Positions 1-64,000 of a stretch of DNA of 64,000 bases are shown piece by piece. Numbering within the stretch: the first letter of the stretch is position 1; the number at the start of each line of letters is the position of its first letter. Under the pieces are notes generated by a model. That model was not told where the DNA came from. It did no database searches and saw only the letters and a program-made list of their open reading frames with translations. Position numbers and translations under genes: made by a program. Source of the DNA: a virus; IMG/VR virus record IMGVR_UViG_3300049893_002454, positions 32,001 through 96,000 of that record, one strand, 5' to 3'.

Positions 1-2
1 TG

Positions 3-221
3 CAGAGCAAAAATCCAGAAGCACTTACGCATTTTGATAATCACTATAAGGTATTCGAACAAGTTCTACAGGATAATAATGCTATTTCGAGTTTGCTGGA
101 ATATATTATAAGAAATGATTTAGTGCAAGATCATATAAAGAAGCTGTTGTATGACTATAGAAGCATGCATAAGCCGTGCGGATTATATGTTTATATAGAG
201 ACGGATATGGAGTTTATGTGA
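3..221 (+). CDS. hypothetical protein, 5'-truncated by the window edge
   Basis: Open frame from base 3 (QSKNPEALTHFDNHY...) to TGA at 219-221; translated by eye, not in the ORF track. Confidence 0.55.
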   Translation, partial: QSKNPEALTHFDNHYKVFEQVLQDNNAISSLLEYIIRNDLVQDHIKKLLYDYRSMHKPCGLYVYIETDMEFM

Positions 222-1015
222 ATTCTTCAGATGAATCTGATATACTAGATGAATTTTTTGATATATATGGCAAGTACCTAGAGTTACAACGTGCAATAGA
301 AGTATGTAGGCCATACTTCTATGCTGCTGGCGGAGCAAAAACAGTCGATGACTTAATATTCATAGCAAGAGAGTACGCTACTGTAATCAATTCTCTGACA
401 GCTAGACACAGAGAATTGCTTACCTCGCCGCATATAATGGAATGGATGGGTGGTCAGATAGGTTCGATAGCGGAATTTTCATCAAATCTATTTTGGCCGA
501 AACCAGACAATCAAGATGACCAATTATTGTATGCCGATTTCTCAAACTATGTACTAAATGCACTCACATCAGATAATAACACTAAGCCTAATTTATTTCA
601 TGGACGTGAGTGGCATATAGTAAAGCATGATGAGAGCTTGAGTCGGGTTACCTTAGTTTGCCGCAACAAAGATACTCTAGAGTGGAATGGAGCATATGCG
701 CGATGGGATGAAGGGCGATTATGTCAAGTTGGATTCTATGAAAATGACGTACCGATATTCATAATTCACATATATAATGAGGGCGCATGCGAAGTAGTAT
801 GTCGCCCACCGCCCCAAGAGCTTATGCTGACAACGCAAAACATTGATCAAGTAGATAGTGATAATGGTGATGCTGATGATGAGTCCAACTACGAGTGGGG
901 TACAACATTAGCTGCTGCTTTAGGGGGCCTGGTATTAACATCAATAATAAAGCAAAGCAAGTCTGATAAGAAACAGATTAAAAACCGCAAAGTTATGCAG
1001 AAGCAGATAGTGTAA
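176..1015 (+). CDS. hypothetical protein with a C-terminal hydrophobic segment and basic tail
   Basis: 279-aa ORF; more likely start is GTG at 218 (GGAG upstream, overlapping the previous stop); WGTTLAAALGGLVLTSII followed by a Lys-rich tail. Confidence 0.6.
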   Translation: MRIICLYRDGYGVYVNSSDESDILDEFFDIYGKYLELQRAIEVCRPYFYAAGGAKTVDDLIFIAREYATVINSLTARHRELLTSPHIMEWMGGQIGSIAEFSSNLFWPKPDNQDDQLLYADFSNYVLNALTSDNNTKPNLFHGREWHIVKHDESLSRVTLVCRNKDTLEWNGAYARWDEGRLCQVGFYENDVPIFIIHIYNEGACEVVCRPPPQELMLTTQNIDQVDSDNGDADDESNYEWGTTLAAALGGLVLTSIIKQSKSDKKQIKNRKVMQKQIV

Positions 1016-1016
1016 T

Positions 1017-1580
1017 ATGTCATTAAAGAAAGATAAGACGAGTGCAAGTAAAATAGCGAAGTCAGCCAAGGTATTATGCAAGACTAAATGTGGGCGCAAG
1101 GGTGCTGTGGCAGACGGCTGGTGCTCAATATGCTTTGCTAAATATCAAAAAGGCAGGTTTACTTCTTCAGGAGAAATACATCCGGATGTAATACGCAAAC
1201 AGCGTATGATTGAAGAGAAGAAGAAAAAGCTAGAAGTCAAGCGCGCAAAGCGAAAACTTAGCATCATCAAAGAAGAACTGTCTAGCAAGCTAACATCATC
1301 AAAGCTAAAGATCCTAACAGAAAATTATCCAGATATGAATAAACCTAAATACTGTAAGTCTCTAGAATTCTGGACTTCAGATACAGTATGCTATTCTCGC
1401 TTATTTGTGACAAATAACAAGAAATGTGTAAAATGTAAGGTACATGATTCATCATTGGAGAATTTATTACAATTAACGGAGTGTGACTATGACGAAACCG
1501 CCGCGACTACCGCCACCAAAGATCAACACACAGCAAGCGACGCAATCAACACAGACAAATCCAGTACAGCCACCCTCTAA
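1017..1580 (+). CDS. basic Cys-rich hypothetical protein (possible Zn-binding)
   Basis: C-x3-C...C-x2-C and a second Cys cluster; Lys-rich; starts 1 nt after the previous stop. Confidence 0.6.
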   Translation: MSLKKDKTSASKIAKSAKVLCKTKCGRKGAVADGWCSICFAKYQKGRFTSSGEIHPDVIRKQRMIEEKKKKLEVKRAKRKLSIIKEELSSKLTSSKLKILTENYPDMNKPKYCKSLEFWTSDTVCYSRLFVTNNKKCVKCKVHDSSLENLLQLTECDYDETAATTATKDQHTASDAINTDKSSTATL

Positions 1581-1911
1581 TGAGGCCGAGGTAAAGGAGA
1601 AGCTGGAGAAGGCAAGAGTGGCTCTTCAGCATGCTATATTAGCATACAAGGATTTGTTACAGAAGACCCAGCTATCCGCAAATAGATCTACTGAAGATAC
1701 TCGTCTAAGAAATAAGGTGATTGTTGATATACATGATTTGTCTGGTCAGCTGGATTTCTTAAATGCAGGAGAGGGTTTGATGACAATGTGCATTACCGCA
1801 CTACACTCTAGCTTACTATTAAAGGATGAAATCAACGATCTGAAGTTTCAAAATGCTATTTTAAATAAGAAGATTAAATCTATAGCTAGTGATAAAGAGG
1901 TTTCTGGGTGA
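1483..1911 (+). CDS. hypothetical coiled-coil protein
   Basis: 142-aa ORF (likely ATG at 1489 after GGAG); stop overlaps the next start (GTGA). Confidence 0.65.
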   Translation: MTMTKPPRLPPPKINTQQATQSTQTNPVQPPSNEAEVKEKLEKARVALQHAILAYKDLLQKTQLSANRSTEDTRLRNKVIVDIHDLSGQLDFLNAGEGLMTMCITALHSSLLLKDEINDLKFQNAILNKKIKSIASDKEVSG

Positions 1912-2483
1912 ATGGATGGCTCTCTGAAGATGAGAATAAAGCTATACGCAGCCAATTAGCTCAATCATTGTCGTTTGAGTCTGTTGCACATAGATACTCT
2001 AGTCATGTAGAATCAGTTAATTCAGTTTCATGGACACATAAATGCACATGCCCTTTCCACAAAGGTGGCAGTGAACGGACCCCCTCGCTTAATTTCTCAG
2101 ATACAGAAAAGACATTTTTTTGCTATGGCTGCTCTGCTAGGGGCGATATATTTGATTTTATAGGAATGATTCGCGGTTCACCGGGAAGCGCAGTAGCAGA
2201 TAGATACCGTGAATCAAAAAACATTTCAATAGACTTATCCGCTACTAAAGTTACGAAGCCAAGAATAAATATCCACGAGTTCAATATTCAATTAAGTGTA
2301 GCATTTAGAGATTACCTTTCTTCATTGAGTGACTATTTGACATTATGCGCTGAGATCGAATGGGCAGAGAGTGTATTTAAACGCATAGACGAGCGATTTT
2401 CCAAGTTGACTGATGAGGATGTCGACCAAGTTAGAAATTTTTCATCACAGATACTAGTTGAGCTTGAACGGAGAAGGATATGA
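1908..2483 (+). CDS. stand-alone CHC2 zinc-finger protein (DnaG primase Zn-binding-domain-like)
   Basis: CPFH...ERTPS...FFCYGC...GDIFDF matches the DnaG CHC2 zinc-binding domain; no TOPRIM domain follows. Confidence 0.85.
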   Translation: MNGWLSEDENKAIRSQLAQSLSFESVAHRYSSHVESVNSVSWTHKCTCPFHKGGSERTPSLNFSDTEKTFFCYGCSARGDIFDFIGMIRGSPGSAVADRYRESKNISIDLSATKVTKPRINIHEFNIQLSVAFRDYLSSLSDYLTLCAEIEWAESVFKRIDERFSKLTDEDVDQVRNFSSQILVELERRRI

Positions 2484-3703
2484 GTGTAAAGTTAGGCGTG
2501 ATAGGAGATGTTCATTTAGGTGCCAATCAGTGGGCCGGTAGACAACATCCTTCTTTAAATGTCAATACTAGATTAATAGACTATGCCGAGACACTCGATA
2601 TTACGATAGATGAGATGGTAGTCTCAGGTGTCACAGAAATTATATTTACTGGCGATATCTTTGAGCACAGGTTCCCATCAATTGTTCAACAAAAGATATT
2701 CTCACAAAGCCTACATCGTGCACTTTCAAATGGTATTGAGCGCATTCATATTGTAATTGGAAATCATGACCAGCAGCGAATTCATGACACCACAACGTTG
2801 TCCTACCTTAAAGAATTAAACTTACCAAATATACGCGTATATGATGAGATGTCACTGCAAACTATAAAGTGGTTCGACAAACCCATTGCTAATCTAATAC
2901 TTATGCCATATCGAGATAGATTATGGTTAGAGCAGGATACGCATGCCGGGGCTATAGAAGTGCTTCAGTCGAACCTAAATGCCATCATGTCCATAAGAAA
3001 CAATATACTCCCTACTATTCTCATTGGTCATATGACTATTGAAGGCACGTTCGTAGATGAAGGCTATAAGGATATGTATGGGGAAAATCAGCTAACATTG
3101 CCAAAAAGTATGTTTGATGGCATAAACGTTACAATTATGGGTCACATACACAAACCAGATATTATTAGCGATTCCCCGTATATCGCTTATATTGGCTCAA
3201 TGGAAAAGCGCGGCGGTTTTGAAGATCATGATAAATTATATGCAATCATAGACTTAGAAACCGCCAATGTGGAATATCGAAGGGAGCCATGTAGAAATAT
3301 GTGGGACATGTCTCTAGACTACACATCTCTTATTGTCGGCGAGCAGTTGATGGACAGAGTGCGTTCTGACATAGCCCATTATGCACAGCATCATGAATTG
3401 GCCCACAGTATAGTGCGTCCAGTTATTAGAATCTGTGCAGAAGATGAGCAGTTTCTCGATTCACGCTCTGTCATTTCCCATTTAAAGGATATGTATCATG
3501 TACACTTCTGCACAGAAATTAAGCCGGAAATAATGACATCACGCCAATCAAGAGATGATAGAATTACAGAAGATATCTCTCATGTGCATGCATTGCGTAT
3601 GCATCTAGAAAATTCTATCGAAGATGCCGACATGCGTCGGCTACTCATAGATGCTGGGGCAGAGATAATACGTGCAACAGGAGATGGAAATGCTCCCCAT
3701 TAG
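2480..3703 (+). CDS. sbcD: Mre11/SbcD-family metallophosphoesterase nuclease
   Basis: Motifs GDVHLG, TGDIF, GNHD, GH, GHIH, YIGS; directly upstream of a Rad50-like gene. Confidence 0.93.
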   Translation: MSVKLGVIGDVHLGANQWAGRQHPSLNVNTRLIDYAETLDITIDEMVVSGVTEIIFTGDIFEHRFPSIVQQKIFSQSLHRALSNGIERIHIVIGNHDQQRIHDTTTLSYLKELNLPNIRVYDEMSLQTIKWFDKPIANLILMPYRDRLWLEQDTHAGAIEVLQSNLNAIMSIRNNILPTILIGHMTIEGTFVDEGYKDMYGENQLTLPKSMFDGINVTIMGHIHKPDIISDSPYIAYIGSMEKRGGFEDHDKLYAIIDLETANVEYRREPCRNMWDMSLDYTSLIVGEQLMDRVRSDIAHYAQHHELAHSIVRPVIRICAEDEQFLDSRSVISHLKDMYHVHFCTEIKPEIMTSRQSRDDRITEDISHVHALRMHLENSIEDADMRRLLIDAGAEIIRATGDGNAPH

Positions 3704-5795
3704 ACTAGAATTACGTAATTTCAAAAGCCACACGCATTCAGTCATAGACTTTAATTTCTCATCTGCTCTAGTTATCGGAGAGAAGTCAGGAGATCCAAGA
3801 AGGTCTAACGGTAGCGGCAAATCATCGCTACTAGAGTCACTATCATTTGCTTTATATGGGGAGTCTGGCGATAAAAGTGCAGATGATGTAGTTAAGAAGG
3901 GGCAAATTACTTGCGAGGTGATATTAGATTTCACTCATGATGGTCAAACGTACCAGATAAAAAGAACACGCAATGCAAAATATTCAAAAATGATTACTGA
4001 ATTTTGGCGTGTTGTCGATGATGGCCGGCGGGAAAAATTACATGGGGACACTAATTCAAATACCAATGCAATTATATGTGATACTATTAAATGTACCTAT
4101 AATGTTTTTTTAAATTCTGTCTATTTTAGACAGGGTTCATTTTTTGACTTTACACAAGGAACATTCTCTACTAGGCAGGCCTTATTAAGTTCATTGTTAA
4201 ATTTAGAAGATTGGGCCAAATATCAGAAGGTTGCTAAGGCAAAATTCGATAGATTAGATGGTGAGATAGAGGCAACTAGGAATAGCCTGCTTCGCTCTGA
4301 GTCGGCAGAGGCTTCATTACGCGCATCGCAAGATGCGTTAATAGATGTCACTACGCAGATAGATGTAATAAATTCAGAAAATGCAGATCTTGAAGGGCAG
4401 ATACTTGCTTTAGAGGAAGCCATCATCTCTGACTCGGATAGGGGTCGTCAAGCCTCAAAAATAAAAGAATTAGAAATTGAACATGCAAGATTAAATAAAG
4501 AACTCAAACGTCTTATTGACATGCGTCATGCCTACGACTCTACGTTAGTCGAATTAAATAGCTCGCTGACCTCACAAAAGAATTCTATAGCAGACAAGGA
4601 AGCCAAGATTGCTACATTAACAAGTGAATTAGCTGATGCAAATATTGATTTGCGTAAAAGCGATATTGTTCGGATGGAATCATCATTAGTTGACGGGAAG
4701 GCGAAGACTAGACAAATACATACTCAAATAGAAACTTTAACTAGCGGAGATCAATGCATCACTTGTGGGCACGAATGGACAGATTTAGGGTCAAAGCAAG
4801 CAGAATTAACATTGAGACAGTCAGACCTTGATTCATTATTGGCAAAAATACAGCGTGCTGAAGGCAAACTAGCTGCGGCAAGGTCAGATCTGGAGAAGAT
4901 ATTAAGGAAATCAGCTGATTTAAAGATGCTACAATTACAGCTACCAGCCCTCAATGATGGTATGAATACCTTGCTGCTAAGGATAGCTTCCACCAGTGGA
5001 CAGCGCTCTGCAATGCTGGAAGACATACTTATTGTCGAGAAAAGACTAGAGGAGACTAGTTCTGCGTTAGGTTCAATTTCAGATTTAGAATTATTAGATT
5101 CATATGCAGAAAAGCTACAGCAGCTTACTGGCAATAAAGATAGGCTTAAGGAAAATGTTGAGCGCGCGCGTGCATTGTTTATGAGGAGCGGTCAGTTAAC
5201 TGCCCAAATTGAGGCATTGCAGTCAGTTCTTGAGTCTAGAAATAGAGAGATTAGTCATCTTGATGACTGCATCAAGCAGGCTACAGTATACGGTCAGTTA
5301 ACTAAGGCTTTCGGTAAGGATGGGGTTCAGGCGATTATCATTGACAATGTCGTTGATGAGCTTACTAGAGCTGCAAATGCATGGCTATCTGAATTCTCAA
5401 GTGAACCAATGCACCTATCATTCGTCACACAAAAGCAGGGAACCAAGGGAGAATGGAAGGAGACATTTGATATTGAGATTAATACGCGAAATGGACCACA
5501 GGCGTGGCACTCGCTAAGTGGCGGGGAGAAATTTATAGTCTCATTTGCGATACGGTTGGCTATAGGCTCGATTCAGGCCCGTAGAATGGGTGGTGCCACA
5601 CAACTGCTTTTATTAGACGAAGTTAGCTCTAGCCTAGATCCATATAATATAGACGTATTTGTTACAATTATTCGTAAACTAGAAAAACATATGAAGATCA
5701 TGGTTATTACTCATGATCCTGCACTGAAGGATGAGTTTGAAACTATAATTACAGTCAAAAGGACGCATTCTGGCAGTGAGGTGGAGATATCATAA
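3672..5795 (+). CDS. sbcC: Rad50/SbcC-family SMC-like ATPase
   Basis: LELRNFKSH, Walker A NGSGKSS, Q-loop FRQG, coiled coil with CITC zinc hook, signature LSGGE, Walker B LLLDE, H-loop ITHD; likely start ATG 3690. Confidence 0.95.
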   Translation: MQQEMEMLPIRLELRNFKSHTHSVIDFNFSSALVIGEKSGDPRRSNGSGKSSLLESLSFALYGESGDKSADDVVKKGQITCEVILDFTHDGQTYQIKRTRNAKYSKMITEFWRVVDDGRREKLHGDTNSNTNAIICDTIKCTYNVFLNSVYFRQGSFFDFTQGTFSTRQALLSSLLNLEDWAKYQKVAKAKFDRLDGEIEATRNSLLRSESAEASLRASQDALIDVTTQIDVINSENADLEGQILALEEAIISDSDRGRQASKIKELEIEHARLNKELKRLIDMRHAYDSTLVELNSSLTSQKNSIADKEAKIATLTSELADANIDLRKSDIVRMESSLVDGKAKTRQIHTQIETLTSGDQCITCGHEWTDLGSKQAELTLRQSDLDSLLAKIQRAEGKLAAARSDLEKILRKSADLKMLQLQLPALNDGMNTLLLRIASTSGQRSAMLEDILIVEKRLEETSSALGSISDLELLDSYAEKLQQLTGNKDRLKENVERARALFMRSGQLTAQIEALQSVLESRNREISHLDDCIKQATVYGQLTKAFGKDGVQAIIIDNVVDELTRAANAWLSEFSSEPMHLSFVTQKQGTKGEWKETFDIEINTRNGPQAWHSLSGGEKFIVSFAIRLAIGSIQARRMGGATQLLLLDEVSSSLDPYNIDVFVTIIRKLEKHMKIMVITHDPALKDEFETIITVKRTHSGSEVEIS

Positions 5796-5946
5796 TCTAC
5801 GCATGAAATACAATAACCTTAGCAAATAGACTGTTAGGCCGGGCCAAGTATAAAGCAGGGTAGTTCCAGTTTTAGATTCTGGAATAGGTTACCTTTAATG
5901 GATGTTTTAAAAATGATTAAAGCAGGATATTTATACAGGTTCGACT

Positions 5947-6282
5947 ATGATACTAAATACAAATTACAAAATATCAGATATAACACTGAATCAATTTTGT
6001 GCTACCATTTCAAAATTGGGATTTGAAGTGGCATTTGACATTTCACTAGAACGCGCCATAAGAGATATTAGAGAGAATCCAAATAGTATTATAATTACCG
6101 AATCACTATCTTGGAGTTATCATCTTAGCCGGCAGGCAGCAGATTCCACTAATCTAGAGTCTAAACGTAAATATGCAGATGCGGCTATATTTTTTAGAAA
6201 ATTAGCGCATCACGTATATTGGGTGGCCGAGAGAGAGCATCTTGTGTGTAGAAATCCAATATTTATACAGGCAGTTAAATGA
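5947..6282 (+). CDS. hypothetical protein
   Basis: 111-aa ORF; stop overlaps the next start (ATGA). Confidence 0.6.
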   Translation: MILNTNYKISDITLNQFCATISKLGFEVAFDISLERAIRDIRENPNSIIITESLSWSYHLSRQAADSTNLESKRKYADAAIFFRKLAHHVYWVAEREHLVCRNPIFIQAVK

Positions 6283-7169
6283 TCATTATATCTCTGTTGC
6301 CATCAGATACAGAAATAATCTCAGGTATACCACAACAGGTTGAGATTTCAACAAATATTCCATCAACCATATATTATACACTAGACGGAACTCTGCCTAC
6401 GCCATTATCTAGTGTATATACCGAAGCAGTTAAGCTACCTACCTCTGTAGGTATGGTGACTGTGAGCGCTATAGCATATTATTTCGATGGCTATGCTACT
6501 GTCCCAAGCGCCGTGCTGACGCAAACGTACGGCACAGATAACACCGATCTTCAGCGGACAAGATATGTATTTTTCGAAGGTATAGTTTACTCATATCCTG
6601 GTGGAGCTGATATTCCATTGTATTATGATTTTGCTGGCGATCCTGTATTTTACATAGATATCCCTCTAAGTGAATTAGATATGATACAACCGGAAACATT
6701 GCCCGACGGTACGATTGTAGGCACTGATAACCAGATTCAACAATTATCACAGGAGTATACTGGATCGATTATCGATGATTCAGTGATCATGCATTCATCG
6801 GCAAACAATCAAACATCAGTCAGAACCGATGCAATGTACTTTCTGATAGATGGCCGCAGTTCTGCTGAAAATAGCCTATCTGTCAATATAATGAATGGAC
6901 CGCATATGTCACTGCGAGATTCTAGAACATTATGGGGAGGGATTGACTATATTTCATTGGGAACATCGGCTTATATTAGCGGATCAGCAACGAGATATCA
7001 TTATAATAGAGATAAAAATGTTATTGTCTTTTCCTACTTCGACTCATCTAGTGGTAGATGGGTGAAGTCAATTCAGGACTTACCGCCCGCACAAACCAAT
7101 TTGCCGCGCCCCCACTTTAGTAACCCGCATGTGTTTAAATGGTTTCAGTACGGCAGACATCAAAGCTAA
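6279..7169 (+). CDS. protein with an N-terminal Fn3-associated / chitobiase C-terminal-like beta domain
   Basis: IYYTLDGTLPT...VYTEAV motif typical of CHB_HEX_C/Fn3_assoc domains. Confidence 0.65.
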   Translation: MIIISLLPSDTEIISGIPQQVEISTNIPSTIYYTLDGTLPTPLSSVYTEAVKLPTSVGMVTVSAIAYYFDGYATVPSAVLTQTYGTDNTDLQRTRYVFFEGIVYSYPGGADIPLYYDFAGDPVFYIDIPLSELDMIQPETLPDGTIVGTDNQIQQLSQEYTGSIIDDSVIMHSSANNQTSVRTDAMYFLIDGRSSAENSLSVNIMNGPHMSLRDSRTLWGGIDYISLGTSAYISGSATRYHYNRDKNVIVFSYFDSSSGRWVKSIQDLPPAQTNLPRPHFSNPHVFKWFQYGRHQS

Positions 7170-8826
7170 GGTAGGTATGCTAGTTAAAAGTGATAAACTA
7201 AAGATTTCAGCATCTGCAATTAAGACGTATACGCAGTGCCCCAGAAAATATTATTATACATATATAGAGCGACTTCCAAAAAAGAAGTGGCCCCACATTG
7301 ATTTGGGTAATTTCGTTCATGCTGTATTAGAAGCATTTCATAATTTACTTAGAGATAATCCGCGTGGAGAAGAGGAGTGGGGCAATGTCCTAAAGGATAT
7401 TTGTCGTAATACTTTAAAGAAGCATCCTTTAACCAAAGAGCAGAGAAAGCAAGCAACTGCCATGCTGGACACATATCTATCTAAATTGCGCTCTGATGGA
7501 TTACCCAAAGTAATATGTAATGAGAAATCATTTACCATAGAACTTGCTGGTGATATAGTATTGCGTGGATTTATAGATAGAGTGGATCAGATTGATGGTG
7601 GCGTAGAAATTGTTGATTATAAGGGGCTTGCTATTGATACTGCGATTCCTACTCCATCAGGATGGGCTACTATGGGAAGTCTATCTGTTGGTGATATGGT
7701 ACTAGGAAGCGATGGAAGCCCAACGCAAGTGATGGCAAAGTCGCAGGTACATAATAGACCGTGCTATAGGCTAGAATTTTCCGATAATTACAGTATAGTG
7801 TGCGATAATGTTCATCTATGGAAGGTAATTTTTAGAGACACAGATAATGGCAATGAGGTCTCTGATATCATTGACGCAGAAGCGCTATGCCACATCTATG
7901 AGAACAATAAGCACATTCTTATAGATATATCTAACCATAGAGGCATTGATTTGCCAGAATCAGAACTACCATTCAGTCCTCGTATGCTAGGAGAGTATAT
8001 TGGTAGGACTTGTGATGATTTACATGCATCTAATCTGACAAATATTAAATTGAGTGAAATGCTTATAGAAAGTGATGGCGCTATACCATTAAAATATCTT
8101 AGAGGTTCTCGCAGTCAGCGTATTGAATTACTAACCGGATTGATGGATCACGGTGGATCATGGGATAAGGCTACAAAGCGAGTCTCATTCACTACATCAA
8201 ATCCAGCTCTGCTAGATTCTGTAAGTGAGCTACTGCATACCTTTGGGATTACATTATATGGCGATGACGAAATTAATACTATTAGCTTCACGCCGACTAC
8301 ATTTAATCCGTTCAATATATCATCTTATACACATATGGTAGACGGGTTTCTAAAAACAAGAGATTGGCACGTACCAACAGTCGATCGACGCACCCTGACA
8401 AATATCACTAAGATTGACAGCGTACCAACGCAATGTATTTCAGTTGCCTCAGCAGATTCACTATACTTATGTGGTGATTCATTTATATTAACGCATAATA
8501 CTGGAAAGTCTAAGTATCTTGACGAATTTCAATTACTCGTATATGCTTTGGCAATATGGCATGAAGATCCTAATATGGAGCGTATAAAAGGTTCTTATAT
8601 AGTATTAGGAGAGGGTTCTAAGCCTATTCATTACACTATTTCTAAGACGGATGCGGACAGATGTGTTGGGGAAATTATTAAAGTAGCAAATCAAATTCGC
8701 TCCGACTTAAGTTGGGAGACGCGCCCCACTAGGCTATGTTCGTATTGTGACTTCCAAGCAGCATGTCCTGCTACCAAACAGGCTGATTTTAGTAGCTGGG
8801 GAAATGCCATTACGGAGATAGAATGA
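7129..8826 (+). CDS. PD-(D/E)xK nuclease (RecB/AddB/Cas4-like, four-Cys Fe-S type) interrupted by an intein
   Basis: ISASAIKTYTQCPRKYYY, GNFVHAVLE, LRGFIDRVD, IVDYK|TG, QLLVYA, C-terminal CSYCDFQAACP; likely start ATG 7177. Confidence 0.88.
   Translation: MCLNGFSTADIKAKVGMLVKSDKLKISASAIKTYTQCPRKYYYTYIERLPKKKWPHIDLGNFVHAVLEAFHNLLRDNPRGEEEWGNVLKDICRNTLKKHPLTKEQRKQATAMLDTYLSKLRSDGLPKVICNEKSFTIELAGDIVLRGFIDRVDQIDGGVEIVDYKGLAIDTAIPTPSGWATMGSLSVGDMVLGSDGSPTQVMAKSQVHNRPCYRLEFSDNYSIVCDNVHLWKVIFRDTDNGNEVSDIIDAEALCHIYENNKHILIDISNHRGIDLPESELPFSPRMLGEYIGRTCDDLHASNLTNIKLSEMLIESDGAIPLKYLRGSRSQRIELLTGLMDHGGSWDKATKRVSFTTSNPALLDSVSELLHTFGITLYGDDEINTISFTPTTFNPFNISSYTHMVDGFLKTRDWHVPTVDRRTLTNITKIDSVPTQCISVASADSLYLCGDSFILTHNTGKSKYLDEFQLLVYALAIWHEDPNMERIKGSYIVLGEGSKPIHYTISKTDADRCVGEIIKVANQIRSDLSWETRPTRLCSYCDFQAACPATKQADFSSWGNAITEIE
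7624..8499 (+). mobile_element. class 3-type intein (292 aa, Gly at position 1) with degenerate LAGLIDADG remnant
   Basis: Removing GLAIDTAIPTPSGW...SFILTHN restores DYK-TGKS; block B HLW, block F TQCISV, block G LTHN, +1 Thr; LLTGLMDHGGS resembles a decayed LAGLIDADG motif. Confidence 0.88.
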
Positions 8827-9644
8827 ATCAGTATGAAGTTACATATGGCATAGATTCTGGTCGCAAATGGATTTCTGGTCATATACCGATGAAGAGCGGT
8901 ATAGTACTTTTTATCGATACACGTACCGGGGTTGGCATAGATCAGATATATAAGTACATATCTGATTTTATACGCTACCAAGCAAGACAGATGACTATAC
9001 CATCGTATAGTACAGAAGATTTGATTCAGGAGCTGACCGTAATCGCACTGGCGGCCATTCCAGACTATTCAATTGAAAAATCTGCAAATATGCTTACTTT
9101 TCTACAGAACCATATAAAAAATAGAATGGTTAATATATACAAGCATGCAACTGAGAAATGTCGGACAGCAACACATGGTACATATAGATTTTGTAAGACA
9201 AAGTGTCCATATTGCGAACATACTTTTATCTTTGATGACAATGTTGGTATGCCATCCTGTTGTGTACGCTGCAATGCAGATACGTCGATCGGTAGGTGGA
9301 AGGCTTACCCTATTCCAGTCCCTGTGTTGTCAGCCGATGAGGAGATTCATCTGCAAGATGGAGGGAGAACCACTATTAGCGAATGTGCTTCACCAGAAGA
9401 TGTATCAATACTGGGATTTAGAGCGGTGGATCCAGAAGTAGATGTAGTTAATAACCTATCAATAAATAGCATAATTGATGGGCTTGAGCCCTCTACACAG
9501 CATATAATTAATCTTTTTTTGGAGGGCAGGACTTTATTTGAGATCTCTGCAGCAGTTAGATTATCCACATCTGCTATCAAAGCCAGGCTGCAGTCGCTGT
9601 CCAAAAATAAAGAACTGCTAGAATCCTTAGGTAAGGATGAATGA
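8823..9644 (+). CDS. sigma-70-family-like transcription factor with an inserted Zn ribbon
   Basis: Region-2-like EDLIQEL...DY...TFLQNHIKNRMVN; CPYC/CVRC pair; C-terminal region-4-like HTH (EGRTLFEISAAVRLSTSAIKARL). Confidence 0.7.
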   Translation: MNQYEVTYGIDSGRKWISGHIPMKSGIVLFIDTRTGVGIDQIYKYISDFIRYQARQMTIPSYSTEDLIQELTVIALAAIPDYSIEKSANMLTFLQNHIKNRMVNIYKHATEKCRTATHGTYRFCKTKCPYCEHTFIFDDNVGMPSCCVRCNADTSIGRWKAYPIPVPVLSADEEIHLQDGGRTTISECASPEDVSILGFRAVDPEVDVVNNLSINSIIDGLEPSTQHIINLFLEGRTLFEISAAVRLSTSAIKARLQSLSKNKELLESLGKDE

Positions 9645-12600
9645 CCATCTGGCAATTAATATCACAAAAAAACATAGATAAATTTAGAATATCAGGTAAT
9701 ATTGTCTATGCGCTTAAAGCCATTGCGGCAAAAGCTAGAATACCATCGCGTCCTAAATTTTCCATAGCGCCCACTACTGTAGAAGACTTCTTTGCTATCC
9801 TTGATAGCATTTCTATGTCTGGAGGTTCTATGGGGGACCCTATGCAACAGTTGCTTAATAAGCAGGTTGCCAGGTTTCTATTGGCTTATTTGAAGCATTT
9901 GCCGCCAGAAACGCAAGTGCTTCGCAGTCAACTTCCCAGCAATCACTTGACCGGATTTATTGCTGCGGTCCTGCCATTTGATAAGAGCAGCTTGCAGGCT
10001 CTAAGTGCACATCTATCAGAAGCAACATATCCAACAGAAGAAATTTCCTCTATGGTAAAGGAACTTGTTGCTGATAATAATTCACTAAAAAATATTCTAT
10101 CATTTACTCTGGGCACTGCATTTATTGACGTAATAAAACACCAGATTATCAATAATCCTATATTAACAGTTTTACCTAATAATATAGTAAAGGTAGCGGC
10201 GAAGAAGCCATTCCAGTCTAATGGTCCGAGACTAAATGATTTAATAGAGGCTTTGCGCATCACTCATGGAAGGTATCTAATAGAGTATAATCAGTTAGCA
10301 CTTGCTGACTTTATGCGCGGGTCATCTGATTTTGATAATATGTTTCCTGGTGGCTTTACAGCAGAACACAAGAAGACATTGAGTACATTGCCAGCAAAAA
10401 TGATGATAATGTCGTCAGCATATATCCGCCACTACACTGAGTTGCAACGAGCATTGCACGATTATTGCTGGAGTAATATTACCGACGTAAATACGAAAGT
10501 AATATCACATTCAGGTGAGGTGCTTACACCAAATATATATATAAACCCAGGCATTTCTGATATAAAAGGAGTTAAATCTATTGCCAATCTCTTATCTAAA
10601 GAGCAGAAGCTAGCAAATTTAGATTTAAAAATGACTACATGGAATGGCCAAAGCTATAATGTAAATGCTACGCACTTAAGCATGGAAGACATACGCAAAC
10701 ATTTCATCAGTTCACGAACATATTCTGATATTTCTTCTGAAATTATTGATGGTTCTGCTGAAGCAATAGAAAGTGCTAGAATGCATATGCGTGCTCAAGA
10801 TATGCCGAGATTTATTAAGGGTATCGCAGGATTAATGACAAGTCCCAGCACCTCTGCTGCTACAGATTTAATAGAAGAGTTTATAACCTTAGCTAAAGAA
10901 GCTGTTTCAAAATCAATTGCGTCTAGAGGAAATGTGTTTATTGATGCGTCTACTGATGCTAAGAAAACTTATGGTAAGACTTCAACTGGCACGTCTCTAT
11001 TAGGAACTGCGTTTAAGACCAAAGATCTAGATAATATATTGATTATAAATGAGGATATGTTATTTTCATTTGAAGTGGCATATACAAAGATATCAAATAA
11101 GTATAGTCAATTATTTAAGGAACAAAGTCAAGTAAGACAGATTCTGGTAAATATCTTCAAATCATATGCCATACCTCTGTTGCCCATGACTATGCGGTAT
11201 TTGTACAATGCTCCATCTGCAGCTAAAATAGTAGACATCTCATCTGCACCAAACTTATCAGAGCAAACAAAGACTAGTGCAGCAGAGGCAATAAGAGCTG
11301 TGACTGATGATTTTCTTCCACAGCTATCAGAAACACTTTCTTCGGTGCCATTTCAAGAACGCTATGCCGCTAATGCAACAGAATATAATGAGACTGTAGT
11401 ACATACAGATAAAATTTCCACGCTTCGTAATGAAAGTCTTGGAACAGATATAAACCCGTCAATCCTACAACCTATACTAAAGCATCTAGGAATAGATGAT
11501 GCGGGTATAAAATCAAAGCAAGCAGATATAGCTCTAGCTTATAGTAGCATGGGCCGTGATTCGGGTAGGCGCACTGGCGAGATGATTAATAAGATTATAG
11601 CCGACGTCATGAGGCGGTATCATGAACTTAGTCTGCAGGGAGGAGCAGGAGGTGTAACATGGGAGCATGTCTCTGTGTATATCGGAAATAAAGTTCTTCC
11701 CGGTATAATAGAAGAGTATATAACATCAGTCTTGTCTAAAAAAATGTCAGCAGATACTTCTGAGCGCAGAGAGGAAATTGAGAATTTCATTAATACCTCA
11801 TTTATGTCTTTAAAGAGTGGTAGGAGCCAGGGGACAATATCATCTAACACTATATATGGCAAGCTAAGCCAACTATATGAAGCTTACGCTATAAAGCAAA
11901 ATAAGGGTGAGGACGCAAGCAAGCTGATCAATAATGCACTTGGCGCACTCATTACTGGCGCCGATTACGGATATCGGGCAGAGCGTGCAGCCCCTGCTGT
12001 ACATGCTGTTAAATCACTACTTAAAAGAAACAAGGAAGATAAATCAGTAACAGATGAAAATTGGTCAGATCCAGCAAACCCACGACCACGATCAATGGAA
12101 GAGCTGGCGCACATAACTAAAGCATTTGCAGATCCCATCCCTGACATTACCTCTAGAGCACCTGGCATTGTGCGGAAGAAGCGATTAAATATACAGCCTG
12201 GTAATAGATTTTCGCGCGCACAGGTAGAGAAGATGAATCAGGAACGTAAGGTTGAGGGTAAAGGTAAAATCGTAGAACCCACTGTGCACCATTCGCTATT
12301 GAATGCTATACGCAGACTTGGCAATAACCTAATATCAGATCCTATATCAGTTATACGCACATCATTTCTTGAACGCAAGGAGGAGATCTTATCTGTATCT
12401 CCTGCCTATGCTAGTGACATCATTCCGTATACAAAAGGCGGCCCGATACAGTTAAGGGAAAGCCCCTTTATTGCTGCCGAATATATTCCGCCACAAGTCG
12501 AAGTAGATTTTTCTACAATACATCTAGACGCCGATCGAAGTCGGGTAGTGATTGATAAGTCCGATGAGTCACCGGTTATAAAGAAGAGCATAGAGGATCT

Positions 12601-13525
12601 TGCAAAAACAGGAATTACCTCTGGCGTGCTTCAGAAAATCGAAGTAGAATTGCGCAAATTGCCATCGCACTATCTCACTGAAAAAAGCATCGCTACTACA
12701 ATTGAGATACTTCTAGGTAAATTTGCACCCACTACAATCAGACCTAGAGTTGAACGCACACCCGCTCCAGCGGCAACATCTCCTACAGTCAAATCTGATG
12801 GTGGCGAAAAGTTCATTGAATCACTAACTAAGACAATTTTTAATGGTAATGTGCTTGCTATTAGATTGCAACCTACAGCGCAAGATTCAGTAGAACAATT
12901 AAACAGCAAAGCCGAAGAACTAATGAAATATCTTCATTTATTAACTCAGGCGCAAGCATCTCTTACTAAAGAGATTGCATCAGCAGCAAAAGATCCGACA
13001 CTACTAAGTCGACTGCGCGATTATCTTGCAACAGCAAAGGCATATCGCTCGCACTTACTAAAAGCAATTAATAAGGCCAAGGACCTAGCTGAGCGCGCAT
13101 CGGAAAGTGCCGATATAGAAGAGTACGATTACATTAAAGAAACCTTATCTCAATCAAAAGCTAAACTACAAGACTTTATTAGTCGCATGTCTAAACTGCC
13201 CCAGTATAAGGATAAGGAGAGTATCGTGCGTAAAGTGTCCACTGCACTAGGTAGTCTTGTTAATGTCTCAGATATGGCTGATGCAATAAACCCTCAGCAC
13301 ATTCAGCTACTACTGATGGACTTAAACAATAAATTATCAAAAGGTGATAACTTTGATAATATTATGCTTGATATTGATAAGTATCGGGTACGTAATACCG
13401 TGCCGTCACATGAACGAGAAGTTAAAGAGGATGTTGCTGCTGTCGAGTCAGTATTCAATGAGCAGTCTGAACGGTGGGAGTCTGCCATTAAGCACGAACA
13501 ATCACAATCTTTAAAGGACCACTGA
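9641..13525 (+). CDS. large hypothetical protein (1294 aa)
   Basis: Long ORF translationally coupled to the sigma-like gene; no motif recognised; helical/coiled-coil C-terminus. Confidence 0.8.
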   Translation: MTIWQLISQKNIDKFRISGNIVYALKAIAAKARIPSRPKFSIAPTTVEDFFAILDSISMSGGSMGDPMQQLLNKQVARFLLAYLKHLPPETQVLRSQLPSNHLTGFIAAVLPFDKSSLQALSAHLSEATYPTEEISSMVKELVADNNSLKNILSFTLGTAFIDVIKHQIINNPILTVLPNNIVKVAAKKPFQSNGPRLNDLIEALRITHGRYLIEYNQLALADFMRGSSDFDNMFPGGFTAEHKKTLSTLPAKMMIMSSAYIRHYTELQRALHDYCWSNITDVNTKVISHSGEVLTPNIYINPGISDIKGVKSIANLLSKEQKLANLDLKMTTWNGQSYNVNATHLSMEDIRKHFISSRTYSDISSEIIDGSAEAIESARMHMRAQDMPRFIKGIAGLMTSPSTSAATDLIEEFITLAKEAVSKSIASRGNVFIDASTDAKKTYGKTSTGTSLLGTAFKTKDLDNILIINEDMLFSFEVAYTKISNKYSQLFKEQSQVRQILVNIFKSYAIPLLPMTMRYLYNAPSAAKIVDISSAPNLSEQTKTSAAEAIRAVTDDFLPQLSETLSSVPFQERYAANATEYNETVVHTDKISTLRNESLGTDINPSILQPILKHLGIDDAGIKSKQADIALAYSSMGRDSGRRTGEMINKIIADVMRRYHELSLQGGAGGVTWEHVSVYIGNKVLPGIIEEYITSVLSKKMSADTSERREEIENFINTSFMSLKSGRSQGTISSNTIYGKLSQLYEAYAIKQNKGEDASKLINNALGALITGADYGYRAERAAPAVHAVKSLLKRNKEDKSVTDENWSDPANPRPRSMEELAHITKAFADPIPDITSRAPGIVRKKRLNIQPGNRFSRAQVEKMNQERKVEGKGKIVEPTVHHSLLNAIRRLGNNLISDPISVIRTSFLERKEEILSVSPAYASDIIPYTKGGPIQLRESPFIAAEYIPPQVEVDFSTIHLDADRSRVVIDKSDESPVIKKSIEDLAKTGITSGVLQKIEVELRKLPSHYLTEKSIATTIEILLGKFAPTTIRPRVERTPAPAATSPTVKSDGGEKFIESLTKTIFNGNVLAIRLQPTAQDSVEQLNSKAEELMKYLHLLTQAQASLTKEIASAAKDPTLLSRLRDYLATAKAYRSHLLKAINKAKDLAERASESADIEEYDYIKETLSQSKAKLQDFISRMSKLPQYKDKESIVRKVSTALGSLVNVSDMADAINPQHIQLLLMDLNNKLSKGDNFDNIMLDIDKYRVRNTVPSHEREVKEDVAAVESVFNEQSERWESAIKHEQSQSLKDH

Positions 13526-13547
13526 TAGGTTAGGAGATAGTAGAATT

Positions 13548-14762
13548 ATGTTAGTAAATATAGAAGATATCAACAATATAGAAAAGCAGCTCCTTTTTTC
13601 TGTTGAGCCGCTGCGAGTAGAACATACTATAAGCTCTTTTATTAAAGAAATTGCACCCAGAGTTGATGCCAAAGGATTTAGAAAGGGAATGGTCCCAGAT
13701 AATGTTATTAGGCATCAGTATAAAGATGCCATTTTAGCGGAATGTTCAGCTAGAATGGTTCAAGAGGAAGTAATCACCTCTATTCGGGATAGGCAATTAA
13801 AGGTAGTCGGATCTCCTGTCTTAATTGAGAAGGATAGGATGTCCAATCGCAAAAGCCATGTTGGCGAATTTATGTTAGATGGTTCATTTAGTTTTTCGGT
13901 CATGGCAGATTTCGAACCTGAGCTTAAGGTTATAGTGCCTGATGACTTACATATCTCAGAAGCCATGCCTTCATTAGATAGCTTAGTTGATGACGATCTT
14001 CGTAAGGCACAGGCAGCGCTCGCACAGTTGGATTTCGTGGAGCGCCCGGCAAATAAGGATGATCAAGTAGCTGTAGAATTCCTTGATGGAAGCAATAACC
14101 ATGCATCAATTATGATATCTGATAAACCAGATATATTTGCTTCTCACGAAGACTTTATCGGCAAGTCAGCAAATGATGAGCTAGAAGTTCCGCTAGCTGA
14201 TGGAAGTGCGGTATCAGTGCGGATTACCGCAGTATTTGCGGTAACTATGCCACAGATTGATAATGAGTTCGCACGATCATCAATGTTTGAATCACTTGAT
14301 GATATGAAGAAGTCACTTGCTGCTAAGAGATCTCACGATTATTCTACTCCACTTAGAGCTAAGATATACTCTGAGATACTAGCACAACTAGTTGCAGCAA
14401 ATCCAGTAGAGATACCTGGACGCTGGGTTGATGCTGAGGTAACAACAATATGTCGCAGACTAAATATTGAAGCTCAGCCAGGCGAGCTACTCGTTTCATT
14501 TAAAGAATTGGCACGTAGGAATATTTTATCAAATCTATTTCTAGATTCCATCTATCGTGATCATGAAAATATTCATATGTCTGCTGATGAGGTCTTCGGT
14601 ATAATAGAGAGTGAGGCGCAGAAGATTGGACGAACTCCTGACGAGGTACTTACACACTTGAGGAACTCCGGCCAATATGAGCTTCTAATGTCCTCCTACG
14701 AGAGAAACAGAGCCATAGATTATCTTATTTCACAAGCACAGGTCAAACAGGAGCAAGTATGA
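13548..14762 (+). CDS. tig: trigger factor (ribosome-associated chaperone) homolog
   Basis: Ribosome-binding signature GFRKGMVP, ERPA..DDQV at the FKBP-domain start, PQIDNEFA..FESLDDMK, VEIPGRWVDAE, C-terminal AIDYL; AGGAG RBS; 404 aa. Confidence 0.85.
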   Translation: MLVNIEDINNIEKQLLFSVEPLRVEHTISSFIKEIAPRVDAKGFRKGMVPDNVIRHQYKDAILAECSARMVQEEVITSIRDRQLKVVGSPVLIEKDRMSNRKSHVGEFMLDGSFSFSVMADFEPELKVIVPDDLHISEAMPSLDSLVDDDLRKAQAALAQLDFVERPANKDDQVAVEFLDGSNNHASIMISDKPDIFASHEDFIGKSANDELEVPLADGSAVSVRITAVFAVTMPQIDNEFARSSMFESLDDMKKSLAAKRSHDYSTPLRAKIYSEILAQLVAANPVEIPGRWVDAEVTTICRRLNIEAQPGELLVSFKELARRNILSNLFLDSIYRDHENIHMSADEVFGIIESEAQKIGRTPDEVLTHLRNSGQYELLMSSYERNRAIDYLISQAQVKQEQV

Positions 14763-14986
14763 CAACAGCACAACAAACAATAGGTTCAATTTCAGGTTTT
14801 ATCGTTAAGACAATTACAGTTATTCCCGGCAAGGGAGAAGAAGACGTAGGTAAGGTACGTGTGGTACTTGAGGCTAGCAAAGAGGATTTGCGCGCGGCCG
14901 ATCGCGACCTTACGGCAATTCTTGGTGCAATGACCATGCATCAATCGACAAATGAGTCGGTAGCAGTACAAGCGCGATTCGCCTGA
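14759..14986 (+). CDS. small hypothetical protein
   Basis: 75-aa ORF with GGAG RBS, ATGA-coupled to tig, followed by a terminator. Confidence 0.7.
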   Translation: MTTAQQTIGSISGFIVKTITVIPGKGEEDVGKVRVVLEASKEDLRAADRDLTAILGAMTMHQSTNESVAVQARFA

Positions 14987-15010
14987 TTAGTATAACAATC
15001 TAAATAAACT

Positions 15011-15040
15011 ATAGGGGAGACGGCTAATCCCCTATTTTTA
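15011..15040 (+). terminator. rho-independent terminator
   Basis: Stem ATAGGGGA / TCCCCTAT followed by a T-rich tract. Confidence 0.7.
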
Positions 15041-15048
15041 TATTTTAT

Positions 15049-15378
15049 ATGACAAATAACTTCTATGATCTAGTACAAGTAAGACAGCTGAGAGGCTGTA
15101 AGACTTGTAGAACAGTACAATACACATTTCCACAACCAATAGGAAAGAGCATAGAAGATTATCTGTTGCCTTTCGGCAAGCTAGCTTACGATCTTGATAT
15201 ATACTCTATAATCAAGATTGATAATGATGCAATATTATTGCAATCAAAACTTGGCACGGTAGATATGCATGTCAAGTTCAAAGACAAAGAGGATTTGAGG
15301 ATTGTCAGTTTATTCGAGGTGCAGTTAGCTGCCTACCTTCAGAGTGAACTAAGTATCCCAATCTCAGGAGTTTATTAA
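15049..15378 (+). CDS. hypothetical protein (CxxC)
   Basis: 109-aa ORF with GCKTC; TAATG overlap with dnaE. Confidence 0.65.
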   Translation: MTNNFYDLVQVRQLRGCKTCRTVQYTFPQPIGKSIEDYLLPFGKLAYDLDIYSIIKIDNDAILLQSKLGTVDMHVKFKDKEDLRIVSLFEVQLAAYLQSELSIPISGVY

Positions 15379-18300
15379 TGGATAATTTCGTAAATCTTCA
15401 TTCACATACATACCACTCTCATATGGATGCGATTATCCGCATCTCAGATTTATTTAAACGAGTAGCAGAGCTAGGGCAGCCAGGGATAGCAATTACCGAT
15501 CACGGTGTATTAGCCGGCATACATGAGGGGTACAAGGAATATAAGAAGTATAAGGATCAGGGCCAGCATATCAAATTTATCCCTGGCAGTGAGATATACT
15601 ACTGTGAAGATTTAAATGATCCTAAGTCTAAACGCAGACACTTAGTGGTCTTAGCTCAGAATGAGGAGGGATACCGAAATCTATTGCAGATCAATGCTGC
15701 TGGATTTAATAACTCAGTTACGGTAATGGGAAGGCAATTTCCGCGAGTTGATCTGAATATTCTTAAAAAGCATTCAGCAGGACTATTTGTAAACTCGGCA
15801 TGTGGAGGATCTCCTTTCGCATCGGCAATTTTTGAAAAAAATATCAAACGAGCAAAGGATTTAGCCTCTACCTTTAGAGATATCTTTGGTGATAAATTCT
15901 ATATTGAGCTACAGCCTCACGAGCTGCAAAGAGGAGATTTTAATCAGGCGTTCTTAAATGAGCAATTGAAGTTTCTGGCTGATGAGCTAAAAATAAATAT
16001 GATTGCCACATGCGACTCTCATTATCTCACAAGCAAGCATGAGAAGTACCATGATATGGTTCTGGCCATTGGAGCAAAGAAGGCATTAGAGGATCCTAAA
16101 CGGCATCGATATGCAACATATCAGGCATGCCTTATCTGTGCGGGTACAGGAGAGTACCCTTCTGATTCCAAGAAGGAATGTTACCAGTGCGGAGGATCAA
16201 AATACAGCTCTATCAAACCCTGTCCAGAGTTTTATTTGAAGGAGAGTAGTCAATTAAATAAGTATTTTGCACAGAAGTTCGATAGTGGAACAGCTGATGC
16301 ACTAATTGCAAATACAGTAAAGATTGCTAACGAATGTGAGTATCCTGATTATATGGCTCCCAAGGGGCATAGATTGCCAGCCTTTCCATGGAAAGATGAG
16401 CCTGATGCAAAAGAGTTTGAATCATGGGTGACAGATAAACCATCATTATCATCATTGCCAAAAGATGCATCGTATCTAAGATTTCGTATCAAAAAGGCTT
16501 TTGATAAGTATACAGCAGATTTTTCTAAAGAAAAGAAGCAGGAGTATTGGGAGCGTGTAAAAAAAGAACTTGATATTCTAGAGATGCGCAACTTCAGTTC
16601 GTACATGCTAATCGTAGCAGACTATATTCAGTGGGCTAAGAATAATGGTGTAACTGTCGGGCCAGGTCGTGGATGTTTAACTGGCGACACTAAAGTACTT
16701 ACAGCAAACAGAGGTTTTACTGACCTTGCTGACATTAAAATTGGAGATAAGGTATTCTCCCATACGGGGGAAATACGAAATGTCTCTGACACTATGCGTT
16801 ATGATGTTGCTGATGAAGAATTATTATCTATAAAGACGGAACATTCTTGTGGCAATATAGTCTTAACAAAAGATCATCGGGTCTACGGATCAAAGTCCGA
16901 TCCGGCTCATAGAAAGTTGATAAAGTGGATAGCAGCGGAGAACCTATCGGTAGGCGACTATATATTCATGCCATACCCAAAAAGAGAGTCCATTGCAGTC
17001 TCGGATATCATTTTACATGAACGCGACTCTAATGGTAATAGCATACAGCGACAAATTGAGATTGATTCTAAATTTGCATATTTTATAGGGCAGTGGGTGG
17101 GTGCTGGATATTATTTAGTTGACGATAACCGCCAGCGTATAGGCATAAGGTTGGATATACGAAATATAGAGGAGGCGAGTAAAGTACATACGTATCTTAA
17201 ATCTATGGGATTCAATTCTCGACTGTCGGAAGATAGCGTCACGCATTCACATGTTATAGTAGACAGCCAACCACTGTCCAGAATGTTGTCAGACCTATTT
17301 CCCAAATATAATAATACTGATGACTCCAGATACATCGGACAATTCACTAACCTTCCTGATAATCTGCTTACTGAATTGATCCTAGGACTAGCATCAGCTA
17401 TTGAGAGCACGGAAATTAATAATCAAATTGATATAATATCAGTTAATACACGTAGTAAAACTTTGGCTCTGGAGCTTAAAGAGTGCTCATTATACTTGAT
17501 GGTCCCAACATCAATACTGGTCAATTCTATAGATGATACGTATAAGATTGATTTTAGACTGCTTTATGACGATACAATCGATAATACCGGTTATCTATGT
17601 AAGATCTTAGACATAACGACATCAAAAGCAGATTATGTATATGATATTACTGTAGATGAGGATCATTCCTATGTAACATCAAATTATGCAGTGCATAATA
17701 GCGTAGGAGGATCATTAGTGGCTTACTTGCTAAATATCCATATGGCAGACTCAATTAAATACGGGCTATTATTTGAGCGGTTCCAAAATAGGGAAAAGAA
17801 GTCACTCCCCGATATAGATTGTGACTTTGCTCCAAGTGGTCGAGAAAAGGTCATACAATATTGCAGAGATAAGTATGGTGAGGATAAGGTCGCCTTCATA
17901 TCTAATATTCTGCGCTTAACTCCAAAATTAGTCATTAAGGACGTGGCTCGCTCATTGGTTATAGGTGGCGATAAAAGTACTGCATTTAAGATAGCTAATG
18001 ATGTTACAGCCAGCATTCCAGACCTGATAATAGAGGGTAGTAAGAGAATTAAGGTTGATACGATGGCCAAGGCAATGCAGGCCTCCGAGAAGTTGACCAA
18101 GTTTATACAAGAGTACCCTATTGTGCTAGAATATGCCAATGAGTTAATTGGGGTGCCTCGAAGTTTTGCCACTCATGCTGCCGGCATAGTTATATCAGAC
18201 ACTCCGCTACCAGAATGTGCTCCGCTTAGGCGAGACGGTGATGGAATTATATCGGTTCAGTATGACAAGGACCAATGTGAGGAGATCGGATTAGTTAAAA

Positions 18301-20033
18301 TGGATATTCTCGGTCTTGATACACTAGACGTATTGGATGAGACTAGAGAGATAGCTAATTCATTAGGCATTAACCTACCAGATCTTGGTGATCTAGAGGA
18401 CGGAGATCCTAAAGCATATAAGCTCATACATCTGGGACATACTACTGGAATGTTCCAATTAAATAACAGTATGACTCCGCTATGCAAAGCAATGCTGCCT
18501 AAGACCATATCTGATATAGCAGCTATCAGTGCTATAGGTAGACCCTCGGTAAGTAAGCAGGATAGGATAGAATTCATAAACCGTCGTTTTGGGCGCAGTC
18601 CAATAACATATGTTAATAAGTGTTTAGAGCCAGTATTTAAGCATACCTATGGCATTCCAGTGTATGAAGAGGATTTGCTTAAACTCGCTAAGATAGTTGC
18701 CGGATGGGATCTATCAGAAGCAGATGGCCTGAGAAAATTGACTAAATTAAAGGAAAAGGGGGCACATCTAGCAGCGGAGCTAGAAAAGAAATTTATTGTA
18801 GATGCAATGAGAACCTCTGACTTATCAGAAAAAGAGGCAACAGAAATCTGGACTTCAGTCGTAGCACCATTCGCCTCGTATGCATTTAACTTATCACATG
18901 CAATTATGTATAGTATGATTTCATATCAAACTGCATATTATAAAGCGCATGCAGTTGGTCCTTTTATATGTGCAAACCTTAATAATCAGACTAAGGGAAA
19001 TAAGAAGGACCGGGCTGAGATTATTGATGCATTAAAGAAGGATGCTAAGTTATTTAAAATCAATATTCAGGCATGTGATATAAATATCTCTAAAGAATAT
19101 TATACTATGAAGGATAAGAATACTATTGTTACCGGACTTGGAGCTGTGAAAGGTGTTGGCAAAGGAGGGGCCCTTAGAGCTATCATTGCCGGGCAACCAT
19201 ATGCCTCATTCCAAGACTTCTTACATCGGACGCCAGGTAATTTAGTTAATAAATCAGTAATAGCATCACTAGCTTTGGCTGGTGCCTTCGATAGCCTGGG
19301 GATATCAAGAAAATATATCTTTGAAAACTTTTTAGAAATTCGCAAGGAATTACAGGCTTATGCTAAAAAGCATGGTGAGGTGGTGACTGTTGAAATAGAA
19401 GAGGAGGTTGAGGTCCCAGATGTAGCTGACGATAACAATTTGACAGCTACTGATAGTGCATCTGATGATAGTTACGATGGCGACTTTGAGGAGCGGTCAG
19501 TTAAGACAAAAGTAGTGATCGAGAAAAAGATTAAGAGATCATTCAGATTAACCCCCGAGCTTCTTGCCGCATTCGTGCCATCTACTCATGAAAAAGCAAA
19601 TATAGAGTTTACCATAAGAGAAAAGCTCGAAGGAGAAAAGAGTACTCTTGGAGAATATCTCTCTGGTGACATATCTACCTTATATCCAGGATTTTTTATT
19701 GAAGGTAGGTATGCCCAGTCATATACTAGCTTACAAACAATGGTTAATAATATTAACTTTCCTACTGAAGGAATTATTACTTCAATAAGTGAAATTCAAA
19801 TAAAGAAAGAAGGAAAGAATAAGGGTCGATTTATGGGTAAATTGACAGTAGAAAATTTGCGCGGAGAAAGTGTAGAAGTTACTATATGGGCAGATCAATA
19901 TGAAAAATTAAAGAAGATACTTCGAGTAGGGTTGCCGATAAGAGGCATGTTTAAGGTCAACGATTACGCTGGTACTAAAACCCTCGTTTTAATAAATTTA
20001 GAATCATACTATAAAAGTTCAGGTGAGCAATGA
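15378..20033 (+). CDS. dnaE: DNA polymerase III alpha subunit (family C), intein-containing
   Basis: PHP domain (LHSHT, AITDHG, DSHY), GPGRG|SVGGSLVAY, LLFERF, catalytic PDIDCD, HAAG, KMDILGL, YAFNLSHA, GLGAVKGVG, C-terminal OB fold. Confidence 0.97.
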   Translation: MDNFVNLHSHTYHSHMDAIIRISDLFKRVAELGQPGIAITDHGVLAGIHEGYKEYKKYKDQGQHIKFIPGSEIYYCEDLNDPKSKRRHLVVLAQNEEGYRNLLQINAAGFNNSVTVMGRQFPRVDLNILKKHSAGLFVNSACGGSPFASAIFEKNIKRAKDLASTFRDIFGDKFYIELQPHELQRGDFNQAFLNEQLKFLADELKINMIATCDSHYLTSKHEKYHDMVLAIGAKKALEDPKRHRYATYQACLICAGTGEYPSDSKKECYQCGGSKYSSIKPCPEFYLKESSQLNKYFAQKFDSGTADALIANTVKIANECEYPDYMAPKGHRLPAFPWKDEPDAKEFESWVTDKPSLSSLPKDASYLRFRIKKAFDKYTADFSKEKKQEYWERVKKELDILEMRNFSSYMLIVADYIQWAKNNGVTVGPGRGCLTGDTKVLTANRGFTDLADIKIGDKVFSHTGEIRNVSDTMRYDVADEELLSIKTEHSCGNIVLTKDHRVYGSKSDPAHRKLIKWIAAENLSVGDYIFMPYPKRESIAVSDIILHERDSNGNSIQRQIEIDSKFAYFIGQWVGAGYYLVDDNRQRIGIRLDIRNIEEASKVHTYLKSMGFNSRLSEDSVTHSHVIVDSQPLSRMLSDLFPKYNNTDDSRYIGQFTNLPDNLLTELILGLASAIESTEINNQIDIISVNTRSKTLALELKECSLYLMVPTSILVNSIDDTYKIDFRLLYDDTIDNTGYLCKILDITTSKADYVYDITVDEDHSYVTSNYAVHNSVGGSLVAYLLNIHMADSIKYGLLFERFQNREKKSLPDIDCDFAPSGREKVIQYCRDKYGEDKVAFISNILRLTPKLVIKDVARSLVIGGDKSTAFKIANDVTASIPDLIIEGSKRIKVDTMAKAMQASEKLTKFIQEYPIVLEYANELIGVPRSFATHAAGIVISDTPLPECAPLRRDGDGIISVQYDKDQCEEIGLVKMDILGLDTLDVLDETREIANSLGINLPDLGDLEDGDPKAYKLIHLGHTTGMFQLNNSMTPLCKAMLPKTISDIAAISAIGRPSVSKQDRIEFINRRFGRSPITYVNKCLEPVFKHTYGIPVYEEDLLKLAKIVAGWDLSEADGLRKLTKLKEKGAHLAAELEKKFIVDAMRTSDLSEKEATEIWTSVVAPFASYAFNLSHAIMYSMISYQTAYYKAHAVGPFICANLNNQTKGNKKDRAEIIDALKKDAKLFKINIQACDINISKEYYTMKDKNTIVTGLGAVKGVGKGGALRAIIAGQPYASFQDFLHRTPGNLVNKSVIASLALAGAFDSLGISRKYIFENFLEIRKELQAYAKKHGEVVTVEIEEEVEVPDVADDNNLTATDSASDDSYDGDFEERSVKTKVVIEKKIKRSFRLTPELLAAFVPSTHEKANIEFTIREKLEGEKSTLGEYLSGDISTLYPGFFIEGRYAQSYTSLQTMVNNINFPTEGIITSISEIQIKKEGKNKGRFMGKLTVENLRGESVEVTIWADQYEKLKKILRVGLPIRGMFKVNDYAGTKTLVLINLESYYKSSGEQ
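16674..17699 (+). mobile_element. canonical (Cys1) intein in DnaE, 342 aa, with degenerate LAGLIDADG endonuclease
   Basis: CLTGDTKV...LTKDHRV...YVYDITV...AVHN|S; removal restores GPGRGSVGGS; YFIGQWVGAG and LILGLASA look like decayed LAGLIDADG motifs. Confidence 0.92.
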
Positions 20034-20650
20034 AATGCAATAATTGTCAAACGGCCATACCCCCTTCATTTACTAAAGCATTACAGGATAATGCTTGCCC
20101 TGCGTGCGGCAAAGCGATTATGTCCTCAGCTTTAAATGCTGAATTCTCCTCAATTAAAGAAAAGCTTGCAGATGCAGATGTAGATGAGCAAACATTAGTT
20201 AAAGTTGCGGCTATTATTGCTGGCAAATATGATCTTGTACCTAGAGGGCGGGGCCAGGTCCAAACGACACAGCTAAGCAATCGCGCCACTGCAAAGACTC
20301 GTATGCAGCTGCAAGACGAAGAGATAGAGCGAGAGCTGATGCTTGAGTATCCACAGCTCCAAAATATGCCAGAAAACGAACGAAAGCAAGAAATTTTACT
20401 ATTACGTGCTGAGGCTGAGCGAGAATTTGGATTATCAAAAGGAGATGTTGCGGCAGCTAAAGCAGCCAAAGGATCTGCTGATATTACTCAGTTAAACGAC
20501 ATTGTTCAAAATTTATTGCCTCCAGAGCTACCTAGTGGCCTTGATTTAGATAGTAACGCGACCGATGCAATGACCGCACAAAGAATGGCTAAGCTAGCTG
20601 CTCTAAGAGAAAATCCCAATGTTAATCGATTCAGACGGAGTGATGGATAA
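20030..20650 (+). CDS. hypothetical protein with an N-terminal Zn ribbon
   Basis: MKCNNC...CPACG; ATGA-coupled to dnaE. Confidence 0.75.
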   Translation: MKCNNCQTAIPPSFTKALQDNACPACGKAIMSSALNAEFSSIKEKLADADVDEQTLVKVAAIIAGKYDLVPRGRGQVQTTQLSNRATAKTRMQLQDEEIERELMLEYPQLQNMPENERKQEILLLRAEAEREFGLSKGDVAAAKAAKGSADITQLNDIVQNLLPPELPSGLDLDSNATDAMTAQRMAKLAALRENPNVNRFRRSDG

Positions 20651-20704
20651 TACTAGCACGTCTACGAGCACTTGCATTAATATATAACTTACTACGGAGA
20701 GTGT

Positions 20705-21253
20705 ATGACAGACGATAGGGCCACCGAAGTTTCTGGTTTGAATTCTAAGGCAGAGTTGATAGAGATGTCGATTAGACACGACCACTCGCTGCCTGATGGT
20801 GGAGATATGTTGATAACGCGTATATTTGCAATTTCGCGAGAGGTGCCTCAAAATATCCATGATCTTGATGCCCCATATGCAGAGTACTTGGCAGGCGCAA
20901 TGCTTAAAGGAATGGCAATGTGCGGGGAGCTATACTCTCTTTCTATAAGCTACGAGCTACGCTGCGAGGCTGCCAAGAAGGCTGCGTTTAGTAGAGCAAT
21001 GATGGTAAAGGCATCGGAGGCTGGATTTAAATCAGCTAAAGATCGTGAACAATATGCCTTTGCAGACCTAGAGTTTATTGAAGCACAGCATAAATGCATT
21101 GAAGCAAAGATGTTTAAGACTATGATAGAAGAGAAAAAACAACTTTTTCTTAAGGCTCACCACCTTATGAAAGATGTCGTATCGAAAGATACTGACTTAC
21201 CAGAGAAAAGCCCCCATGTTCGCAAGGATGAATGGGGCAGAAGAATAGTTTAA
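20705..21253 (+). CDS. hypothetical helical protein, possibly a UvsY-like recombination mediator
   Basis: GGAG RBS; helical, 182 aa, directly upstream of the SSB gene; the UvsY call rests on context and weak resemblance only. Confidence 0.45.
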   Translation: MTDDRATEVSGLNSKAELIEMSIRHDHSLPDGGDMLITRIFAISREVPQNIHDLDAPYAEYLAGAMLKGMAMCGELYSLSISYELRCEAAKKAAFSRAMMVKASEAGFKSAKDREQYAFADLEFIEAQHKCIEAKMFKTMIEEKKQLFLKAHHLMKDVVSKDTDLPEKSPHVRKDEWGRRIV

Positions 21254-21257
21254 TAAT

Positions 21258-21282
21258 TAAAACTTACACATAAAACTTACAC
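21258..21282 (+). repeat. two 12-nt direct repeats (TAAAACTTACAC) in the SSB leader
   Basis: Copies at 21258-21269 and 21271-21282, just upstream of the GGAG RBS. Confidence 0.85.
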
Positions 21283-21297
21283 TATGGAGAAAACATT

Positions 21298-21984
21298 ATG
21301 ACACAACCAGCATTCGGCAAACTAAATTCTTGGCTACCAGATGGAGGGGATTCTTCCGGAGCCCCATTTGATAAGGATGACTTCCTTAATATGAAAGAGG
21401 ATGGTAGATATCTTCTTCGTATAGTTCAGGATGCACCGTGTATATTTGCAATACATTGGGCTACTGATGTTCAAGGTCGTCCACGTAGAGTGAACTGCGC
21501 ACTTAATGATTGCCCTCTCTGTCTTGAAGGCAATAAGGCTCAGCCCAAGTTTATCATTGCAGCAATCAATCGAGAGCGCGGCCGAGTGCAATTAGTGGAA
21601 TTTGGCAAGCAAGTATATAGCCAAATTGTAAATCTACGACAAGATAAGGACTGGGGCGATCCACGCAATTATGATATTAAGATAGACAAGGATCGTGGTC
21701 GCGGCATATCACACACTTATATTGTCACTGCAGTTCCTCGTAATATTGGCCCGATCAATCAGGAAGAGAGCCTGATGGCTAAGGATTTCCTGGGACGAGT
21801 TAATGCAGAGAAATTCGCGCAGCCATCTAAAGTTGCTGAGATATTGCGTAAATTAGGCCGTTCAGAAGCTGATGCTCCTAATCCTGCGGCAGCATTTACA
21901 AGCGTAGGTGGTAGTGGCAGCGGCTCTCTTGCGGCCAAAACTGCTGCTAACATTGCAGAGGATGATGATTTTGACTTTCAATGA
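21298..21984 (+). CDS. single-stranded DNA-binding protein (T4 gp32-like)
   Basis: LRIV...HW...C...CPLC Zn ligands, GDP..YDIKI, acidic aromatic tail EDDDFDFQ; replication context. Confidence 0.8.
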   Translation: MTQPAFGKLNSWLPDGGDSSGAPFDKDDFLNMKEDGRYLLRIVQDAPCIFAIHWATDVQGRPRRVNCALNDCPLCLEGNKAQPKFIIAAINRERGRVQLVEFGKQVYSQIVNLRQDKDWGDPRNYDIKIDKDRGRGISHTYIVTAVPRNIGPINQEESLMAKDFLGRVNAEKFAQPSKVAEILRKLGRSEADAPNPAAAFTSVGGSGSGSLAAKTAANIAEDDDFDFQ

Positions 21985-22000
21985 ATAAATAATTGATATT

Positions 22001-22035
22001 ACATAGGGGCCTGAATTATGGCCCCTATGTTTGTA
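22001..22035 (+). terminator. rho-independent terminator after the SSB gene
   Basis: 11-bp stem ACATAGGGGCC / GGCCCCTATGT followed by TTGTATT. Confidence 0.75.
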
Positions 22036-22049
22036 TTCACGGAGGTACA

Positions 22050-22805
22050 TTGTCATTATCTATCCGCAATACTATATTGAATCTGAAAAATAGATGGAAT
22101 TTCTTTATAGCAGATAAGTATCTTAGAACATTAGGCTTCACTGATCTTTCTGCCGATTTGCATGATAAAAGCATACTATTTACATTTGACCAAGATCGTG
22201 TAGCCATACTTAATATGGATTATGATATGCTGGGCTATAGTATAGAAGCTACTGTTGTTTTACCGGCGCACATTCTTAGCCTAAAGACCATGTCAGATCT
22301 CTGTAATATAATTTTCACATACTGTTGTGCGGGCTCAGGGATAAGGCCTGCTGGAGATGACAGTATCCGCCTAAATGTCTCATATCATATAGGAGAGACG
22401 CTAAGTCTAGGTGGTATAAAACTAGGTATACAATATCTGTGTAAATGTCTAGCTACACTAGAGTTATATCTAGTCCAGCGCAATAAGAATATAGATAAGG
22501 AGATTTATGATCTATCTATGTTCGAGCACATTGATCTGACCGGATTCAATCCCCAAGATATGGGAGAGCAGAAAGAATTTATTTTTGGCTCATGGGAAGC
22601 GTACTCAAAGTCAGTACGTACAGAGTATGATGACTTCCCGAATCATCCATATGCGGTTGATGTATTATCTAAAATTAGTGCTTGTCAAATTTTTGAAGAA
22701 AAGAATGGGATACCAATATCTGAAATAGGCACTTGGTTAGTAGACGATATTATCCTTTATCGGCAAATGATAGAGACTTCTAAAACATCATTTGGGATAA
22801 ATTAA
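22050..22805 (+). CDS. hypothetical protein
   Basis: Track ORF 21993..22805; start moved to TTG 22050, which lies after the terminator and follows GGAGG. Confidence 0.65.
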   Translation: MSLSIRNTILNLKNRWNFFIADKYLRTLGFTDLSADLHDKSILFTFDQDRVAILNMDYDMLGYSIEATVVLPAHILSLKTMSDLCNIIFTYCCAGSGIRPAGDDSIRLNVSYHIGETLSLGGIKLGIQYLCKCLATLELYLVQRNKNIDKEIYDLSMFEHIDLTGFNPQDMGEQKEFIFGSWEAYSKSVRTEYDDFPNHPYAVDVLSKISACQIFEEKNGIPISEIGTWLVDDIILYRQMIETSKTSFGIN

Positions 22806-22815
22806 CGACGATAGG

Positions 22816-23490
22816 ATGTATATATTTGCCATGACTACAGTTCTGGCACTAGATATATCTTCCGCCTCTACAGGTATTTGTGTATATAAAGACGGCGATA
22901 TATTATACAATGAGGCAGTGCGCTTAAAGCAAAAGTCTCATGCTGAGCGCCTATTGATATTTGAGGTCGCACTTAAAGCAATTATCTCAACATATAATCC
23001 AGATATAATTGCTATAGAGGATTGCTGGCAGGGTTCAAACAGAAAGACATTTAAAGTACTCGCGCTCTACCATGGAGTAGCATACAAAATATGCTATGAG
23101 ACTACTCGCAAAGAGCCGTTTGTCATAATGCCATCTGAGGTGCGTAAATGTATAGGTCACTATGCAAAAGTAGAGCTAATCTCCTCTAAGAAGAGAGGTC
23201 TGCGTAGAGGTGATGGCTCAGATAGTAAGAAGCTTACATATGATTTCATTGTAAAGCTTTTTTCATTAAAAGAATATACATTTGAAAACAACAATGATCA
23301 AACAGATGCTATAGCAGTTGCGCTAGCATATAGCTTGGTGAGTGGAAATGAACAGACAAGAAGCATATTCGATACTGGGGCTGAAACCGGGAGCAGCGGA
23401 AGAGGACGTAAAAAAGGCGTACCGAAATCTAGCATTTCAGCATCACCCGGACCGAAACCCCGGAAACAAAGAGTCAGAAGAAAAGTTTAA
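22816..23490 (+). CDS. ruvC: RuvC-like Holliday junction resolvase
   Basis: [29 protein letters not shown] (RNase H-fold acidic residues). Confidence 0.85.
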
Positions 23491-24352
23491 GAAGATATCA
23501 GCAGCATACCAGGAGATTACAAACCCTGATACTGTCAACTATGAACATCACCATGGTCAACAGTCAGGGAGCTCATTTATAAATGATCTCTTTAATAGCG
23601 ATTTCTTTGGCAATATATTTGGGAGACAAGGAAATCGTAATCAACATAGCAGCAATAGTCCTGGAGAAGATCATACTATCGTACTAAATCTCTCTTTCAA
23701 AGAAGCTTGTTTGGGCGGAGATAAGCAGATCGAGTTCACTGCTCCAGAAGTATGCAATGAGTGTAATGGAGCAGGCGGTGCAGCAGAAGATCGAATAACC
23801 TGCAGTGACTGTAATGGTCTGGGAGTAATAGACCGTGGTTCAAATGGACATGTTGTATTTAGAGTTACCTGTACGAAGTGCGCCGGGCGTGGTGCGAGCT
23901 TTAATAAGCTTTGTGCGAAGTGCCACGGGCAAGGAAAAATGCGGGTCGATAAATCATGCAATGTTCACATACCTCCGGGCATACAGGCAGGCATGACACT
24001 GCGTCTAGCTGGAATGGGCGGAAAGTCCCTGTCTGGCGGCAGGAGTGGTAATTTATTTATCAAAATTAACGTGGAGCCACATCCAACAATGTGGAGAGAG
24101 GGCAATGATATTTTATCTATCGCCTCAATTAGTCTAAAGTCAGCGCTACTGGGTTGCGAATTAGAGGTTGAAACCCTACACGGCGTATATTCAATGAAAA
24201 TACCTCCATGTACCAAGCCAGGGCAAAAGCTAGCCATAAGAGACAAGGGCATACATGGTAATACTATTGGCAGTCACATAGCAGTATGCAATGTCGAATT
24301 TCCAGAATCATTAACACAAGAACAACAAGAGCAGCTTAAAAATATTCTATAG
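23342..24352 (+). CDS. dnaJ: DnaJ (type I Hsp40) chaperone
   Basis: J domain with HPD, G/F-like linker, four CxxCxGxG-type repeats, C-terminal IPPG and GNLFIKINV. Confidence 0.95.
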
Positions 24353-24363
24353 GAGCAATCTAT

Positions 24364-25515
24364 ATGGCGAAACCTACTAAGACAGAGACACCAGCAGCAG
24401 ACACTAACTTTGATGATATTTGGAAAGAATTAAACAAAAGTCATGGGGGCCATGCATTCTTTGATGGGGACGATGAGGACAGATTTGACTGGGAAGTTAT
24501 AGATTATCCGTGTGTGTCTTTGGGCGACGCAACGCATCATTGGGGGCTTCCTCTCGGCAGAGTAACTCAATTCCATGGTATAGAAAATTCTGGTAAAACG
24601 TTTATGGCCATGATTATGGTTAGGGAGACACTGAAGAAGTATCCTAATGCTTGGGTAGTGTGGGTAGATGCGGAAAGTTCATTTGATCGTGAGTGGGCCG
24701 CAAATCTAGGTATAGACTTGACAAGAGTGAAGATTATTGAGGATAATGAAGGCGCAGAAATCTTCAACCGACTATGCGGCAAATTCACTTCTACTGGAAA
24801 GAAGATTCCCGGTATCTTAGACATGGCTGTTGATAAGAAGATAGACATCAAATTAATTGTACTGGACAGCATCGCCGCTCTAGTAGCTCCGGCCGAAGAG
24901 GGTAGAAACTTTAATGAAATGGAAATGGGGGCCCTCCCTAAATTCCTAAAGAGGGCCTTTACACGATTGCGTCCAATGCTTAAAAGAGCAGAAACTGCAT
25001 TTATTGCTATTAATCAAGCACGCGAAATACTCACCTTTGGAGCGCAGGGTATTTCATATCCGGGCGGAAAGACTTGGAGGCATTCTATGGACTTTGCCAT
25101 CAAGATGCATCCCAGCAGTGCTGCTGACGGCAAATTAGAAGATGATCATGGCAAGATCGGACATAAGATAATTGCTACTGTAGAGAAGTGTCGGGGCGGA
25201 GTGAACTTATATCAGGCGGAGTTCTGGTTTGATTTTCGCAAGGGTGTTGTAAGGCAGGGTGAGGAGCTCGGAACATTGGCTGCTGCATATGGGGTAGTTG
25301 AAAGGCCGAATCTTGTAACCTGGGCATATAACGGACAATCCTTTAAAGGAAAGGAGGCATTCTTTGGATTTCTAGAGGAGCATCCTGCCGTGTATACCGA
25401 AATTATGGACAAGATTAAAATTGCAAAGCGTAATCACATTCGCCGGTCACTAACTCTTTCCGATGAAGGCGAGACCGTCGCCGCTGCAACCGATAATTTT
25501 TTTGCTAAGGATTGA
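24364..25515 (+). CDS. recA: RecA/UvsX-like recombinase
   Basis: GLPLGR, Walker A GIENSGKT, VDAESSFD, Walker B LDSIAAL, INQARE, PGGK. Confidence 0.93.
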   Translation: MAKPTKTETPAADTNFDDIWKELNKSHGGHAFFDGDDEDRFDWEVIDYPCVSLGDATHHWGLPLGRVTQFHGIENSGKTFMAMIMVRETLKKYPNAWVVWVDAESSFDREWAANLGIDLTRVKIIEDNEGAEIFNRLCGKFTSTGKKIPGILDMAVDKKIDIKLIVLDSIAALVAPAEEGRNFNEMEMGALPKFLKRAFTRLRPMLKRAETAFIAINQAREILTFGAQGISYPGGKTWRHSMDFAIKMHPSSAADGKLEDDHGKIGHKIIATVEKCRGGVNLYQAEFWFDFRKGVVRQGEELGTLAAAYGVVERPNLVTWAYNGQSFKGKEAFFGFLEEHPAVYTEIMDKIKIAKRNHIRRSLTLSDEGETVAAATDNFFAKD

Positions 25516-26412
25516 GGAGAGCTAGTATATGACTTTTGAAATCATGAAGGGCTGGAGCCCAAAATTTTCATCTATAGAATTTGCTGGCCGCAGTGTATCG
25601 GAAATAGACCGTGTAATTTCACGACGCGTACGTGGGCGCCTTGTGGGTATTAAAATATGTCAATCATATGAAGATATCATCCGTACATTGCCTAAATTTC
25701 TTGAAAAGGTGGCCTCCAAATTAGGCTGCAGCACATCAGATATAAGCGCGGAGAGTTTATCTTTTGCCACATCAACTTTATATATAAAGCTGAATTTAAA
25801 GGCATGGAAATCAGCTCTCCGTTCTGATGCTACTAAGGCTTGGGAAGTAGCTCGAAAGAGAGAGCTTGCAGTGATTAAGAAACAGAAGCTCCTTAAGACT
25901 AGGATGGTTACCATGAGAAAGCTCAAATACGCTCGTTCACGTGCAACCGATAATTTTTTTGCTAAGGATTGAGGAGAGCTAGTATATGACTTTTGAAATC
26001 ATGAAGGGCTGGCGCCCCAGATTTTCATCTCGGGACTTTTTTGGCCGCAGTGTATCGGAAATAGACCGTGTAATTTCACGATGCGTACGTGGGCGACTGG
26101 TGGGCATTAAACTACATGACCCATATGAAGGCGATAGTCGCATGTTATCAAAGCTTCTCGAAAAGATAGCTTCTCAACTAGGCTGTAGTCCATCAGACGT
26201 AAGTGCGCATAGCCTATACTTTACTAAATCAATATTATATATATCGCTGAGTTTAGAGGCATATAAAACACTTTGCCGCTCTGATGCTACTAAGGCTTGG
26301 GAAATATCTCACAGGAGAGTAATTGCAGAGACTGAGAGAAAGAAACTTCTTAATGATAGGGAGCATGCCATGAAAAAGCTCGATCCTCGCGAAAATACGC
26401 TCGTTCACGTGC
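25485..26412 (+). repeat. tandem duplication (457-bp offset) beginning in the recA 3' end
   Basis: 25485-25555 is identical to 25942-26012; AAATACGCTCGTTCACGTGC recurs at both unit ends; interiors are diverged but alignable. Confidence 0.9.
25529..25972 (+). CDS. hypothetical protein, truncated paralog of 25986..26585 ending in the RecA C-terminal peptide
   Basis: Same N-terminus MTFEIMKGW; ends ATDNFFAKD exactly like RecA. Confidence 0.75.
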   Translation: MTFEIMKGWSPKFSSIEFAGRSVSEIDRVISRRVRGRLVGIKICQSYEDIIRTLPKFLEKVASKLGCSTSDISAESLSFATSTLYIKLNLKAWKSALRSDATKAWEVARKRELAVIKKQKLLKTRMVTMRKLKYARSRATDNFFAKD

Positions 26413-26585
26413 GCCTGAACTATAAAGGAAACATGGAAGCTCATGTTATAGGTGATTTTCCAAACCACACTCTAATAAAGTTGCCGAAAAAGTTTTATAT
26501 TAGTGGCGCATATTATACATCAGAGTGGATATTAGATAAGAACACGTACTGGCTTCCAAAAGGCAAACTTACTAGAGTAGCCTAA
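25986..26585 (+). CDS. hypothetical protein, full-length paralog of 25529..25972
   Basis: GAGGAG RBS; aligns with the upstream copy and has an extra C-terminal beta-rich region. Confidence 0.75.
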   Translation: MTFEIMKGWRPRFSSRDFFGRSVSEIDRVISRCVRGRLVGIKLHDPYEGDSRMLSKLLEKIASQLGCSPSDVSAHSLYFTKSILYISLSLEAYKTLCRSDATKAWEISHRRVIAETERKKLLNDREHAMKKLDPRENTLVHVRLNYKGNMEAHVIGDFPNHTLIKLPKKFYISGAYYTSEWILDKNTYWLPKGKLTRVA

Positions 26586-26607
26586 AATATATGTATTAGG
26601 AGAATCA

Positions 26608-26973
26608 ATGTTAATTCAATGTACCCATAAGGGATGTTATGCACAGGATCACCATCTATTAGATATAGGTTCTGATGAGGTTACCTGCAATAACTGCGGA
26701 AACGCAATCAATTTACCACCAACCACTAAGAAGGCGCTGGTTACCATGAATCAGATACGTAAGACCCCGAAATCCGGACTTACGTTCAAGTGCAAGAGCT
26801 GCGGTCATAATAGCAAGCCGTTATTGAAGACCCTTTCAGGCGGCGTAACAATCGCTACTTGCCGCAAATGTGACAAGCAGATAGATATGCATCCATCATT
26901 TATCTTAGCTATGCGCGAAATGGGGGCAGATTATTTATCCAATGCGCCAGACGCAGAGGAAGGTGATGGTTGA
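26608..26973 (+). CDS. multi-Zn-ribbon protein
   Basis: CTHKGC, CNNC, CKSC, CRKC; AGGAG RBS; immediately upstream of the primase core. Confidence 0.75.
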   Translation: MLIQCTHKGCYAQDHHLLDIGSDEVTCNNCGNAINLPPTTKKALVTMNQIRKTPKSGLTFKCKSCGHNSKPLLKTLSGGVTIATCRKCDKQIDMHPSFILAMREMGADYLSNAPDAEEGDG

Positions 26974-27721
26974 TTTAGAGAAATCAATGGCACTAGACTT
27001 CATTATTAATGAGTGCCAAAATGCATTGCATACTGATGATGAAGTCTATAATTATCTGTCACGTACTAGATTGTTGACAGATGATATTATACGTAAATTT
27101 CGTTTGGGAGCATTTCCAAGAAATTTAAAGTATATAGTTAATAATGTAGATGCAGAGATACTTAAGCAATTAAAGATTGCTTGGGTTTCACAATACGACG
27201 GTAGTGGTATATGCAAATTTCGCGATCACTACCGCTTCGTTGCTCCTATATATGATGCATATGGTAGAGCGATAGGTCTGATGGGCAGGTATTTAGGTAC
27301 CGAAGCTGAACGCGAAGCATTAGGTATACATAAATATGACAATAGTGATTACCCGAAGCATACCACTCTATACGGTCTCCATTTAGCTAAAGAGCATATT
27401 CGTTTAAAAAATAAAGCCCTTGTTGTTGAGGGAATTCTTGATGTGATCAAATGTCACCAGCACGGCATAGATACTGCCGTAGCTACCGCAGGTGCATTTA
27501 TTAAGCTAGAGCATTTGGCACAGTTAGCACGATATACATCCGATATATATTTGGGGTTTGACAATGATGAAGCTGGCTCTAAAGCTATACAAAGAGCTAT
27601 GGATCTTAAGCGGCCTGGTATCAATCTAATTGAAAAGCGAGTGCCCAAGAAATACAAAGATATTGATGAGTATTTGACTGAAAAATACAATAAACTACAT
27701 ACTTCTAAAATGGATATTTAA
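26942..27721 (+). CDS. dnaG: DnaG-type primase catalytic core (TOPRIM), without the N-terminal Zn finger
   Basis: YL..R, F.LG, F..R...PI.D..G...G..GR, KYDNS, LYGL, VVEGILDV, FDNDEAG, KDIDEYL; likely start ATG 26966. Confidence 0.9.
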   Translation: MRQTQRKVMVDLEKSMALDFIINECQNALHTDDEVYNYLSRTRLLTDDIIRKFRLGAFPRNLKYIVNNVDAEILKQLKIAWVSQYDGSGICKFRDHYRFVAPIYDAYGRAIGLMGRYLGTEAEREALGIHKYDNSDYPKHTTLYGLHLAKEHIRLKNKALVVEGILDVIKCHQHGIDTAVATAGAFIKLEHLAQLARYTSDIYLGFDNDEAGSKAIQRAMDLKRPGINLIEKRVPKKYKDIDEYLTEKYNKLHTSKMDI

Positions 27722-27724
27722 TAA

Positions 27725-28228
27725 ATGAGAACCATACGTCAGAGATTCGCTGCAGACTTGGCTGTCCGTGCTCAGATAGAGAGGATAGAGTTATTTAAGG
27801 CGGGCATGCATATATGCACAAAGTACAAAGAGCTCGTTGATGAAATTATCGTTACCCCCCATCACGCAGATGCGATTTTACAAAGAGAAGAAAGTCTTTA
27901 CATAATTTGGCAATACTTCTCTACAATTATAGCAGCAGATACTGCAGGCATATATGGTGACCGTGGAGAGAGCTTAAATTTTATCAACACCCTGTGCCCG
28001 CAGACGATATATATCTATCTTATAGATGCTTATCAAGTCATGCGTACGGTCGCCAAGCACATAATGACATCGAGAGATCATCTATATAAAATAGCGCCCA
28101 TTACTAAGAATACCGTGCACATATATGTTTCTATATTACCAGACATCATGTATAAGTTTACATTTTACAAACTATCTGATGTGGAGTTTGAAAATGGTTC
28201 TGACCGAGCATATAGTTTCAAAATATAA
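27725..28228 (+). CDS. hypothetical protein, paralog family A (1 of 4)
   Basis: Shares the W.Y.....D...YG...C...Y.I....YKF pattern with the next three ORFs. Confidence 0.7.
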   Translation: MRTIRQRFAADLAVRAQIERIELFKAGMHICTKYKELVDEIIVTPHHADAILQREESLYIIWQYFSTIIAADTAGIYGDRGESLNFINTLCPQTIYIYLIDAYQVMRTVAKHIMTSRDHLYKIAPITKNTVHIYVSILPDIMYKFTFYKLSDVEFENGSDRAYSFKI

Positions 28229-28601
28229 GAGCCTTGAGTATGTTTCCCTCTATAACGCTGATGAATGTATTTATGAACTAAAGAGAGAGTCCGATGTTGA
28301 AGTTATATGGGAATACATATATCTATTGATGGCTCTTGATCGTGATAATATTCGAACGACAACTCAACCACTCAACGGAAATTATTGGGAGGTAGCCGGC
28401 TATATACTGGATAGCGGCTGCGCTAAATCTTCCTTTAAAAAGAAGAGTGCATTTAAAATAAAGACAAAATCAAACCTTCATATTTCCCAAATGCCTGAAC
28501 CAGATGAGATATACAAAGTTACGTTTGACTGGATCAATACCATATCTATAGTATCCCACATAGCCTATGAATACTATAGTGTATTTGAATTTACTATTTA
28601 A
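28125..28601 (+). CDS. hypothetical protein, paralog family A (2 of 4)
   Basis: IWEYIYLLMALD...GNY...GCAKS...YKVT; probable start is the downstream ATG near 28194 (GGAG upstream). Confidence 0.7.
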   Translation: MFLYYQTSCISLHFTNYLMWSLKMVLTEHIVSKYKSLEYVSLYNADECIYELKRESDVEVIWEYIYLLMALDRDNIRTTTQPLNGNYWEVAGYILDSGCAKSSFKKKSAFKIKTKSNLHISQMPEPDEIYKVTFDWINTISIVSHIAYEYYSVFEFTI

Positions 28602-28621
28602 ATAAATAAGAGTAGAATAAT

Positions 28622-29041
28622 ATGACTCCATATTTAGATGCAGATTACAGAAGTATTATAGACACTTTAATTACTAATCCTAACGAGTCATTCTTTATAC
28701 TGTATGCACCAGATAATGTTAAAGTTTTTTGGAGAAATTTTGCAAGACTTATCTCTTCAGATATTTGTCAAGCAGATAGTATATATGGAAATTATAGTGT
28801 GTTTAAAGACACTTTTGCGAGCGATAGATGTCCAGAATCATTAATCACTAACTTAGTTAGCTCGAATGTGCTCGGCCACATGGATCGTTATAGTCTTACA
28901 CTTCAGCCTGATTATAAGCACAAATATAGAATTACAGTAACGTCACCCAGCACAATGGATGTCGTCGTACACCTATATGGCCTTACCTATTATAAATTCA
29001 GTTTTAAGCAAAAAATCATCACAAATGGTGAGTGGCTATAA
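28622..29041 (+). CDS. hypothetical protein, paralog family A (3 of 4)
   Basis: FWRNFARLISSD...YGNY...RCPES...YRIT...YKFSF. Confidence 0.7.
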   Translation: MTPYLDADYRSIIDTLITNPNESFFILYAPDNVKVFWRNFARLISSDICQADSIYGNYSVFKDTFASDRCPESLITNLVSSNVLGHMDRYSLTLQPDYKHKYRITVTSPSTMDVVVHLYGLTYYKFSFKQKIITNGEWL

Positions 29042-29052
29042 AGGTATAATTT

Positions 29053-29448
29053 ATGAGCAACTATATCGTCAAAGAATATCAGAGAATTGTCAAACGTATC
29101 ATTAATGAGCCCGCTAGAGTATATAATATTCTCTCTTTTGACTATAATATCTACTCATTATGGCGATACACTGTTATGTTAGTGACCTTAGATCAGACTA
29201 ATGAGCGATATGATTATGGCAACTATTTGCGCTGGCCAGGCAATCTTCGAGAAAATAGATGTGCGGAGTCTTCGTGCAATATGCCAACTAGTATTCGCAT
29301 AATAACATCCGATCAAGTATACGATTCCATGATCTTGCCTTTACCTGAGCACCAATACATGATTACGACTAAAGCTGATGGAAGAGTGGATGTCGTGCTT
29401 AGATTGAATAATAATGTTTGGTGTAAATTCGTGGTTGAGGCTAGGTGA
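29053..29448 (+). CDS. hypothetical protein, paralog family A (4 of 4)
   Basis: LWRYTVMLVTLD...YGNY...RCAES...YMIT...CKF. Confidence 0.7.
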   Translation: MSNYIVKEYQRIVKRIINEPARVYNILSFDYNIYSLWRYTVMLVTLDQTNERYDYGNYLRWPGNLRENRCAESSCNMPTSIRIITSDQVYDSMILPLPEHQYMITTKADGRVDVVLRLNNNVWCKFVVEAR

Positions 29449-29559
29449 ATTTTGTATGGTGTCTAATTCAGCGAAATATAGTCATATTGATTATATCTAG
29501 CTATATCGGGACGTATAGTGTAAGTACAGTAGGGTTCAAATGAAGTTGGCGAGGTATAG

Positions 29560-30594
29560 ATGGCGAACAACGATGCTACTGAGCAAAATCGTCTTAGAGG
29601 CGAATTATATAATAGATATAATCGAGGTATCAATAATATAAAGCAAGATATCTCTGACGGGTATCATGATCATAGATTCATATCTAGATTTATAGGCAAG
29701 TACCACACATATAGCGATAGAGGACTCTGTTTCTCAGAGGGTTTGGGCCGTATGACATGGGGTCATGTGATCGGCTTCTTTGCAAATAAAACTCAATATG
29801 CTTGGTCTAGAGAGATGGAGGGGAGCAGAAGCAAGTACGAATCTAGGGTTGGCAATATTTTAGCAAATAATATTAAAGCCTTGAAAAGCGCTGATATAAC
29901 TGATATATTTGAGTTATTCTTGTATCTATATGCTCATAACGATACTAATCTTTTGTCATTTGCGCAAACACATATAGCTTTGAGTAGAAATTTAGAGGAG
30001 TGTTACGGCGTCAGTCATAATATAGTGGCGCCTGACGGAACCAGCATTATACCAGAGGAGGGTTATTCTGCTGATGAGATAGCAACTATATGCAAGGCGC
30101 TTCGTTCTGACGCTAGAGGGCGTTATAAAAATATTTATAGCGCCACTGTATTATCGCCAACAGACGGGACGGGGACTTTTCCAATTCCCGCAGTTGGTTA
30201 TTCTATAGTTCCACTCATTGGTGTTGATGGATCTGCGATATTCTTACCCTGGAAAAAAGATAGATGTATACTATTAGAGTGTCATAAGGATAGCCTGCCC
30301 GAAGATCACAAGCCGCATATATACCGAAGGCCTATAGATCCAAAAGACCTGTTTCCATATATATTATCTGATGAATGTAATATCTACAATCCAGATGATT
30401 ACGATTTTGTGCGCACCACATTGTATTATCGTACTGAAGAAAATTGCATAATGTGTTGGTTCTCCAGTAAAGCATTATTAGACATTAGTAAGCAGTGTTT
30501 TACCCGACGTATAATCAATTGGTGGAAGTACCAGAAATTTAAATTCCGAGCAAGAATTAATAGATGTAGGCTTGCACGCATAGGTCTTGAGTGA
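29560..30594 (+). CDS. hypothetical protein
   Basis: 344-aa ORF with GAGGT RBS; no motif recognised. Confidence 0.7.
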   Translation: MANNDATEQNRLRGELYNRYNRGINNIKQDISDGYHDHRFISRFIGKYHTYSDRGLCFSEGLGRMTWGHVIGFFANKTQYAWSREMEGSRSKYESRVGNILANNIKALKSADITDIFELFLYLYAHNDTNLLSFAQTHIALSRNLEECYGVSHNIVAPDGTSIIPEEGYSADEIATICKALRSDARGRYKNIYSATVLSPTDGTGTFPIPAVGYSIVPLIGVDGSAIFLPWKKDRCILLECHKDSLPEDHKPHIYRRPIDPKDLFPYILSDECNIYNPDDYDFVRTTLYYRTEENCIMCWFSSKALLDISKQCFTRRIINWWKYQKFKFRARINRCRLARIGLE

Positions 30595-30765
30595 ACTTTA
30601 CTACAATAGCTACGGAGCGTACCAATAAGATTACAGCGCTACACCTTAATATACTACATGGCAAGCTGAGCTATCTAATCCCACTATCTCCATATACTGT
30701 ATATAAATAATATACGGATTTTTCTATATCCGGAAGCAATAGCCATTGCCCTGGTAGTAGAATAT

Positions 30766-31206
30766 ATGGAGATTTGTATGGCATCTAAAAGTGACCCGAT
30801 ACAGTTTAAATATCGCGAAATGAGCCTCGAGCCATCGCTATTGGGCAATTTCTGCGAATCTGATGGGCTTTACAGTACTGACTATCAAAAAACCGATGAA
30901 TTATTAGATCTTGTGGATGAGTTGAATGAACGGATCCGCGAGATTATAACCGTTCGTCTAACTGACCGGCAGCGGGAAGTAATGGAGCTGCTATATTATC
31001 ATGGACTCACACAGACCGAAGTCGCACTTAGACTTGGGTTGTGTCAGCCTACCATACACAAGACCACATCTGGCAACCTTGACTATAAAAATGGTGGTAA
31101 GAGATATGGCGGGGCACTGAAGAAGATTAAAAAAATCTGTGATGAGGATGAACGTATTAGCTTTATTATGAAACGTATAACCGAAATTAAGACAGGAAGT
31201 ATATGA
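30766..31206 (+). CDS. sigma-70 region-4-like HTH protein
   Basis: LTDRQREVMELLYYHGLTQTEVALRLGLCQPTIHK...ALKKIK; no region 2; likely start ATG 30778. Confidence 0.8.
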   Translation: MEICMASKSDPIQFKYREMSLEPSLLGNFCESDGLYSTDYQKTDELLDLVDELNERIREIITVRLTDRQREVMELLYYHGLTQTEVALRLGLCQPTIHKTTSGNLDYKNGGKRYGGALKKIKKICDEDERISFIMKRITEIKTGSI

Positions 31207-31346
31207 AGAAGACTGGGATTACTGTTAAGGTATATGAGCGCACCAAGCAAGTTGCAGAGGATGGTTTTAGTCAGGCTAGAGTAGTATTGTGTTGTCAGGG
31301 TAAGGCTCATACCCATGGCGGTTTAGGATGGAAGTATTTGACCTAA
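31203..31346 (+). CDS. 47-aa stand-alone NUMOD1-like DNA-binding motif protein
   Basis: Translated by eye: MKKTGITVKVYERTKQVAEDGFSQARVVLCCQGKAHTHGGLGWKYLT; ATGA-coupled to the upstream gene; below the track cutoff. Confidence 0.6.
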   Translation: MKKTGITVKVYERTKQVAEDGFSQARVVLCCQGKAHTHGGLGWKYLT

Positions 31347-31356
31347 GGAGTATTGT

Positions 31357-31947
31357 ATGAAATATACAGAAGAAAGCATTAGTTTAGAACTAGAGAAACT
31401 AAATAAAGAAATGCATTCACTTAATAGTGAAATTGAAAAAATGCGATACACAAGTCTACCATCCGAGGTTGAGCCTGGTACTTGGTATAAAATAAAGTTA
31501 CCAGAAGGGGAGTTTCTACGAAGAGCTGGGGAACATTTGCAACAATATGCTGAGCTAAAGCGCGACAGGAGAGCCCTAGAGTATATGCTCAGAGAGTTGC
31601 GTGATGAGGAGAAGAGGCGTAAAAATATAGTCCCCAAGGAAAAGAATTCAGATGACTATAGCTTTAATCTAGATTTCGAATCACTCGCATCCCGCAGAGC
31701 TGCCCGTTTGTTAAAAATTGCCGCTTGTGCGTGTGATGAAATGGGCGCTGAAGATCACGAAGATGAAGATTATATGTCTCATCAGAACGCGACCGCTATA
31801 CTAGAGCAAGCGATTTTTATTGCAAAAACAATATCTGAACATACCGGAGAGGGCCATAAGTTGGATGACTGGTTGGAAGATAAGATTTCCAAGGTGGCCG
31901 ACGACATGGATGAAATTTTTAAGTACTTAAAGCATGGTAAAGATTAA
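31357..31947 (+). CDS. hypothetical protein (probable head-module protein)
   Basis: AAGGAG RBS; contains RRAARLLKIAA, similar to scaffold segments. Confidence 0.75.
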   Translation: MKYTEESISLELEKLNKEMHSLNSEIEKMRYTSLPSEVEPGTWYKIKLPEGEFLRRAGEHLQQYAELKRDRRALEYMLRELRDEEKRRKNIVPKEKNSDDYSFNLDFESLASRRAARLLKIAACACDEMGAEDHEDEDYMSHQNATAILEQAIFIAKTISEHTGEGHKLDDWLEDKISKVADDMDEIFKYLKHGKD

Positions 31948-32022
31948 TTGTACGAACTGATAATATTAAGTATCTATCAATAACCAACTAGATACTTTGA
32001 TCTTATTCTATTTGGAGGACGG

Positions 32023-32523
32023 ATGTCTACTGATTTTGATTGGGCTCATCTCATCAATGTTATTGAGCCGAAGCGTGACACTCAGTGCCTTGCTTGGGAA
32101 GACGTGCGAAGTAATTTCCGCAAGATAGCCTGGGACGTATACAAGCCTCTAGATGGCTCGGAACAATTATGGGAACTGCGCGATGGCGACGATGGTAGAA
32201 AGTATTTGTACGCCATGTATCAAAGTGCGCCAGAAAAGCCCGCCGAGAGCAATATAATTGAAGAGATCAGAACAACGGCCTCCGCTGACTGGACCGCTAC
32301 TTGTGATCGAGATCGTAAAAATATAACCCTAAGTTTTAAAGGGTTTCCGCTCAAGCGCTTTGCATCTACAGAGTTTAAGTTTGAACCAGATGAAGCTGAG
32401 CAATTTGCTGCTTTTTTACAAGCGAAGACCGCACAACCAGAATTTGTGCGACAAGTGCTAAAGGGACTACCGTTACATATGGCAGAGGTTGTCTCTGAGC
32501 TAAAGACACATAGCGAGGAATAA
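32023..32523 (+). CDS. hypothetical protein
   Basis: GGAGG RBS; 166 aa. Confidence 0.8.
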   Translation: MSTDFDWAHLINVIEPKRDTQCLAWEDVRSNFRKIAWDVYKPLDGSEQLWELRDGDDGRKYLYAMYQSAPEKPAESNIIEEIRTTASADWTATCDRDRKNITLSFKGFPLKRFASTEFKFEPDEAEQFAAFLQAKTAQPEFVRQVLKGLPLHMAEVVSELKTHSEE

Positions 32524-32524
32524 T

Positions 32525-34069
32525 ATGTCTCAAAAAGTAGATTTGGCACAGTTGCTCAGTCTGACAAATCAGGTTCTGACTGGGAAGGAATATTTTGTTT
32601 CGACCGTATTAGGGCGTCTAGATGATGCGGCAACTGTTATGCCACATGATGCAGCCATTCGCACGGCCCAGTTAGCACTTAAGCGCAGGCTGGAGAAAGA
32701 AGGCAGCCTAAGCACAATTACTCAAAAACAATTTCAATCATTATATGATGATGTGTGTGCTCTAGGCAATCGCACTGCCTTTCGAGAATTATTAGGAGAC
32801 TTGCTGGTCACTGCAGCTCCTGAGCCCACCGCTCACTATAACCCAGATTTCACCGCCTCTCACAGAGATTCCGATGATGTCCTCAAACTCGCTGATGATA
32901 ATTTGGTCGGAGAATTCTCTGTATTGTGGGGCAATACTAAGGTGGCCGGTGACCGAGTAGTCCAAAATGGTGCTGATAGTTTAAAGATACACTTCGCTTC
33001 TTTGGGTTTCAGTAATCCCACCGCAGAAGTAGTCGATCGTGCTGACGGATTTCTTATGTTCTCCGTTCAGGCCGACAGTCCAATAGGCAGATTTACTACT
33101 TATGTTCCAGTGGAAGTAAATAGCGGTTCGGCGCTTATGCCTAGCGTATTTGCTTCTAGTAGCGGATTTTCTGAATTAACTAAGGATAATCTTCTTACTT
33201 ATGCTCGTGACTTACATTCCGGCTCTACTCGACTAGCTTCTCCCCAAAAGTTATTAGCTGGGTTGGTAGCTGTCGCTGCCGAATCGAGGCCAGTGTTAGC
33301 AGTTAAGACCGCAAGCGGAGATGATATTGCCTTAGCCAGCCCAACACTCTATCAGACGGTCTCTGATCATGTAGTAGCTGAAGAGGAAGAGCGCTATACA
33401 GAATTCCCAGATCAATTAACTGGTATGGTAACCCCAGAGTTGCGTGATGCCATTATAGAAGCAGGTCTTACATACAGCAAGGATATTGTTATTACGGCCA
33501 AGACAATTGTTTCAGACAGTATCCGTAGTGCTGGTCTGATTATAGATCGCTTAGCTATTGACTCTGAGTTTGATGGCGGGCTGGTCGTAGCAGCTTCAAT
33601 TACCGGCCCTGGTGGCAAGAAAACCATTCAGGTTCCAATTGAAGTAGTCGGCAGTCAAGTGCTTATGCCTAGCGTATTTACTTCAGGTATAGCAGTTGAG
33701 GCCTTTGATGTTTCTTCATTAAAGAAATTTGCAGCTGCAACTGATGTAGGCGTATTCAATGCTGCGTTTTCTACAAAGTCCGGATGGTCGTATAAAGACC
33801 TATACTCCCATGTTATCAAAAGTGCTGCATATGGAAACTTCGTTGAGGCAGAAGATGCTATGTCCGTTATAGCTGAGCAATATGGCCCAGATTTTCATAG
33901 AGCAGTTTTCACAGATTTATCAGACATACTGAGCAATGCTGCCAGCTCTGGCGAGAGCACTGCAACTCCGATTGAGCAGATGATCGCCGAAGCCGGTGAG
34001 CGTGCGCGTAATATCGAAGATCGCATAAAGATGAGCAGCACGCTTATGTATCTTATTCCAGAAGATTGA
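32525..34069 (+). CDS. hypothetical virion-module protein with a duplicated internal domain
   Basis: VPVEV...LMPSVF occurs twice, 176 aa apart. Confidence 0.8.
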   Translation: MSQKVDLAQLLSLTNQVLTGKEYFVSTVLGRLDDAATVMPHDAAIRTAQLALKRRLEKEGSLSTITQKQFQSLYDDVCALGNRTAFRELLGDLLVTAAPEPTAHYNPDFTASHRDSDDVLKLADDNLVGEFSVLWGNTKVAGDRVVQNGADSLKIHFASLGFSNPTAEVVDRADGFLMFSVQADSPIGRFTTYVPVEVNSGSALMPSVFASSSGFSELTKDNLLTYARDLHSGSTRLASPQKLLAGLVAVAAESRPVLAVKTASGDDIALASPTLYQTVSDHVVAEEEERYTEFPDQLTGMVTPELRDAIIEAGLTYSKDIVITAKTIVSDSIRSAGLIIDRLAIDSEFDGGLVVAASITGPGGKKTIQVPIEVVGSQVLMPSVFTSGIAVEAFDVSSLKKFAAATDVGVFNAAFSTKSGWSYKDLYSHVIKSAAYGNFVEAEDAMSVIAEQYGPDFHRAVFTDLSDILSNAASSGESTATPIEQMIAEAGERARNIEDRIKMSSTLMYLIPED

Positions 34070-35352
34070 GGTGGTTAATGCTTGATTTTTTATCTAAGAC
34101 TGCGGGTATTTTAAATGAAATTGACAGCCCTGCAGCAAAGCAGGCTGCTGCTGCTCTTGAAAGTGTGCTTATGGCACACGCAGCTCGCCGTACTACGGTA
34201 ATGACTCATGAAGAAGTAGTTGAGTTTAACACTAAATTAAAGCAGTTCTTGGATGATACGCTTGGTAGCGGCAAGATTCCGCGTGGGTTAAAATGGCGAT
34301 TACTGCAGTTGCAGGACGGTCAGACCCAGTTAACCAAACAATTGGCTAATATGGAGAAGCGTAGGGGCAAGGGTCCACAGCCACTTATGCCAGCAGAGCC
34401 TCCTGGTAAACACACTTCAGTTGAGATGCCTGGCGAGATAATGCTGCAAGATGAAGTCGCGCCTACAGAGGCCCCAGTTGAAGCAGAGCAATCTTGGGCT
34501 GATATTGCCGAAGAAGGCCTGCGTGAAATGCAACAACGAGCTCCGACAGTTGCTCCCGCAGCAGTGCCGGAATTAGCACGTAAGCCATTAGAAGTTATGG
34601 AGAAGTCTCCACCTGTAGCCACTGAATCTCCTATGGTGACCGAAGATGCACAGAAAGATGTCCCTGCTCCAGCGTCATTTAAAATGCACAAGCAGCCGGC
34701 AGTTAAGGTTTTATCACCAGAGCAGATTAAGGATCTTGCTACCAATCCACCATCGGCTCCTAGCAAATATGCTCCTAAGGGCACCAAGGCTGAGCCGCCC
34801 AAAGCTTCAGGCACTCATGCAGAGACATGGGATGATAAACTCAAGCGCTGGGTTGGCCTTAGCAATCGAGCCGAGTTATTAACTGATATGGTTAAAATAG
34901 CTGATAAATTAGATGCTGCTGGTTATGTCGAAGCAGCTAATATTGTAGAAAAAATTATTGTAGAGGCCGCTGAACAATATCCGTCCCCTAGCGAAGCACG
35001 TAAAGATCTCTATGATTTCAGTGCGCACAATAAAGAAACTATGCACGGGGCTGTGAAATCAGAAGTGGAAGAGAACCGCAAGAATCATCATCTGCACACT
35101 CATCAGGGCACAGCTGTGTCACAAACACGGTATTCTCCTGATATGCCCGGCGTTATGATGCAGCGAGTCTCAGATGGAGTTTATAGAGATACTGTGACCG
35201 GTAAGGTCTATGATTTTCATCATGGATTTACTGATGCTAGTGGGACCAGCCGTTCAGGTGGCAGTATTAAACATCAGACTCCAAGCTTTTCTCAATATGC
35301 TCCGCCATCACGTGTTTTCGAGGGTGCTGGAACATTATCCAGAAGAAAGTAA
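34066..35352 (+). CDS. hypothetical Pro/Ala-rich virion-module protein
   Basis: Likely ATG 34078 after GAGG; contains MVKIADKLDAAGYVEAANIVE. Confidence 0.8.
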   Translation: MRWLMLDFLSKTAGILNEIDSPAAKQAAAALESVLMAHAARRTTVMTHEEVVEFNTKLKQFLDDTLGSGKIPRGLKWRLLQLQDGQTQLTKQLANMEKRRGKGPQPLMPAEPPGKHTSVEMPGEIMLQDEVAPTEAPVEAEQSWADIAEEGLREMQQRAPTVAPAAVPELARKPLEVMEKSPPVATESPMVTEDAQKDVPAPASFKMHKQPAVKVLSPEQIKDLATNPPSAPSKYAPKGTKAEPPKASGTHAETWDDKLKRWVGLSNRAELLTDMVKIADKLDAAGYVEAANIVEKIIVEAAEQYPSPSEARKDLYDFSAHNKETMHGAVKSEVEENRKNHHLHTHQGTAVSQTRYSPDMPGVMMQRVSDGVYRDTVTGKVYDFHHGFTDASGTSRSGGSIKHQTPSFSQYAPPSRVFEGAGTLSRRK

Positions 35353-35369
35353 TGCATCTGCGCATCTGT

Positions 35370-35413
35370 GAGGGGCGAGCTGTACATATAGGCAGCAGCC
35401 CCTCTATTTTTTT
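35370..35413 (+). terminator. probable rho-independent terminator
   Basis: GAGGGGC...GCCCCTC stem with inner GCTG/CAGC pairing, followed by TA and a run of Ts. Confidence 0.6.
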
Positions 35414-35434
35414 TGGAGATATTTGGAGTAGAAA

Positions 35435-36142
35435 ATGGCACCACAAAATAAAGTATTGCAGCACCCTCTTAAGGAAGAAATAATTTCTCAGTTAGTTAAT
35501 GGAACTCCTGTTCGCGATGTCGCTGACTTTCTACGCCTCAAGTATCCTGAAGAAGAGAATTCTCACCTACGGGTAAGTTTCTCTACTATTCAGAATTTTA
35601 AGAAAACCTACCTTGATATAGATGGCCAGATTGCTCGAGATGTACGAGCTGCGGCTACAGAAGCGATTTCAGCTCGTAGAGTGGACGAGGGTCGGGAAAG
35701 TGTTGCATCTACATCTGCCTATCAAAGAAAAATAAATGAAATAGTTGATGGCAAACTAGACGTACAGAAAGAGATTTTAAAAGCATTCTCTCTCCTAGAA
35801 TCACGCATTGAGCACTTTTATAACTTATTATCAAACTATGAATTTCCCAACTCCCGTGAAGAACGTGTATTTCAGGGATATATAGATCAATTAATTAAGC
35901 TGCTGGAAAGCTACAAGAAATATGTTGAAGGTTATTCTGAGTCAGTAGATCATAATGTCAATATCAATATTATGAATGATCAGATTGAATTAGTCCGTGA
36001 TGCTGTGAGGCAATCGCTGGAAGATGTCTCTCCAGATCTAGCTATACGCTTTATGGATAACTTAAATAGGAATATGAAAACATTAGAGTATAGTGCTTCA
36101 GGACATGTAGTAGGAGAGGCGGTGATTAGTGGCCGACATTGA
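35435..36142 (+). CDS. hypothetical protein, weak candidate for terminase small subunit
   Basis: N-terminal HTH-like segment followed by coiled coil, in the head cluster upstream of TerL; function is inference only. Confidence 0.4.
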   Translation: MAPQNKVLQHPLKEEIISQLVNGTPVRDVADFLRLKYPEEENSHLRVSFSTIQNFKKTYLDIDGQIARDVRAAATEAISARRVDEGRESVASTSAYQRKINEIVDGKLDVQKEILKAFSLLESRIEHFYNLLSNYEFPNSREERVFQGYIDQLIKLLESYKKYVEGYSESVDHNVNINIMNDQIELVRDAVRQSLEDVSPDLAIRFMDNLNRNMKTLEYSASGHVVGEAVISGRH

Positions 36143-37691
36143 TTATGATAACGAAATCGAATTAGCCCTGACCTATGGTCTAATTAATGACTATGCTGCA
36201 GAAAAATTAGCTAATATAGCTAAGCAAGGTATGACTGAGTCTTTGTGGCAAAGTACGCTAGAGAATTATAGAGAGGCCACAAGTGCGGGGGTAGGTAGCG
36301 ACAAAGATTTCACTATATTTTTCTATATCGATCTATTTGCTGATGACCTACTTAAGAAATTCTTCGGTGTATCATTATCGCAATTAGAAAAGGACGACTT
36401 TAAGCGATATTTATTTGAACACAGAGATGAATTAAATCTGACGAGCATAGAATCATTCAAGAATGCTGTTAATGAGTGGATTGGCAAGAATGAATCAGTA
36501 CACAAGCTAGCCCACCGTAATACAGAATCACGAATCCCTTTAGCACCATCATATGACCTAAATAAATGGGCTACTTTATTTGTGCAAATACAAAATTCAA
36601 TACGTACTGGACTAGATCAAAGCATTGCTCTAGATCGAGTATCGTCAGTATTATCAGTTCCAGAAAAATATAAATTCTTAATATGGGCAAACTATCATTT
36701 GAAAAATGATAATAACAAATACGATGTCAATGGTCAGATTCGCGCTAAAGAGCAGCAACTGCGTAGAGAGGTACCTATGAAGAATAAAATAGCATCGGAT
36801 GGACAATATTATTATATTCCGAAATTACTAGGCAGACAAGAACCTCAGCACGAGTCTCTACCAGCATTACCAGCATTCGATTATGAACACGAAGAGCAAT
36901 ATGCCATAGATTTTGAAACCGCTCGTAATAAGCTTATGAGCAGAGTATTTGCTATAGATAAATTGCTTGAAAAGTATAGAAGGGTAATCAAGCAAGAGCA
37001 AATGGATGCTGTTGAAGATGCCTTGTCTGAATTACGTAGGCGCATCAGAAAGCTGCGTCTAGCTAGTTCAGTGAAGGATTCGATTATTAAAACAGCTAAT
37101 ATACTTGAGAAATTGCAGTTTGGCGATGGTGCGGCCGAGCTATTTGCGATAGCTGCTGATGAGCCAGTACTTCCCAATATCGGCAATACCAAAATGGTTG
37201 ATCGTGAATTTAAAACTGTCCCTGCGGAACAGCGTGAGGTTGCACTGGATGATGCCATCAAACGCCTTACTGATATAAGTGCTATCCTAAAGAATCGCGA
37301 TCTAGTTCGCTCATTGGCCGAAATAGATCTGATGCTACATAAATTGCGTATGGCTAGCTTTTTTCCAGAAATACAAGAAGCACAATCTAAGCTAATCGAC
37401 GCATTCGGCTATGCTAGCAATAAAGTGGAGGACCTGTTGCCCAAGCTTCGCGGCGGACTGCATACCCAACCAGAGGTAATTTCAGAGCAGATACCCGAAG
37501 CACCACCAGCTTTACCTGCAAGCAAGCAGTTGGGAGATGAAGTACGTGAGATGTCTGCTGGTTTAGGCAGTCAACGAGCTCAGAAGCCCGAACCAAAAAA
37601 GCAACCTGAACCAGAACCGGTCAAAGAACAAGACGACGAGGGGTTTGAAGATGAGCCTATCAATTTAAAGTCAATCCCGGCATTAGAGTGA
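36129..37691 (+). CDS. hypothetical virion-module protein
   Basis: 520 aa, GTG start overlapping the previous gene; several K-x-A motifs. Confidence 0.8.
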   Translation: MADIDYDNEIELALTYGLINDYAAEKLANIAKQGMTESLWQSTLENYREATSAGVGSDKDFTIFFYIDLFADDLLKKFFGVSLSQLEKDDFKRYLFEHRDELNLTSIESFKNAVNEWIGKNESVHKLAHRNTESRIPLAPSYDLNKWATLFVQIQNSIRTGLDQSIALDRVSSVLSVPEKYKFLIWANYHLKNDNNKYDVNGQIRAKEQQLRREVPMKNKIASDGQYYYIPKLLGRQEPQHESLPALPAFDYEHEEQYAIDFETARNKLMSRVFAIDKLLEKYRRVIKQEQMDAVEDALSELRRRIRKLRLASSVKDSIIKTANILEKLQFGDGAAELFAIAADEPVLPNIGNTKMVDREFKTVPAEQREVALDDAIKRLTDISAILKNRDLVRSLAEIDLMLHKLRMASFFPEIQEAQSKLIDAFGYASNKVEDLLPKLRGGLHTQPEVISEQIPEAPPALPASKQLGDEVREMSAGLGSQRAQKPEPKKQPEPEPVKEQDDEGFEDEPINLKSIPALE

Positions 37692-37698
37692 GCACTTA

Positions 37699-38451
37699 AT
37701 GGATCTCAAAGAATTATTAAATTTAATCTCCGAAGTGGCAGACACTCATGGAATCAGAGCTCCTCACATCGTTGGAGGTATTCCCCGAGATATCTATATG
37801 GGCTTACTCGAGGACTTAAATGACATCGATCTGACTAATGGAGATAGCAGCATTTCTCGTTTGGCCGATCTGATAGGGGAGCGATTAGGAGTATCGCCTG
37901 CAACTCTTGCAGATGGACATAAAAAGATTAGATATGGTAGATTCTCTATAGATTTTTCTACAAATCAGATATACGATAATATTGACCAGTTGCTTATTGC
38001 TAGAGGTATGACTGTCGCAAACGATATGGTACGAGAAACCTTCTCGCGTGATTTTACAATAAATACCCTAATGGTGCCTTTAGATTTCTCTAAGATAGTC
38101 GACCTTACATCTATGGGAAAGTATGATATAGATCATAAAGTAATTAGGTGTCCTGTTGATCCACTTACTGCCATGACCTCGTCACCAAATCGTATAATTA
38201 GAGCATTTTATTATGCCGCTAGATATCGTATGTCAATAGATGACGACCTTAAGAAAGTTATAAAAACAAACCTTCATCTATTAGAGCAGGTAAAGGAGAA
38301 ATACTCCTCTGATAAGTTGGCGGCTGCTATAAAGCATGATGCTAATATACTCAATGATCTTATTGAGTTGGGCGTGCTACAGAAGATTAAATTAACCAAG
38401 GAGATGACTGAGCAGCTTATTCAAAAGCGCCGTTTGGTCGATATATTATGA
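37699..38451 (+). CDS. class II tRNA nucleotidyltransferase / poly(A) polymerase family protein
   Basis: IVGGIPRD, DIDL, RDFTIN, DL..G..DI, P.RIIRAFYYAAR; short (250 aa), no HD domain. Confidence 0.88.
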   Translation: MDLKELLNLISEVADTHGIRAPHIVGGIPRDIYMGLLEDLNDIDLTNGDSSISRLADLIGERLGVSPATLADGHKKIRYGRFSIDFSTNQIYDNIDQLLIARGMTVANDMVRETFSRDFTINTLMVPLDFSKIVDLTSMGKYDIDHKVIRCPVDPLTAMTSSPNRIIRAFYYAARYRMSIDDDLKKVIKTNLHLLEQVKEKYSSDKLAAAIKHDANILNDLIELGVLQKIKLTKEMTEQLIQKRRLVDIL

Positions 38452-38924
38452 GTATAATTATAGCATCTCTGGTGCACTTATCTACATTGATACGAAACAT
38501 GGGACAGGCCTTAGAAATGCCAGAAATTTATTCTATGGGCAATGAGATACTCGATCTTAGCACATTTCCAGAAAAAACCATACTAGAACATATGGCTAAT
38601 AACACTGTACGATACAAGATGGCATCCAAAGTCCCTCAACCACTTAGATCTAACTATGATTATGGAGAGCTTTGGCCAAAAGTGTTAGATGATTATCGTA
38701 GTGGCAAAATTCATACTATAGTAGACTATATACGAAAAAAGAAGAAAGCAGGAAATCGCAAAAAGAAGAAAGCAACTTACATGCCTCTACTAGACTCCTG
38801 TGGTGGTTCACAGGCTGATCCCGCCTATTGGATAGAATTACTACATAGTAAGCCATCACCTACAATAGTTGATTTCATAAGTTATGTGAAGGGAAGTGTG
38901 CGTGATAGCGGAGATGATGTATGA
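38448..38924 (+). CDS. hypothetical protein
   Basis: Coupled ORF; internal TIVDYI/TIVDFI repeat and a Lys-rich run. Confidence 0.7.
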   Translation: MSIIIASLVHLSTLIRNMGQALEMPEIYSMGNEILDLSTFPEKTILEHMANNTVRYKMASKVPQPLRSNYDYGELWPKVLDDYRSGKIHTIVDYIRKKKKAGNRKKKKATYMPLLDSCGGSQADPAYWIELLHSKPSPTIVDFISYVKGSVRDSGDDV

Positions 38925-39448
38925 CATTTCGTAAAATAGCAATTATTCGCCAGGATAATCATCTATCGTGTCCGTTCGGATTGCCTATAAGTGAGGCCTG
39001 TAAGTATGCCGGCGAAAGCATCCAATATATGACTCCTCTTGATGAGGTTGAGAAAGATGATCGTGAAAGATTTGCTAATGCTAATAAAAAGGTATACGTT
39101 CATCGTAATACTGGCGAACGCTGTCCGTACGCTGACAAGATCGCTGAGGGAGCGCCTGTTGTGCATTGTGATTTCGAAGAAGGTGGAGAAGGTTTAAGTG
39201 ACTCGCCAATGCGTCCGAGTCCATACTATCCACGCGTCTTTAATGGATTGGCGAATAATGCTGGTGGCGGGATAGCCGGACTAGTAGCACATCCAATACA
39301 CTCATACTGGGATAATATGGAGGCTCAGCAACTGTTTGCTAGTATGCTAACTATGTTTGCTCGTGAGTCTATGGACGATGTAAAAATAACTAAGGTAGCA
39401 GCTGACTTATTTGAAGAGCTTTTAGAAAAAGGGCGCGGAGGACAATAG
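38921..39448 (+). CDS. hypothetical Cys-containing protein
   Basis: CPFGLP..AC...CPYA...HCD; GGAG RBS. Confidence 0.75.
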   Translation: MTFRKIAIIRQDNHLSCPFGLPISEACKYAGESIQYMTPLDEVEKDDRERFANANKKVYVHRNTGERCPYADKIAEGAPVVHCDFEEGGEGLSDSPMRPSPYYPRVFNGLANNAGGGIAGLVAHPIHSYWDNMEAQQLFASMLTMFARESMDDVKITKVAADLFEELLEKGRGGQ

Positions 39449-39449
39449 T

Positions 39450-40370
39450 ATGCCATTATATAATGATGACAGTAATGATAAAGATGTCATTGAGATTTTT
39501 GAACAGGACGACTTGCTTGATGAAGCAGTTGAGGTCCTAGAAGATATTGTGCCTGGCGCTGACCTAGTAATAATTGCACCAGACGAAGATGATGATGCTA
39601 AGGTAGTTGAAGAGACTCGCGAGCGTGATTGGGTTAATGATGGGGATCATAGCCAATTTATTAAATATGTTCGTGAGCGATTAGACGGAATACCACGCCA
39701 TACCGGACAAACTACAGTGGGCTGTGAACGTGCGATTGCCTACTTAAAGCGACTCGATAAGGAAATCTCTCGTGCTATTCAGAGTGATGATGATAATGTC
39801 ATAGATGAAGAAGAGGCTGAGAAGATTCGTGACACAATCATAGAGTTTGTTTCTAAGCTAGAAGATGCTTATGATACTCTAACGTCCAAGAAAAGATTAA
39901 AAAGGAAGGCATCAGTTAAAATAGGAAATCAAGTGATTGCTCGCATCAATGATGGTGTGGATATCAAGTACTATGTTTCTGTTGATAATGGCGAAGGTGA
40001 GGAATTTCTTCCTGTTTCCATTGCCGAGCCTACAGATGAGCAAGTCCAGATATTTGCACTAGGTGAGCAGACAAATGACTCTCTAGTAAAAGAGGCTGGC
40101 AGTGCAAAGATTTTCCTATTTGAAGATCCGTTCTTGCATGCAATTACTAGATTATTGTTAAATTCACATGTTTCTGCTGGTAGGGATATCGAGAAGGTTT
40201 ATGCTGGTTTAAATAATAAGTATAACTTTACTCCGCGAGAAGAGCTCAGTATTCAGGAGCTACTATTACAGAAGGGATTTCCAATGTTCAAGGATCTTGG
40301 ACGTCTAGGTGATAATCAAGACCATTCAACTGGAGAAGGTATAGATTTCGGTACTACGTACCATGCATAG
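39450..40370 (+). CDS. hypothetical protein with an acidic N-terminus
   Basis: GGAGG RBS; 306 aa. Confidence 0.8.
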   Translation: MPLYNDDSNDKDVIEIFEQDDLLDEAVEVLEDIVPGADLVIIAPDEDDDAKVVEETRERDWVNDGDHSQFIKYVRERLDGIPRHTGQTTVGCERAIAYLKRLDKEISRAIQSDDDNVIDEEEAEKIRDTIIEFVSKLEDAYDTLTSKKRLKRKASVKIGNQVIARINDGVDIKYYVSVDNGEGEEFLPVSIAEPTDEQVQIFALGEQTNDSLVKEAGSAKIFLFEDPFLHAITRLLLNSHVSAGRDIEKVYAGLNNKYNFTPREELSIQELLLQKGFPMFKDLGRLGDNQDHSTGEGIDFGTTYHA

Positions 40371-40377
40371 GTGACAT

Positions 40378-41010
40378 ATGAATGATGATTTACTAAAGGC
40401 AGTACGTATGCTTGAGCAATTCTCTATTGCTACTACCCGACAAGAGCATTTTCAAAAATTACGCGACTCAAACAAATCAGAGGTATTTGATAATTTTATC
40501 TCTCTAATATCGTCAGAAGATCCTACTATAAATAAAACTACTGGAAAACAGCATACAGTAGAAAGCATGGTTGCCGAATTACAGGAAAGAGTCGGTTTAG
40601 ATAGTTTATTAAGAAAACGCTCTAATGATGACTCTATGCAGTTGAGCCGCAGAGCAAGCATATTGCAAGATACAGAGTCAATTACAAGCGATGAGGAATT
40701 AGAAAAAGTATTATCGGAATTCTGCAAGAAATACTTTTTGGCCCGTGATCACGGCTTATCATCAGCAGAGACTATGCTAGAAGAGCTAAAGTCAGCTCAG
40801 AACGGGATGCGCCTAATTGAAACATTCGGCCGCCAAAAGATTTATGATTTATTGCATAAAATTGCTGACGAATATCCTAAAGACAATCCAATGCTAACCA
40901 TCCCTGACGGTAGTGCTGTTACTATGCCAGCAGCAGATCAGATGTCATTAAATAAGAGTGAGGTTGCAAATATAGGGTTGGGTGGTCCTTCTAGCGCAAC
41001 TACGCGTTAG
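40378..41010 (+). CDS. hypothetical protein upstream of TerL
   Basis: 210 aa; AGGTG RBS. Confidence 0.75.
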   Translation: MNDDLLKAVRMLEQFSIATTRQEHFQKLRDSNKSEVFDNFISLISSEDPTINKTTGKQHTVESMVAELQERVGLDSLLRKRSNDDSMQLSRRASILQDTESITSDEELEKVLSEFCKKYFLARDHGLSSAETMLEELKSAQNGMRLIETFGRQKIYDLLHKIADEYPKDNPMLTIPDGSAVTMPAADQMSLNKSEVANIGLGGPSSATTR

Positions 41011-41018
41011 GAGGATAG

Positions 41019-42881
41019 GTGGCAGTGTCAGCAAATAACGAGATTACTCTAAAACTCTTTAATAAGATCAAGAGCGAAATTTCCGTTCTTGATCCAGTTT
41101 CTTTTGCAGAAAATAATCTCACTGTAGATGGAAAACCTTTTCGTATGAGCGGAACCGGTTGGAAATTTATGGCCGATTTGTATCGTGAGGTAGCCGCACA
41201 AGCGTCGAATAAAAATGCCAAGCCAATGGTAATTTTGAAGGGAAGGCAGATAGGCGCCACTATACTTGCAGCTGTTTTATCATTATATTTTACTGCTTCA
41301 GGGCTATACGGCACTGGCCCGGATAGACCTCCTATGCGAGTATTGCATGTTTTTCCTACGCTAGGATTAATGTCTAAATATGCCAAAGACAAATTAGGCC
41401 CAATGGTTGCTGGATCTCAAGGTGGCTATATTAGCAGTCGATTGCTGAAAAATGATCCAAATGCAGTTAAAGTAGCTGGTACTGATGAGGCTATCGCAGA
41501 AAAGACCTTTTATGGGTATAACAAGCTTCGTATAGACGCCACTGGTGCTGATGGGGACCGTATCCGTGGTCTTTCGCAAGACGTTATCTTCATAGATGAG
41601 GCTCAGGATGTCAGTAAAAAGGCCATCGAAACTGCTGGTCCGATCCTAACATCATCACAGTATGGAGCCCCGACCAAAGGTATACAGTTATATTTTGGGA
41701 CTCCTAAAGGTACTGGCTCGCACTTCTATAACATATGGCAGAAGTCAGATCAGCGATTTTATCAACTAAAGTGTGTCGGATGTAATCACTTCTTTTTCCT
41801 ATACACTATGGGCAGTGACTCATGGAAGCAAGTTTGGGTATCAGGGCATGATGTACGTTGTCCGGAGTGTGGCACATTACAGAAGAAAGCCGATGCTATT
41901 GAAGGTGGCAGATGGGTTCCTACAAAGCTAGGTGATACGCAATATATTGGATACCATGTAAGTGTACTGCTGCATCCATGGTTTACTAAAGAAAATATTT
42001 TAGACTTAGATCCTGCAGTCAATCCAGATCGGCGAGAGGTGGCTTGGAGAAATGAGACTCTTGGTGAGTTCTATAGCGGCGGCGGCCTCACTATATCAGT
42101 AGATGATATTCGTGAAAACTGTTTTGATACCACCAGAGGCTTAGCCAAGACAATTCTTGACCGTGGTGATAAAACTATTGTTATGGGAGTTGACTGGGGC
42201 GGCAAGGATTTGGTTGGTCCGGGTGGCGATGAGGATGATATTTCTGTAGATAGCAAATCAGATGCCGGACAATCATATACAGCAGTAGTTATTATGAGTG
42301 TAGATAAGAGCGGTGTCTTTACAATCGAAAATGCATATAGATTAAAGCGCAATGATTTTGAATATAAGGTAAATATTATTTCAGAAATGTATCGCATATT
42401 CAAGGTGCAGAATGGGGCAGCTGATATAGGGTACGGTCAGGATATAGTACAACATATGCAGGGTCCTATGGGATTTGGGGAGCGATTCCTAGGCTGCATC
42501 AATAGCGGCACAATCAATAGTACTATATCATATAAACCAAAAGAGCTGCGTGTAGTCCTTAATAAAGATGCTTTAATAGAAGAAGTGTTCTCTATGGTGC
42601 GCAAGGGTAAAATTAGATTTCCTGTGCACGGTGAGTCCTATGATCGGATCGATTGGCTTATACAGCATTTTACCTCTATGGAGGTAAAGAAGGTTATCAA
42701 AAATGATAATGTATATAATAGATATGTGAAGGGTGCCGTACAGAATGACGGTCTAATGGCTACAATATATGCCCTTATTGCATATAAATTCCTAGCTACC
42801 AGTGGCTTTAAGGGAAGTGATTCTAAAGTCAAGGGAAAGGGCGCACCCAGACCAATTCTCGCGTATTTGCCTAAAATATAG
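41019..42881 (+). CDS. terL: terminase large subunit
   Basis: Walker A-like KGRQIGAT, RIRG...Walker B IFIDEAQD, coupling motif GTP, CxxC pairs, nuclease MGVDWG...DIGYG...NDGLMA; GGAGG RBS. Confidence 0.9.
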   Translation: MAVSANNEITLKLFNKIKSEISVLDPVSFAENNLTVDGKPFRMSGTGWKFMADLYREVAAQASNKNAKPMVILKGRQIGATILAAVLSLYFTASGLYGTGPDRPPMRVLHVFPTLGLMSKYAKDKLGPMVAGSQGGYISSRLLKNDPNAVKVAGTDEAIAEKTFYGYNKLRIDATGADGDRIRGLSQDVIFIDEAQDVSKKAIETAGPILTSSQYGAPTKGIQLYFGTPKGTGSHFYNIWQKSDQRFYQLKCVGCNHFFFLYTMGSDSWKQVWVSGHDVRCPECGTLQKKADAIEGGRWVPTKLGDTQYIGYHVSVLLHPWFTKENILDLDPAVNPDRREVAWRNETLGEFYSGGGLTISVDDIRENCFDTTRGLAKTILDRGDKTIVMGVDWGGKDLVGPGGDEDDISVDSKSDAGQSYTAVVIMSVDKSGVFTIENAYRLKRNDFEYKVNIISEMYRIFKVQNGAADIGYGQDIVQHMQGPMGFGERFLGCINSGTINSTISYKPKELRVVLNKDALIEEVFSMVRKGKIRFPVHGESYDRIDWLIQHFTSMEVKKVIKNDNVYNRYVKGAVQNDGLMATIYALIAYKFLATSGFKGSDSKVKGKGAPRPILAYLPKI

Positions 42882-44775
42882 GAGTAGATTTATAATGAAG
42901 AAAGATTACCACGATCAAATAAGCAGAGCTGAAGAGCAGGCTAAGAGATGGTCCGTTCCAGACTCTAGACAAAATGTTCTAGATCAAATGTATTACAATC
43001 AAGTGCAACGCCAATTAGGTATTCCTACTGATAGAATGCCTAAAACTTTTTTGCAAAAAAATGCTATTGCATCTACTGGATTAAATTCACTGAGTAGTGA
43101 ACGTAGAGAATATTTACAGGAATTAAATGATCGTGCAGAGGAGCATCCCAGACCAAATCTTGCATTAGCTGCTGGAATACGCAAGAATGCATCAGTTAGT
43201 ACTGGCGGGCTCGGCGGAACGCCAAATACTTCACATATAGGTCCAGAGCCATTTTCGCCACTGTTTCTTACACAAAATATGCAATTACCGAGAGATCGTA
43301 TTACGATGAATGCGTGGAATAGAGCATATTTTGAAACAAATCCTATTGTAAGAAATGCTATAACGCTACATGCAACATATCCAATATCAAAGCTACAGAT
43401 CAGATGTGATGATAAGAATGTAGAAAAGTTCTTTTTTGATATGTGCGATAGAATCGATTTAGAGAATGTGGTCCAGCAAGCTGCGATGGAATTCTGGAAG
43501 CTAGGAGAATGTTTCGTGTATGCGTCATTTGATGAGTCCACTAGATCATGGGATCAGCTATATCTTCACAATCCAGACTATATTCAAGTTGATGCTTCTC
43601 CGCTATCACCAAAAAATACAGTTATTCTATTAAGACCGGATGATGCATTGAGAAAGATCGTCTCCTCGGCCGACAGTCAATATGCGCGTCTGCGAGAGCA
43701 GCTCGACCCACGTATTGTTAATCATGTAATTAGAAATGAGATGATTCCACTAGATTCATTTAATATTAGTCACCTAAAGATGCTAAACTCTCCATATGAC
43801 TTGCGCGGAACATCTATTATCGTAAGCATATGGAAAGATCTTATGTTGTATGATAAGTATCGCGAGTGTAAATTTATTCAAGCCGACAGCATGGTGAATC
43901 CTCTTACATTAGTAAAGCTTGGCACTGATGGGGCGGAAGGATTTTACCCCAGACAAGAAGAGATTGATAATTGGCGTTCTATTATGGAACAAGCTCAGTT
44001 TGATCGAGATTTTAAAATTATAACTCATGGTTCTGTAGCTATAGAGCGGGTTGGTTCTGCAGGGCATACTCTCGATACTGCGGCCGATATCAATCAGATT
44101 ATGGACAATCTTTATACCGGACTGCAAGTACCAAAGTCTCTCTTAACTCAAGAAGGTGCATCATATGCTACTGCCTCTGTAGCACTTGATGTGATGAGGC
44201 AGAGATATAATAGTTTTAGAACTATGATCTCAAATTGGTTAGAGCGAAAAATCTTTGCGCCAATATCTGAGGCGCAGGGTTTTTATGATATCGTCGGACA
44301 AGAAAAGCGACTAATCATACCTAAAGTTGAATGGAATCACATGACGCTCTATGATCTCGATAATTACATAGCGCATCTGGCAACTCTTGTAGAAAAGAAC
44401 CGTGTATCAGTAAGAACACTAGATCGCAGCCTGGGACTTAGCCGAAAAAACGAATTGGCAAACATTCGCCAAGAAATGATTGAAGCAGCAATCGTAGCTA
44501 AGGAACAAGAGAATTTGTCAAAGATGACATTGTCTCAGCTTAAGAGCTTAAACCCAACTGAGCCTATACCGGAACCAACAGATAATGGTTCCGGCGGGGC
44601 CGGCGGAATGATGGGAGGCCTACCGGGCGTGCCACCACCGTTACCGGGAGGGGATATGGGCTCACTTGGCCCTCCACCTATTGGTGGTATGGACTTAAAT
44701 GCTCCGGCCCCAGCACCAATCGAACCTCCAGGAGGCATGCCTGGAGCCCCAACTCCGCCTGGACCATCAATGTGA
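42802..44775 (+). CDS. portal protein with a Pro/Gly-rich C-terminal tail
   Basis: Directly after TerL; NPIVRNAI, EFWKLGECF, HNPDYI, RGTSII, GLQVPKSLL..EGASYATA are portal-like; likely start ATG 42895. Confidence 0.8.
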   Translation: MALREVILKSRERAHPDQFSRICLKYRSRFIMKKDYHDQISRAEEQAKRWSVPDSRQNVLDQMYYNQVQRQLGIPTDRMPKTFLQKNAIASTGLNSLSSERREYLQELNDRAEEHPRPNLALAAGIRKNASVSTGGLGGTPNTSHIGPEPFSPLFLTQNMQLPRDRITMNAWNRAYFETNPIVRNAITLHATYPISKLQIRCDDKNVEKFFFDMCDRIDLENVVQQAAMEFWKLGECFVYASFDESTRSWDQLYLHNPDYIQVDASPLSPKNTVILLRPDDALRKIVSSADSQYARLREQLDPRIVNHVIRNEMIPLDSFNISHLKMLNSPYDLRGTSIIVSIWKDLMLYDKYRECKFIQADSMVNPLTLVKLGTDGAEGFYPRQEEIDNWRSIMEQAQFDRDFKIITHGSVAIERVGSAGHTLDTAADINQIMDNLYTGLQVPKSLLTQEGASYATASVALDVMRQRYNSFRTMISNWLERKIFAPISEAQGFYDIVGQEKRLIIPKVEWNHMTLYDLDNYIAHLATLVEKNRVSVRTLDRSLGLSRKNELANIRQEMIEAAIVAKEQENLSKMTLSQLKSLNPTEPIPEPTDNGSGGAGGMMGGLPGVPPPLPGGDMGSLGPPPIGGMDLNAPAPAPIEPPGGMPGAPTPPGPSM

Positions 44776-44778
44776 TGT

Positions 44779-45117
44779 ATGAGAATACCTAATGATATAC
44801 GCAATATTTCATTTAAGACATATCACGGTATAGGCAATGCTCTAGATTTTATTTGGCATACTTGTTGTGGCCGTCATGGCGATATTAAGCAGGCGGGTAA
44901 ATATATAGATATTCTCTCCGGGTGGCGTCTAACTATTAATAAAATGCGTATATATAGCTCACCCGAATTATCTCTCGCTGAGAGATTAAATTATAGTAGA
45001 GCTTGCAAAGATATAGATTCATTATTATTTAGGCTGAGCAGAATATCCGGTGCTCTACCGAAAAAGGTGACCGATGCTATTGAGTCGACGAGCGCAGATC
45101 CAGATCAAGGGGATTGA
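44779..45117 (+). CDS. hypothetical protein
   Basis: 112-aa ORF between portal and the TopIB fusion. Confidence 0.6.
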   Translation: MRIPNDIRNISFKTYHGIGNALDFIWHTCCGRHGDIKQAGKYIDILSGWRLTINKMRIYSSPELSLAERLNYSRACKDIDSLLFRLSRISGALPKKVTDAIESTSADPDQGD

Positions 45118-46396
45118 AGTATATAGTGCATCTTCTATATATGTGTTAGCAAAGCGCAAGTATGAAAAGAACTATACTAAGAAGATAAAGACTGATTCTG
45201 GCGAAGTGCGTATATATGATGACGCTCATATAGCAAAGCGATGGGAGAAGAAGGTAGGGCAAATCAGTGCCCTCAAAAAGAATTTACCAAAGCTACAGCA
45301 TAAGTATCGTGCAGATCTCAAGTCAGATGATCTTAAAATTCGTACTATAGCAGCAATAGTAGCTATCTTAGATCTTACTGCAATGCGCATAGGGAATGAC
45401 GGCTCAGTTGAAGATTTTGGGACATTTGGAGCCACTACTCTCAAAAAGAAGCATATAAAGATCAGTGGTAATACTGTTAAGTTCAATTTTCTAGGAAAGA
45501 AGAAGGTAGATCAGACATTTTCATTTACTGATGCTGGCGTTGCTAAAGTATTGAAGGAATTATTGAAGGGCAAATCCAACAATGATTTCGTTTTTGAATA
45601 TGAAGATGGAAAGCGTATCCGCGCCAAAGTAGTTAATCGTTATCTGGCCGCTTTCAATATCACAGCTAAAGACCTTAGAGGCTTTCACGCTAATCAACTA
45701 ATGCGCGATGAATTAAAGCATACTAAAGATTTCGAAAAAGCTCTAGAGCAAGTGTCAGATAGGGTGGGTCACGAGCCAAAGACGTTAATGAACCAATATC
45801 TAGATCCTGCATTAGTTAAGCGGTATAAAAAGGCTGCGCTTAGCCTTGCCGATTATATAAATTCAGAACTTTCAAGTATACTACAGAAACAGCCAAAATC
45901 AATGGCTCCATTATCGACAAAACCTAAGTCTAGTGCTCCAGGCAAGTCGACTCCATTACGTCCAGGAGAGCAGCTGGCAGGTGGGCAGAAGATTACTTCA
46001 CCATATGGTATGCGCACTCATCCGCGCACAAAGAAAAGGGTTCATCATGACGGCGTAGATCTACGCGCAGCAAAGAACACTGAAATCTTAGCTTATGATG
46101 ATGGCATAGCTGTATTCGCCGGTAGAGGTAATGCTTATAGTGGAAATATGGTGACTATTTTACATGGTCCGGATCAAAGGCTTGCAACTAAGTATCTTCA
46201 TTTGAATAAAGTTCTGGTGTCTCCGGGAGCAAGTGTAAGCAAAGGTCAGGTTATAGGTCTTGCTGGTTCCACTGGTAGAGTTACGGGAGCGCACCTTCAT
46301 TTTGTTATGGAATATGATTCGCAGGTCATAGACCCAACCCCATACTTAAAAGATCGTACTGTAGTAGGAGCAATGCATGCCAGGGAAGCTGTCTAA
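45074..46396 (+). CDS. DNA topoisomerase IB fused to a C-terminal M23 metallopeptidase
   Basis: TopIB pentad: MRIGND, FLGKK, KDLR, VGH, NQYLDP, plus TFGATTL; M23: ITSPYG.R..P, HDGVD, YLHL, GSTG..TGAHLHF. Confidence 0.9.
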   Translation: MLLSRRAQIQIKGIEVYSASSIYVLAKRKYEKNYTKKIKTDSGEVRIYDDAHIAKRWEKKVGQISALKKNLPKLQHKYRADLKSDDLKIRTIAAIVAILDLTAMRIGNDGSVEDFGTFGATTLKKKHIKISGNTVKFNFLGKKKVDQTFSFTDAGVAKVLKELLKGKSNNDFVFEYEDGKRIRAKVVNRYLAAFNITAKDLRGFHANQLMRDELKHTKDFEKALEQVSDRVGHEPKTLMNQYLDPALVKRYKKAALSLADYINSELSSILQKQPKSMAPLSTKPKSSAPGKSTPLRPGEQLAGGQKITSPYGMRTHPRTKKRVHHDGVDLRAAKNTEILAYDDGIAVFAGRGNAYSGNMVTILHGPDQRLATKYLHLNKVLVSPGASVSKGQVIGLAGSTGRVTGAHLHFVMEYDSQVIDPTPYLKDRTVVGAMHAREAV

Positions 46397-46622
46397 GACC
46401 GATGAAAAGAAATGGCGTAAAGCCAAGCACATTGTACGTAAACAGAAGGGTTCTAAGCAATCTAAATTCACTGATCGCGACTGGGGTCTAGTTACTCACA
46501 TATTTAAGAAACAGAAGAAAGCCGCAATAGTAGATGCGCTGTATGTAATTGCAACAGCATTTGATGCTATAGATGATACCCTGTCAGCAAATTGTATTGA
46601 TGATATTTTGGAGAATATATGA
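46377..46622 (+). CDS. small basic protein with a C-terminal A-x-x-F-D helical motif
   Basis: 81 aa; AGGAG RBS; coupled to both neighbours. Confidence 0.7.
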   Translation: MPGKLSKTDEKKWRKAKHIVRKQKGSKQSKFTDRDWGLVTHIFKKQKKAAIVDALYVIATAFDAIDDTLSANCIDDILENI

Positions 46623-49600
46623 AATATAGCAGCATTGTTAGTGACCTGATCCGACGATTCTCATCCCTAGATATTATAATAGAGCCAGAAGAGAGTGCTG
46701 TACGCGAAGCTGTGAATAAGCTAATTGGATCAAATCCAAAGTATTTCGAAGGCGTTAAGAAAGTTGTCGTAGAGCATGACGTTCCACATTCTCCATATTT
46801 AGGAAAGTCTACTGGAGAGGGTATTATCTATATTTCATTAGATGCGATAAGAAATCAGCTCAAATCTCAAGGCGAAGAGCACAATCAGCAGGCTTTTATT
46901 CATGAACTGGTTAAGACTCTTGGACATGAGGTGGCTCATATCCGTGGCGGCATGGAGCACACTGAAGGGCCATCGGAAGTCGAAGAGCAAGTCTTAGAAC
47001 AGAAGTTTCCAATGCCAGCATTAAAACGAGAGGCTGCTGACTTAACAGACAAGCAGAGGAGAGCTATAGTACTGCAGAAAGAGATCGCTGCACTACAGGG
47101 GCAATTAAACCAGATTCAGACGGTATGGAAGCAACTTACTAAGCCAGGTATCAAGGTAGACCCCGCGCGCGAAGTTCATTTTAAAGCAGAACAGGATAGA
47201 ATTAATAATGAAATAACTGCCAGGCGCTCAGAAATAGAATCTCTTGAAAAATTGGAACAAGCAGTTACCAAAGAAACGATATCTGATGAGAAGGCGGCTC
47301 CTAAATCACCAGCAGTTACAAATGTTAATGATCTGGCTAGATATGGCCCGCTATTTAAAGATTTAGCTGCATCACTAGGCAGCGCATTATCTGGTCTAGT
47401 AAAGCTATATCAGCTCTTAAATGGAGCTCCGGATTTCGTCAAAGGAGAGGGTAAGATTTTACCAAGGATGAAAGAAGTAATCTCTTCCACGGACGCTTTA
47501 TATAAAAAGATGTCATCGCGTATACAGGCTCATACGGATGCACCTCATCTTCTTAAAGAATTAGCATTGGAAATATTATTTGAAGAAACTAGCGAATCGC
47601 TACTTGATACTGGTGATTTCCTAACATCAGAACAGGATTTTATTACACCGCTGACGAATCAAGGAGTGGAATCAGATTTTTATAAAAATGCCATTGCTCC
47701 TTTAGTTAATGAAATACTAGCATCAATAACTAGAGCTGCTGCAGTTGTTGGTTCAGAGCATAAATCAATTCTTCAGATTCCAGAGTTGTCTACTTCCAAG
47801 TTGCCATCGGCACAAAAGAATATAGGTAAACCTCAGCGAGAGACAAAATCTCACGGCGAGCGCACGCTCTCTACAATACGAGAAGATTATCTTAATGAAT
47901 TTAGTGGATTGACTGATAAATTAGAGGGGGCTCGGCGCCTTTGGAAGAATACTGCGGACCAGTCAAAATTAGCCCCGCTTTTAACAAGGAAGGACCAGCT
48001 TGAGGCTGAGTTGCAAATAGCTAAGCAAGAGTTGTCCGATGCATTTGCTGATGTAACCGCGCTTAGTGGCACTCCACGAACAAAGGAGCAGGCGGCAAAA
48101 CAAAGAGCCTCTAGCGAACGATATCAGATGGCGAAGAGACGCGTAAAAGATGCTGAGGATGAACTCAGCGCACTAAAGACCAAGATATCATCTCTATATG
48201 ACACTAGCGCTGTAAATGCAGATGACCTAATTGCTGCTATAGCGCCTTATTCTAACGTTGCTAGCGTAGAGGCAAGACTAAAGACTGTTTCTGAAAAACT
48301 AGAGCAGTTTAAGCTACTTGATGAATATAAGCGCCAACTTACCGAGCGACGCGAAGAACTGCTATCAAAGTCCAAGGAATTAGGCGAGGGCAATCCAGAT
48401 GTCAAAGCACTGACTGCTCTTGTTGAAGTTAGCCTCCCTAAACAGATAGCTGAGATAGAGGGTGACTTGGGAGCATCTTCTTCCCCAAAATCACGTGAAA
48501 AAGATCCTAATGAAAAACGTATAAGGGATGATATTAAGGCGAATACTAAATTACTTAATTCACCATTGGTACGATCTATTTTTGATAAGCTTATGCCAGA
48601 TATGGCTAGTGGCGGAGATCTTCGTACACAAAAGAAAAATCTTGAGAGAAAAATCAAGGTTCGTACACAAGATGTTGCTCCTGAAACTGATTATGATGAG
48701 CTGAAGGGAGTATTACCAGCCGATGTAGAAATTTCTACATGGCAGTCCCAGATAGCAGATGTCGATAGGGATATTAAATACAGAAAGCGTACTGAGATAA
48801 TAGACTATATTGGTCGTTTAGGTCAGGCATTGTCTGCAATTGTTCAGCGAGCTGCTGGTAAATCCGATGTGGCTATTCCTACAGATATATTAGGCAAGTC
48901 ATTACGCCTCGGCAAATACATTGGTGCTGATGGCAATGCTAAGATTATCAGAGACTTAGAAAGCGTCGTAAACGCAAATATGAAGGCTGTTGGACCTATA
49001 GAGGCAGAATTAGGTAAGTTGCGCGATGAACTTGCTAATATCAAACGCTCACCAAAAAAAGACGAAGTTAAAGCTGAGCGACTAAAGGCTAAGTATAAGT
49101 ACCTTTCTGAGCAACCGGCTTTCAAGAAACTTAGATCAGATATCTCTTCGACAATAGAGAGACTAGTACAACATACTAGTCCAATTGTCACAGAGGAGGT
49201 ATCTCAGCCAAAGATAGTTACTGAGAGAGAGGATGCTCCTGATATTTCTGATAAACTACGTCGCAGGCGCGAAAAAGAGGAGCGGAATATCGCTAAGGAG
49301 TTTGGTTGGAAAACTGAGCTGCCTTCTCAGGAAGAATCAACTAAATTTCCCGAATACGACGAGCGATCTAAGGCTGTTTCTAGACAATGGGAAGCACCGG
49401 AGCCGCTGGGCAAGTCTACACTAACAAATGCTATAAAGCAGGATATAGAACGAGGTTTGATCGATCCGACAAAAATTCCTTCAGATGTACGCAAGCAGTT
49501 GTTAACTCAACTTCACGCCACCTCGGGAGAGTTGCGTTCAATAAAAGAACGCCTCGTAACTCCAGATGCAGAGTTGGCAGATTTACAAAAAGAGGAAGCT

Positions 49601-51466
49601 GCGTTTAGGCTAGATACTTCGGTTGATCCTGATTTTAATAATAAGCGTATTGAACAAAATATGGCCAAGCAGGAGTCTCTACGGCGTTCGTCCGCTAAAC
49701 TACGAGAGCAGGCTAAGCGGCTTCATGCTGAGATTAGCAAAATTCGTGATGTATTGAAGGATCCAGAAAAATATGTACGTGGCACAGGCGAATTAGAAAA
49801 AGATTTGGAGAAGCAACTAGAGCGACAAGAAGCCAGGCTGTTGCATCAGTATAAACTAGAAGATAGTATTAAAAAGCTTAGAGATGATCTCCTATATGCA
49901 GACCCATTGCAGCTTAAGAATATCCAGAAAACTATTGCTATCCAAGAAGCTGAACTTAAATCCGTAATTAAGGAGATTGCAGAGGCAGATGCCAGCATTG
50001 ACAGGACTACGCGCCAATTAAGTTCCGCCCGCAAAAAACATAGCACTGAAAGTGATAAGCCTTCGCCTATTAAGGAGAAGAGTGTACGTGTCTATGAGCC
50101 TACCGAGGAAGAGCGTGCTGCTGCTAAGCTACACAGACAGAGGTATGAAGCTGCTGTTGATAAATCTGTGGAAGAAAAGGCCAAGCGATATCGCGCTGCA
50201 GATGAGGCGGAGAGAAGGACGATAGCTGAGCGGCGCAAATTCGTTGATCCTAATAAACCGGAGAAGCAACTTCCGTCTACGCGTATGCTTAATGCCGCAC
50301 GGGCTATGCGCTATGCCTACAAGAAGGCCTTGGAGTTGAATCCTAAGGCAGCAACTTCGCGTGAAAGCAAAGTCAGAGATGCTCTCTACCGCCAAACTGA
50401 GCTAGATAATTATCTTCGCGTGCTAGACGACGAGTATTTAAAACAGGCTACTGAGCGTGCTTTATCAGAAACAAGTGATATTCAAGAGCAATTTAAATTA
50501 CGTACAAAATACTTAGATGAGTTGCATAAAGCGCCAGAATATACACAGGGCCTTGAAATGTTGCAGCAGGCAATGAATGATCTGGATAATGCTTCGATTA
50601 TAGATCGTCCGGAGGGAACTGCTGCTCTGGAGTCAGTTGTTGAGCCACGCGATATGGGTAAAGGTGTCGGGAGAGTGCGTGGAAAGCCGGAGCGTATGTT
50701 AGGTGCGAAGGATCCGTACATGTTATTCTTCCGTGCTCAATATGAGGCCGAAATAGCTTTAATGCGCTATGAAGAAGCAGCTAAGGCCAAGAAGCACTTG
50801 GATAAGGTGGCAGCTAAGGCTAGAAAGGATGCTTCTGATGCGGGGTTGGACGAAAAGCAGATTAATGAGACTGTGGACAGGGAGTACAATGAAATGTTGG
50901 GCGGCATTATGGCAGCACAATATGAATCACTCTCTAAATTTGATAATATTGTTGATAAATTAAAGGAAAGCACTCAAGGTAAAAAACCAACTGTATTTTT
51001 TGATCCTACCAAAGTAGAATCATATCTAAAGGACCTTGCAGACAAGCAGGCTGCTGCTGTTCATGAAAAGGAATTAGCAAGACGTTTTATTCAGGTACGG
51101 GAAATACCATTGCTTACGGCAGGGACATTCGACCCGGATCGCTATCCGAAATTACTTGCTGCTGAATTTAGCGATGAGATGCCTCCAATGTCAGAACTGG
51201 CACGCCAACAACGTGGTGGCGAAGGGGTATACAAGAAGTTGCGATATGTCCTGCCACATCTATTGTGGGGACAAACTACACCAGGAAAGAAGGGCAAAAA
51301 GGGTGAAGGGGCAGCTGATGTACCTGCCGAAGTTGCGGGATTGCAAGAATCGCCATTTACTGAAGCTGTAAAGAAGCGCTATACGCCAGCCCCAATCAGA
51401 CCAGGTGGTAAAGGTCAGCGTGGACAAAATGTACCTCAATTCATGCAATCAAAGAGTCGGAGCTAA
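46619..51466 (+). CDS. large (1615 aa) coiled-coil protein with an N-terminal HExxH zincin-like domain
   Basis: TLGHEVAHIRGG...E near aa 100; remainder is charged and helical. Confidence 0.8.
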   Translation: MKYSSIVSDLIRRFSSLDIIIEPEESAVREAVNKLIGSNPKYFEGVKKVVVEHDVPHSPYLGKSTGEGIIYISLDAIRNQLKSQGEEHNQQAFIHELVKTLGHEVAHIRGGMEHTEGPSEVEEQVLEQKFPMPALKREAADLTDKQRRAIVLQKEIAALQGQLNQIQTVWKQLTKPGIKVDPAREVHFKAEQDRINNEITARRSEIESLEKLEQAVTKETISDEKAAPKSPAVTNVNDLARYGPLFKDLAASLGSALSGLVKLYQLLNGAPDFVKGEGKILPRMKEVISSTDALYKKMSSRIQAHTDAPHLLKELALEILFEETSESLLDTGDFLTSEQDFITPLTNQGVESDFYKNAIAPLVNEILASITRAAAVVGSEHKSILQIPELSTSKLPSAQKNIGKPQRETKSHGERTLSTIREDYLNEFSGLTDKLEGARRLWKNTADQSKLAPLLTRKDQLEAELQIAKQELSDAFADVTALSGTPRTKEQAAKQRASSERYQMAKRRVKDAEDELSALKTKISSLYDTSAVNADDLIAAIAPYSNVASVEARLKTVSEKLEQFKLLDEYKRQLTERREELLSKSKELGEGNPDVKALTALVEVSLPKQIAEIEGDLGASSSPKSREKDPNEKRIRDDIKANTKLLNSPLVRSIFDKLMPDMASGGDLRTQKKNLERKIKVRTQDVAPETDYDELKGVLPADVEISTWQSQIADVDRDIKYRKRTEIIDYIGRLGQALSAIVQRAAGKSDVAIPTDILGKSLRLGKYIGADGNAKIIRDLESVVNANMKAVGPIEAELGKLRDELANIKRSPKKDEVKAERLKAKYKYLSEQPAFKKLRSDISSTIERLVQHTSPIVTEEVSQPKIVTEREDAPDISDKLRRRREKEERNIAKEFGWKTELPSQEESTKFPEYDERSKAVSRQWEAPEPLGKSTLTNAIKQDIERGLIDPTKIPSDVRKQLLTQLHATSGELRSIKERLVTPDAELADLQKEEAAFRLDTSVDPDFNNKRIEQNMAKQESLRRSSAKLREQAKRLHAEISKIRDVLKDPEKYVRGTGELEKDLEKQLERQEARLLHQYKLEDSIKKLRDDLLYADPLQLKNIQKTIAIQEAELKSVIKEIAEADASIDRTTRQLSSARKKHSTESDKPSPIKEKSVRVYEPTEEERAAAKLHRQRYEAAVDKSVEEKAKRYRAADEAERRTIAERRKFVDPNKPEKQLPSTRMLNAARAMRYAYKKALELNPKAATSRESKVRDALYRQTELDNYLRVLDDEYLKQATERALSETSDIQEQFKLRTKYLDELHKAPEYTQGLEMLQQAMNDLDNASIIDRPEGTAALESVVEPRDMGKGVGRVRGKPERMLGAKDPYMLFFRAQYEAEIALMRYEEAAKAKKHLDKVAAKARKDASDAGLDEKQINETVDREYNEMLGGIMAAQYESLSKFDNIVDKLKESTQGKKPTVFFDPTKVESYLKDLADKQAAAVHEKELARRFIQVREIPLLTAGTFDPDRYPKLLAAEFSDEMPPMSELARQQRGGEGVYKKLRYVLPHLLWGQTTPGKKGKKGEGAADVPAEVAGLQESPFTEAVKKRYTPAPIRPGGKGQRGQNVPQFMQSKSRS

Positions 51467-51468
51467 TA

Positions 51469-51984
51469 ATGCTTAAATTATCAAGAAAATACAATGATGC
51501 ATTAGACGAGTTATTTGATATTGCTGTTCGCGCTGCTGCCAAGAGGCTTATACATTCGGCAAAGCACGGTGATAAAGCAAAGTGTCAGTGTGATCATAGC
51601 AAGGAGATTGATGAGTTGGCTAAACAATTCATTGAGGATACAATGTATATAGATGATGGTAGATTTGGTCTATCTGAACCATTAGCAAAAGCTGCTGCTG
51701 GAGGTCAAAGGTATTCTGATCCATTGAATCCAAAGGATACTGCAGTAACTCTAGTTAGGCTAATACATCATTTAATGCAGCGTTCAAAAATACATAATAG
51801 ACCAAAATTTATACAGAATATACGCGAACATCTTACAGAATTAAATCCTTATATGCTGTCTAAAAAACGCAATAATCCTTCTGCAGCAATCGGTGCTGCA
51901 ATGAATATTATGAAAAATGTATTACAGTCGCAGCCACCTACAGTTATTGGGGCAATTCTTGGACAATTATATAGGATGCTATGA
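51469..51984 (+). CDS. hypothetical protein
   Basis: 171 aa; GGAG RBS. Confidence 0.75.
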   Translation: MLKLSRKYNDALDELFDIAVRAAAKRLIHSAKHGDKAKCQCDHSKEIDELAKQFIEDTMYIDDGRFGLSEPLAKAAAGGQRYSDPLNPKDTAVTLVRLIHHLMQRSKIHNRPKFIQNIREHLTELNPYMLSKKRNNPSAAIGAAMNIMKNVLQSQPPTVIGAILGQLYRML

Positions 51985-52754
51985 TTAAGATATCTAATAC
52001 TGGTATGGAGGATAGCGGCGTCTCAGATGTTGCCACTGGTCGCAGAATATACGTCACTGTTACTGCACGAAAGAAGTTCCGTGAAGCAAATCCTCAGTTT
52101 ACCAAAGTAAGAAATGCATTACTCAATACTGCTATGGCAAATGATTTTTCTAAAGCCAAGGTACAGCCAAAATTTTTTAAAGTACGCAAAGATCCGCATG
52201 CGAGGGGGCAAGTTCGCACTGGTGCTGGCGGAGAGTATATTGCGATTATTGATTCAAATAGCATCAAGATTGTAGGATTTGGTAGGGCTGGAGTACCAAG
52301 GCTAACTGGCCTAGTTGCTCCGCAGGTACGAACTCCGGCTTCAGTGTCATTTGGAGATACCCCCTCTCCAGTGTCATTTGGAGATACCCCCTCTCCAGTG
52401 TCATTTGGTAAAACTCCGGCGCCCGTGGCACTTTCAAATACAGAATTTTCATATTTCTTAATTAAGCACTCTTTTGATAATCTATGTGCAACTAACAATT
52501 TACACGAGGAGCGCCTGCATACAGTAGTCGATCTTTTATCTGAAAATACTGGATTGCCTATAGATGAGATTTTACGTAAATTAGAGACGGTCGAAGATCC
52601 GTCGACGTTGTATGAACTATGTTCAAATGATCAGGCAGATTATCTTAAAATACCTGAAGATAAAAATTCATATATAACTGACCCAGTATATAGCACACAA
52701 TCCTCACTGCCATCATCGGCATTGGCCATACAAACTAGCATTTCAAATCGCTAA
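51981..52754 (+). CDS. hypothetical protein with a VSFGDTPSP repeat
   Basis: 257 aa; ATGA-coupled to the previous gene. Confidence 0.7.
   Translation: MIKISNTGMEDSGVSDVATGRRIYVTVTARKKFREANPQFTKVRNALLNTAMANDFSKAKVQPKFFKVRKDPHARGQVRTGAGGEYIAIIDSNSIKIVGFGRAGVPRLTGLVAPQVRTPASVSFGDTPSPVSFGDTPSPVSFGKTPAPVALSNTEFSYFLIKHSFDNLCATNNLHEERLHTVVDLLSENTGLPIDEILRKLETVEDPSTLYELCSNDQADYLKIPEDKNSYITDPVYSTQSSLPSSALAIQTSISNR
52342..52408 (+). repeat. in-frame 27-bp tandem repeat (about 2.5 copies)
   Basis: CAGTGTCATTTGGAGATACCCCCTCTC at 52342 and 52369, partial copy at 52396. Confidence 0.9.
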
Positions 52755-52766
52755 TTCTATTAATAG

Positions 52767-53342
52767 ATGACCACACCAATATTAGTAGGAATGTCGGAGC
52801 TATCATTGAAGATTGCAATCCCAATTTACTCCATTAAAATTAGTCCTGCTGAAATGGAGCAGTCGAAGAAAGTCAGGGCGCTGCTCAAAGATGTAGTTCT
52901 AAAATTAGACCAACTCACTGACTCACTAAAGATATTCTCATCCATTATTAGTGAACTTAGGGATGTTTCTGATATAAATCAGGTGCGACGAGAGCTAGTG
53001 TCATATAAACATAAAATTCAAGGTGATACCAATGATCTGTTAACCCTAGTAGAAGGATCACTAACAGAGTGGAATAAAATGATTTCAGATAGTAACTTTG
53101 ATTCTATCAAACGAGCTTATATTGAAGAGATTCGTAAACTACGAGAGGATATTGGCAAGTTACTTGAAAGACTTAGAAGACCAACAGAACCATCATTTTT
53201 ACAGGATACCCCGCAAGATGTAAATAATATTATAGCCGCTAGATTGGCCATAAATGAAATTATCTCTGCGCAATTATTTCAAAAAATAGATCGTGACATT
53301 TTAGGTCGTATAAAGATAGGAACAAAGATAGTGAATTTATAG
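52767..53342 (+). CDS. hypothetical helical-bundle protein
   Basis: 191-aa ORF. Confidence 0.75.
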   Translation: MTTPILVGMSELSLKIAIPIYSIKISPAEMEQSKKVRALLKDVVLKLDQLTDSLKIFSSIISELRDVSDINQVRRELVSYKHKIQGDTNDLLTLVEGSLTEWNKMISDSNFDSIKRAYIEEIRKLREDIGKLLERLRRPTEPSFLQDTPQDVNNIIAARLAINEIISAQLFQKIDRDILGRIKIGTKIVNL

Positions 53343-53349
53343 GTGTATT

Positions 53350-53514
53350 ATGGGATTTATTAAATACTCTGTATTAGAATTAGGGGTCGAAGAGACCCTT
53401 CCAGGTTGGATTAAGCAGTCCAGTAAAGCAGAATCTGAAGTGAAGGACGATGACCTCGAGACTGCTAATAAAAGTTTAGATGATGATAGTGAAGAAAATC
53501 AAACCAAGGAATAG
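53350..53514 (+). CDS. 54-aa acidic hypothetical protein
   Basis: Translated by eye MGFIKYSVLELG...EENQTKE; AGGTG RBS; exactly fills the gap before the protease gene. Confidence 0.55.
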   Translation: MGFIKYSVLELGVEETLPGWIKQSSKAESEVKDDDLETANKSLDDDSEENQTKE

Positions 53515-56500
53515 TGATGGCTATTAAAAAGATTGCGTTTAGTGATCAACTACATATATCAAATATAGTTTCTTCAGATGTTGTAGAGGCAGAAGCCGAT
53601 ATTGTAAACCGATTTAAGGAAATTGTTGCGTCCTTGCGAGATGAGCAAGAGCGTATCAAGGTCGGTACCAAGATTGCACCTAAAGTAGAAGACTTTATCT
53701 ACTGTCATGCTATACAGATGCATGCTGCTGAAGCAAATCTTGTTGGTGAGGACAGCGGTGAGTTTAGGAAGAATTCCCGTGGTGAGCCAGTACGAGGACA
53801 TTTTGAATCAGTAAAGGATGGGCGTGGTTCAGATTCGGTAAAGTGGGTTAGTCCGGATGGAATCCAGCTCTATAAGAATGCTAATGGCGATATTTTCCCA
53901 GAAGAAGATCTTATTAAATCGCATAAAGAATGGGTAGGTAAGCCTCTATGCAAAGATCATATAAGCAGCAGCGTAGATGGAATTCGCGGTATTATAGTTG
54001 ATACTTTTTATGATAACCGCTTCAAACGTGTCCATGCATTATTTGCTTTAGATAAGAAGAACTATCCTGAACTTGCTCGTAAAGTTGAAGCCAATTATGC
54101 AGTTAATGTCTCGATGGGCACAGCAGTAGGCAGATCTATTTGTACCGAATGTGCAAATGTAGCGACCACAGAGTCTGAATATTGTCATCATGTCAAATCA
54201 AAATCTAATTATGGTGAAATAAATAAGGATCTCAAGCCCATAGAGCTTAGCTTAGTGGTTGTGGGTGCTGACCCGCGTGCGAAAGTGCGTACTGTACTAG
54301 CTAGCTTTAATAATTATTTTATGCAAAAGGCGGCGGCTCTTGCTGATTCTTTAGAAGAAAGCGTAGAACCGACATCAATATCAAAAAATCTTAGTGTATC
54401 CGAAGTTATAGATTTACTTGGAGCACTGAACCAAGAAAGTGAAAAATATGCCGAGGTCATGCGTCATATTTCCACTATGAAAAATCATGAGCTGCGGGAG
54501 CTCGTGCTTAAATTGAAGTCAATGAAAGATCCTACATTAACAACTGTCAAAGATACTATTGGAGAGTTGTTAGCTGAACGATACATGGCTTCTCCCCCTC
54601 CCGCGCTTGATATTAATAATGCAGGACGCCCAACAGGTACGGCCACTCAGCCTGATTTAGGATCTGCAGCAGCAACCGGACATGACTTAGCCGGGACAAG
54701 CTTAAATACTGAGATAGGTGAGGATCCTATTTCTATGGTAGATAAGGTCGTAGGAGTTTCACGAACTCTTCCAGATCCTAATAGTGGTATAGCAACGGCA
54801 TCGGCTATTTTATCAAATTTTACTGATAGTTCTGACACCGATGTCAATAACAATTCTTTGCACAATAGATTTGCAATGTTGCAGAAGAAGGAGATTCCAA
54901 TGAATTTTGCAGAGTTACGTAAGCGTGCAGAAGCGCGCAAACAAGCGTATCACCAGGGCACAGAAGACCCAGCGAAGGCACTTCCGTACGATAAAATGGG
55001 TGACGCAGATAAGATCCGAGACACACAGGATAAACAGATGGTTGGTGATGAGCTTGATACCTCATCCGACATTCCCGCCGAAGATGCTAAGAAGAAGGAT
55101 ATTCTTCAGCGCGCTTCACTTGAAGAGCGTCGAGCTAAGCGAGCTAAGCTCCTTGAGGCACTTACCAAGCAGGCCGATTCAGCTAAGCCTGGCAATGTAG
55201 AGGAGAAGACTGACTCTCTCGGTCGTAAGGTTATGGTCGCCACTAAACCAGATGGCTCAAAAGAGGTATTGAAGGCTGATGATGAAGCCGGCACTGTTGA
55301 GAAGAAGGCTTTCTGGCAAGGAACAGAAGAGCCTACCCCTGGCAAGACCAGATATCCTCTGATGGGTGAATCACATGATAGCATGCGTGCCAAAGACAAG
55401 CAAATGAATGGCGTTGTCGAGACTGGTGCAGATGGCCTTTTCCCTGGAGATGAGCAGCTGAAGAAATCACTGCAACGCTCAGCGTCCATCAAGGCACGTC
55501 TTACAAAGAGCGCTACGCCAGGAAAGAGCACGTGGAAATTTTTTGCAGGTAATGATGAGATTCTTACTGTAAAGGCTTCTTCGGCATATGAAGTTGGCTT
55601 AGATGAGCCCGTACAAAATACAGCCCATCTCTCGCAAGACGGCAATGACCTTGTAGCTGATGACTTTTTCAAAACTGATGTTTATGCAAAGGAAGTTATG
55701 AAGCTCATCCGTTCTGCTGGTCTTGAGAAAGCAGCAGAGACTTTAGGTGGTGAGTTACCTCCTCCGCCAGCTGCCCCGCAAGCAGCGCCAGCACCAGCAG
55801 TGCAGGAATCGCCTGCTGATGCTGCTGGGGAGCAGGAGAAAGATGCTAATGATAAGATCGTAGAGGCACTCGCCTCGATCGAATCCGCTGTTGAAGAAAT
55901 TCGCAATGCAGCTAATATTGAGGATCTGAAGCAGGTAGATGTTTCATCTGAAGGCGCTGCGGTTACAGCATCATTCCGTACTCAGCTATTTAAAGTACAG
56001 GCGGAGCTAGCATCGGCAGCTGACGAACTAGCTACTTTATCAGAATCTGCTGTATCAAGCGCAATCGTTGACGAGGCTGTGTCTGACGCATTTACAGTTG
56101 CTACTGCAGCCGCCGATTTGCTAGATAAGTTTGCTGCAAAGAAAAAGAAGAAAAAAGATGATGTCAAGAAGATGAAGAAGGTAAAGAAGCTTTTTGATAA
56201 TAAGAAGCTTAAGAAGAAGGATGAAGATGAGGATGAAGATGAGGAATTGGAGAAGAGGGCAAGCGCTACACTTGCTGAGCTTCTGGCTGCCAGAGCAGCT
56301 CGTCGCGAGGCATTAGTAGCTAGAGCCGCTGATGACGGCAGTGAGTGGGAAGAGGTTACACGTCCAGAAATCCCATCATTACTAATGCAGCCTGATACTG
56401 AAGTTGATACCATTCCTGAACAAACAGAGGTTGATACTACTGCATTAGACGATGGTCTCGATGCTGCCGAAGAGTTAAGTGAAGCCCTGGAGGCATGGGA

Positions 56501-57350
56501 CGCTGAAGACGCTGCATTATCCGCTAAGGATAAGGGAGATGTTGAAGGTCCGCTTAGCAAAGAAGAGGAAGATGAAGTTGCTGAGATAGCCGACGAAGAG
56601 GTTGATGAGCACGAAAAGGAGATGCATGCTGATGATGGCCTCTTAGATCGCAAGGCCTGGAGAGCGTCTCTTCTAAAGAAGATTGCTGGCGAATGGCAGT
56701 CTACGTATTCAGAAGCTCGCAAAGGTGCCGGTCCAGAAGTTAGCGTTGATGCTAATGTATCAAATAAGCTTAACAAGGTCGAGACTCTGGCCGAGGTTAA
56801 GGATGCTATGGAAGATGTAGCTCGTTCTGAGCCGCGTAATGTACGCATGGCTGCTGAGACCCTTGATCGAATGATTCGTGCCGGGGCCGTTAAAGCAGCT
56901 CAACTCAATGAACTTGTTGCTAAGGGGGCTGTAGATGCTGAAGCCGCCAAATACTGGAAGGAGTATTTTGGTCAGACTGATGGTGGTAGCGAATTCGCTG
57001 CTGGCTTAACACAGGAATTCAAGCAGGCTAAGGCCAGCCTTGACGTTAAGGCATCAGTGGAAGAGCAAGAGGCTAAACTTATGCGCGCTTACAATCTTGC
57101 TCTTGAGGCTCAGGAACGCGGCCTTATCCCAAGGTCACGCACTGAATTACATCGCTTTGCTTCTAATATGGTTAAGTTGCCAACTGAGCAATTTGAAGCA
57201 ATGAAGAATATGATTGGCCAGGCACGCAAGGTAGATGAGCACGTTAAGACTGCCGCTCCGGTAGTTGGACTTAACTACGATCGTGCGCCAGCAGTAGCTC
57301 AACAGCCAGATGATATTTCAGTAGAGGGCTTGACTAAGCTCTTCTTCTGA
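53514..57350 (+). CDS. prohead (capsid maturation) protease fused to a long scaffold-like region
   Basis: N-terminal NANGDIFP, GKPLCKDH, GIIVD, VSMGT, C..C...C.H Zn insert, ELSLVVVGADPRA are typical of phage head-maturation serine proteases; C-terminal 800 aa are acidic, Ala-rich and helical. Confidence 0.8.
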   Translation: MMAIKKIAFSDQLHISNIVSSDVVEAEADIVNRFKEIVASLRDEQERIKVGTKIAPKVEDFIYCHAIQMHAAEANLVGEDSGEFRKNSRGEPVRGHFESVKDGRGSDSVKWVSPDGIQLYKNANGDIFPEEDLIKSHKEWVGKPLCKDHISSSVDGIRGIIVDTFYDNRFKRVHALFALDKKNYPELARKVEANYAVNVSMGTAVGRSICTECANVATTESEYCHHVKSKSNYGEINKDLKPIELSLVVVGADPRAKVRTVLASFNNYFMQKAAALADSLEESVEPTSISKNLSVSEVIDLLGALNQESEKYAEVMRHISTMKNHELRELVLKLKSMKDPTLTTVKDTIGELLAERYMASPPPALDINNAGRPTGTATQPDLGSAAATGHDLAGTSLNTEIGEDPISMVDKVVGVSRTLPDPNSGIATASAILSNFTDSSDTDVNNNSLHNRFAMLQKKEIPMNFAELRKRAEARKQAYHQGTEDPAKALPYDKMGDADKIRDTQDKQMVGDELDTSSDIPAEDAKKKDILQRASLEERRAKRAKLLEALTKQADSAKPGNVEEKTDSLGRKVMVATKPDGSKEVLKADDEAGTVEKKAFWQGTEEPTPGKTRYPLMGESHDSMRAKDKQMNGVVETGADGLFPGDEQLKKSLQRSASIKARLTKSATPGKSTWKFFAGNDEILTVKASSAYEVGLDEPVQNTAHLSQDGNDLVADDFFKTDVYAKEVMKLIRSAGLEKAAETLGGELPPPPAAPQAAPAPAVQESPADAAGEQEKDANDKIVEALASIESAVEEIRNAANIEDLKQVDVSSEGAAVTASFRTQLFKVQAELASAADELATLSESAVSSAIVDEAVSDAFTVATAAADLLDKFAAKKKKKKDDVKKMKKVKKLFDNKKLKKKDEDEDEDEELEKRASATLAELLAARAARREALVARAADDGSEWEEVTRPEIPSLLMQPDTEVDTIPEQTEVDTTALDDGLDAAEELSEALEAWDAEDAALSAKDKGDVEGPLSKEEEDEVAEIADEEVDEHEKEMHADDGLLDRKAWRASLLKKIAGEWQSTYSEARKGAGPEVSVDANVSNKLNKVETLAEVKDAMEDVARSEPRNVRMAAETLDRMIRAGAVKAAQLNELVAKGAVDAEAAKYWKEYFGQTDGGSEFAAGLTQEFKQAKASLDVKASVEEQEAKLMRAYNLALEAQERGLIPRSRTELHRFASNMVKLPTEQFEAMKNMIGQARKVDEHVKTAAPVVGLNYDRAPAVAQQPDDISVEGLTKLFF

Positions 57351-57358
57351 GTCACTTA

Positions 57359-57389
57359 GCGGGAGCCCGGCCATAAACTGGGCTCCCGC
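57359..57389 (+). terminator. strong GC-rich hairpin after the protease/scaffold gene
   Basis: GCGGGAGCCCGG / CTGGGCTCCCGC stem; no clear U-tract, so it may be a stability or processing hairpin. Confidence 0.55.
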
Positions 57390-57455
57390 AGAGATTAATT
57401 ATGTTCAATAGTCTGCACTTAGAAATTCTAGAACTTGAATTGCTAGGATTAACAG

Positions 57456-57836
57456 ATGAAGAGATCATGGGATATATTGCCTTCTTCTATTATGACAAAA
57501 ACTTCATCTCAACAGTATGAAATTTTTCGCAGATCCCAACAAGATCTTCCGGCAATTATCAACCAATTTTTCCTTAAATACCCTCCATCAGGAAATATAA
57601 CTAAGACCACTAATGGCCCTATAGAAAAATATATGTGGACCACGAAGGATGGGTCAAGAGCGATCCTGGCTACTTCTAAAAATGGGACTAAGGTTATAAA
57701 TTTTATATTAGATCAACAGAATGACTTTATTGACAAGTCCTTAGTCATGAAGTTAGTTTCTGTTGGTGGTAAAAATAAAGATATAGACATTAGAGGGGTA
57801 TTTGCTAACTTATTGACTGAGGTGTTAGATGCTTAG
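57456..57836 (+). CDS. hypothetical protein
   Basis: 126-aa ORF overlapping the next start. Confidence 0.65.
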   Translation: MKRSWDILPSSIMTKTSSQQYEIFRRSQQDLPAIINQFFLKYPPSGNITKTTNGPIEKYMWTTKDGSRAILATSKNGTKVINFILDQQNDFIDKSLVMKLVSVGGKNKDIDIRGVFANLLTEVLDA

Positions 57837-58518
57837 AGTTATACAATACTCTGGCAATGCTAGAGGTATTTCTTATCCGGTGCATCCAAATGATACATTT
57901 GAGCCTGGAATGATTGCACAATTTAAAGTGATAAATAACGATATAGTTCTGGGGGTCTCTGATGGACGAGCTCCATTTGGAATTATAGATGATATCCGAA
58001 CTACGGCCTTTTCTGCTCCTGTCAATGATGAGCTGGTTGTCATTCCCGGTGTACCCGTATTTGACGGATATAAATGGGTTAATGGAATGGATACCTCTAA
58101 GGAACTATATAATGCTAATATAATTAGTTCCTCATTCGTAGCAGATTATCCCGGCTTAAAGCTCAATCCAATTAATGGCATACTGAGAGCGCCTGCTGGT
58201 ATAGAATTAAATTACTCCATTGATGGCTCCCCTACACCAAATGCCGTGCGTACGCGAGTCAAGTATGTGTATCACGTACCTAATATTGCTGGAGAAGATA
58301 GCACTATTGGTTCTGGAAGGGTGTCGGTGTGGTGGTCGCGTGGTATATTTCAAACTGATCAGTATGAAATGACTGCATATAGTGTTAATGCCACCTTATT
58401 TGTTAGCTCACGCGGAAAGTTGACCACTGAACAAACTATGCCAGAGCAGCCAGGCGTGGGAATGTGCATTGTGCCACCTAGCGCACACAATCAATTTTTA
58501 GAATTTATTTGGCTGTGA
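57829..58518 (+). CDS. putative head decoration/cement-like structural protein
   Basis: Beta-rich; FEPGMIA..., PFGII, EDSTIGSGRVSVW, GKLTT...GVG; near the scaffold gene; GAGGTG RBS. Confidence 0.5.
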   Translation: MLRVIQYSGNARGISYPVHPNDTFEPGMIAQFKVINNDIVLGVSDGRAPFGIIDDIRTTAFSAPVNDELVVIPGVPVFDGYKWVNGMDTSKELYNANIISSSFVADYPGLKLNPINGILRAPAGIELNYSIDGSPTPNAVRTRVKYVYHVPNIAGEDSTIGSGRVSVWWSRGIFQTDQYEMTAYSVNATLFVSSRGKLTTEQTMPEQPGVGMCIVPPSAHNQFLEFIWL

Positions 58519-58525
58519 GGAAAAT

Positions 58526-58828
58526 ATGATTTTTGATCATGAGAACGGTAATTGGAAGAATAGCGAGATTGCTCGTACAACATTAGAAATCTTGGCCAGC
58601 CAGACAGCTGATCATGTAGACGAGCCTAGTCAGGATACGCCTGAGGTGGTCGATGAAGAGCGCTTAGTGGCAGAGGCGCGTATTGAATTAGAATCAAATA
58701 CCCGCATTGGCGCTAGTCATCTAATAATTAATGAACTGAATAGAATTGCTGAGCTTATAGGCGATAATCCGCGTGCAGCTCTAGAAATTGAATTAGCGAT
58801 AGATGATATAAAACATCTTTTAAAGTAG
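58526..58828 (+). CDS. hypothetical protein
   Basis: 100 aa; GAGG RBS; LNRIAELIG...A...IDDI variant of the shared helical motif. Confidence 0.7.
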   Translation: MIFDHENGNWKNSEIARTTLEILASQTADHVDEPSQDTPEVVDEERLVAEARIELESNTRIGASHLIINELNRIAELIGDNPRAALEIELAIDDIKHLLK

Positions 58829-58836
58829 GAGCTATT

Positions 58837-59673
58837 ATGCAGCGTATTAAATATAATGAAAGCGAGATTCTTGAGGCCTTCTATGTTAAGGCTGAAGCTG
58901 ATGGCTTACTTGATAGACCATCAGAAAATCTTTATCCAGATTTCGATATTAGCAGCCCTGTTAAGAATGAATTTGTTGATATAGTTGCCGTCGCTTCGCA
59001 TGATAATACATTATATGGTCTTCCAGGAGAAAGTGGGGCAGAGATGGTTGGCAAAGCCCATCCAGGTGGTGGAACTGCGATTAAACTTGATAACAATGCT
59101 CCTAAAGATAAGGATCTAGCTAATGTTGAAACTATCATCGAACGTCAAAAGGCGATGCACGATGTAGCTAAGAGTAAGCCGACTGGAAAGCTTGTACAGG
59201 CTATGACTAAATTAATAGCTTTGGCAAATCTTCTAGATGAGCAGGGGGAACATGTTGCTGCAGCTGAGTTGGATGCTGAGCTTGCAAAGATCGCTGCAGA
59301 TTTCCCACAAGCCACTCAGATGCCAGTCAGCTCAGATACTCAGATGAGTGCCGATAGAGCGGCCAGAATTAAGGCCAACAATGGGCGTGTGATCTCCATG
59401 TTAAACCAACTACGTGGTCTTAAAGGGTTGCCTCCGCTAGCAGCATCTGTACAGGCTGGCGTAATTACCAAAGAGGTCAGTGATGAATTGGCTAATTCCA
59501 TTCCTAATGGTTATTCTACTTGGCGAGAACTATTTTCTAAATTAGATAAGTTAATTTCAGACGCTAAGGTTGTGAGGGCACCATCAGCTGGATTTGCTTC
59601 AATTCCAACCCCGCAAGTAGCATATCAATCTCCTGCTGCACCTCAAAAAGGTCCGCCAGCACAATTGCCGTAA
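58837..59673 (+). CDS. hypothetical virion-module protein with AHPGGG and A-x-x-LD-x-x-G modules
   Basis: AGGAG RBS; AHPGGGT...VET...DVA; LIALANLLDEQG. Confidence 0.8.
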   Translation: MQRIKYNESEILEAFYVKAEADGLLDRPSENLYPDFDISSPVKNEFVDIVAVASHDNTLYGLPGESGAEMVGKAHPGGGTAIKLDNNAPKDKDLANVETIIERQKAMHDVAKSKPTGKLVQAMTKLIALANLLDEQGEHVAAAELDAELAKIAADFPQATQMPVSSDTQMSADRAARIKANNGRVISMLNQLRGLKGLPPLAASVQAGVITKEVSDELANSIPNGYSTWRELFSKLDKLISDAKVVRAPSAGFASIPTPQVAYQSPAAPQKGPPAQLP

Positions 59674-59685
59674 GGATATAAACAT

Positions 59686-60642
59686 ATGACTTACTTACCA
59701 ATGCTAGCAGATGTCAACAGATCCGCGCATCCTGGCGGAGGCACTCAGATTACTGATGCTTCTAGGGAGGGTTTAGTGGAAGATTTATTTGAGGCGCATT
59801 TGCGTCACTTGGATGTAGCCGCAAAATCAGCAGTCGTTGGCCGTCTTGTAACTGCAGCCAATAATTTAGATGCAATGGGATTTACCACTGCAGTGAATCG
59901 TATTGATTTACTAATTTCTGCCGCTGATCAAGAAGCAGCTCATTCTCCTGATATTGCTGAAGCCACACGTCTGATTCAAATGGCAAAGGCTATTTTAGCA
60001 GAAGTAGATACTGCTAGTATCAGAGATGTGCAAGATAGGTACATCTATGATTCACTACACAGTGTAGTGACTCAGGTTGAAGCGTTAATCTCCTCTAATA
60101 ATATTCTTTCAGCAGAGGCAAAGATAAATGAACTTGATCGACAATTGCACTCCTTTAGCATCACAGATGTAGCAGAGGCGCTGGGTGGTGGCGGGACATT
60201 TATTGTAAGCAAGAAGTCAGAAGCGCAGCGGTTCATTTATGCTATAACTGCATTAAATAAATTGCTTGGCCAAATAGTGCAGTATGGGACTCGTGGCGCA
60301 GATGTGCCGAGCACACCTGTTCGCCGAAGAGAAGAAAATCCAGGGAGTAAGGTATTTCAAGAATACGCTTCCATCTTAAAGAACTTACATAACAGGTATC
60401 ATGCTGTTGATTCGTGGACTGAACATGTTGAAGCAAATGATCCTAAGAGATTTATAGCTGTTGATGATGCTGTAGCAAAAATACCAAATCTTACGCACCT
60501 TAGTGACCTAGATTTCTATATATCTAATTTAGATAAAGATAAATCATTATCCGATCAGGTATTGATGGGTCGTATACAGCAGCTAAAGACGTCATTTGCA
60601 ACAATAGTTGTCGCTCTAGAATCTATAATGGGAGCTTATTAG
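59686..60642 (+). CDS. hypothetical virion-module protein with AHPGGG and A-x-x-LD-x-x-G modules
   Basis: AHPGGGT...VED...DVA; LVTAANNLDAMG. Confidence 0.8.
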   Translation: MTYLPMLADVNRSAHPGGGTQITDASREGLVEDLFEAHLRHLDVAAKSAVVGRLVTAANNLDAMGFTTAVNRIDLLISAADQEAAHSPDIAEATRLIQMAKAILAEVDTASIRDVQDRYIYDSLHSVVTQVEALISSNNILSAEAKINELDRQLHSFSITDVAEALGGGGTFIVSKKSEAQRFIYAITALNKLLGQIVQYGTRGADVPSTPVRRREENPGSKVFQEYASILKNLHNRYHAVDSWTEHVEANDPKRFIAVDDAVAKIPNLTHLSDLDFYISNLDKDKSLSDQVLMGRIQQLKTSFATIVVALESIMGAY

Positions 60643-60643
60643 T

Positions 60644-61564
60644 ATGGGCTCAATATCTAGCAGACTTCCAAAAGCAAAAGATCGTTCTCAGGATAGCACA
60701 GCGCCGCGTCATAGCACTGGACCTGATCGCAGCACTGGCGCATCTCCAGTCATTACAGCACTGCAAACTATATTGCTTAATAATGGAAGGATCGACCATG
60801 GCGGCGTGAGTGGAGTTTACGATCAGAAAACTCATGATGCAATTAGTGCATGGCTAGATAGCTTAAAATATACAGATGAGCCTAGGGCTAAAAATATAAG
60901 TATAATCCTTGATTGGTTTACAAGAAAGGGTGTTGATTATTTGCAGAAGAATCCAGATGAAATTGCTGATCGCATATTTCAATTACAAACTGCATTTTAT
61001 CAAAGACCGTCCCCTGTCAAAGAGCAGGGTACTATTTTTTCTGAGGTAACCTTGCCTAATGGTACACAAGCAAAGATGCCACTAACTATGGTATGGCAAC
61101 GTGGCTGGCCAATGTACTTAGCATTACTAGAACAATACAATCTTGTTACGCGCACACTTCCATATGAACAACGCTTAAATCAATTAGCATTAGCAACAAG
61201 AGCAATAGCAGACTCGTTGTTAGAAGATCCTAGGAATCAAAATTTAGCCTCAGCAATTATAAAGGCCGATGCCGATCTGCGTGAGCATTGGAGTTTACAA
61301 GAAAAGCAACATACGCAATCTGTGCCTGGAAAGACATTAATTTCTACCCTTGAAGATTGGATTCCAGAGCTCAGCTCAGCCTCTAGTAATGATAAATTGC
61401 GTATAATAAATCATATTTATTCCTCATTTCCATATGCAGAGACATTTATGGAGACCCCTCCAAATATTAATTCACAGATAACAGATATAGGTGCTGTACG
61501 TCGCAACAGAGCTTCTCTTACAAGCAGCGTACAGACATTCTGGGATCGTCTGAGAGGAATTTGA
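60644..61564 (+). CDS. protein with a peptidoglycan-binding-like (PG_binding_1) segment
   Basis: ITALQTILLNNG...SGVYDQKTHDAI resembles the LQ..L...G...DG.YG..T..A consensus. Confidence 0.55.
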   Translation: MGSISSRLPKAKDRSQDSTAPRHSTGPDRSTGASPVITALQTILLNNGRIDHGGVSGVYDQKTHDAISAWLDSLKYTDEPRAKNISIILDWFTRKGVDYLQKNPDEIADRIFQLQTAFYQRPSPVKEQGTIFSEVTLPNGTQAKMPLTMVWQRGWPMYLALLEQYNLVTRTLPYEQRLNQLALATRAIADSLLEDPRNQNLASAIIKADADLREHWSLQEKQHTQSVPGKTLISTLEDWIPELSSASSNDKLRIINHIYSSFPYAETFMETPPNINSQITDIGAVRRNRASLTSSVQTFWDRLRGI

Positions 61565-62961
61565 TGACAGTAAAGATCTCCAATGCATCATTAGGGTCAC
61601 TACCGGAGCCAATTAAAGATTTATTATGGGATGATGAGAAGGGCTTTTTCGAAAACAGCCTTCGTTGGGGAGGGCGGGGACTGATGTTCGTCAGCACCCC
61701 CTTAGCAATTATCAATGTTGCAGCGGGAGCGCTTGGCATTAGCCTACAAGATATAGGGCGCACCATTGATGCCGTGGTTACAAACTCACCATCAGGAAAT
61801 CCAACTCAGATTGCAGAAATAGTATTCAATGACCTAGCTTCAAAATTCAGTAAGAAGGCCGGAGCTGAATCTATCAATCTAGTAATCCAGGCGGCAGATC
61901 CAGCTGAAACTAAGTCAAGAGTCCCCATCTCATTTGAAGCCGAACAGCCTAACGGTACAAAGAAACCTGTGCCAAAGACCATCTCATTTGAAGCAGAGCA
62001 GCCAGTTGCTAAAAGAAAGCCCGCTCCTAAGCCAGTATTATTTCCGACTGATTCAACTGATACTGTACATAACCAACCATCTCCTGATAATAAGAATTCC
62101 CCGTCACCAAAAGAGTCTAATCGCCAGCTGGCGCTTGAACAGGAGAAGATGCGGCTGCGAGATGAGGCAGATCAGCGCAAGCACCAACGTAGATTGCAGT
62201 ATGTTGATAAGACATTTGAACAACAGAAATTACTGCGAGAACTCGATCAAGATGCCGTGCGCGAGGCAAATAAGGGAAAGGCTGAATTGGCTGCCCATCA
62301 TGCCAAGGTTGAAGAGGCTAAGTTTTCACGCGATCGCGCAGCGATGGAGCATCAGATCCGTACAAAATTCGAAATCGAGAACAAATATTTAAGGGACCAA
62401 AAATTATTTGATCTACATCGGCAACTTATTCTTGGTCAAATTACGCCAGAGCAGCATAAAGTACTATCTGCTGCCCTTACAAATACCCCTATATCAGATC
62501 GCGATCTTAAGCAGGCGCGCAAATCTCTAACACGAGCCGAACGTGAACAACTTCAGAATCGACTAAAGATTCAGACTGAAGAAATGAAGCATGCCGCAAA
62601 GAATAAAGAGCTTCTGCAGAGACAGGAATTAAAGCATGCAAGATTAATGCATGGTGCCCGTCACGGTAATAGTGGATTACTTTCATTATTCTCAGGTAAA
62701 GTTGGAAAGGCAGGTATGATTGCCGCATTAGCCGCGATAATATTTGCTGGCCTCAAGGTAATGAATAGTTCTGGCGAAACAAATGTGCCACGTACGCGTA
62801 TGGAGATCGAAGAGAGCCCCATCTCTGAAGCTGATGATACAATTCAAGATGCTGCTACAGATACGGATATGCATAGTCCAAGCGAGAGCTCTTCTAATAA
62901 GAATATACGTAATATAAGCACACATGTAAATAGCGAGCTTAAAGATATATTGGGTGATTAA
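61561..62961 (+). CDS. hypothetical membrane-associated coiled-coil protein
   Basis: Hydrophobic segments near both ends (LAIINVAAGALGI; MIAALAAIIFAGL); ISFEAEQP repeated twice. Confidence 0.75.
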   Translation: MMTVKISNASLGSLPEPIKDLLWDDEKGFFENSLRWGGRGLMFVSTPLAIINVAAGALGISLQDIGRTIDAVVTNSPSGNPTQIAEIVFNDLASKFSKKAGAESINLVIQAADPAETKSRVPISFEAEQPNGTKKPVPKTISFEAEQPVAKRKPAPKPVLFPTDSTDTVHNQPSPDNKNSPSPKESNRQLALEQEKMRLRDEADQRKHQRRLQYVDKTFEQQKLLRELDQDAVREANKGKAELAAHHAKVEEAKFSRDRAAMEHQIRTKFEIENKYLRDQKLFDLHRQLILGQITPEQHKVLSAALTNTPISDRDLKQARKSLTRAEREQLQNRLKIQTEEMKHAAKNKELLQRQELKHARLMHGARHGNSGLLSLFSGKVGKAGMIAALAAIIFAGLKVMNSSGETNVPRTRMEIEESPISEADDTIQDAATDTDMHSPSESSSNKNIRNISTHVNSELKDILGD

Positions 62962-62962
62962 T

Positions 62963-64000
62963 ATGAATATGAAAATTGATGAAGTCCTACATGCTTATGC
63001 ACAAATTCTTAGTGACTTACCTGAACAATCTACACCAGAGCCGCTATGGCATGCCACAGTAGATTTTCCAGATACTATCCCGGATCTAGATGTAGCCACT
63101 GTCTCATTGGAAACAAATGCATTTGTCTCTACAGCTGCTGATAAACAAGAAGTAGAGCTACTTAAAGAAAAGCTGCATCCAGTTAAGATAGAGGATGTTA
63201 TTGAGCTTGCCCATCCAGAACCAGTATATATTGCTGATGCCATGGGAGATGGCGGTCTGGTTGAAAATCAAAATGAGTTACATAAGAAGATCGTTGAAAT
63301 GATCAACAAGTATCCATCGGGGACAGCGGTGCATAAGTATGCTGCTCTAGTCGAAGATCTTTTATCTGTAGCCAGCCATCTCGATGCAGATGGTCATAGC
63401 TCGGCTGCTAATGAATTGGATTCATTGGCTAGCGATATAGCTTCAGTTATAAAAAAAAAGAATAGTGAGTTAACGAAATCAGCATTTCTTTTCGCTATCC
63501 CTGCTGTTGTGAAGGGAGTGGCAGCAATCCTCTCTGCCACTGGTGCTGCATGGTATGCTTATAAAGGAAAGCAAGATAACCTAGCTGCAGACTTAAAAAA
63601 GCTTGGAGATAATGTAGATTCATGGAAAGATGATAGCACATTCGCCGCATTTAAGACACGCATCTATAAATTACGGGATGCAATAACAAGTATGCAGGGC
63701 GCAACTTCAAAATGGATTTCAGACTCCAATGCTTATGCAAGTCATAAATCGCCACTAGCATTAAAGGATCTACACGATTCTACTGAGGAACTCAAAAATA
63801 CGTTTGATGCATATAAGCCGATTAGAGATGAGGTTATTGAAAGTAAGCTCTCCGGTGGCTGGTTCCCTTTATTTAAATTATATGAGTCAAATGTTATGAG
63901 CGGATATAAGGATCTAATGAACTATGCTGCATCGCAAGAGGCGGGTGCAACTAGAGCAAAGCAGGATCAGGATCCATTTGAATCAAAGGAAATGTTAGAC
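62963..64000 (+). CDS. hypothetical virion-module protein, 3'-truncated by the window edge
   Basis: Open frame MNMKIDEVLHAY... to the window end (translated by eye); contains AHP...GLVEN, LLSVASHLDADG and a hydrophobic helix. Confidence 0.75.
   Translation, partial: MNMKIDEVLHAYAQILSDLPEQSTPEPLWHATVDFPDTIPDLDVATVSLETNAFVSTAADKQEVELLKEKLHPVKIEDVIELAHPEPVYIADAMGDGGLVENQNELHKKIVEMINKYPSGTAVHKYAALVEDLLSVASHLDADGHSSAANELDSLASDIASVIKKKNSELTKSAFLFAIPAVVKGVAAILSATGAAWYAYKGKQDNLAADLKKLGDNVDSWKDDSTFAAFKTRIYKLRDAITSMQGATSKWISDSNAYASHKSPLALKDLHDSTEELKNTFDAYKPIRDEVIESKLSGGWFPLFKLYESNVMSGYKDLMNYAASQEAGATRAKQDQDPFESKEMLD

Follow-up and report, generated by a model that had tools for sequence, protein, structure and literature searches.

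The window, a stretch of 64,000 nucleotides of viral DNA, includes head genes of a large uncultured phage, and the features considered here are listed in Table 1. The ORF at 53514 had been read from the sequence as encoding the prohead protease, and this assignment holds: in addition to its PHROG match, the modelled N-terminal domain gave VIA Z values of 11.1 to the VZV protease, 10.3 to T4 gp21 and 10.2 to the PRV protease, and His-149 and Ser-200 occupy invariant columns in the alignments. An extra CxxC...CHH insertion lies within the domain. A Pfam search of the ORF returned no sequence similarity to gp21. By its modelled fold the product is a prohead protease of the herpesvirus assemblin/T4 gp21 type, fused to a scaffold-like tail, and at least 198 representative homologs (E<=1e-30) are mostly 1100–1500 aa long. 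The ATG at 53517 is the probable true start, given that relatives open with MAIKKIA. In the block of 11 ORFs at 31357–41010, Pfam and PHROGs matches are confined to PolyA_pol/tRNA nucleotidyltransferase at 37699–38451, with no Pfam or PHROGs match for the other ORFs.

Table 1. Head-gene features and candidate processing sites (a slash marks the putative scissile bond).
Feature	Position	Strand	Basis
11-ORF block upstream of terminase	31357..41010	+	strongest extended-motif enrichment
L-S-K-T-A/G, near N-terminus of 34066 ORF	34090..34107	+	top profile score in genome, 13.4
F-R-K-I-A/I, aa 3-8 of 38921 ORF	38927..38944	+	N-terminal conservation
L-V-K-E-A/G, aa 212-217 of 39450 ORF	40083..40100	+	family alignment
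Portal N-extension candidate sites L-Q-K-N-A/I (aa 84-89) and I-R-K-N-A/S (aa 126-131)	43051..43194	+	
L-K-R-E-A/A, aa 135-140 of 1615-aa ORF (46619)	47021..47038	+	profile score 12.0
Protease-scaffold ORF, 1278 aa	53514..57350	+	PHROG head maturation protease match, aa 136-231
N-terminal candidate site I-K-K-I-A/F, aa 4-9	53523..53540	+	identical in both close relatives
Protease domain, aa 57-264	53682..54305	+	AF2 model, pLDDT >90 over most of aa 60-263
Release-like candidate site M-Q-K-A-A/A, aa 270-275	54321..54338	+	directly after last protease-fold strand
Internal scaffold candidate sites, six conserved in both close relatives	55161..57164	+	alignments
Maturation-like candidate site H-V-K-T-A/A, aa 1243-1248	57240..57257	+	31 residues from C-end
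L-A-K-I-A/A, aa 149-154 of 58837 ORF	59281..59298	+	profile score 10.9
V-N-R-S-A/H, aa 10-15 of 59686 ORF	59713..59730	+	junction of variable N-terminus and conserved HPGGGT

The sequence-only reading had proposed that a [KR]-x-A motif recurs throughout the head proteins, and all of the example peptides it listed were found in the ORFs named for them. The bare motif is not enriched, with 148 copies in the 29 head ORFs (10,752 aa) against 131.2 ± 9.9 expected (z 1.7, 1000 shuffles) and at least one copy in 26 of the 29 ORFs against 25.7 expected. The part of the claim that stood is the extended form [LIVMF]-x-[KR]-x-A-[ASGD], in which Asp at P1' is a post hoc addition made after the hits had been inspected and which occurs 34 times in the head module compared with 9.9–10.2 expected (z 7.2–7.7; matched by none of 500 shuffles). 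The pre-stated [ASG] form of the motif gave 45 against 16.8 (z 6.4). The excess of the extended form survives whole-protein, 30-aa-block and 15-aa-block shuffles, is retained when the 1278-aa ORF is left out (25 against 8.2–8.7), and is distributed over 16 of the 29 ORFs, compared with 7.3 expected. When head and replication genes are each set against shuffled controls, as had been suggested, only the head module is elevated, the 32 replication ORFs (10,231 aa) containing 9 sites with 7.1–7.7 expected. Within the head module, control patterns stayed near or below expectation, including the reversed motif (9 against about 10), K/R replaced by an acidic residue (42 against about 39), Ala replaced by Ser or Gly (17 against 27 and 17 against 20, respectively), and the core motif followed by a residue other than A, S, G or D (25 against 24). 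The herpesvirus cleavage consensus is (V/L/I)-x-A/S, and a herpes-like [LIV]-x-A-[ST] pattern is at expectation (28 against 26.5), while the T4-type [LI]-x-E is mildly elevated (157 against 122.5, z 3.8). Enrichment differs along the module and is strongest in the 31357–41010 block (15 against 2.7, z 7.4), followed by the 53514 ORF alone (9 against 1.7), 41000–53500 (7 against 4.0) and 57400–67400 (4 against 2.5); the downstream structural region shows a weak excess (core motif 17 against 11.5, z 1.7; extended motif 8 against 3.8, z 2.2). A profile trained on relatives only and applied with a minimum score of 10 matched 19 times in the head proteins (11,663 aa), 5 times in the non-head proteins (20,621 aa) and once in the downstream proteins (8,454 aa; Fisher p = 1.3e-6), a match density in the head module about 7-fold that of the rest of the genome. 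The extended motif is therefore a genuine, head-module-specific signal. The earlier caution that K and A are abundant and that some hits are chance was well placed, as about one-third of the extended matches and nearly all bare matches correspond to chance expectation.

The same signal is present in relatives, sampled as 79 related viral loci reaching 10 kb to either side of a protease 47–61% identical to that of this phage. The 1007 non-protease plus-strand ORFs of these loci contain 600 extended motifs against 230 expected, and the minus-strand ORFs, few in number and the only within-contig non-head control, contain 11 against 13. Weighted by family (219 families), h-x-[KR]-x-A occurs 406 times against 187, an approximately 2.1-fold enrichment (raised in 161 families, lowered in 52), compared with 1.0–1.2-fold for control patterns. 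Many families have in common a longer module, h-h-K-L-A-[ND]-x-L-D-x-x-G (57 of 1611 core sites), and are therefore not fully independent, but with this module masked the enrichment drops only from 2.17-fold to 2.06-fold. In an unbiased scan of one random member per family, LxKxA ranked first in both sets (about 25,000–33,000 tests each), with 41 occurrences against 7.1 at residues 2–46 and 104 against 36.6 in the remainder of the proteins. The preferred residues are M, L, F and I at P5, Lys at P3 (2.8-fold), Ala at P1 (2.3-fold, with no enrichment of Ser or Gly) and Q, S and A at P1', and Pro is depleted at P4 (0.14-fold) and P2 (0.33-fold). The basic residue originally given as K or R proved in relatives to be Lys far more commonly than Arg, LxKxA being enriched 3.5-fold compared with 1.3-fold for LxRxA, 1.2-fold for LxKxS and 1.3-fold for LxExA. 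Refined, the motif reads [L/M/F/I]-x-K(R)-x-A and then a small or polar residue, without Pro at P4 or P2. In the relatives [LI]-x-E reaches only 1.15-fold, like [LI]-x-D and [LI]-x-K, and has no N-terminal bias. Family-weighted motif sites, by contrast with flat controls (about 20–25), fall from 85, 59, 46 and 32 in the first four length deciles to 25–36 in later ones, and 102 of 220 families have a site within the first 45 residues in at least half of their members. The suggested test of conservation in homologs was also borne out, with 30 of 53 site-pairs kept in two relatives compared with 20.2 expected (z 3.0); of seven control patterns, five gave z values of -0.9 to +1.2 and two gave +1.8 and +2.3. 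Sites with a P1' residue other than A, S, G or D, whose number is not enriched, are equally conserved (29 of 43 against 20.1, z 3.1), indicating that the P1' rule is soft and that part of the conservation may be structural.

The 1278-aa protease-scaffold protein contains 17 h-x-[KR]-x-A sites compared with 5.1 expected. Its N-terminal candidate site falls in the disordered aa 1–13 of the AF2 model and has the consensus M-x-I-x-K-x-A, with Lys-6 invariant in 30 sequences (30–73% identical). The last protease strand ends at aa 263, after which pLDDT drops to about 60, and the release-like site is conserved in all three close genomes, with a variable linker after it. Among wider homologs, 45 of 106 have [LIVMFY]-x-[KR]-x-A, with Tyr allowed at P5, within 45 aa past the domain end. 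The maturation-like site has His at P5 in this phage, not a hydrophobic residue, and its KTAAPV(V/A)G is invariant in the three close genomes; [KR]-x-[AS] and then P-x-[VIL]-G is found in 74 of 134 full-length homologs at a median of 39 residues (32–54) from the C-end, with Lys at P3 in 71, Ala at P1 in 65 and Ser at P1' in 47 of these 74. The six conserved scaffold sites are LTKQA/D (aa 554), LQRSA/S (657), LIRSA/G (735), LDKFA/A (874), LKKIA/G (1058) and LHRFA/S (1216), and LEKRA/S (916) in the same span is only partly conserved. At these scaffold sites P5, P3 and P1 are constant and P4, P2 and P1' vary, as in LQR[SMA]A[SSG].

The motif sites of the 31357–41010 block are mostly retained in orthologs of the relative G001. 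For the 34066 ORF a relative starts MLDFLSKTA/S, and therefore the propeptide is likely to be 9 residues long. The N-terminal [FLM]-[RK]-K-[IL]-A of the 38921 ORF is retained in G001 and, among eight more distant family members, in all five with an alignable N-terminus. In the 39450 family [LF]-x-K-E-A-[GS]-S-A is present in nine of nine members (45–81% identical), with Lys-214, Glu-215 and Ala-216 invariant; this site lies in a segment of pLDDT <50 (aa 198–224) between two better-modelled parts, and a second site (aa 154) lies in another such segment (148–159), in a model that is weak overall (mean pLDDT 57). PHROG portal matches begin at aa 95–168 of the portal ORF, and L-I-K-T-A/[QAS] is found in 36 of 43 portal homologs at a median position of 83. 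The major capsid protein (MCP) has LAKYA/S at residue 28, with Lys-26 and Ala-28 invariant in 35 sequences and a site at this place in 118 of 120 homologs. The site of the 1615-aa ORF lies shortly after an N-terminal HEVAH segment (HExxH, aa 103) and is conserved in G001 and absent from G002. At the 59686 junction relatives have MNQLA/HPGGG and LNREA/HPGGG, one of three sequences having Gln in place of K/R, and the part upstream varies in length and sequence; the 58837 site reads IAKLA/A and ISKLA/E in relatives. Some tags are only M-h-K-x-A, as in the five-residue MIKNA/G counted from the initiator Met. At least one strong match, ISRLA (aa 52–56 of the nucleotidyltransferase ORF), falls inside a folded enzyme domain and is lost in the relative, which counts against the proposal. 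Cutting is improbable at this site (aa 56) and at the high-scoring sites at aa 123 of the protease fold and aa 59 of the MCP, which lie in folded or conserved regions. The suggestion that fused enzymes are split is not supported for the TopoIB-M23 fusion, whose Pro/Ser/Lys-rich linker (aa 262–305) has no motif and whose YKKAAL lies within the topoisomerase match and lacks a hydrophobic P5.

The closest cultured relative is Bacillus phage G (Donellivirus gee), whose gp27 MCP is 53% identical and whose gp19 protease is 32% identical over aa 52–264 of the 53514 ORF. Its head region has the same motif excess (23 against 11.4), with 0.92 profile matches per 1000 aa compared with 0.13 elsewhere, and N-terminal tags such as MKRLISKTA/A (gp13), MKRLIKKA/S (gp38) and MSKKISRLKKTA/L (gp20). 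Unlike the 1278-aa ORF, gp19 is a stand-alone 300-aa protease without the long scaffold fusion, and gp27, alignable only from residue 48 of this phage's MCP (about residue 5 of gp27), lacks the site-bearing N-terminal extension of 40-odd residues found in the MCP of this clade. The portions covered of the phage G literature (PMC12484599 and PMC5646251) describe no cleavage motif.

Both the fold and the gene architecture, an N-terminal protease followed by a long scaffold-like C-terminal part, are shared with herpesvirus assemblin/pUL26, and the candidate sites have a pUL26-like layout, at the N-terminus, just beyond the protease domain and some tens of residues before the C-end. According to the sections consulted of PMC4498786, herpesvirus enzymes of the assemblin fold cut after Ala at the release and maturation sites of the protease-scaffold fusion, the PrV sites being YLQA-T and VQA-S and the maturation cut removing 37 C-terminal residues; Ala at P1 and often Ser at P1' are common to these sites and to the motif described here. 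In contrast to the hydrophobic P3 of herpesviruses, Lys at P3 and a hydrophobic P5 are needed here, and this virus further differs in being a bacteriophage of prokaryotes, in the CxxC...CHH insertion of its protease and in having many more putative substrates. The prohead proteases of T4, phiKZ and SPN3US are described in the available parts of PMC9026906 and PMC10052503 as Glu-specific (L/I-x-E, S/A-x-E and A-x-E), with one short motif reused on shell, portal, scaffold and internal proteins, propeptides mostly at the N-terminus, scaffold or core proteins cut repeatedly and gp21 itself bearing a motif near its N-terminus (LIE-9). The candidate processing pattern here resembles this T4-type arrangement, as far as it is described there, in each of these respects, as well as in the short N-terminal tags on diverse internal proteins and in the fold, whereas P1 is Glu for T4 gp21, phiKZ gp175 and SPN3US gp245 and would be Ala, with Lys at P3, in this phage, where protease and scaffold are moreover fused in one ORF.

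These observations are best explained by the motif being a recognition and cleavage signal, as well as a targeting signal, of the phage's own prohead protease, with Ala at P1, which we consider the probable reading from the sequence comparisons. It is possible, though unlikely, that the motif is instead a non-cleaved ligand of scaffold, portal or protease that brings proteins into the procapsid. The pronounced N-terminal bias and a tag common to unrelated families are the pattern expected of such a ligand, site conservation is independent of the P1' residue, the longer h-h-K-L-A-[ND]-x-L-D-x-x-G module suggests a binding helix, and a precedent exists in the T4 capsid targeting sequence, a 10-residue N-terminal tag (PMC9026906, in the part covered). 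However, the T4 tag terminates with the protease motif and is itself cleaved, and one reading therefore does not exclude the other. Recruitment alone poorly explains the many internal sites, repeated in the scaffold, just beyond the protease domain and close to the scaffold C-end, positions where the known herpesvirus function is cleavage, and the five-residue MIKNA/G is very short for a binding epitope.

It is improbable that the motif is a by-product of amphipathic helices or coiled coils in head proteins, arising from periodicity and capping without recognition. Generic hydrophobic-x-basic-x-hydrophobic is raised about 1.4-fold in both modules (head 137 against 97, replication 131 against 99), so that helix periodicity adds some background; [LI]-x-E is also enriched in the head module, Leu at -6 and -2 and Ala at +2 relative to Lys have i, i+4 spacing, and many sites are predicted to be helical, such as site 274 of the protease-scaffold and site 216 of the 39450 ORF. 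Yet the reversed, acidic-P3 and register-shifted variants are at expectation, the signal persists in block shuffles that preserve local composition, and the preference for Lys over Arg and for Ala over Ser, Gly and Val does not follow helix rules; nor does helix content predict an N-terminal bias. LxKxA also ranks first among all tested patterns, and the downstream structural region has only its weak excess, with a single profile match. Cutting by another enzyme, either a host protease or, for example, the HExxH 1615-aa protein, with the assemblin-like domain having a different specificity such as Glu, appears quite improbable. Some Firmicute phages have their capsid and scaffold N-termini trimmed after Phe-Ala by a host protease, Prp, and both HEVAH and the mild [LI]-x-E excess could be read in this direction, but across 79 contigs the motif goes with the protease-scaffold family and reaches its highest density in that protein, in places that correspond to the autoprocessing sites of herpesviruses; the 1615-aa protein is absent from the 45 largest clusters of the relatives' loci, where [LI]-x-E behaves as a generic pattern. 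Chance, arising from abundant K and A and selected examples, fits the bare motif, but as an account of the extended motif it is scarcely credible and is refuted by the shuffles, by the out-of-sample profile and by replication in the 79 relatives and phage G.

We infer that the motif is cut, that the protease of the 53514 ORF cuts it, and that the 31357–41010 proteins, a candidate set of packaged or processed head proteins, enter the capsid. The original processing proposal is thus indirectly supported as regards the protease fold, the conserved N-terminal motif specific to head proteins and the classical substrate positions that, by analogy, it occupies (protease N-terminus, protease-domain end, scaffold C-end, portal N-extension and MCP N-terminus), and is not supported as regards the bare definition and the splitting of the TopoIB-M23 fusion. 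Head proteins would be tagged, often by a very short N-terminal peptide that is sometimes just M-h-K-x-A, with other tags closing an N-terminal extension of 20–40 residues or sitting in linkers, and tagged proteins and scaffold would enter the procapsid together. The protease would then release itself at the site directly past its fold, cut the scaffold at many internal sites and remove its last ~31 residues, and it may also trim the portal N-extension, MCP residues 1–28 and, in accessory or cargo proteins, N-termini or linkers. By its sequence distribution the tag is common to head genes in this large uncultured phage and in related viruses, the cultured phage G among them, and the repetition of the signal in phage G makes the prediction testable in that phage. 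If Ala at P1 is correct, the specificity of this protease would differ from that of the T4, phiKZ and SPN3US enzymes, which are Glu-specific as described in the sources cited above.

The head-module ORFs, which begin at about position 31357, are strongly enriched in a motif that consists of a hydrophobic residue (h, position P5) two before a basic residue (P3), which is followed by any residue, Ala (P1), and a small residue (P1'); a slash marks the proposed cut after P1. The sequence-only reading had taken [KR]-x-A to mark the sites of a protease-processed polyprotein/cargo system, and the example peptides that it listed are all present in the sequence. The enrichment it expected is not borne out for bare [KR]-x-A, with 148 occurrences compared with 131.2 ± 9.9 expected (z = 1.7) and presence in 26 of the 29 head ORFs compared with 25.7 expected. 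It is clear for the fuller pattern, the version with [ASG] after Ala being found 45 times compared with 16.8 expected. Written as [LIVMF]-x-[KR]-x-A-[ASGD], where Asp at P1' was added only after hits had been seen, the motif is found about 34–35 times in the head module compared with about 10–10.7 expected (z = 7.2–7.7, 0 of 500 shuffles), with ~10 of 34 window hits expected at random. The replication module in the first half of the window is at expectation (9 compared with ~7.4–7.6), as a head-specific signal would have it. By region, h-x-[KR]-x-A-[ASGD] is found 15 times in the 11 head ORFs at 31357-41010 (2.7 expected), 9 times in the protease-scaffold ORF (1.7 expected), 8 times in the downstream structural part of the contig (3.8 expected), and 5 times in its upstream third (5.9 expected). 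The signal does not come from one ORF alone, since 25 sites compared with ~8.4 are retained without the 1278-aa ORF. The h-x-[KR]-x-A core with any other residue at P1' is found 25 times in head ORFs compared with 24 expected, and LxKxA is the top pattern among the well-populated a-x-b-x-c patterns of these ORFs (21 compared with 6.9).

The excess of the extended motif persists when shuffling is confined to 30-aa or 15-aa blocks. Control patterns in the head ORFs gave 9 compared with ~10 for the reversed motif, 42 compared with ~39 for an acidic P3, 17 compared with 27 for Ser and 17 compared with 20 for Gly at P1, and 32 and 40, both compared with 34, for the register-shifted motifs. A helix or composition artefact was rejected, as the block shuffles and these controls leave the signal unexplained. 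A profile built from the relatives alone and then scored on this contig at a threshold of ≥10 identified 19 sites in 11,663 aa of head protein, 5 in 20,621 aa of non-head protein, and 1 in 8,454 aa downstream (Fisher p = 1.3e-6 for the head enrichment).

The source is a single viral contig of 125,545 bp, the window being its bases 32001-96000, and the + strand carries every long ORF of the window. The first half encodes proteins of replication type, including the ORFs 25529-25972 and 25986-26585, a tandem paralogue pair with near-identical first ~40 residues (MTFEIMKGW...SVSEIDRVISR...). The gene for the 1278-aa protein lies in the head module between those for the portal and the major capsid protein (MCP), as is expected of a prohead protease. 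IMG/VR contains two close relatives, G001 (142 kb, estimated completeness 38%) and G002, and a profile search of the loci with the 3-sequence alignment returned only the two close-relative loci already in hand; a further locus, L003, was dropped as a relative, with a weak local match and no shared gene order. Among cultured phages, Bacillus phage G is the nearest relative, with identities of 53% for the MCP and 32% for the protease gp19. Because contigs bearing MCP homologs reach ~450 kb, our contig is probably a fragment of a very large phage.

Features of the head module and adjoining region, in window coordinates
Feature	Position	Strand	Remark
Large terminase (TerL)	41019-42881	+	head module
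Portal	42802-44775	+	head module
TopoIB + M23 peptidase fusion	45074-46396	+	head module
1615-aa protein	46619-51466	+	head module
1278-aa protease-scaffold protein	53514-57350	+	N-terminal part matches head maturation proteases
MCP gene	65350 onward (window-equivalent)		just past window end

The MCP gene is split (contig 97350-99355, window-equivalent 65350-67355, 3350-5355 of locus L009) into a 169-aa N-terminal and a 115-aa C-terminal ORF around a 270-aa LAGLIDADG homing-endonuclease ORF, an arrangement suggestive of an intron or comparable insertion; the MCP gene of G002 is uninterrupted. Two further homing endonucleases, of GIY-YIG and HNH type, lie directly downstream. In G001 the orthologue of our 620-aa TerL (loci L004, L006, and L007) gives two matching segments (query aa 1-200 and 194-620) that are ~1 kb apart inside one 989-aa open frame, and the extra stretch looks like an intein-type insertion.

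The motif is not confined to this contig. With the protease domain, 79 further viral loci were retrieved (protease 47–61% identical, at most 10 kb on each side), a set that has no proper non-head control. Outside the protease gene, their + strand ORFs (1007 in all) carry the extended motif 600 times compared with 230 expected, with control patterns at 0.8–1.26x, and in 111 minus-strand ORFs 11 times compared with 13 expected. When each of 219 families was counted once with our own genome left out, h-x-[KR]-x-A gave 406 compared with 187 (161 families up, 52 down) and the [ASGD] form 156 compared with 53, with control patterns at 1.0–1.2x. A pattern-free scan of gapped tripeptides in one random member per family, in two sets of ~25,000–33,000 tests, ranked LxKxA as the most over-represented in each set: 41 compared with 7.1 in residues 2–46, where FxKxA and IxKxA came next, and 104 compared with 36.6 in the rest of the proteins. 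Position scans of the relatives show M, L, F, and I at P5, Lys at P3 (LxKxA 3.5x compared with LxRxA 1.3x), Ala at P1 (LxKxS 1.2x, LxKxG 1.5x, LxKxV 1.2x), Q, S, A, and other polar residues at P1', and exclusion of Pro at P4 and P2. In phage G, the head region has 23 motif sites compared with 11.4 expected and 6 profile hits in 6,553 aa, and the replication/large-protein region 24 compared with 20.9 and 2 profile hits in 15,721 aa. Candidate cut sites in phage G include MKRLISKTA/A in gp13, MKRLIKKA/S in gp38, LKKTA/L in gp20, MAKQA/A in the portal gp14, and LVKTA/A in gp19.

A recurrent module, h-h-K-L-A-[ND]-x-L-D-x-x-G-h-x-x-E-A, is common to many head-module proteins that are not otherwise related, and is found here at 34888-34935 (ORF 34066, aa 275-290), at about aa 120–140 of ORF 58837, and at about aa 50–70 of ORF 59686; it is also present at many N-termini in loci L015-L093, often with a second K-x-A copy at its end. 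It makes up 57 of 1611 core sites in the relatives, where it is seen as enriched A..LD and LD..G patterns, and may be a binding helix-hairpin for the scaffold. The relatives' families are not strictly independent because they share this short module. As a cause of the signal it was rejected, since masking of h-h-K-L-A-[ND]-x-L-D-x-x-G leaves 2.06x and 2.83x.

The sites crowd at N-termini. In the relatives, family-weighted sites per length decile are 85 and 59, falling to ~25–36, with controls flat at ~20–25; the first 35 residues hold ~111 family-weighted sites compared with ~15–19 for control patterns, and in 102 of 220 families the first 45 residues contain a site in half or more of the members. 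A short N-terminal peptide ending in the motif is thus found on otherwise unrelated head proteins, a sequence arrangement that suggests a targeting/propeptide system of the T4 type. The tags can be minimal, as in MIKNA/G, where the initiator Met is the hydrophobic P5, and MLKKLA/I. N-terminal sites in the window are found in ORFs 34066 (MLDFLSKTA/G, counted from the likely true start), 38921, 53514, and 59686, the last exactly where a length-variable N-terminus joins a conserved HPGGGT. Of 43 portal homologs, 36 carry LIKTA/Q in the N-extension, close to residue 83. The MCP carries LAKYA/S at residue 28, with K26 and A28 among only five invariant residues of the first 50 positions in 35 sequences, and 118 of 120 MCP homologs have an N-terminal site; the phage G MCP, gp27, is without the N-terminal extension and aligns only from residue 48 of our MCP (about residue 5 of gp27). 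Conservation had been proposed as a check, and in the two close relatives the full pattern is kept in 30 of 53 site-pairs, where the substitution rates of the individual proteins predict 20.2 (z = 3.0). Of seven control patterns, five gave z values of -0.9 to +1.2 and the other two +1.8 and +2.3, and sites with other P1' residues are conserved equally well (z = 3.1).

The sequence-only reading had placed the motif at apparent domain boundaries. In ORF 39450, the sole accessory protein modeled (9 sequences; a weak model with pLDDT 57 and pTM 0.31), both sites are in the two internal low-confidence segments between better-modeled parts, which is consistent with predicted linker positions and is not strong evidence for them. 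Some sites that score high lie inside folded domains and are unlikely to be protease substrates; among them are one in the protease at aa 123, one in the MCP at aa 59, and one in the nucleotidyltransferase ORF at aa 56, which G001 does not keep. The suggested splitting of fused enzymes is unsupported for the TopoIB-M23 fusion because its linker has no site. This ORF, which adjoins the portal gene, has a eukaryotic-type topoisomerase IB catalytic core at aa 58-281 (E = 2e-29) and an M23 peptidase at aa 324-421 (E = 1e-25) joined by a Pro/Ser/Lys-rich linker, and its product may be an enzyme carried in the virion. An HEVAH is present at aa 103 of the 1615-aa protein, within its first 130 residues, and an LKREA/A site comes after it; the HEVAH could be that of a zinc metallopeptidase, and the sole PHROG match of the protein is a weak one to tape-measure.

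The AF2 model of aa 1-300 of the 53514 ORF has a pLDDT of 82.5, rising above 90 over most of aa 60-263, and the folded protease domain is modeled with high confidence as aa 57-264 of 1278. The VIA Z scores are 11.1 to the VZV protease (115 aligned, rmsd 2.5), 10.3 to T4 gp21 (133 aligned, rmsd 3.1), and 10.2 to the PRV protease, compared with a background of at most 6.5 for unrelated MCE-domain rows; Foldseek gave a probability of 0.99 with an E value of just 1.4e-3. The predicted fold is of the assemblin/T4 gp21 type, in line with the earlier assignment of this ORF as the prohead protease. His-149 and Ser-200, 51 residues apart and invariant in 30 and 37 homologs, form a candidate catalytic pair. 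At aa 210-227 (54141-54194) a C-T-E-C ... C-H-H sequence, with Cys-210, Cys-213, and Cys-224 invariant in 30–37 homologs, looks like a small zinc-binding insertion; to our knowledge no such insertion has been described for T4 gp21 or the herpesvirus enzymes. A complex prediction for protease aa 52-270 with MCP residues 1–60 gave a score of 0.10 compared with a mark of 0.32 and counts neither way.

The protease is N-terminal in one ORF with a long, charged, repeat-containing tail, a fusion of the herpesvirus type, and the tail is conserved in a family of ~1100–1500-aa proteins; from its position and composition the tail appears to be the scaffold. This protease-plus-long-tail family has at least 198 representatives at E ≤ 1e-30. 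The N-terminal site is MAIKKIA/F (family consensus M-x-I-x-K-x-A, K6 invariant). A release-like site, MQKAA/A, is located at aa 270-275, eleven residues past the last strand of the fold, and is invariant in 3 close genomes with a variable linker after it; when Tyr too is accepted at P5, only 45 of 106 wider homologs have [LIVMFY]-x-[KR]-x-A no more than 45 residues from the domain end, and in several Ser replaces Ala. The motif is repeated throughout the charged tail. A maturation-like site, VKTA/APVVG, is positioned 31 residues from the C-end with His at P5 in this phage, and of 134 full-length homologs, 74 carry [KR]-x-[AS] and then P-x-[VIL]-G, 32–54 residues before the end, with Lys at P3 in 71, Ala at P1 in 65, and Ser at P1' in 47 of the 74. 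In sequence, this conserved site with Ala at P1, so near the C-end, has the features expected of a herpesvirus-type maturation site. The scaffold-like part at about aa 472-660 (54927-55500) has an internal tandem duplication, a pattern kept in the family consensus, with two units that start with [KR]-x-A-[YFW]-x-Q-G-T-E-[ED]-P, contain D-K-Q-M-x-G, end with L-Q-R-[AS], and are each bounded by motif copies.

According to PMC4498786, the protease of PrV pUL26 is released at a site after Ala (YLQA-T), and a second cut after Ala (VQA-S), 37 residues before the end, takes from the scaffold the C-terminal tail that binds the MCP. This layout is paralleled by the 53514 protease-scaffold protein and its putative sites. 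T4 gp21 has its own motif near its N-terminus (LIE-9), as does the 53514 protein, and in T4 internal proteins the N-terminal targeting tag is 10 residues long, with the protease motif at its end (PMC9026906). In contrast to the Glu-specific systems (L/I-x-E in T4, S/A-x-E in phiKZ and SPN3US), the motif common to the head proteins here has Ala as its last residue. No enrichment is seen for [SAG]-x-E (158 compared with 170.8 in the head module, 0.95x in the relatives). [LI]-x-E is found 157 times in head ORFs compared with 122.5 expected (z = 3.8) and is not raised in replication ORFs; because it is at 1.15x in the relatives, the same as [LI]-x-D, without N-terminal bias, it was treated as generic and a T4-like Glu motif was set aside. 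In the main text of the freely accessible papers searched, including the available portions of PMC12484599, PMC7150772, and PMC5646251, no Lys-x-Ala motif for prohead cleavage is described, and neither phage G nor mycobacteriophage Myrna is said to process its head proteins.

As the most parsimonious account, we consider that the motif is probably the substrate signal of the 53514 protease, which would cut after Ala, and that it would double as a loading tag on accessory proteins; every step from a selected motif to a cleaved bond is one that we infer. The main rival is a targeting tag that remains uncut, a reading that is not exclusive of cleavage and that fits the internal and scaffold sites poorly, and we regard it as rather improbable. 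A purely structural origin is unlikely in view of the control patterns, the Lys and Ala specificity, the restriction to the head, and the N-terminal bias, and probably adds background, as indicated by h-x-[KR]-x-h at ~1.4x in head and replication modules alike.

Among the proteases that mature phage heads, only the Glu-cutting enzymes of T4, phiKZ, and SPN3US have been studied well. The prohead-protease maturation proposed here would differ in specificity, being herpesvirus-like at P1, and would be clade-wide. More speculatively, a herpesvirus-like maturation may have been kept in which M/L-x-K-x-A became a portable loading-and-processing signal. In this large and mostly uncultured clade of big phages, whose contigs reach ~450 kb and which has phage G as a marginal member, the protease of assemblin fold, in one protein with its scaffold, would cut after Ala at the release-like and maturation-like sites, and dozens of unrelated proteins would enter the capsid by a minimal tag and be matured inside. 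Candidates in this phage include the nucleotidyltransferase, the 31357-41010 block, and the HExxH protein. On this view, the preference for Ala at P1 that herpesviruses also have would go back to the ancestor of the protease lineage and would not be convergent.

If the cleavage reading is true, very large phages of a widespread group, most of them uncultured, follow another rule, hydrophobic-x-Lys-x-Ala and then the cut, and Ala at P1 together with a protease-scaffold layout like that of herpesvirus maturation would imply a tighter evolutionary link between the two. The motif would predict mature protein ends and propeptides, and would nominate genes of unknown function for capsid-loaded proteins, in hundreds of metagenomic genomes, and it may serve as a short tag with which foreign proteins could be brought into capsids of this kind.

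What the first reader, a model, noticed from the sequence alone, without database searches (positions are those of the whole stretch)
45074..46396. Topoisomerase IB fused to an M23 peptidoglycan peptidase inside the head gene cluster
Seen: one ORF with an intact TopIB catalytic pentad (R, K, R, H, Y) followed by YKKAA (about 45824-45838), a Ser/Pro/Lys-rich linker and a complete M23 domain (HxxxD, HxH). It lies two genes after portal and begins MLLSRRA. Established: TopIB acts on DNA, whereas M23 enzymes cut peptidoglycan cross-links, so the two act in different compartments. Inference: this is a virion-loaded polyprotein that is split at K-K-A, giving a wall-piercing enzyme and a topoisomerase for the packaged or ejected genome. 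I do not recall this fusion being described.
Basis: partly seen in the sequence, partly recalled or inferred. Interest (0 to 1): 0.78.

Follow-up and report, generated by a model that had tools for sequence, protein, structure and literature searches.

The report
Phage head-module topoisomerase IB–M23 peptidase fusion
An uncultured giant phage encodes, two genes after its portal gene, one conserved protein that joins an apparently active DNA-relaxing enzyme to an apparently active cell-wall peptidase, most likely cargo carried in the virus head and released at infection.

Summary
ORF 45074-46396 (440 aa) has a type IB topoisomerase catalytic domain (R105, K142, R202, H233, Y242), a disordered S/P/K-rich linker and a complete M23 peptidase.

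It is not an assembly artefact. Twenty-seven other 90%-identity protein clusters, down to 40% identity, carry both domains. Four viral contigs keep the order TerL, portal, small ORF, fusion.

The record is a 125-kb fragment of a giant phage, 34% complete.

The main new point is that this TopIB clade is almost never a stand-alone enzyme. Of 142 TopIB-bearing representatives, 6 stand alone and 69 are at least 800 aa. Partner domains include 2H phosphoesterase, ART-PolyVal, LigD_N, CCA-type nucleotidyltransferase, HD, SET and VanY. A portal homologue lies within 10 kb in 41 of 80 loci.

I read the protein as a minimal "polyvalent" protein in the sense of Iyer et al. 2017, loaded into the head. 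Packaging is inferred, not shown. Cleavage at K-K-A is neither shown nor excluded.

I found no paper describing a head-module TopIB. This scan noted the same architecture before on other DNA (e1-5339923, e1-5339917).

The parts
45074..46396 (+). TopIB-M23 fusion ORF, 440 aa from ATG 45074. The alternative start GTG 45143 gives the 417-aa call on record.
45146..45832 (+). TopIB catalytic domain, residues 25-253. Pentad: R105, K142, R202, H233, Y242. The Tyr242 codon is at 45797-45799.
   Evidence: Pfam hit. Invariant in 24 of 24 rows. Aligned to 2f4q and human Top1. 3m4a Z 22.1.
45824..45838 (+). Y-K-K-A-A, residues 251-255: the end of TopIB homology and the candidate processing site (unproven).
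   Evidence: K252 and K253 are conserved in at least 90% of rows. Most tblastn matches of distant relatives end at residue 251-253. Motif statistics.
45833..45973 (+). Residues 254-300. A conserved amphipathic, mildly acidic helix (about 255-272) is followed by a variable S/P/K-rich linker.
   Evidence: pLDDT below 50 over 254-259, 264-266 and 271-287. Length and sequence vary in alignment A1. Composition.
45974..46363 (+). M23 (LytM-type) metallopeptidase domain, residues 301-430. HxxxD at 325-329, H376, HxH at 407-409.
44779..45117 (+). Conserved 112-aa ORF between portal and fusion. It overlaps the ATG-45074 reading by 44 nt.
   Evidence: Homologues are at the same place in L001 (64%) and L002 (43%). 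No Pfam or PHROG hit.
46377..46622 (+). Conserved 81-aa ORF with a basic N-half and an acidic C-terminal 30 residues (net -7). It overlaps the end of the fusion and the start of the next gene, so the three are probably translationally coupled.
   Evidence: Homologue in L001 (64%). An 81-aa ORF in L001 and a similar 92-aa ORF in L004 directly follow the fusion.
46619..51466 (+). 1615-aa protein: an N-terminal cap of about 130 aa with HExxH, then a long charged helical region. It is a candidate internal or ejection protein, or a processing peptidase.
   Evidence: HEV[AT]H is conserved in L001 and L002. No Pfam family; only a weak tape-measure PHROG hit.
42802..44775 (+). Portal protein
   Evidence: phrog_16240, E 9.5e-48
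41019..42881 (+). Terminase large subunit
   Evidence: phrog_675, E 3.2e-60; Pfam GpA_ATPase
53514..57350 (+). 1278-aa protein with an N-terminal region like a prohead protease (residues 122-231). It marks the downstream end of the portal-to-protease interval.
   Evidence: phrog_18299 head maturation protease, E 4.8e-10; phrog_2774
37699..38451 (+). 250-aa CCA-type nucleotidyltransferase. The same domain is fused to TopIB in polyvalent relatives.
   Evidence: phrog_2244, E 3.7e-18. PolyA_pol is fused with TopIB in L013, L028 and L079.

Best explanation
This is a real, conserved bifunctional protein of an uncultured giant phage. It is the smallest architecture of a large family of TopIB-carrying multi-enzyme ('polyvalent') proteins encoded in phage head modules.

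Inferred mechanism:
1. The protein is made late, translationally coupled with the 81-aa and 1615-aa neighbours.
2. It is loaded into the prohead near the portal and leaves the capsid with, or ahead of, the DNA at infection.
3. The zinc-dependent M23 domain cuts peptide cross-links of the host peptidoglycan and opens the way for the ejection apparatus.
4. The TopIB domain needs neither ATP nor a metal. It nicks one strand through a 3'-phosphotyrosyl link at Tyr242, lets it swivel and reseals it. This relaxes torsional stress in the very long incoming genome, or prepares it for early transcription, as the topoisomerase packaged in poxvirus cores does (recalled).

Shown here: both domains and their catalytic residues, the fold, conservation of the fusion, head-module synteny, and the polyvalent relatives.

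Inferred: packaging, ejection, both enzyme activities, and the substrate of the TopIB.
For: - Domains and residues.
- Folds: TopIB Z 22.1 and LytM Z 18.9.
- Conservation: 27 other clusters carry both Pfam domains at 72-40% identity, from JGI, ENA, Logan and NCBI sources.
- Synteny: TerL, portal, small ORF, fusion, and further on the protease in L001, L002 and L004; L003 ends soon after the fusion.
- Tree of 145 TopIB domains: the 28 M23-fused rows, one VanY-fused row (P0030) and one 248-aa row form one clade (SH-aLRT 97). Its sister group (support 99) is 12 proteins of 691-2156 aa.
- Within that clade the M23 is replaced once by VanY, another peptidoglycan peptidase. This suggests selection for a wall peptidase behind the TopIB.
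- Partner domains of close TopIB relatives (48-55% identity) are typical of injected polyvalent proteins: 2H/LigT, ART-PolyVal (28.7 bits, below the 31.2 cut-off), LigD_N, PolyA_pol, HD, SET, SprT-like and inteins.
- Of the 142 TopIB-bearing representatives among the best 150, only 6 stand alone. Median length is 785 aa.
- A portal homologue lies within 10 kb in 41 of 80 viral loci, always on the same strand, at a median of 3.4 kb. A homologue of the protease N-terminal region is present in 32 of 80.
- The fusion has no signal peptide or transmembrane segment (maximum 19-residue hydropathy 1.53), so the M23 cannot reach the wall through Sec.
- Precedent: cyanophage A4 gp28, part of the pre-ejectosome inside the capsid, has an M23 domain (PDB 9k2v; PMC12002296 passages).
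- Junction: a 26-kb contig at word depth 50 covers it without differences in run X1, which may be the source. Identical 151-nt pieces tile 45783-46148 in two other studies.
Against: - There is no proteomic, structural or biochemical evidence that this protein, or any TopIB relative, is in a virion.
- The one structural proteome I read (PaBG, 14 bands, PMC7412058 passages and Table 1) lists no topoisomerase.
- 39 of 80 loci showed no portal homologue within 10 kb at E 1e-5.
- No other wall hydrolase (SLT, Phage_lysozyme, Amidase_2) was found in the 125-kb record. The M23 could therefore be the lysis enzyme, although the record is only 34% complete.
- ART-PolyVal, SprT-like and LigD_Prim-Pol hits in relatives are below Pfam's gathering scores.
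Confidence: 0.6

Rival explanations
1. First reader's version. The protein is a polyprotein cut at or next to Y-K-K|A-A by the prohead protease (53514-57350) or by the HExxH cap of the neighbouring 1615-aa protein. This would give a free TopIB and a free linker-M23 inside the head.
For: - K252 and K253 are conserved in at least 90% of 24 rows, directly before a variable region.
- The motif [KR][KR][AGS][AST] lies 8-31 residues after the catalytic Tyr in 40 of 124 non-redundant TopIB proteins. In control windows of the same proteins it occurs in 56 of 3515 (1.6%). The peaks are at +10 (this family) and +21.
- Several proteins in which TopIB is C-terminal end about where the motif would lie.
- A protease-like domain and a conserved HExxH cap are encoded close by.
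- Iyer et al. 2017 propose processing of polyvalent proteins by embedded zincins (PMC5512222 passages).
Against: - Positional conservation in homologues may simply be part of the domain.
- Stand-alone TopIBs have K-A-[AS] followed by only 10-12 residues of helix before the stop, so nothing useful would be released.
- The AF2 model runs one helix, 245-270, through the site.
- The motif is not enriched in the window's proteins overall (10 seen, 10.1 expected).
- N4 virion RNA polymerase and A4 gp28 are packaged unprocessed or as one chain.
- The specificity of this protease is unknown. No solved relative was found by sequence.
Confidence: 0.25
2. The protein is not packaged. It is a late cytoplasmic protein. 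Its TopIB half serves as a swivel for replication or for terminase-driven packaging of a genome over 300 kb. Its M23 half is the phage's lysis enzyme, released through holin lesions.
For: - Iyer et al. 2021 (PMC7824862 passages) treat the phage-specific Topo I of phiRSL1, Lu11 and PaBG as part of DNA-topology management.
- No other peptidoglycan hydrolase was found in the record.
- PHROGs label several M23 families as 'endolysin'.
- The gene lies next to the packaging genes.
Against: - The gene sits between portal and protease, not in a lysis cassette.
- A replication or packaging swivel has no evident reason to be fused to a wall peptidase.
- Nor, in relatives, to ART, 2H phosphoesterase, CCA-type nucleotidyltransferase and other effector-type domains.
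- The record is 34% complete, so a separate endolysin may lie outside it.
- The 'endolysin' PHROG that matches best after phrog_7767 is a 2898-position profile, which is a giant virion-type protein.
Confidence: 0.15
3. Artefact: an assembly chimera, or read-through of a lost stop codon between two genes.
For: None found. The record is a metagenomic assembly.
Against: - The same two-domain order is present in 27 other clusters at 72-40% identity from four data sources and in four viral contigs.
- The linker varies in length but always stays in frame.
- Contigs of the run that may be the source (depth 50), and identical 151-nt pieces from two other studies, cover 45783-46148 with no differences, joints or loose ends.
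Confidence: 0.01

Closest known systems
Phage-type polyvalent proteins (Iyer, Burroughs, Anand, de Souza, Aravind 2017, J Bacteriol, PMC5512222; abstract and passages read)
   Same: - Two or more domains of unrelated biochemistry sit in one polypeptide.
- The gene lies beside the portal/terminase genes of a tailed phage.
- There is a wall-degrading domain, predicted to breach peptidoglycan at entry.
- A zincin-like HExxH module lies nearby.
- Relatives combine the same TopIB with 2H, ART-PolyVal, nucleotidyltransferase and other domains named in that paper.
   Different: - In the main text of that paper 'M23', 'LytM' and 'recombinase' have 0 occurrences, and 'topo' occurs only in a reference title. 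TopIB is therefore not among the domains it discusses. Its supplementary files could not be seen.
- This protein has only two domains and no MuF, portal or MPTase domain of its own.
Poxvirus and bacterial type IB topoisomerases (variola 2h7f, Deinococcus radiodurans 2f4q/3m4a)
   Same: Catalytic-domain fold (Z 20.4 and 22.1) and the R-K-R-H-Y pentad. Recalled: vaccinia TopIB is carried in the virion core and aids early transcription.
   Different: It lacks the N-terminal DNA-clamping domain of 80-90 residues. Only about 11 residues follow the Tyr helix before the linker. It is fused to a peptidase. It is encoded in a phage head module.
Cyanophage A4 gp28, the pre-ejectosome protein (PDB 9k2v; PMC12002296, passages read), and the T7 gp16 type of ejection protein (recalled)
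   Same: A peptidoglycan hydrolase domain (M23 in A4 gp28) is carried by a protein stored inside the capsid on the portal axis and released at infection.
   Different: A4 gp28 has helical bundles that build the ejection channel and has no DNA enzyme. The fusion here has no long helical part. The neighbouring 1615-aa protein might supply that.
Phage-specific Topo I of jumbo phages phiRSL1, Lu11, PaBG, Motura and NCTB (Iyer et al. 2021, PMC7824862, passages read), and the 668-aa 'topoisomerase' of Xanthomonas phage PhiXhv-15
   Same: A TopIB catalytic domain in giant phages. In PhiXhv-15 the domain is at 29.5% identity, sits in the C-terminal part of a 668-aa protein, and lies 2.7 kb upstream of a 'head-tail connector protein'.
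   Different: That paper describes it as a DNA-topology enzyme, not as head cargo. There is no M23 fusion.

Membership tests
Type IB topoisomerase catalytic domain (Pfam PF01028) | Profile score above the curated cut-off | tested here: met
   102.8 bits against 23.7, E 2.3e-29, residues 58-281. Found again on the genome record, E 4.0e-31.
Type IB topoisomerase catalytic domain (Pfam PF01028) | Catalytic pentad Arg-Lys-Arg-His/Asn-Tyr, in order, with His 9 residues before Tyr | tested here: met
   R105, K142, R202, H233 and Y242 are invariant in 24 of 24 rows. They align with the corresponding positions of 2f4q and human Top1.
Type IB topoisomerase catalytic domain (Pfam PF01028) | Catalytic-domain fold | tested here: met
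   AF2 pLDDT is mostly 86-97 over residues 61-230 (80-82 over 231-250). 3m4a Z 22.1, rmsd 2.4 A over 197 residues; 2h7f Z 20.4.
Type IB topoisomerase catalytic domain (Pfam PF01028) | Relaxation of supercoiled DNA through a 3'-phosphotyrosyl intermediate | not testable with these tools
   Needs a plasmid relaxation assay, with and without Y242F.
Full-length two-domain TopIB enzymes of poxviruses and bacteria | N-terminal beta-sheet DNA-binding domain of about 80-90 residues that closes the clamp | tested here: not met
   Only about 32 residues (25-57, with a beta-hairpin at 34-48) precede the catalytic domain. The 3m4a alignment starts at chain residue 88.
Peptidase family M23 (LytM-type) | Profile score above the cut-off and the fold | tested here: met
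   90.2 bits against 28.7. LytM 2b13 Z 18.9, rmsd 1.6 A over 122 residues.
Peptidase family M23 (LytM-type) | Zinc ligands and catalytic residues: HxxxD, an internal His, and HxH. These are degenerate in the inactive EnvC/NlpD type. | tested here: met
   H325-D329, H376 and H407-x-H409. Aligned to ShyA 6ue4.
Peptidase family M23 (LytM-type) | Hydrolysis of peptidoglycan cross-links | not testable with these tools
   Needs a zymogram or muropeptide analysis.
Phage-type polyvalent proteins (Iyer et al. 2017) | At least two domains of disparate biochemical activity in one polypeptide | tested here: met
   A DNA topoisomerase and a peptidoglycan peptidase.
Phage-type polyvalent proteins (Iyer et al. 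2017) | Encoded by a portal-terminase phage in the context of virion genes | tested here: met
   TerL, portal, then two genes on, with protease/scaffold downstream. The order is syntenic in L001-L004.
Phage-type polyvalent proteins (Iyer et al. 2017) | Linked through shared domains to the polyvalent domain network | tested here: met
   TopIB relatives at 48-55% identity carry 2H/LigT, LigD_N, DUF5661 and PolyA_pol above cut-off. ART-PolyVal scores 28.7 bits, below its 31.2 cut-off.
Phage-type polyvalent proteins (Iyer et al. 2017) | Packaged in the virion and delivered into the host with the DNA | not testable with these tools
   No cultured carrier of the fusion was found: 0 of 679 matching phage records cover at least 80% of it, and no relative was confirmed in GTDB representative genomes.
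Endolysin (lysis-cassette peptidoglycan hydrolase) | Encoded with holin or spanin genes and acts from within at the end of infection | tested here: inconclusive
   The flanking genes are the portal, small conserved ORFs and a 1615-aa HExxH protein. No transmembrane segment in the protein. No other hydrolase was found, but the record is 34% complete. Holins were not searched for.

The most novel reading that the evidence does not exclude
TopIB is a widespread and so far undescribed head-cargo enzyme of tailed phages, especially giant ones. It would be loaded at the portal as the leading module of multi-enzyme proteins, held inactive in the capsid, and released on the leading part of the genome at infection.

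- Candidates for the inhibitory element are the conserved acidic helix or segment that follows it in cis, or the small partner with an acidic C-terminus.
- In this phage the enzyme is tethered to an M23 peptidase. One molecule would then first open the wall and afterwards relax, or covalently pilot, the entering DNA.
- This would be a bacterial-virus counterpart of the topoisomerase carried in poxvirus cores.
Probability: 0.3. Interest if true: 0.8.

Novelty: new variant of a known kind. Interest (0 to 1): 0.6.

Why it matters
Enzymes carried inside phage heads decide the first seconds of infection. Apart from N4-type RNA polymerases, T4 Alt and the P1 Dar proteins (recalled), few are known.

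A topoisomerase that needs no ATP or metal suits work in a capsid or on a genome that has just entered. Its regular placement beside portals of giant phages suggests that DNA topology is managed during ejection or packaging of very long genomes.

The family is large. 233 representatives at 50% identity match at E 1e-30 or better, and 142 of the best 150 carry the domain. I found it in no paper.

It is directly testable by virion mass spectrometry and relaxation assays. The compact 440-aa fusion is the easiest member to express.

Tried and rejected
- Assembly artefact or lost stop: rejected.
- Tyrosine integrase or protelomerase instead of TopIB: rejected. Phage_integrase scores 20.2 bits, below its 27.1 cut-off, against 102.8 bits for Topoisom_I. 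All top structural matches of that half are TopIBs.
- Nucleotide similarity to deposited phages: none for 41019-46396.
- Host inference from prophage copies: 29 pattern matches in GTDB representative genomes, none confirmed. The host stays unknown.
- Solved relatives of the protease-like N-terminus (53514-54560) and of the HExxH cap (46619-47140): only chance-level hits.
- Homology between the HExxH cap and the SprT-like C-terminus of the L009 TopIB protein: none (BLASTP E 0.83).
- Window-wide enrichment of [KR][KR][AG][AST] as a protease motif: none (10 seen, 10.1 expected). The sites in 39450-40370 and 46377-46622 are conserved in orthologues, but this does not show cleavage.
- A small acidic ORF directly after every TopIB gene, a lead from earlier notes: not general in my 80 loci. 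It is seen only as the 81- to 92-aa partner of the M23-fusion family (window, L001, L004). An acidic stretch in cis occurs in about ten loci.
- The 'AHP' leader cassette from earlier notes: absent from the fusion.
- Virion proteomics of cultured TopIB-bearing jumbo phages: the PaBG table (14 bands) lists no topoisomerase. The 2026 jumbo-phage review mentions no packaged topoisomerase in the passages found.
- Small-share runs X2-X7: I draw no habitat conclusion from them beyond the three laid.
- Prediction of a complex of the TopIB with the 81-aa partner or the portal: not possible.
- Supplementary files of papers were closed. The domain list of Iyer et al. 2017 lies in supplements and may name TopIB or M23.
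Full report
What is there.

The window carries only +-strand genes of a phage. It lies in a 125,545-bp linear virus record that CheckV rates 34% complete, so it is a fragment of a giant phage.

ORF 45074-46396 encodes 440 aa. Pfam finds Topoisom_I (PF01028, residues 58-281, E 2.3e-29, 102.8 bits against a cut-off of 23.7). It also finds Peptidase_M23 (PF01551, residues 324-421, E 9.8e-26, 90.2 against 28.7). Phage_integrase stays below its cut-off.

The gene order is as follows:
- TerL, 41019-42881 (phrog_675)
- portal, 42802-44775 (phrog_16240)
- a 112-aa ORF
- the fusion
- an 81-aa ORF overlapping both neighbours
- a 1615-aa protein with an N-terminal HExxH cap
- three small genes
- a 1278-aa protein whose N-terminal part resembles prohead proteases

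Catalytic competence.

In an alignment of 24 family members, R105, K142, R202, H233 and Y242 are invariant. HMMER alignments place them on the active-site positions of Deinococcus radiodurans TopIB (2f4q) and human Top1.

The M23 motifs are all present: HxxxD at 325, H376, and HxH at 407-409.

An AlphaFold2 model built on the 24-row alignment has mean pLDDT 81. It shows two confident domains (about 50-250 and 295-430). The N-terminus (1-32) and most of 254-295 are disordered.

VIA-align gives bacterial TopIB 3m4a Z 22.1 (rmsd 2.4 A over 197 residues, model 57-255). Variola TopIB 2h7f scores Z 20.4 and LytM 2b13 scores Z 18.9 (1.6 A over 122 residues). Foldseek agrees.

The TopIB part is the catalytic domain alone. 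Only about 32 residues precede it.

There is no signal peptide or membrane segment.

The start codon is uncertain: ATG 45074, or GTG 45143, which is the 417-aa call on record.

Not an artefact, and not unique.

The word-indexed search of 5.8 billion proteins lists 28 clusters with both Pfam domains, the window's own included. Identity falls from 72% to 40%. The clusters come from JGI, ENA, Logan and NCBI sources.

A scan of IMG/VR returned 80 loci. Four carry the full fusion in the same order: TerL, portal, small ORF, fusion.

No deposited phage record holds the architecture: 0 of 679 matching records cover at least 80% of the query. Nothing there is similar at the DNA level. No relative was confirmed in GTDB representative genomes.

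Contigs of the run that may be the source cover the whole gene at depth 50 without differences. Identical 151-nt pieces from two other studies tile 45783-46148.

The wider family.

The other 76 viral loci hold only the TopIB domain, at 31-44% identity. The ORFs that carry it range from 242 to 3125 aa, and 33 of 80 are at least 800 aa.

Pfam finds these partners in the large ones:
- PolyA_pol, a CCA-type nucleotidyltransferase
- HD and SET
- a 2H-type phosphodiesterase
- DUF5661 and AAT
- an intein with LAGLIDADG
- a weak SprT-like zincin

A search for longer relatives found 11 proteins of 865-2156 aa whose TopIB is 35-55% identical to the window's. Two of them carry 2H/LigT and LigD_N. ART-PolyVal (28.7 bits, just below its cut-off) and a weak LigD Prim-Pol are also seen. 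P0030 has VanY where the M23 would be.

The exhaustive phmmer search of 1.84 billion representatives gave 233 proteins at E 1e-30 or better. Of the best 150:
- 142 carry the TopIB domain and 6 also carry M23, always behind the TopIB.
- Median length is 785 aa and 69 are at least 800 aa.
- Only 6 have no extension of 60 residues or more on either side.
- The TopIB is N-terminal in 70, internal in 58 and C-terminal in 8.

A portal homologue of the window's portal lies within 10 kb in 41 of 80 loci. It is always on the same strand, at a median of 3.4 kb. A homologue of the protease-like region lies within the locus in 32 of 80.

In a maximum-likelihood tree of 145 TopIB domains, the 28 M23-fused rows, the VanY-fused P0030 and a 248-aa row form one clade (SH-aLRT 97). 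Its sister (99) is a clade of 12 proteins of 691-2156 aa. The root is at the midpoint only. The quick method was used.

Reading.

These features fit the phage-type 'polyvalent proteins' of Iyer et al. 2017. Those are multidomain proteins of portal-terminase phages, predicted to be packaged and injected. They often carry wall-degrading domains and are often processed by zincins (PMC5512222, abstract and passages).

In that paper's main text 'M23', 'LytM' and 'recombinase' do not occur, and 'topo' occurs only in a reference title.

Iyer et al. 2021 mention a phage-specific Topo I in phiRSL1, Lu11, PaBG, Motura and NCTB under DNA topology (PMC7824862 passages).

Six further full-text searches found no paper on a head-module or virion TopIB of phages.

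An M23 domain in a capsid-held ejection protein has a solved precedent in cyanophage A4 gp28.

I therefore take the protein to be a minimal polyvalent head-cargo protein. The M23 would open the wall at entry and the TopIB would act on the phage genome. Packaging, ejection and both activities are inferences.

The one replacement of M23 by VanY inside the clade suggests that a wall peptidase is what is selected at that position.

Cleavage at K-K-A.

For:
- The two lysines are nearly invariant.
- Most distant tblastn matches end at residue 251-253.
- A dibasic+small motif is enriched about twenty-fold at fixed distances after the catalytic Tyr: 40 of 124 against 56 of 3515.
- Proteins with a C-terminal TopIB often stop about there.

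Against:
- Stand-alone TopIBs keep a similar K-A-[AS] followed only by a short helix.
- The model shows one helix running through the site, at low confidence.
- The motif is not enriched among the window's proteins.
- Comparable virion proteins are known that are not cut.

I rate cleavage at about one in four.

After the site comes a conserved amphipathic, mildly acidic helix with a pattern such as S-E-L-x-x-I-L-G. A similar acidic ending closes the 81-aa partner. About ten distant relatives have a strongly acidic stretch at the same place.

Earlier notes of this scan proposed an acidic 'plug' for portal-fused TopIBs. I could not test that here.

Rivals.

A cytoplasmic late enzyme, acting as a packaging or replication swivel plus endolysin, is not excluded. 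No other wall hydrolase was found in the incomplete record. It explains neither the fusion nor the effector-type partners in relatives.

Verdict.

It is a new variant of a known kind: polyvalent phage proteins with an undescribed TopIB-led family, of which TopIB-M23 is one recurrent compact architecture.

The same architecture was noted earlier by this scan on another genome (e1-5339923, e1-5339917). My tests were made independently on this window.

Noticed in passing
window 46619-51466: A 1615-aa protein with an N-terminal cap of about 130 aa bearing HEVAH, followed by about 1450 aa of charged helical sequence. The HExxH and a following P-S-E-[VI]-E-E are conserved in L001 and L002. No Pfam family and no solved relative by sequence. 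It is translationally coupled to the fusion through the 81-aa ORF.
   Followed up: partly
window 46377-46622: An 81-aa ORF with a basic N-half and an acidic C-terminal 30 residues (net -7). It overlaps the stop of the fusion and the start of the 1615-aa gene. It is conserved in L001, and a similar 92-aa ORF follows the fusion in L004. Its C-terminal I-D-D-I-L-type ending resembles the helix that follows the TopIB domain in family members.
   Followed up: partly
window 37699-38451: A stand-alone 250-aa CCA-type nucleotidyltransferase among the head and packaging genes (phrog_2244). The same domain is fused to TopIB in polyvalent proteins of L013, L028 and L079. Homologues lie near TopIB in 16 of 80 loci.
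   Followed up: partly
window 53514-57350: A 1278-aa ORF. Only residues 122-231 resemble a prohead protease. The remainder includes a Lys-rich and then an acidic low-complexity stretch near residue 880-915. Its N-terminal region is the most widely shared neighbour of TopIB after the portal (32 of 80 loci).
   Followed up: partly
L001 4872-7781; L002 1121-3406; L004 6555-9467: The TerL homologue of L001 and the portal homologues of L002 and L004 match in two pieces separated by about 0.5-1.1 kb. These may be inserted elements, such as inteins or introns, in packaging genes of relatives.
   Followed up: no
L028 4019-12436: A 2806-aa TopIB polyvalent protein that holds an intein with a LAGLIDADG domain inside or beside its PolyA_pol domain.
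   Followed up: no
L010, L015, L023, L052, L063, L071, L074, L075 (gene after the TopIB ORF); L029, L038, L066, L068, L073: Two recurrent conserved neighbours lie directly downstream of TopIB polyvalent genes. One begins with a basic stretch and then R-R-V-T-x-x-L-D. The other has a V-V-A-V-W-P-A-I-G-M-V-D-V core. Their functions are unknown. They are probably head-module proteins.
   Followed up: no
window 15378-20033: A 1551-aa DNA polymerase (phrog_405, E 7.5e-239) with a long N-terminal extension that matches an unknown-function PHROG (phrog_7513).
   Followed up: no
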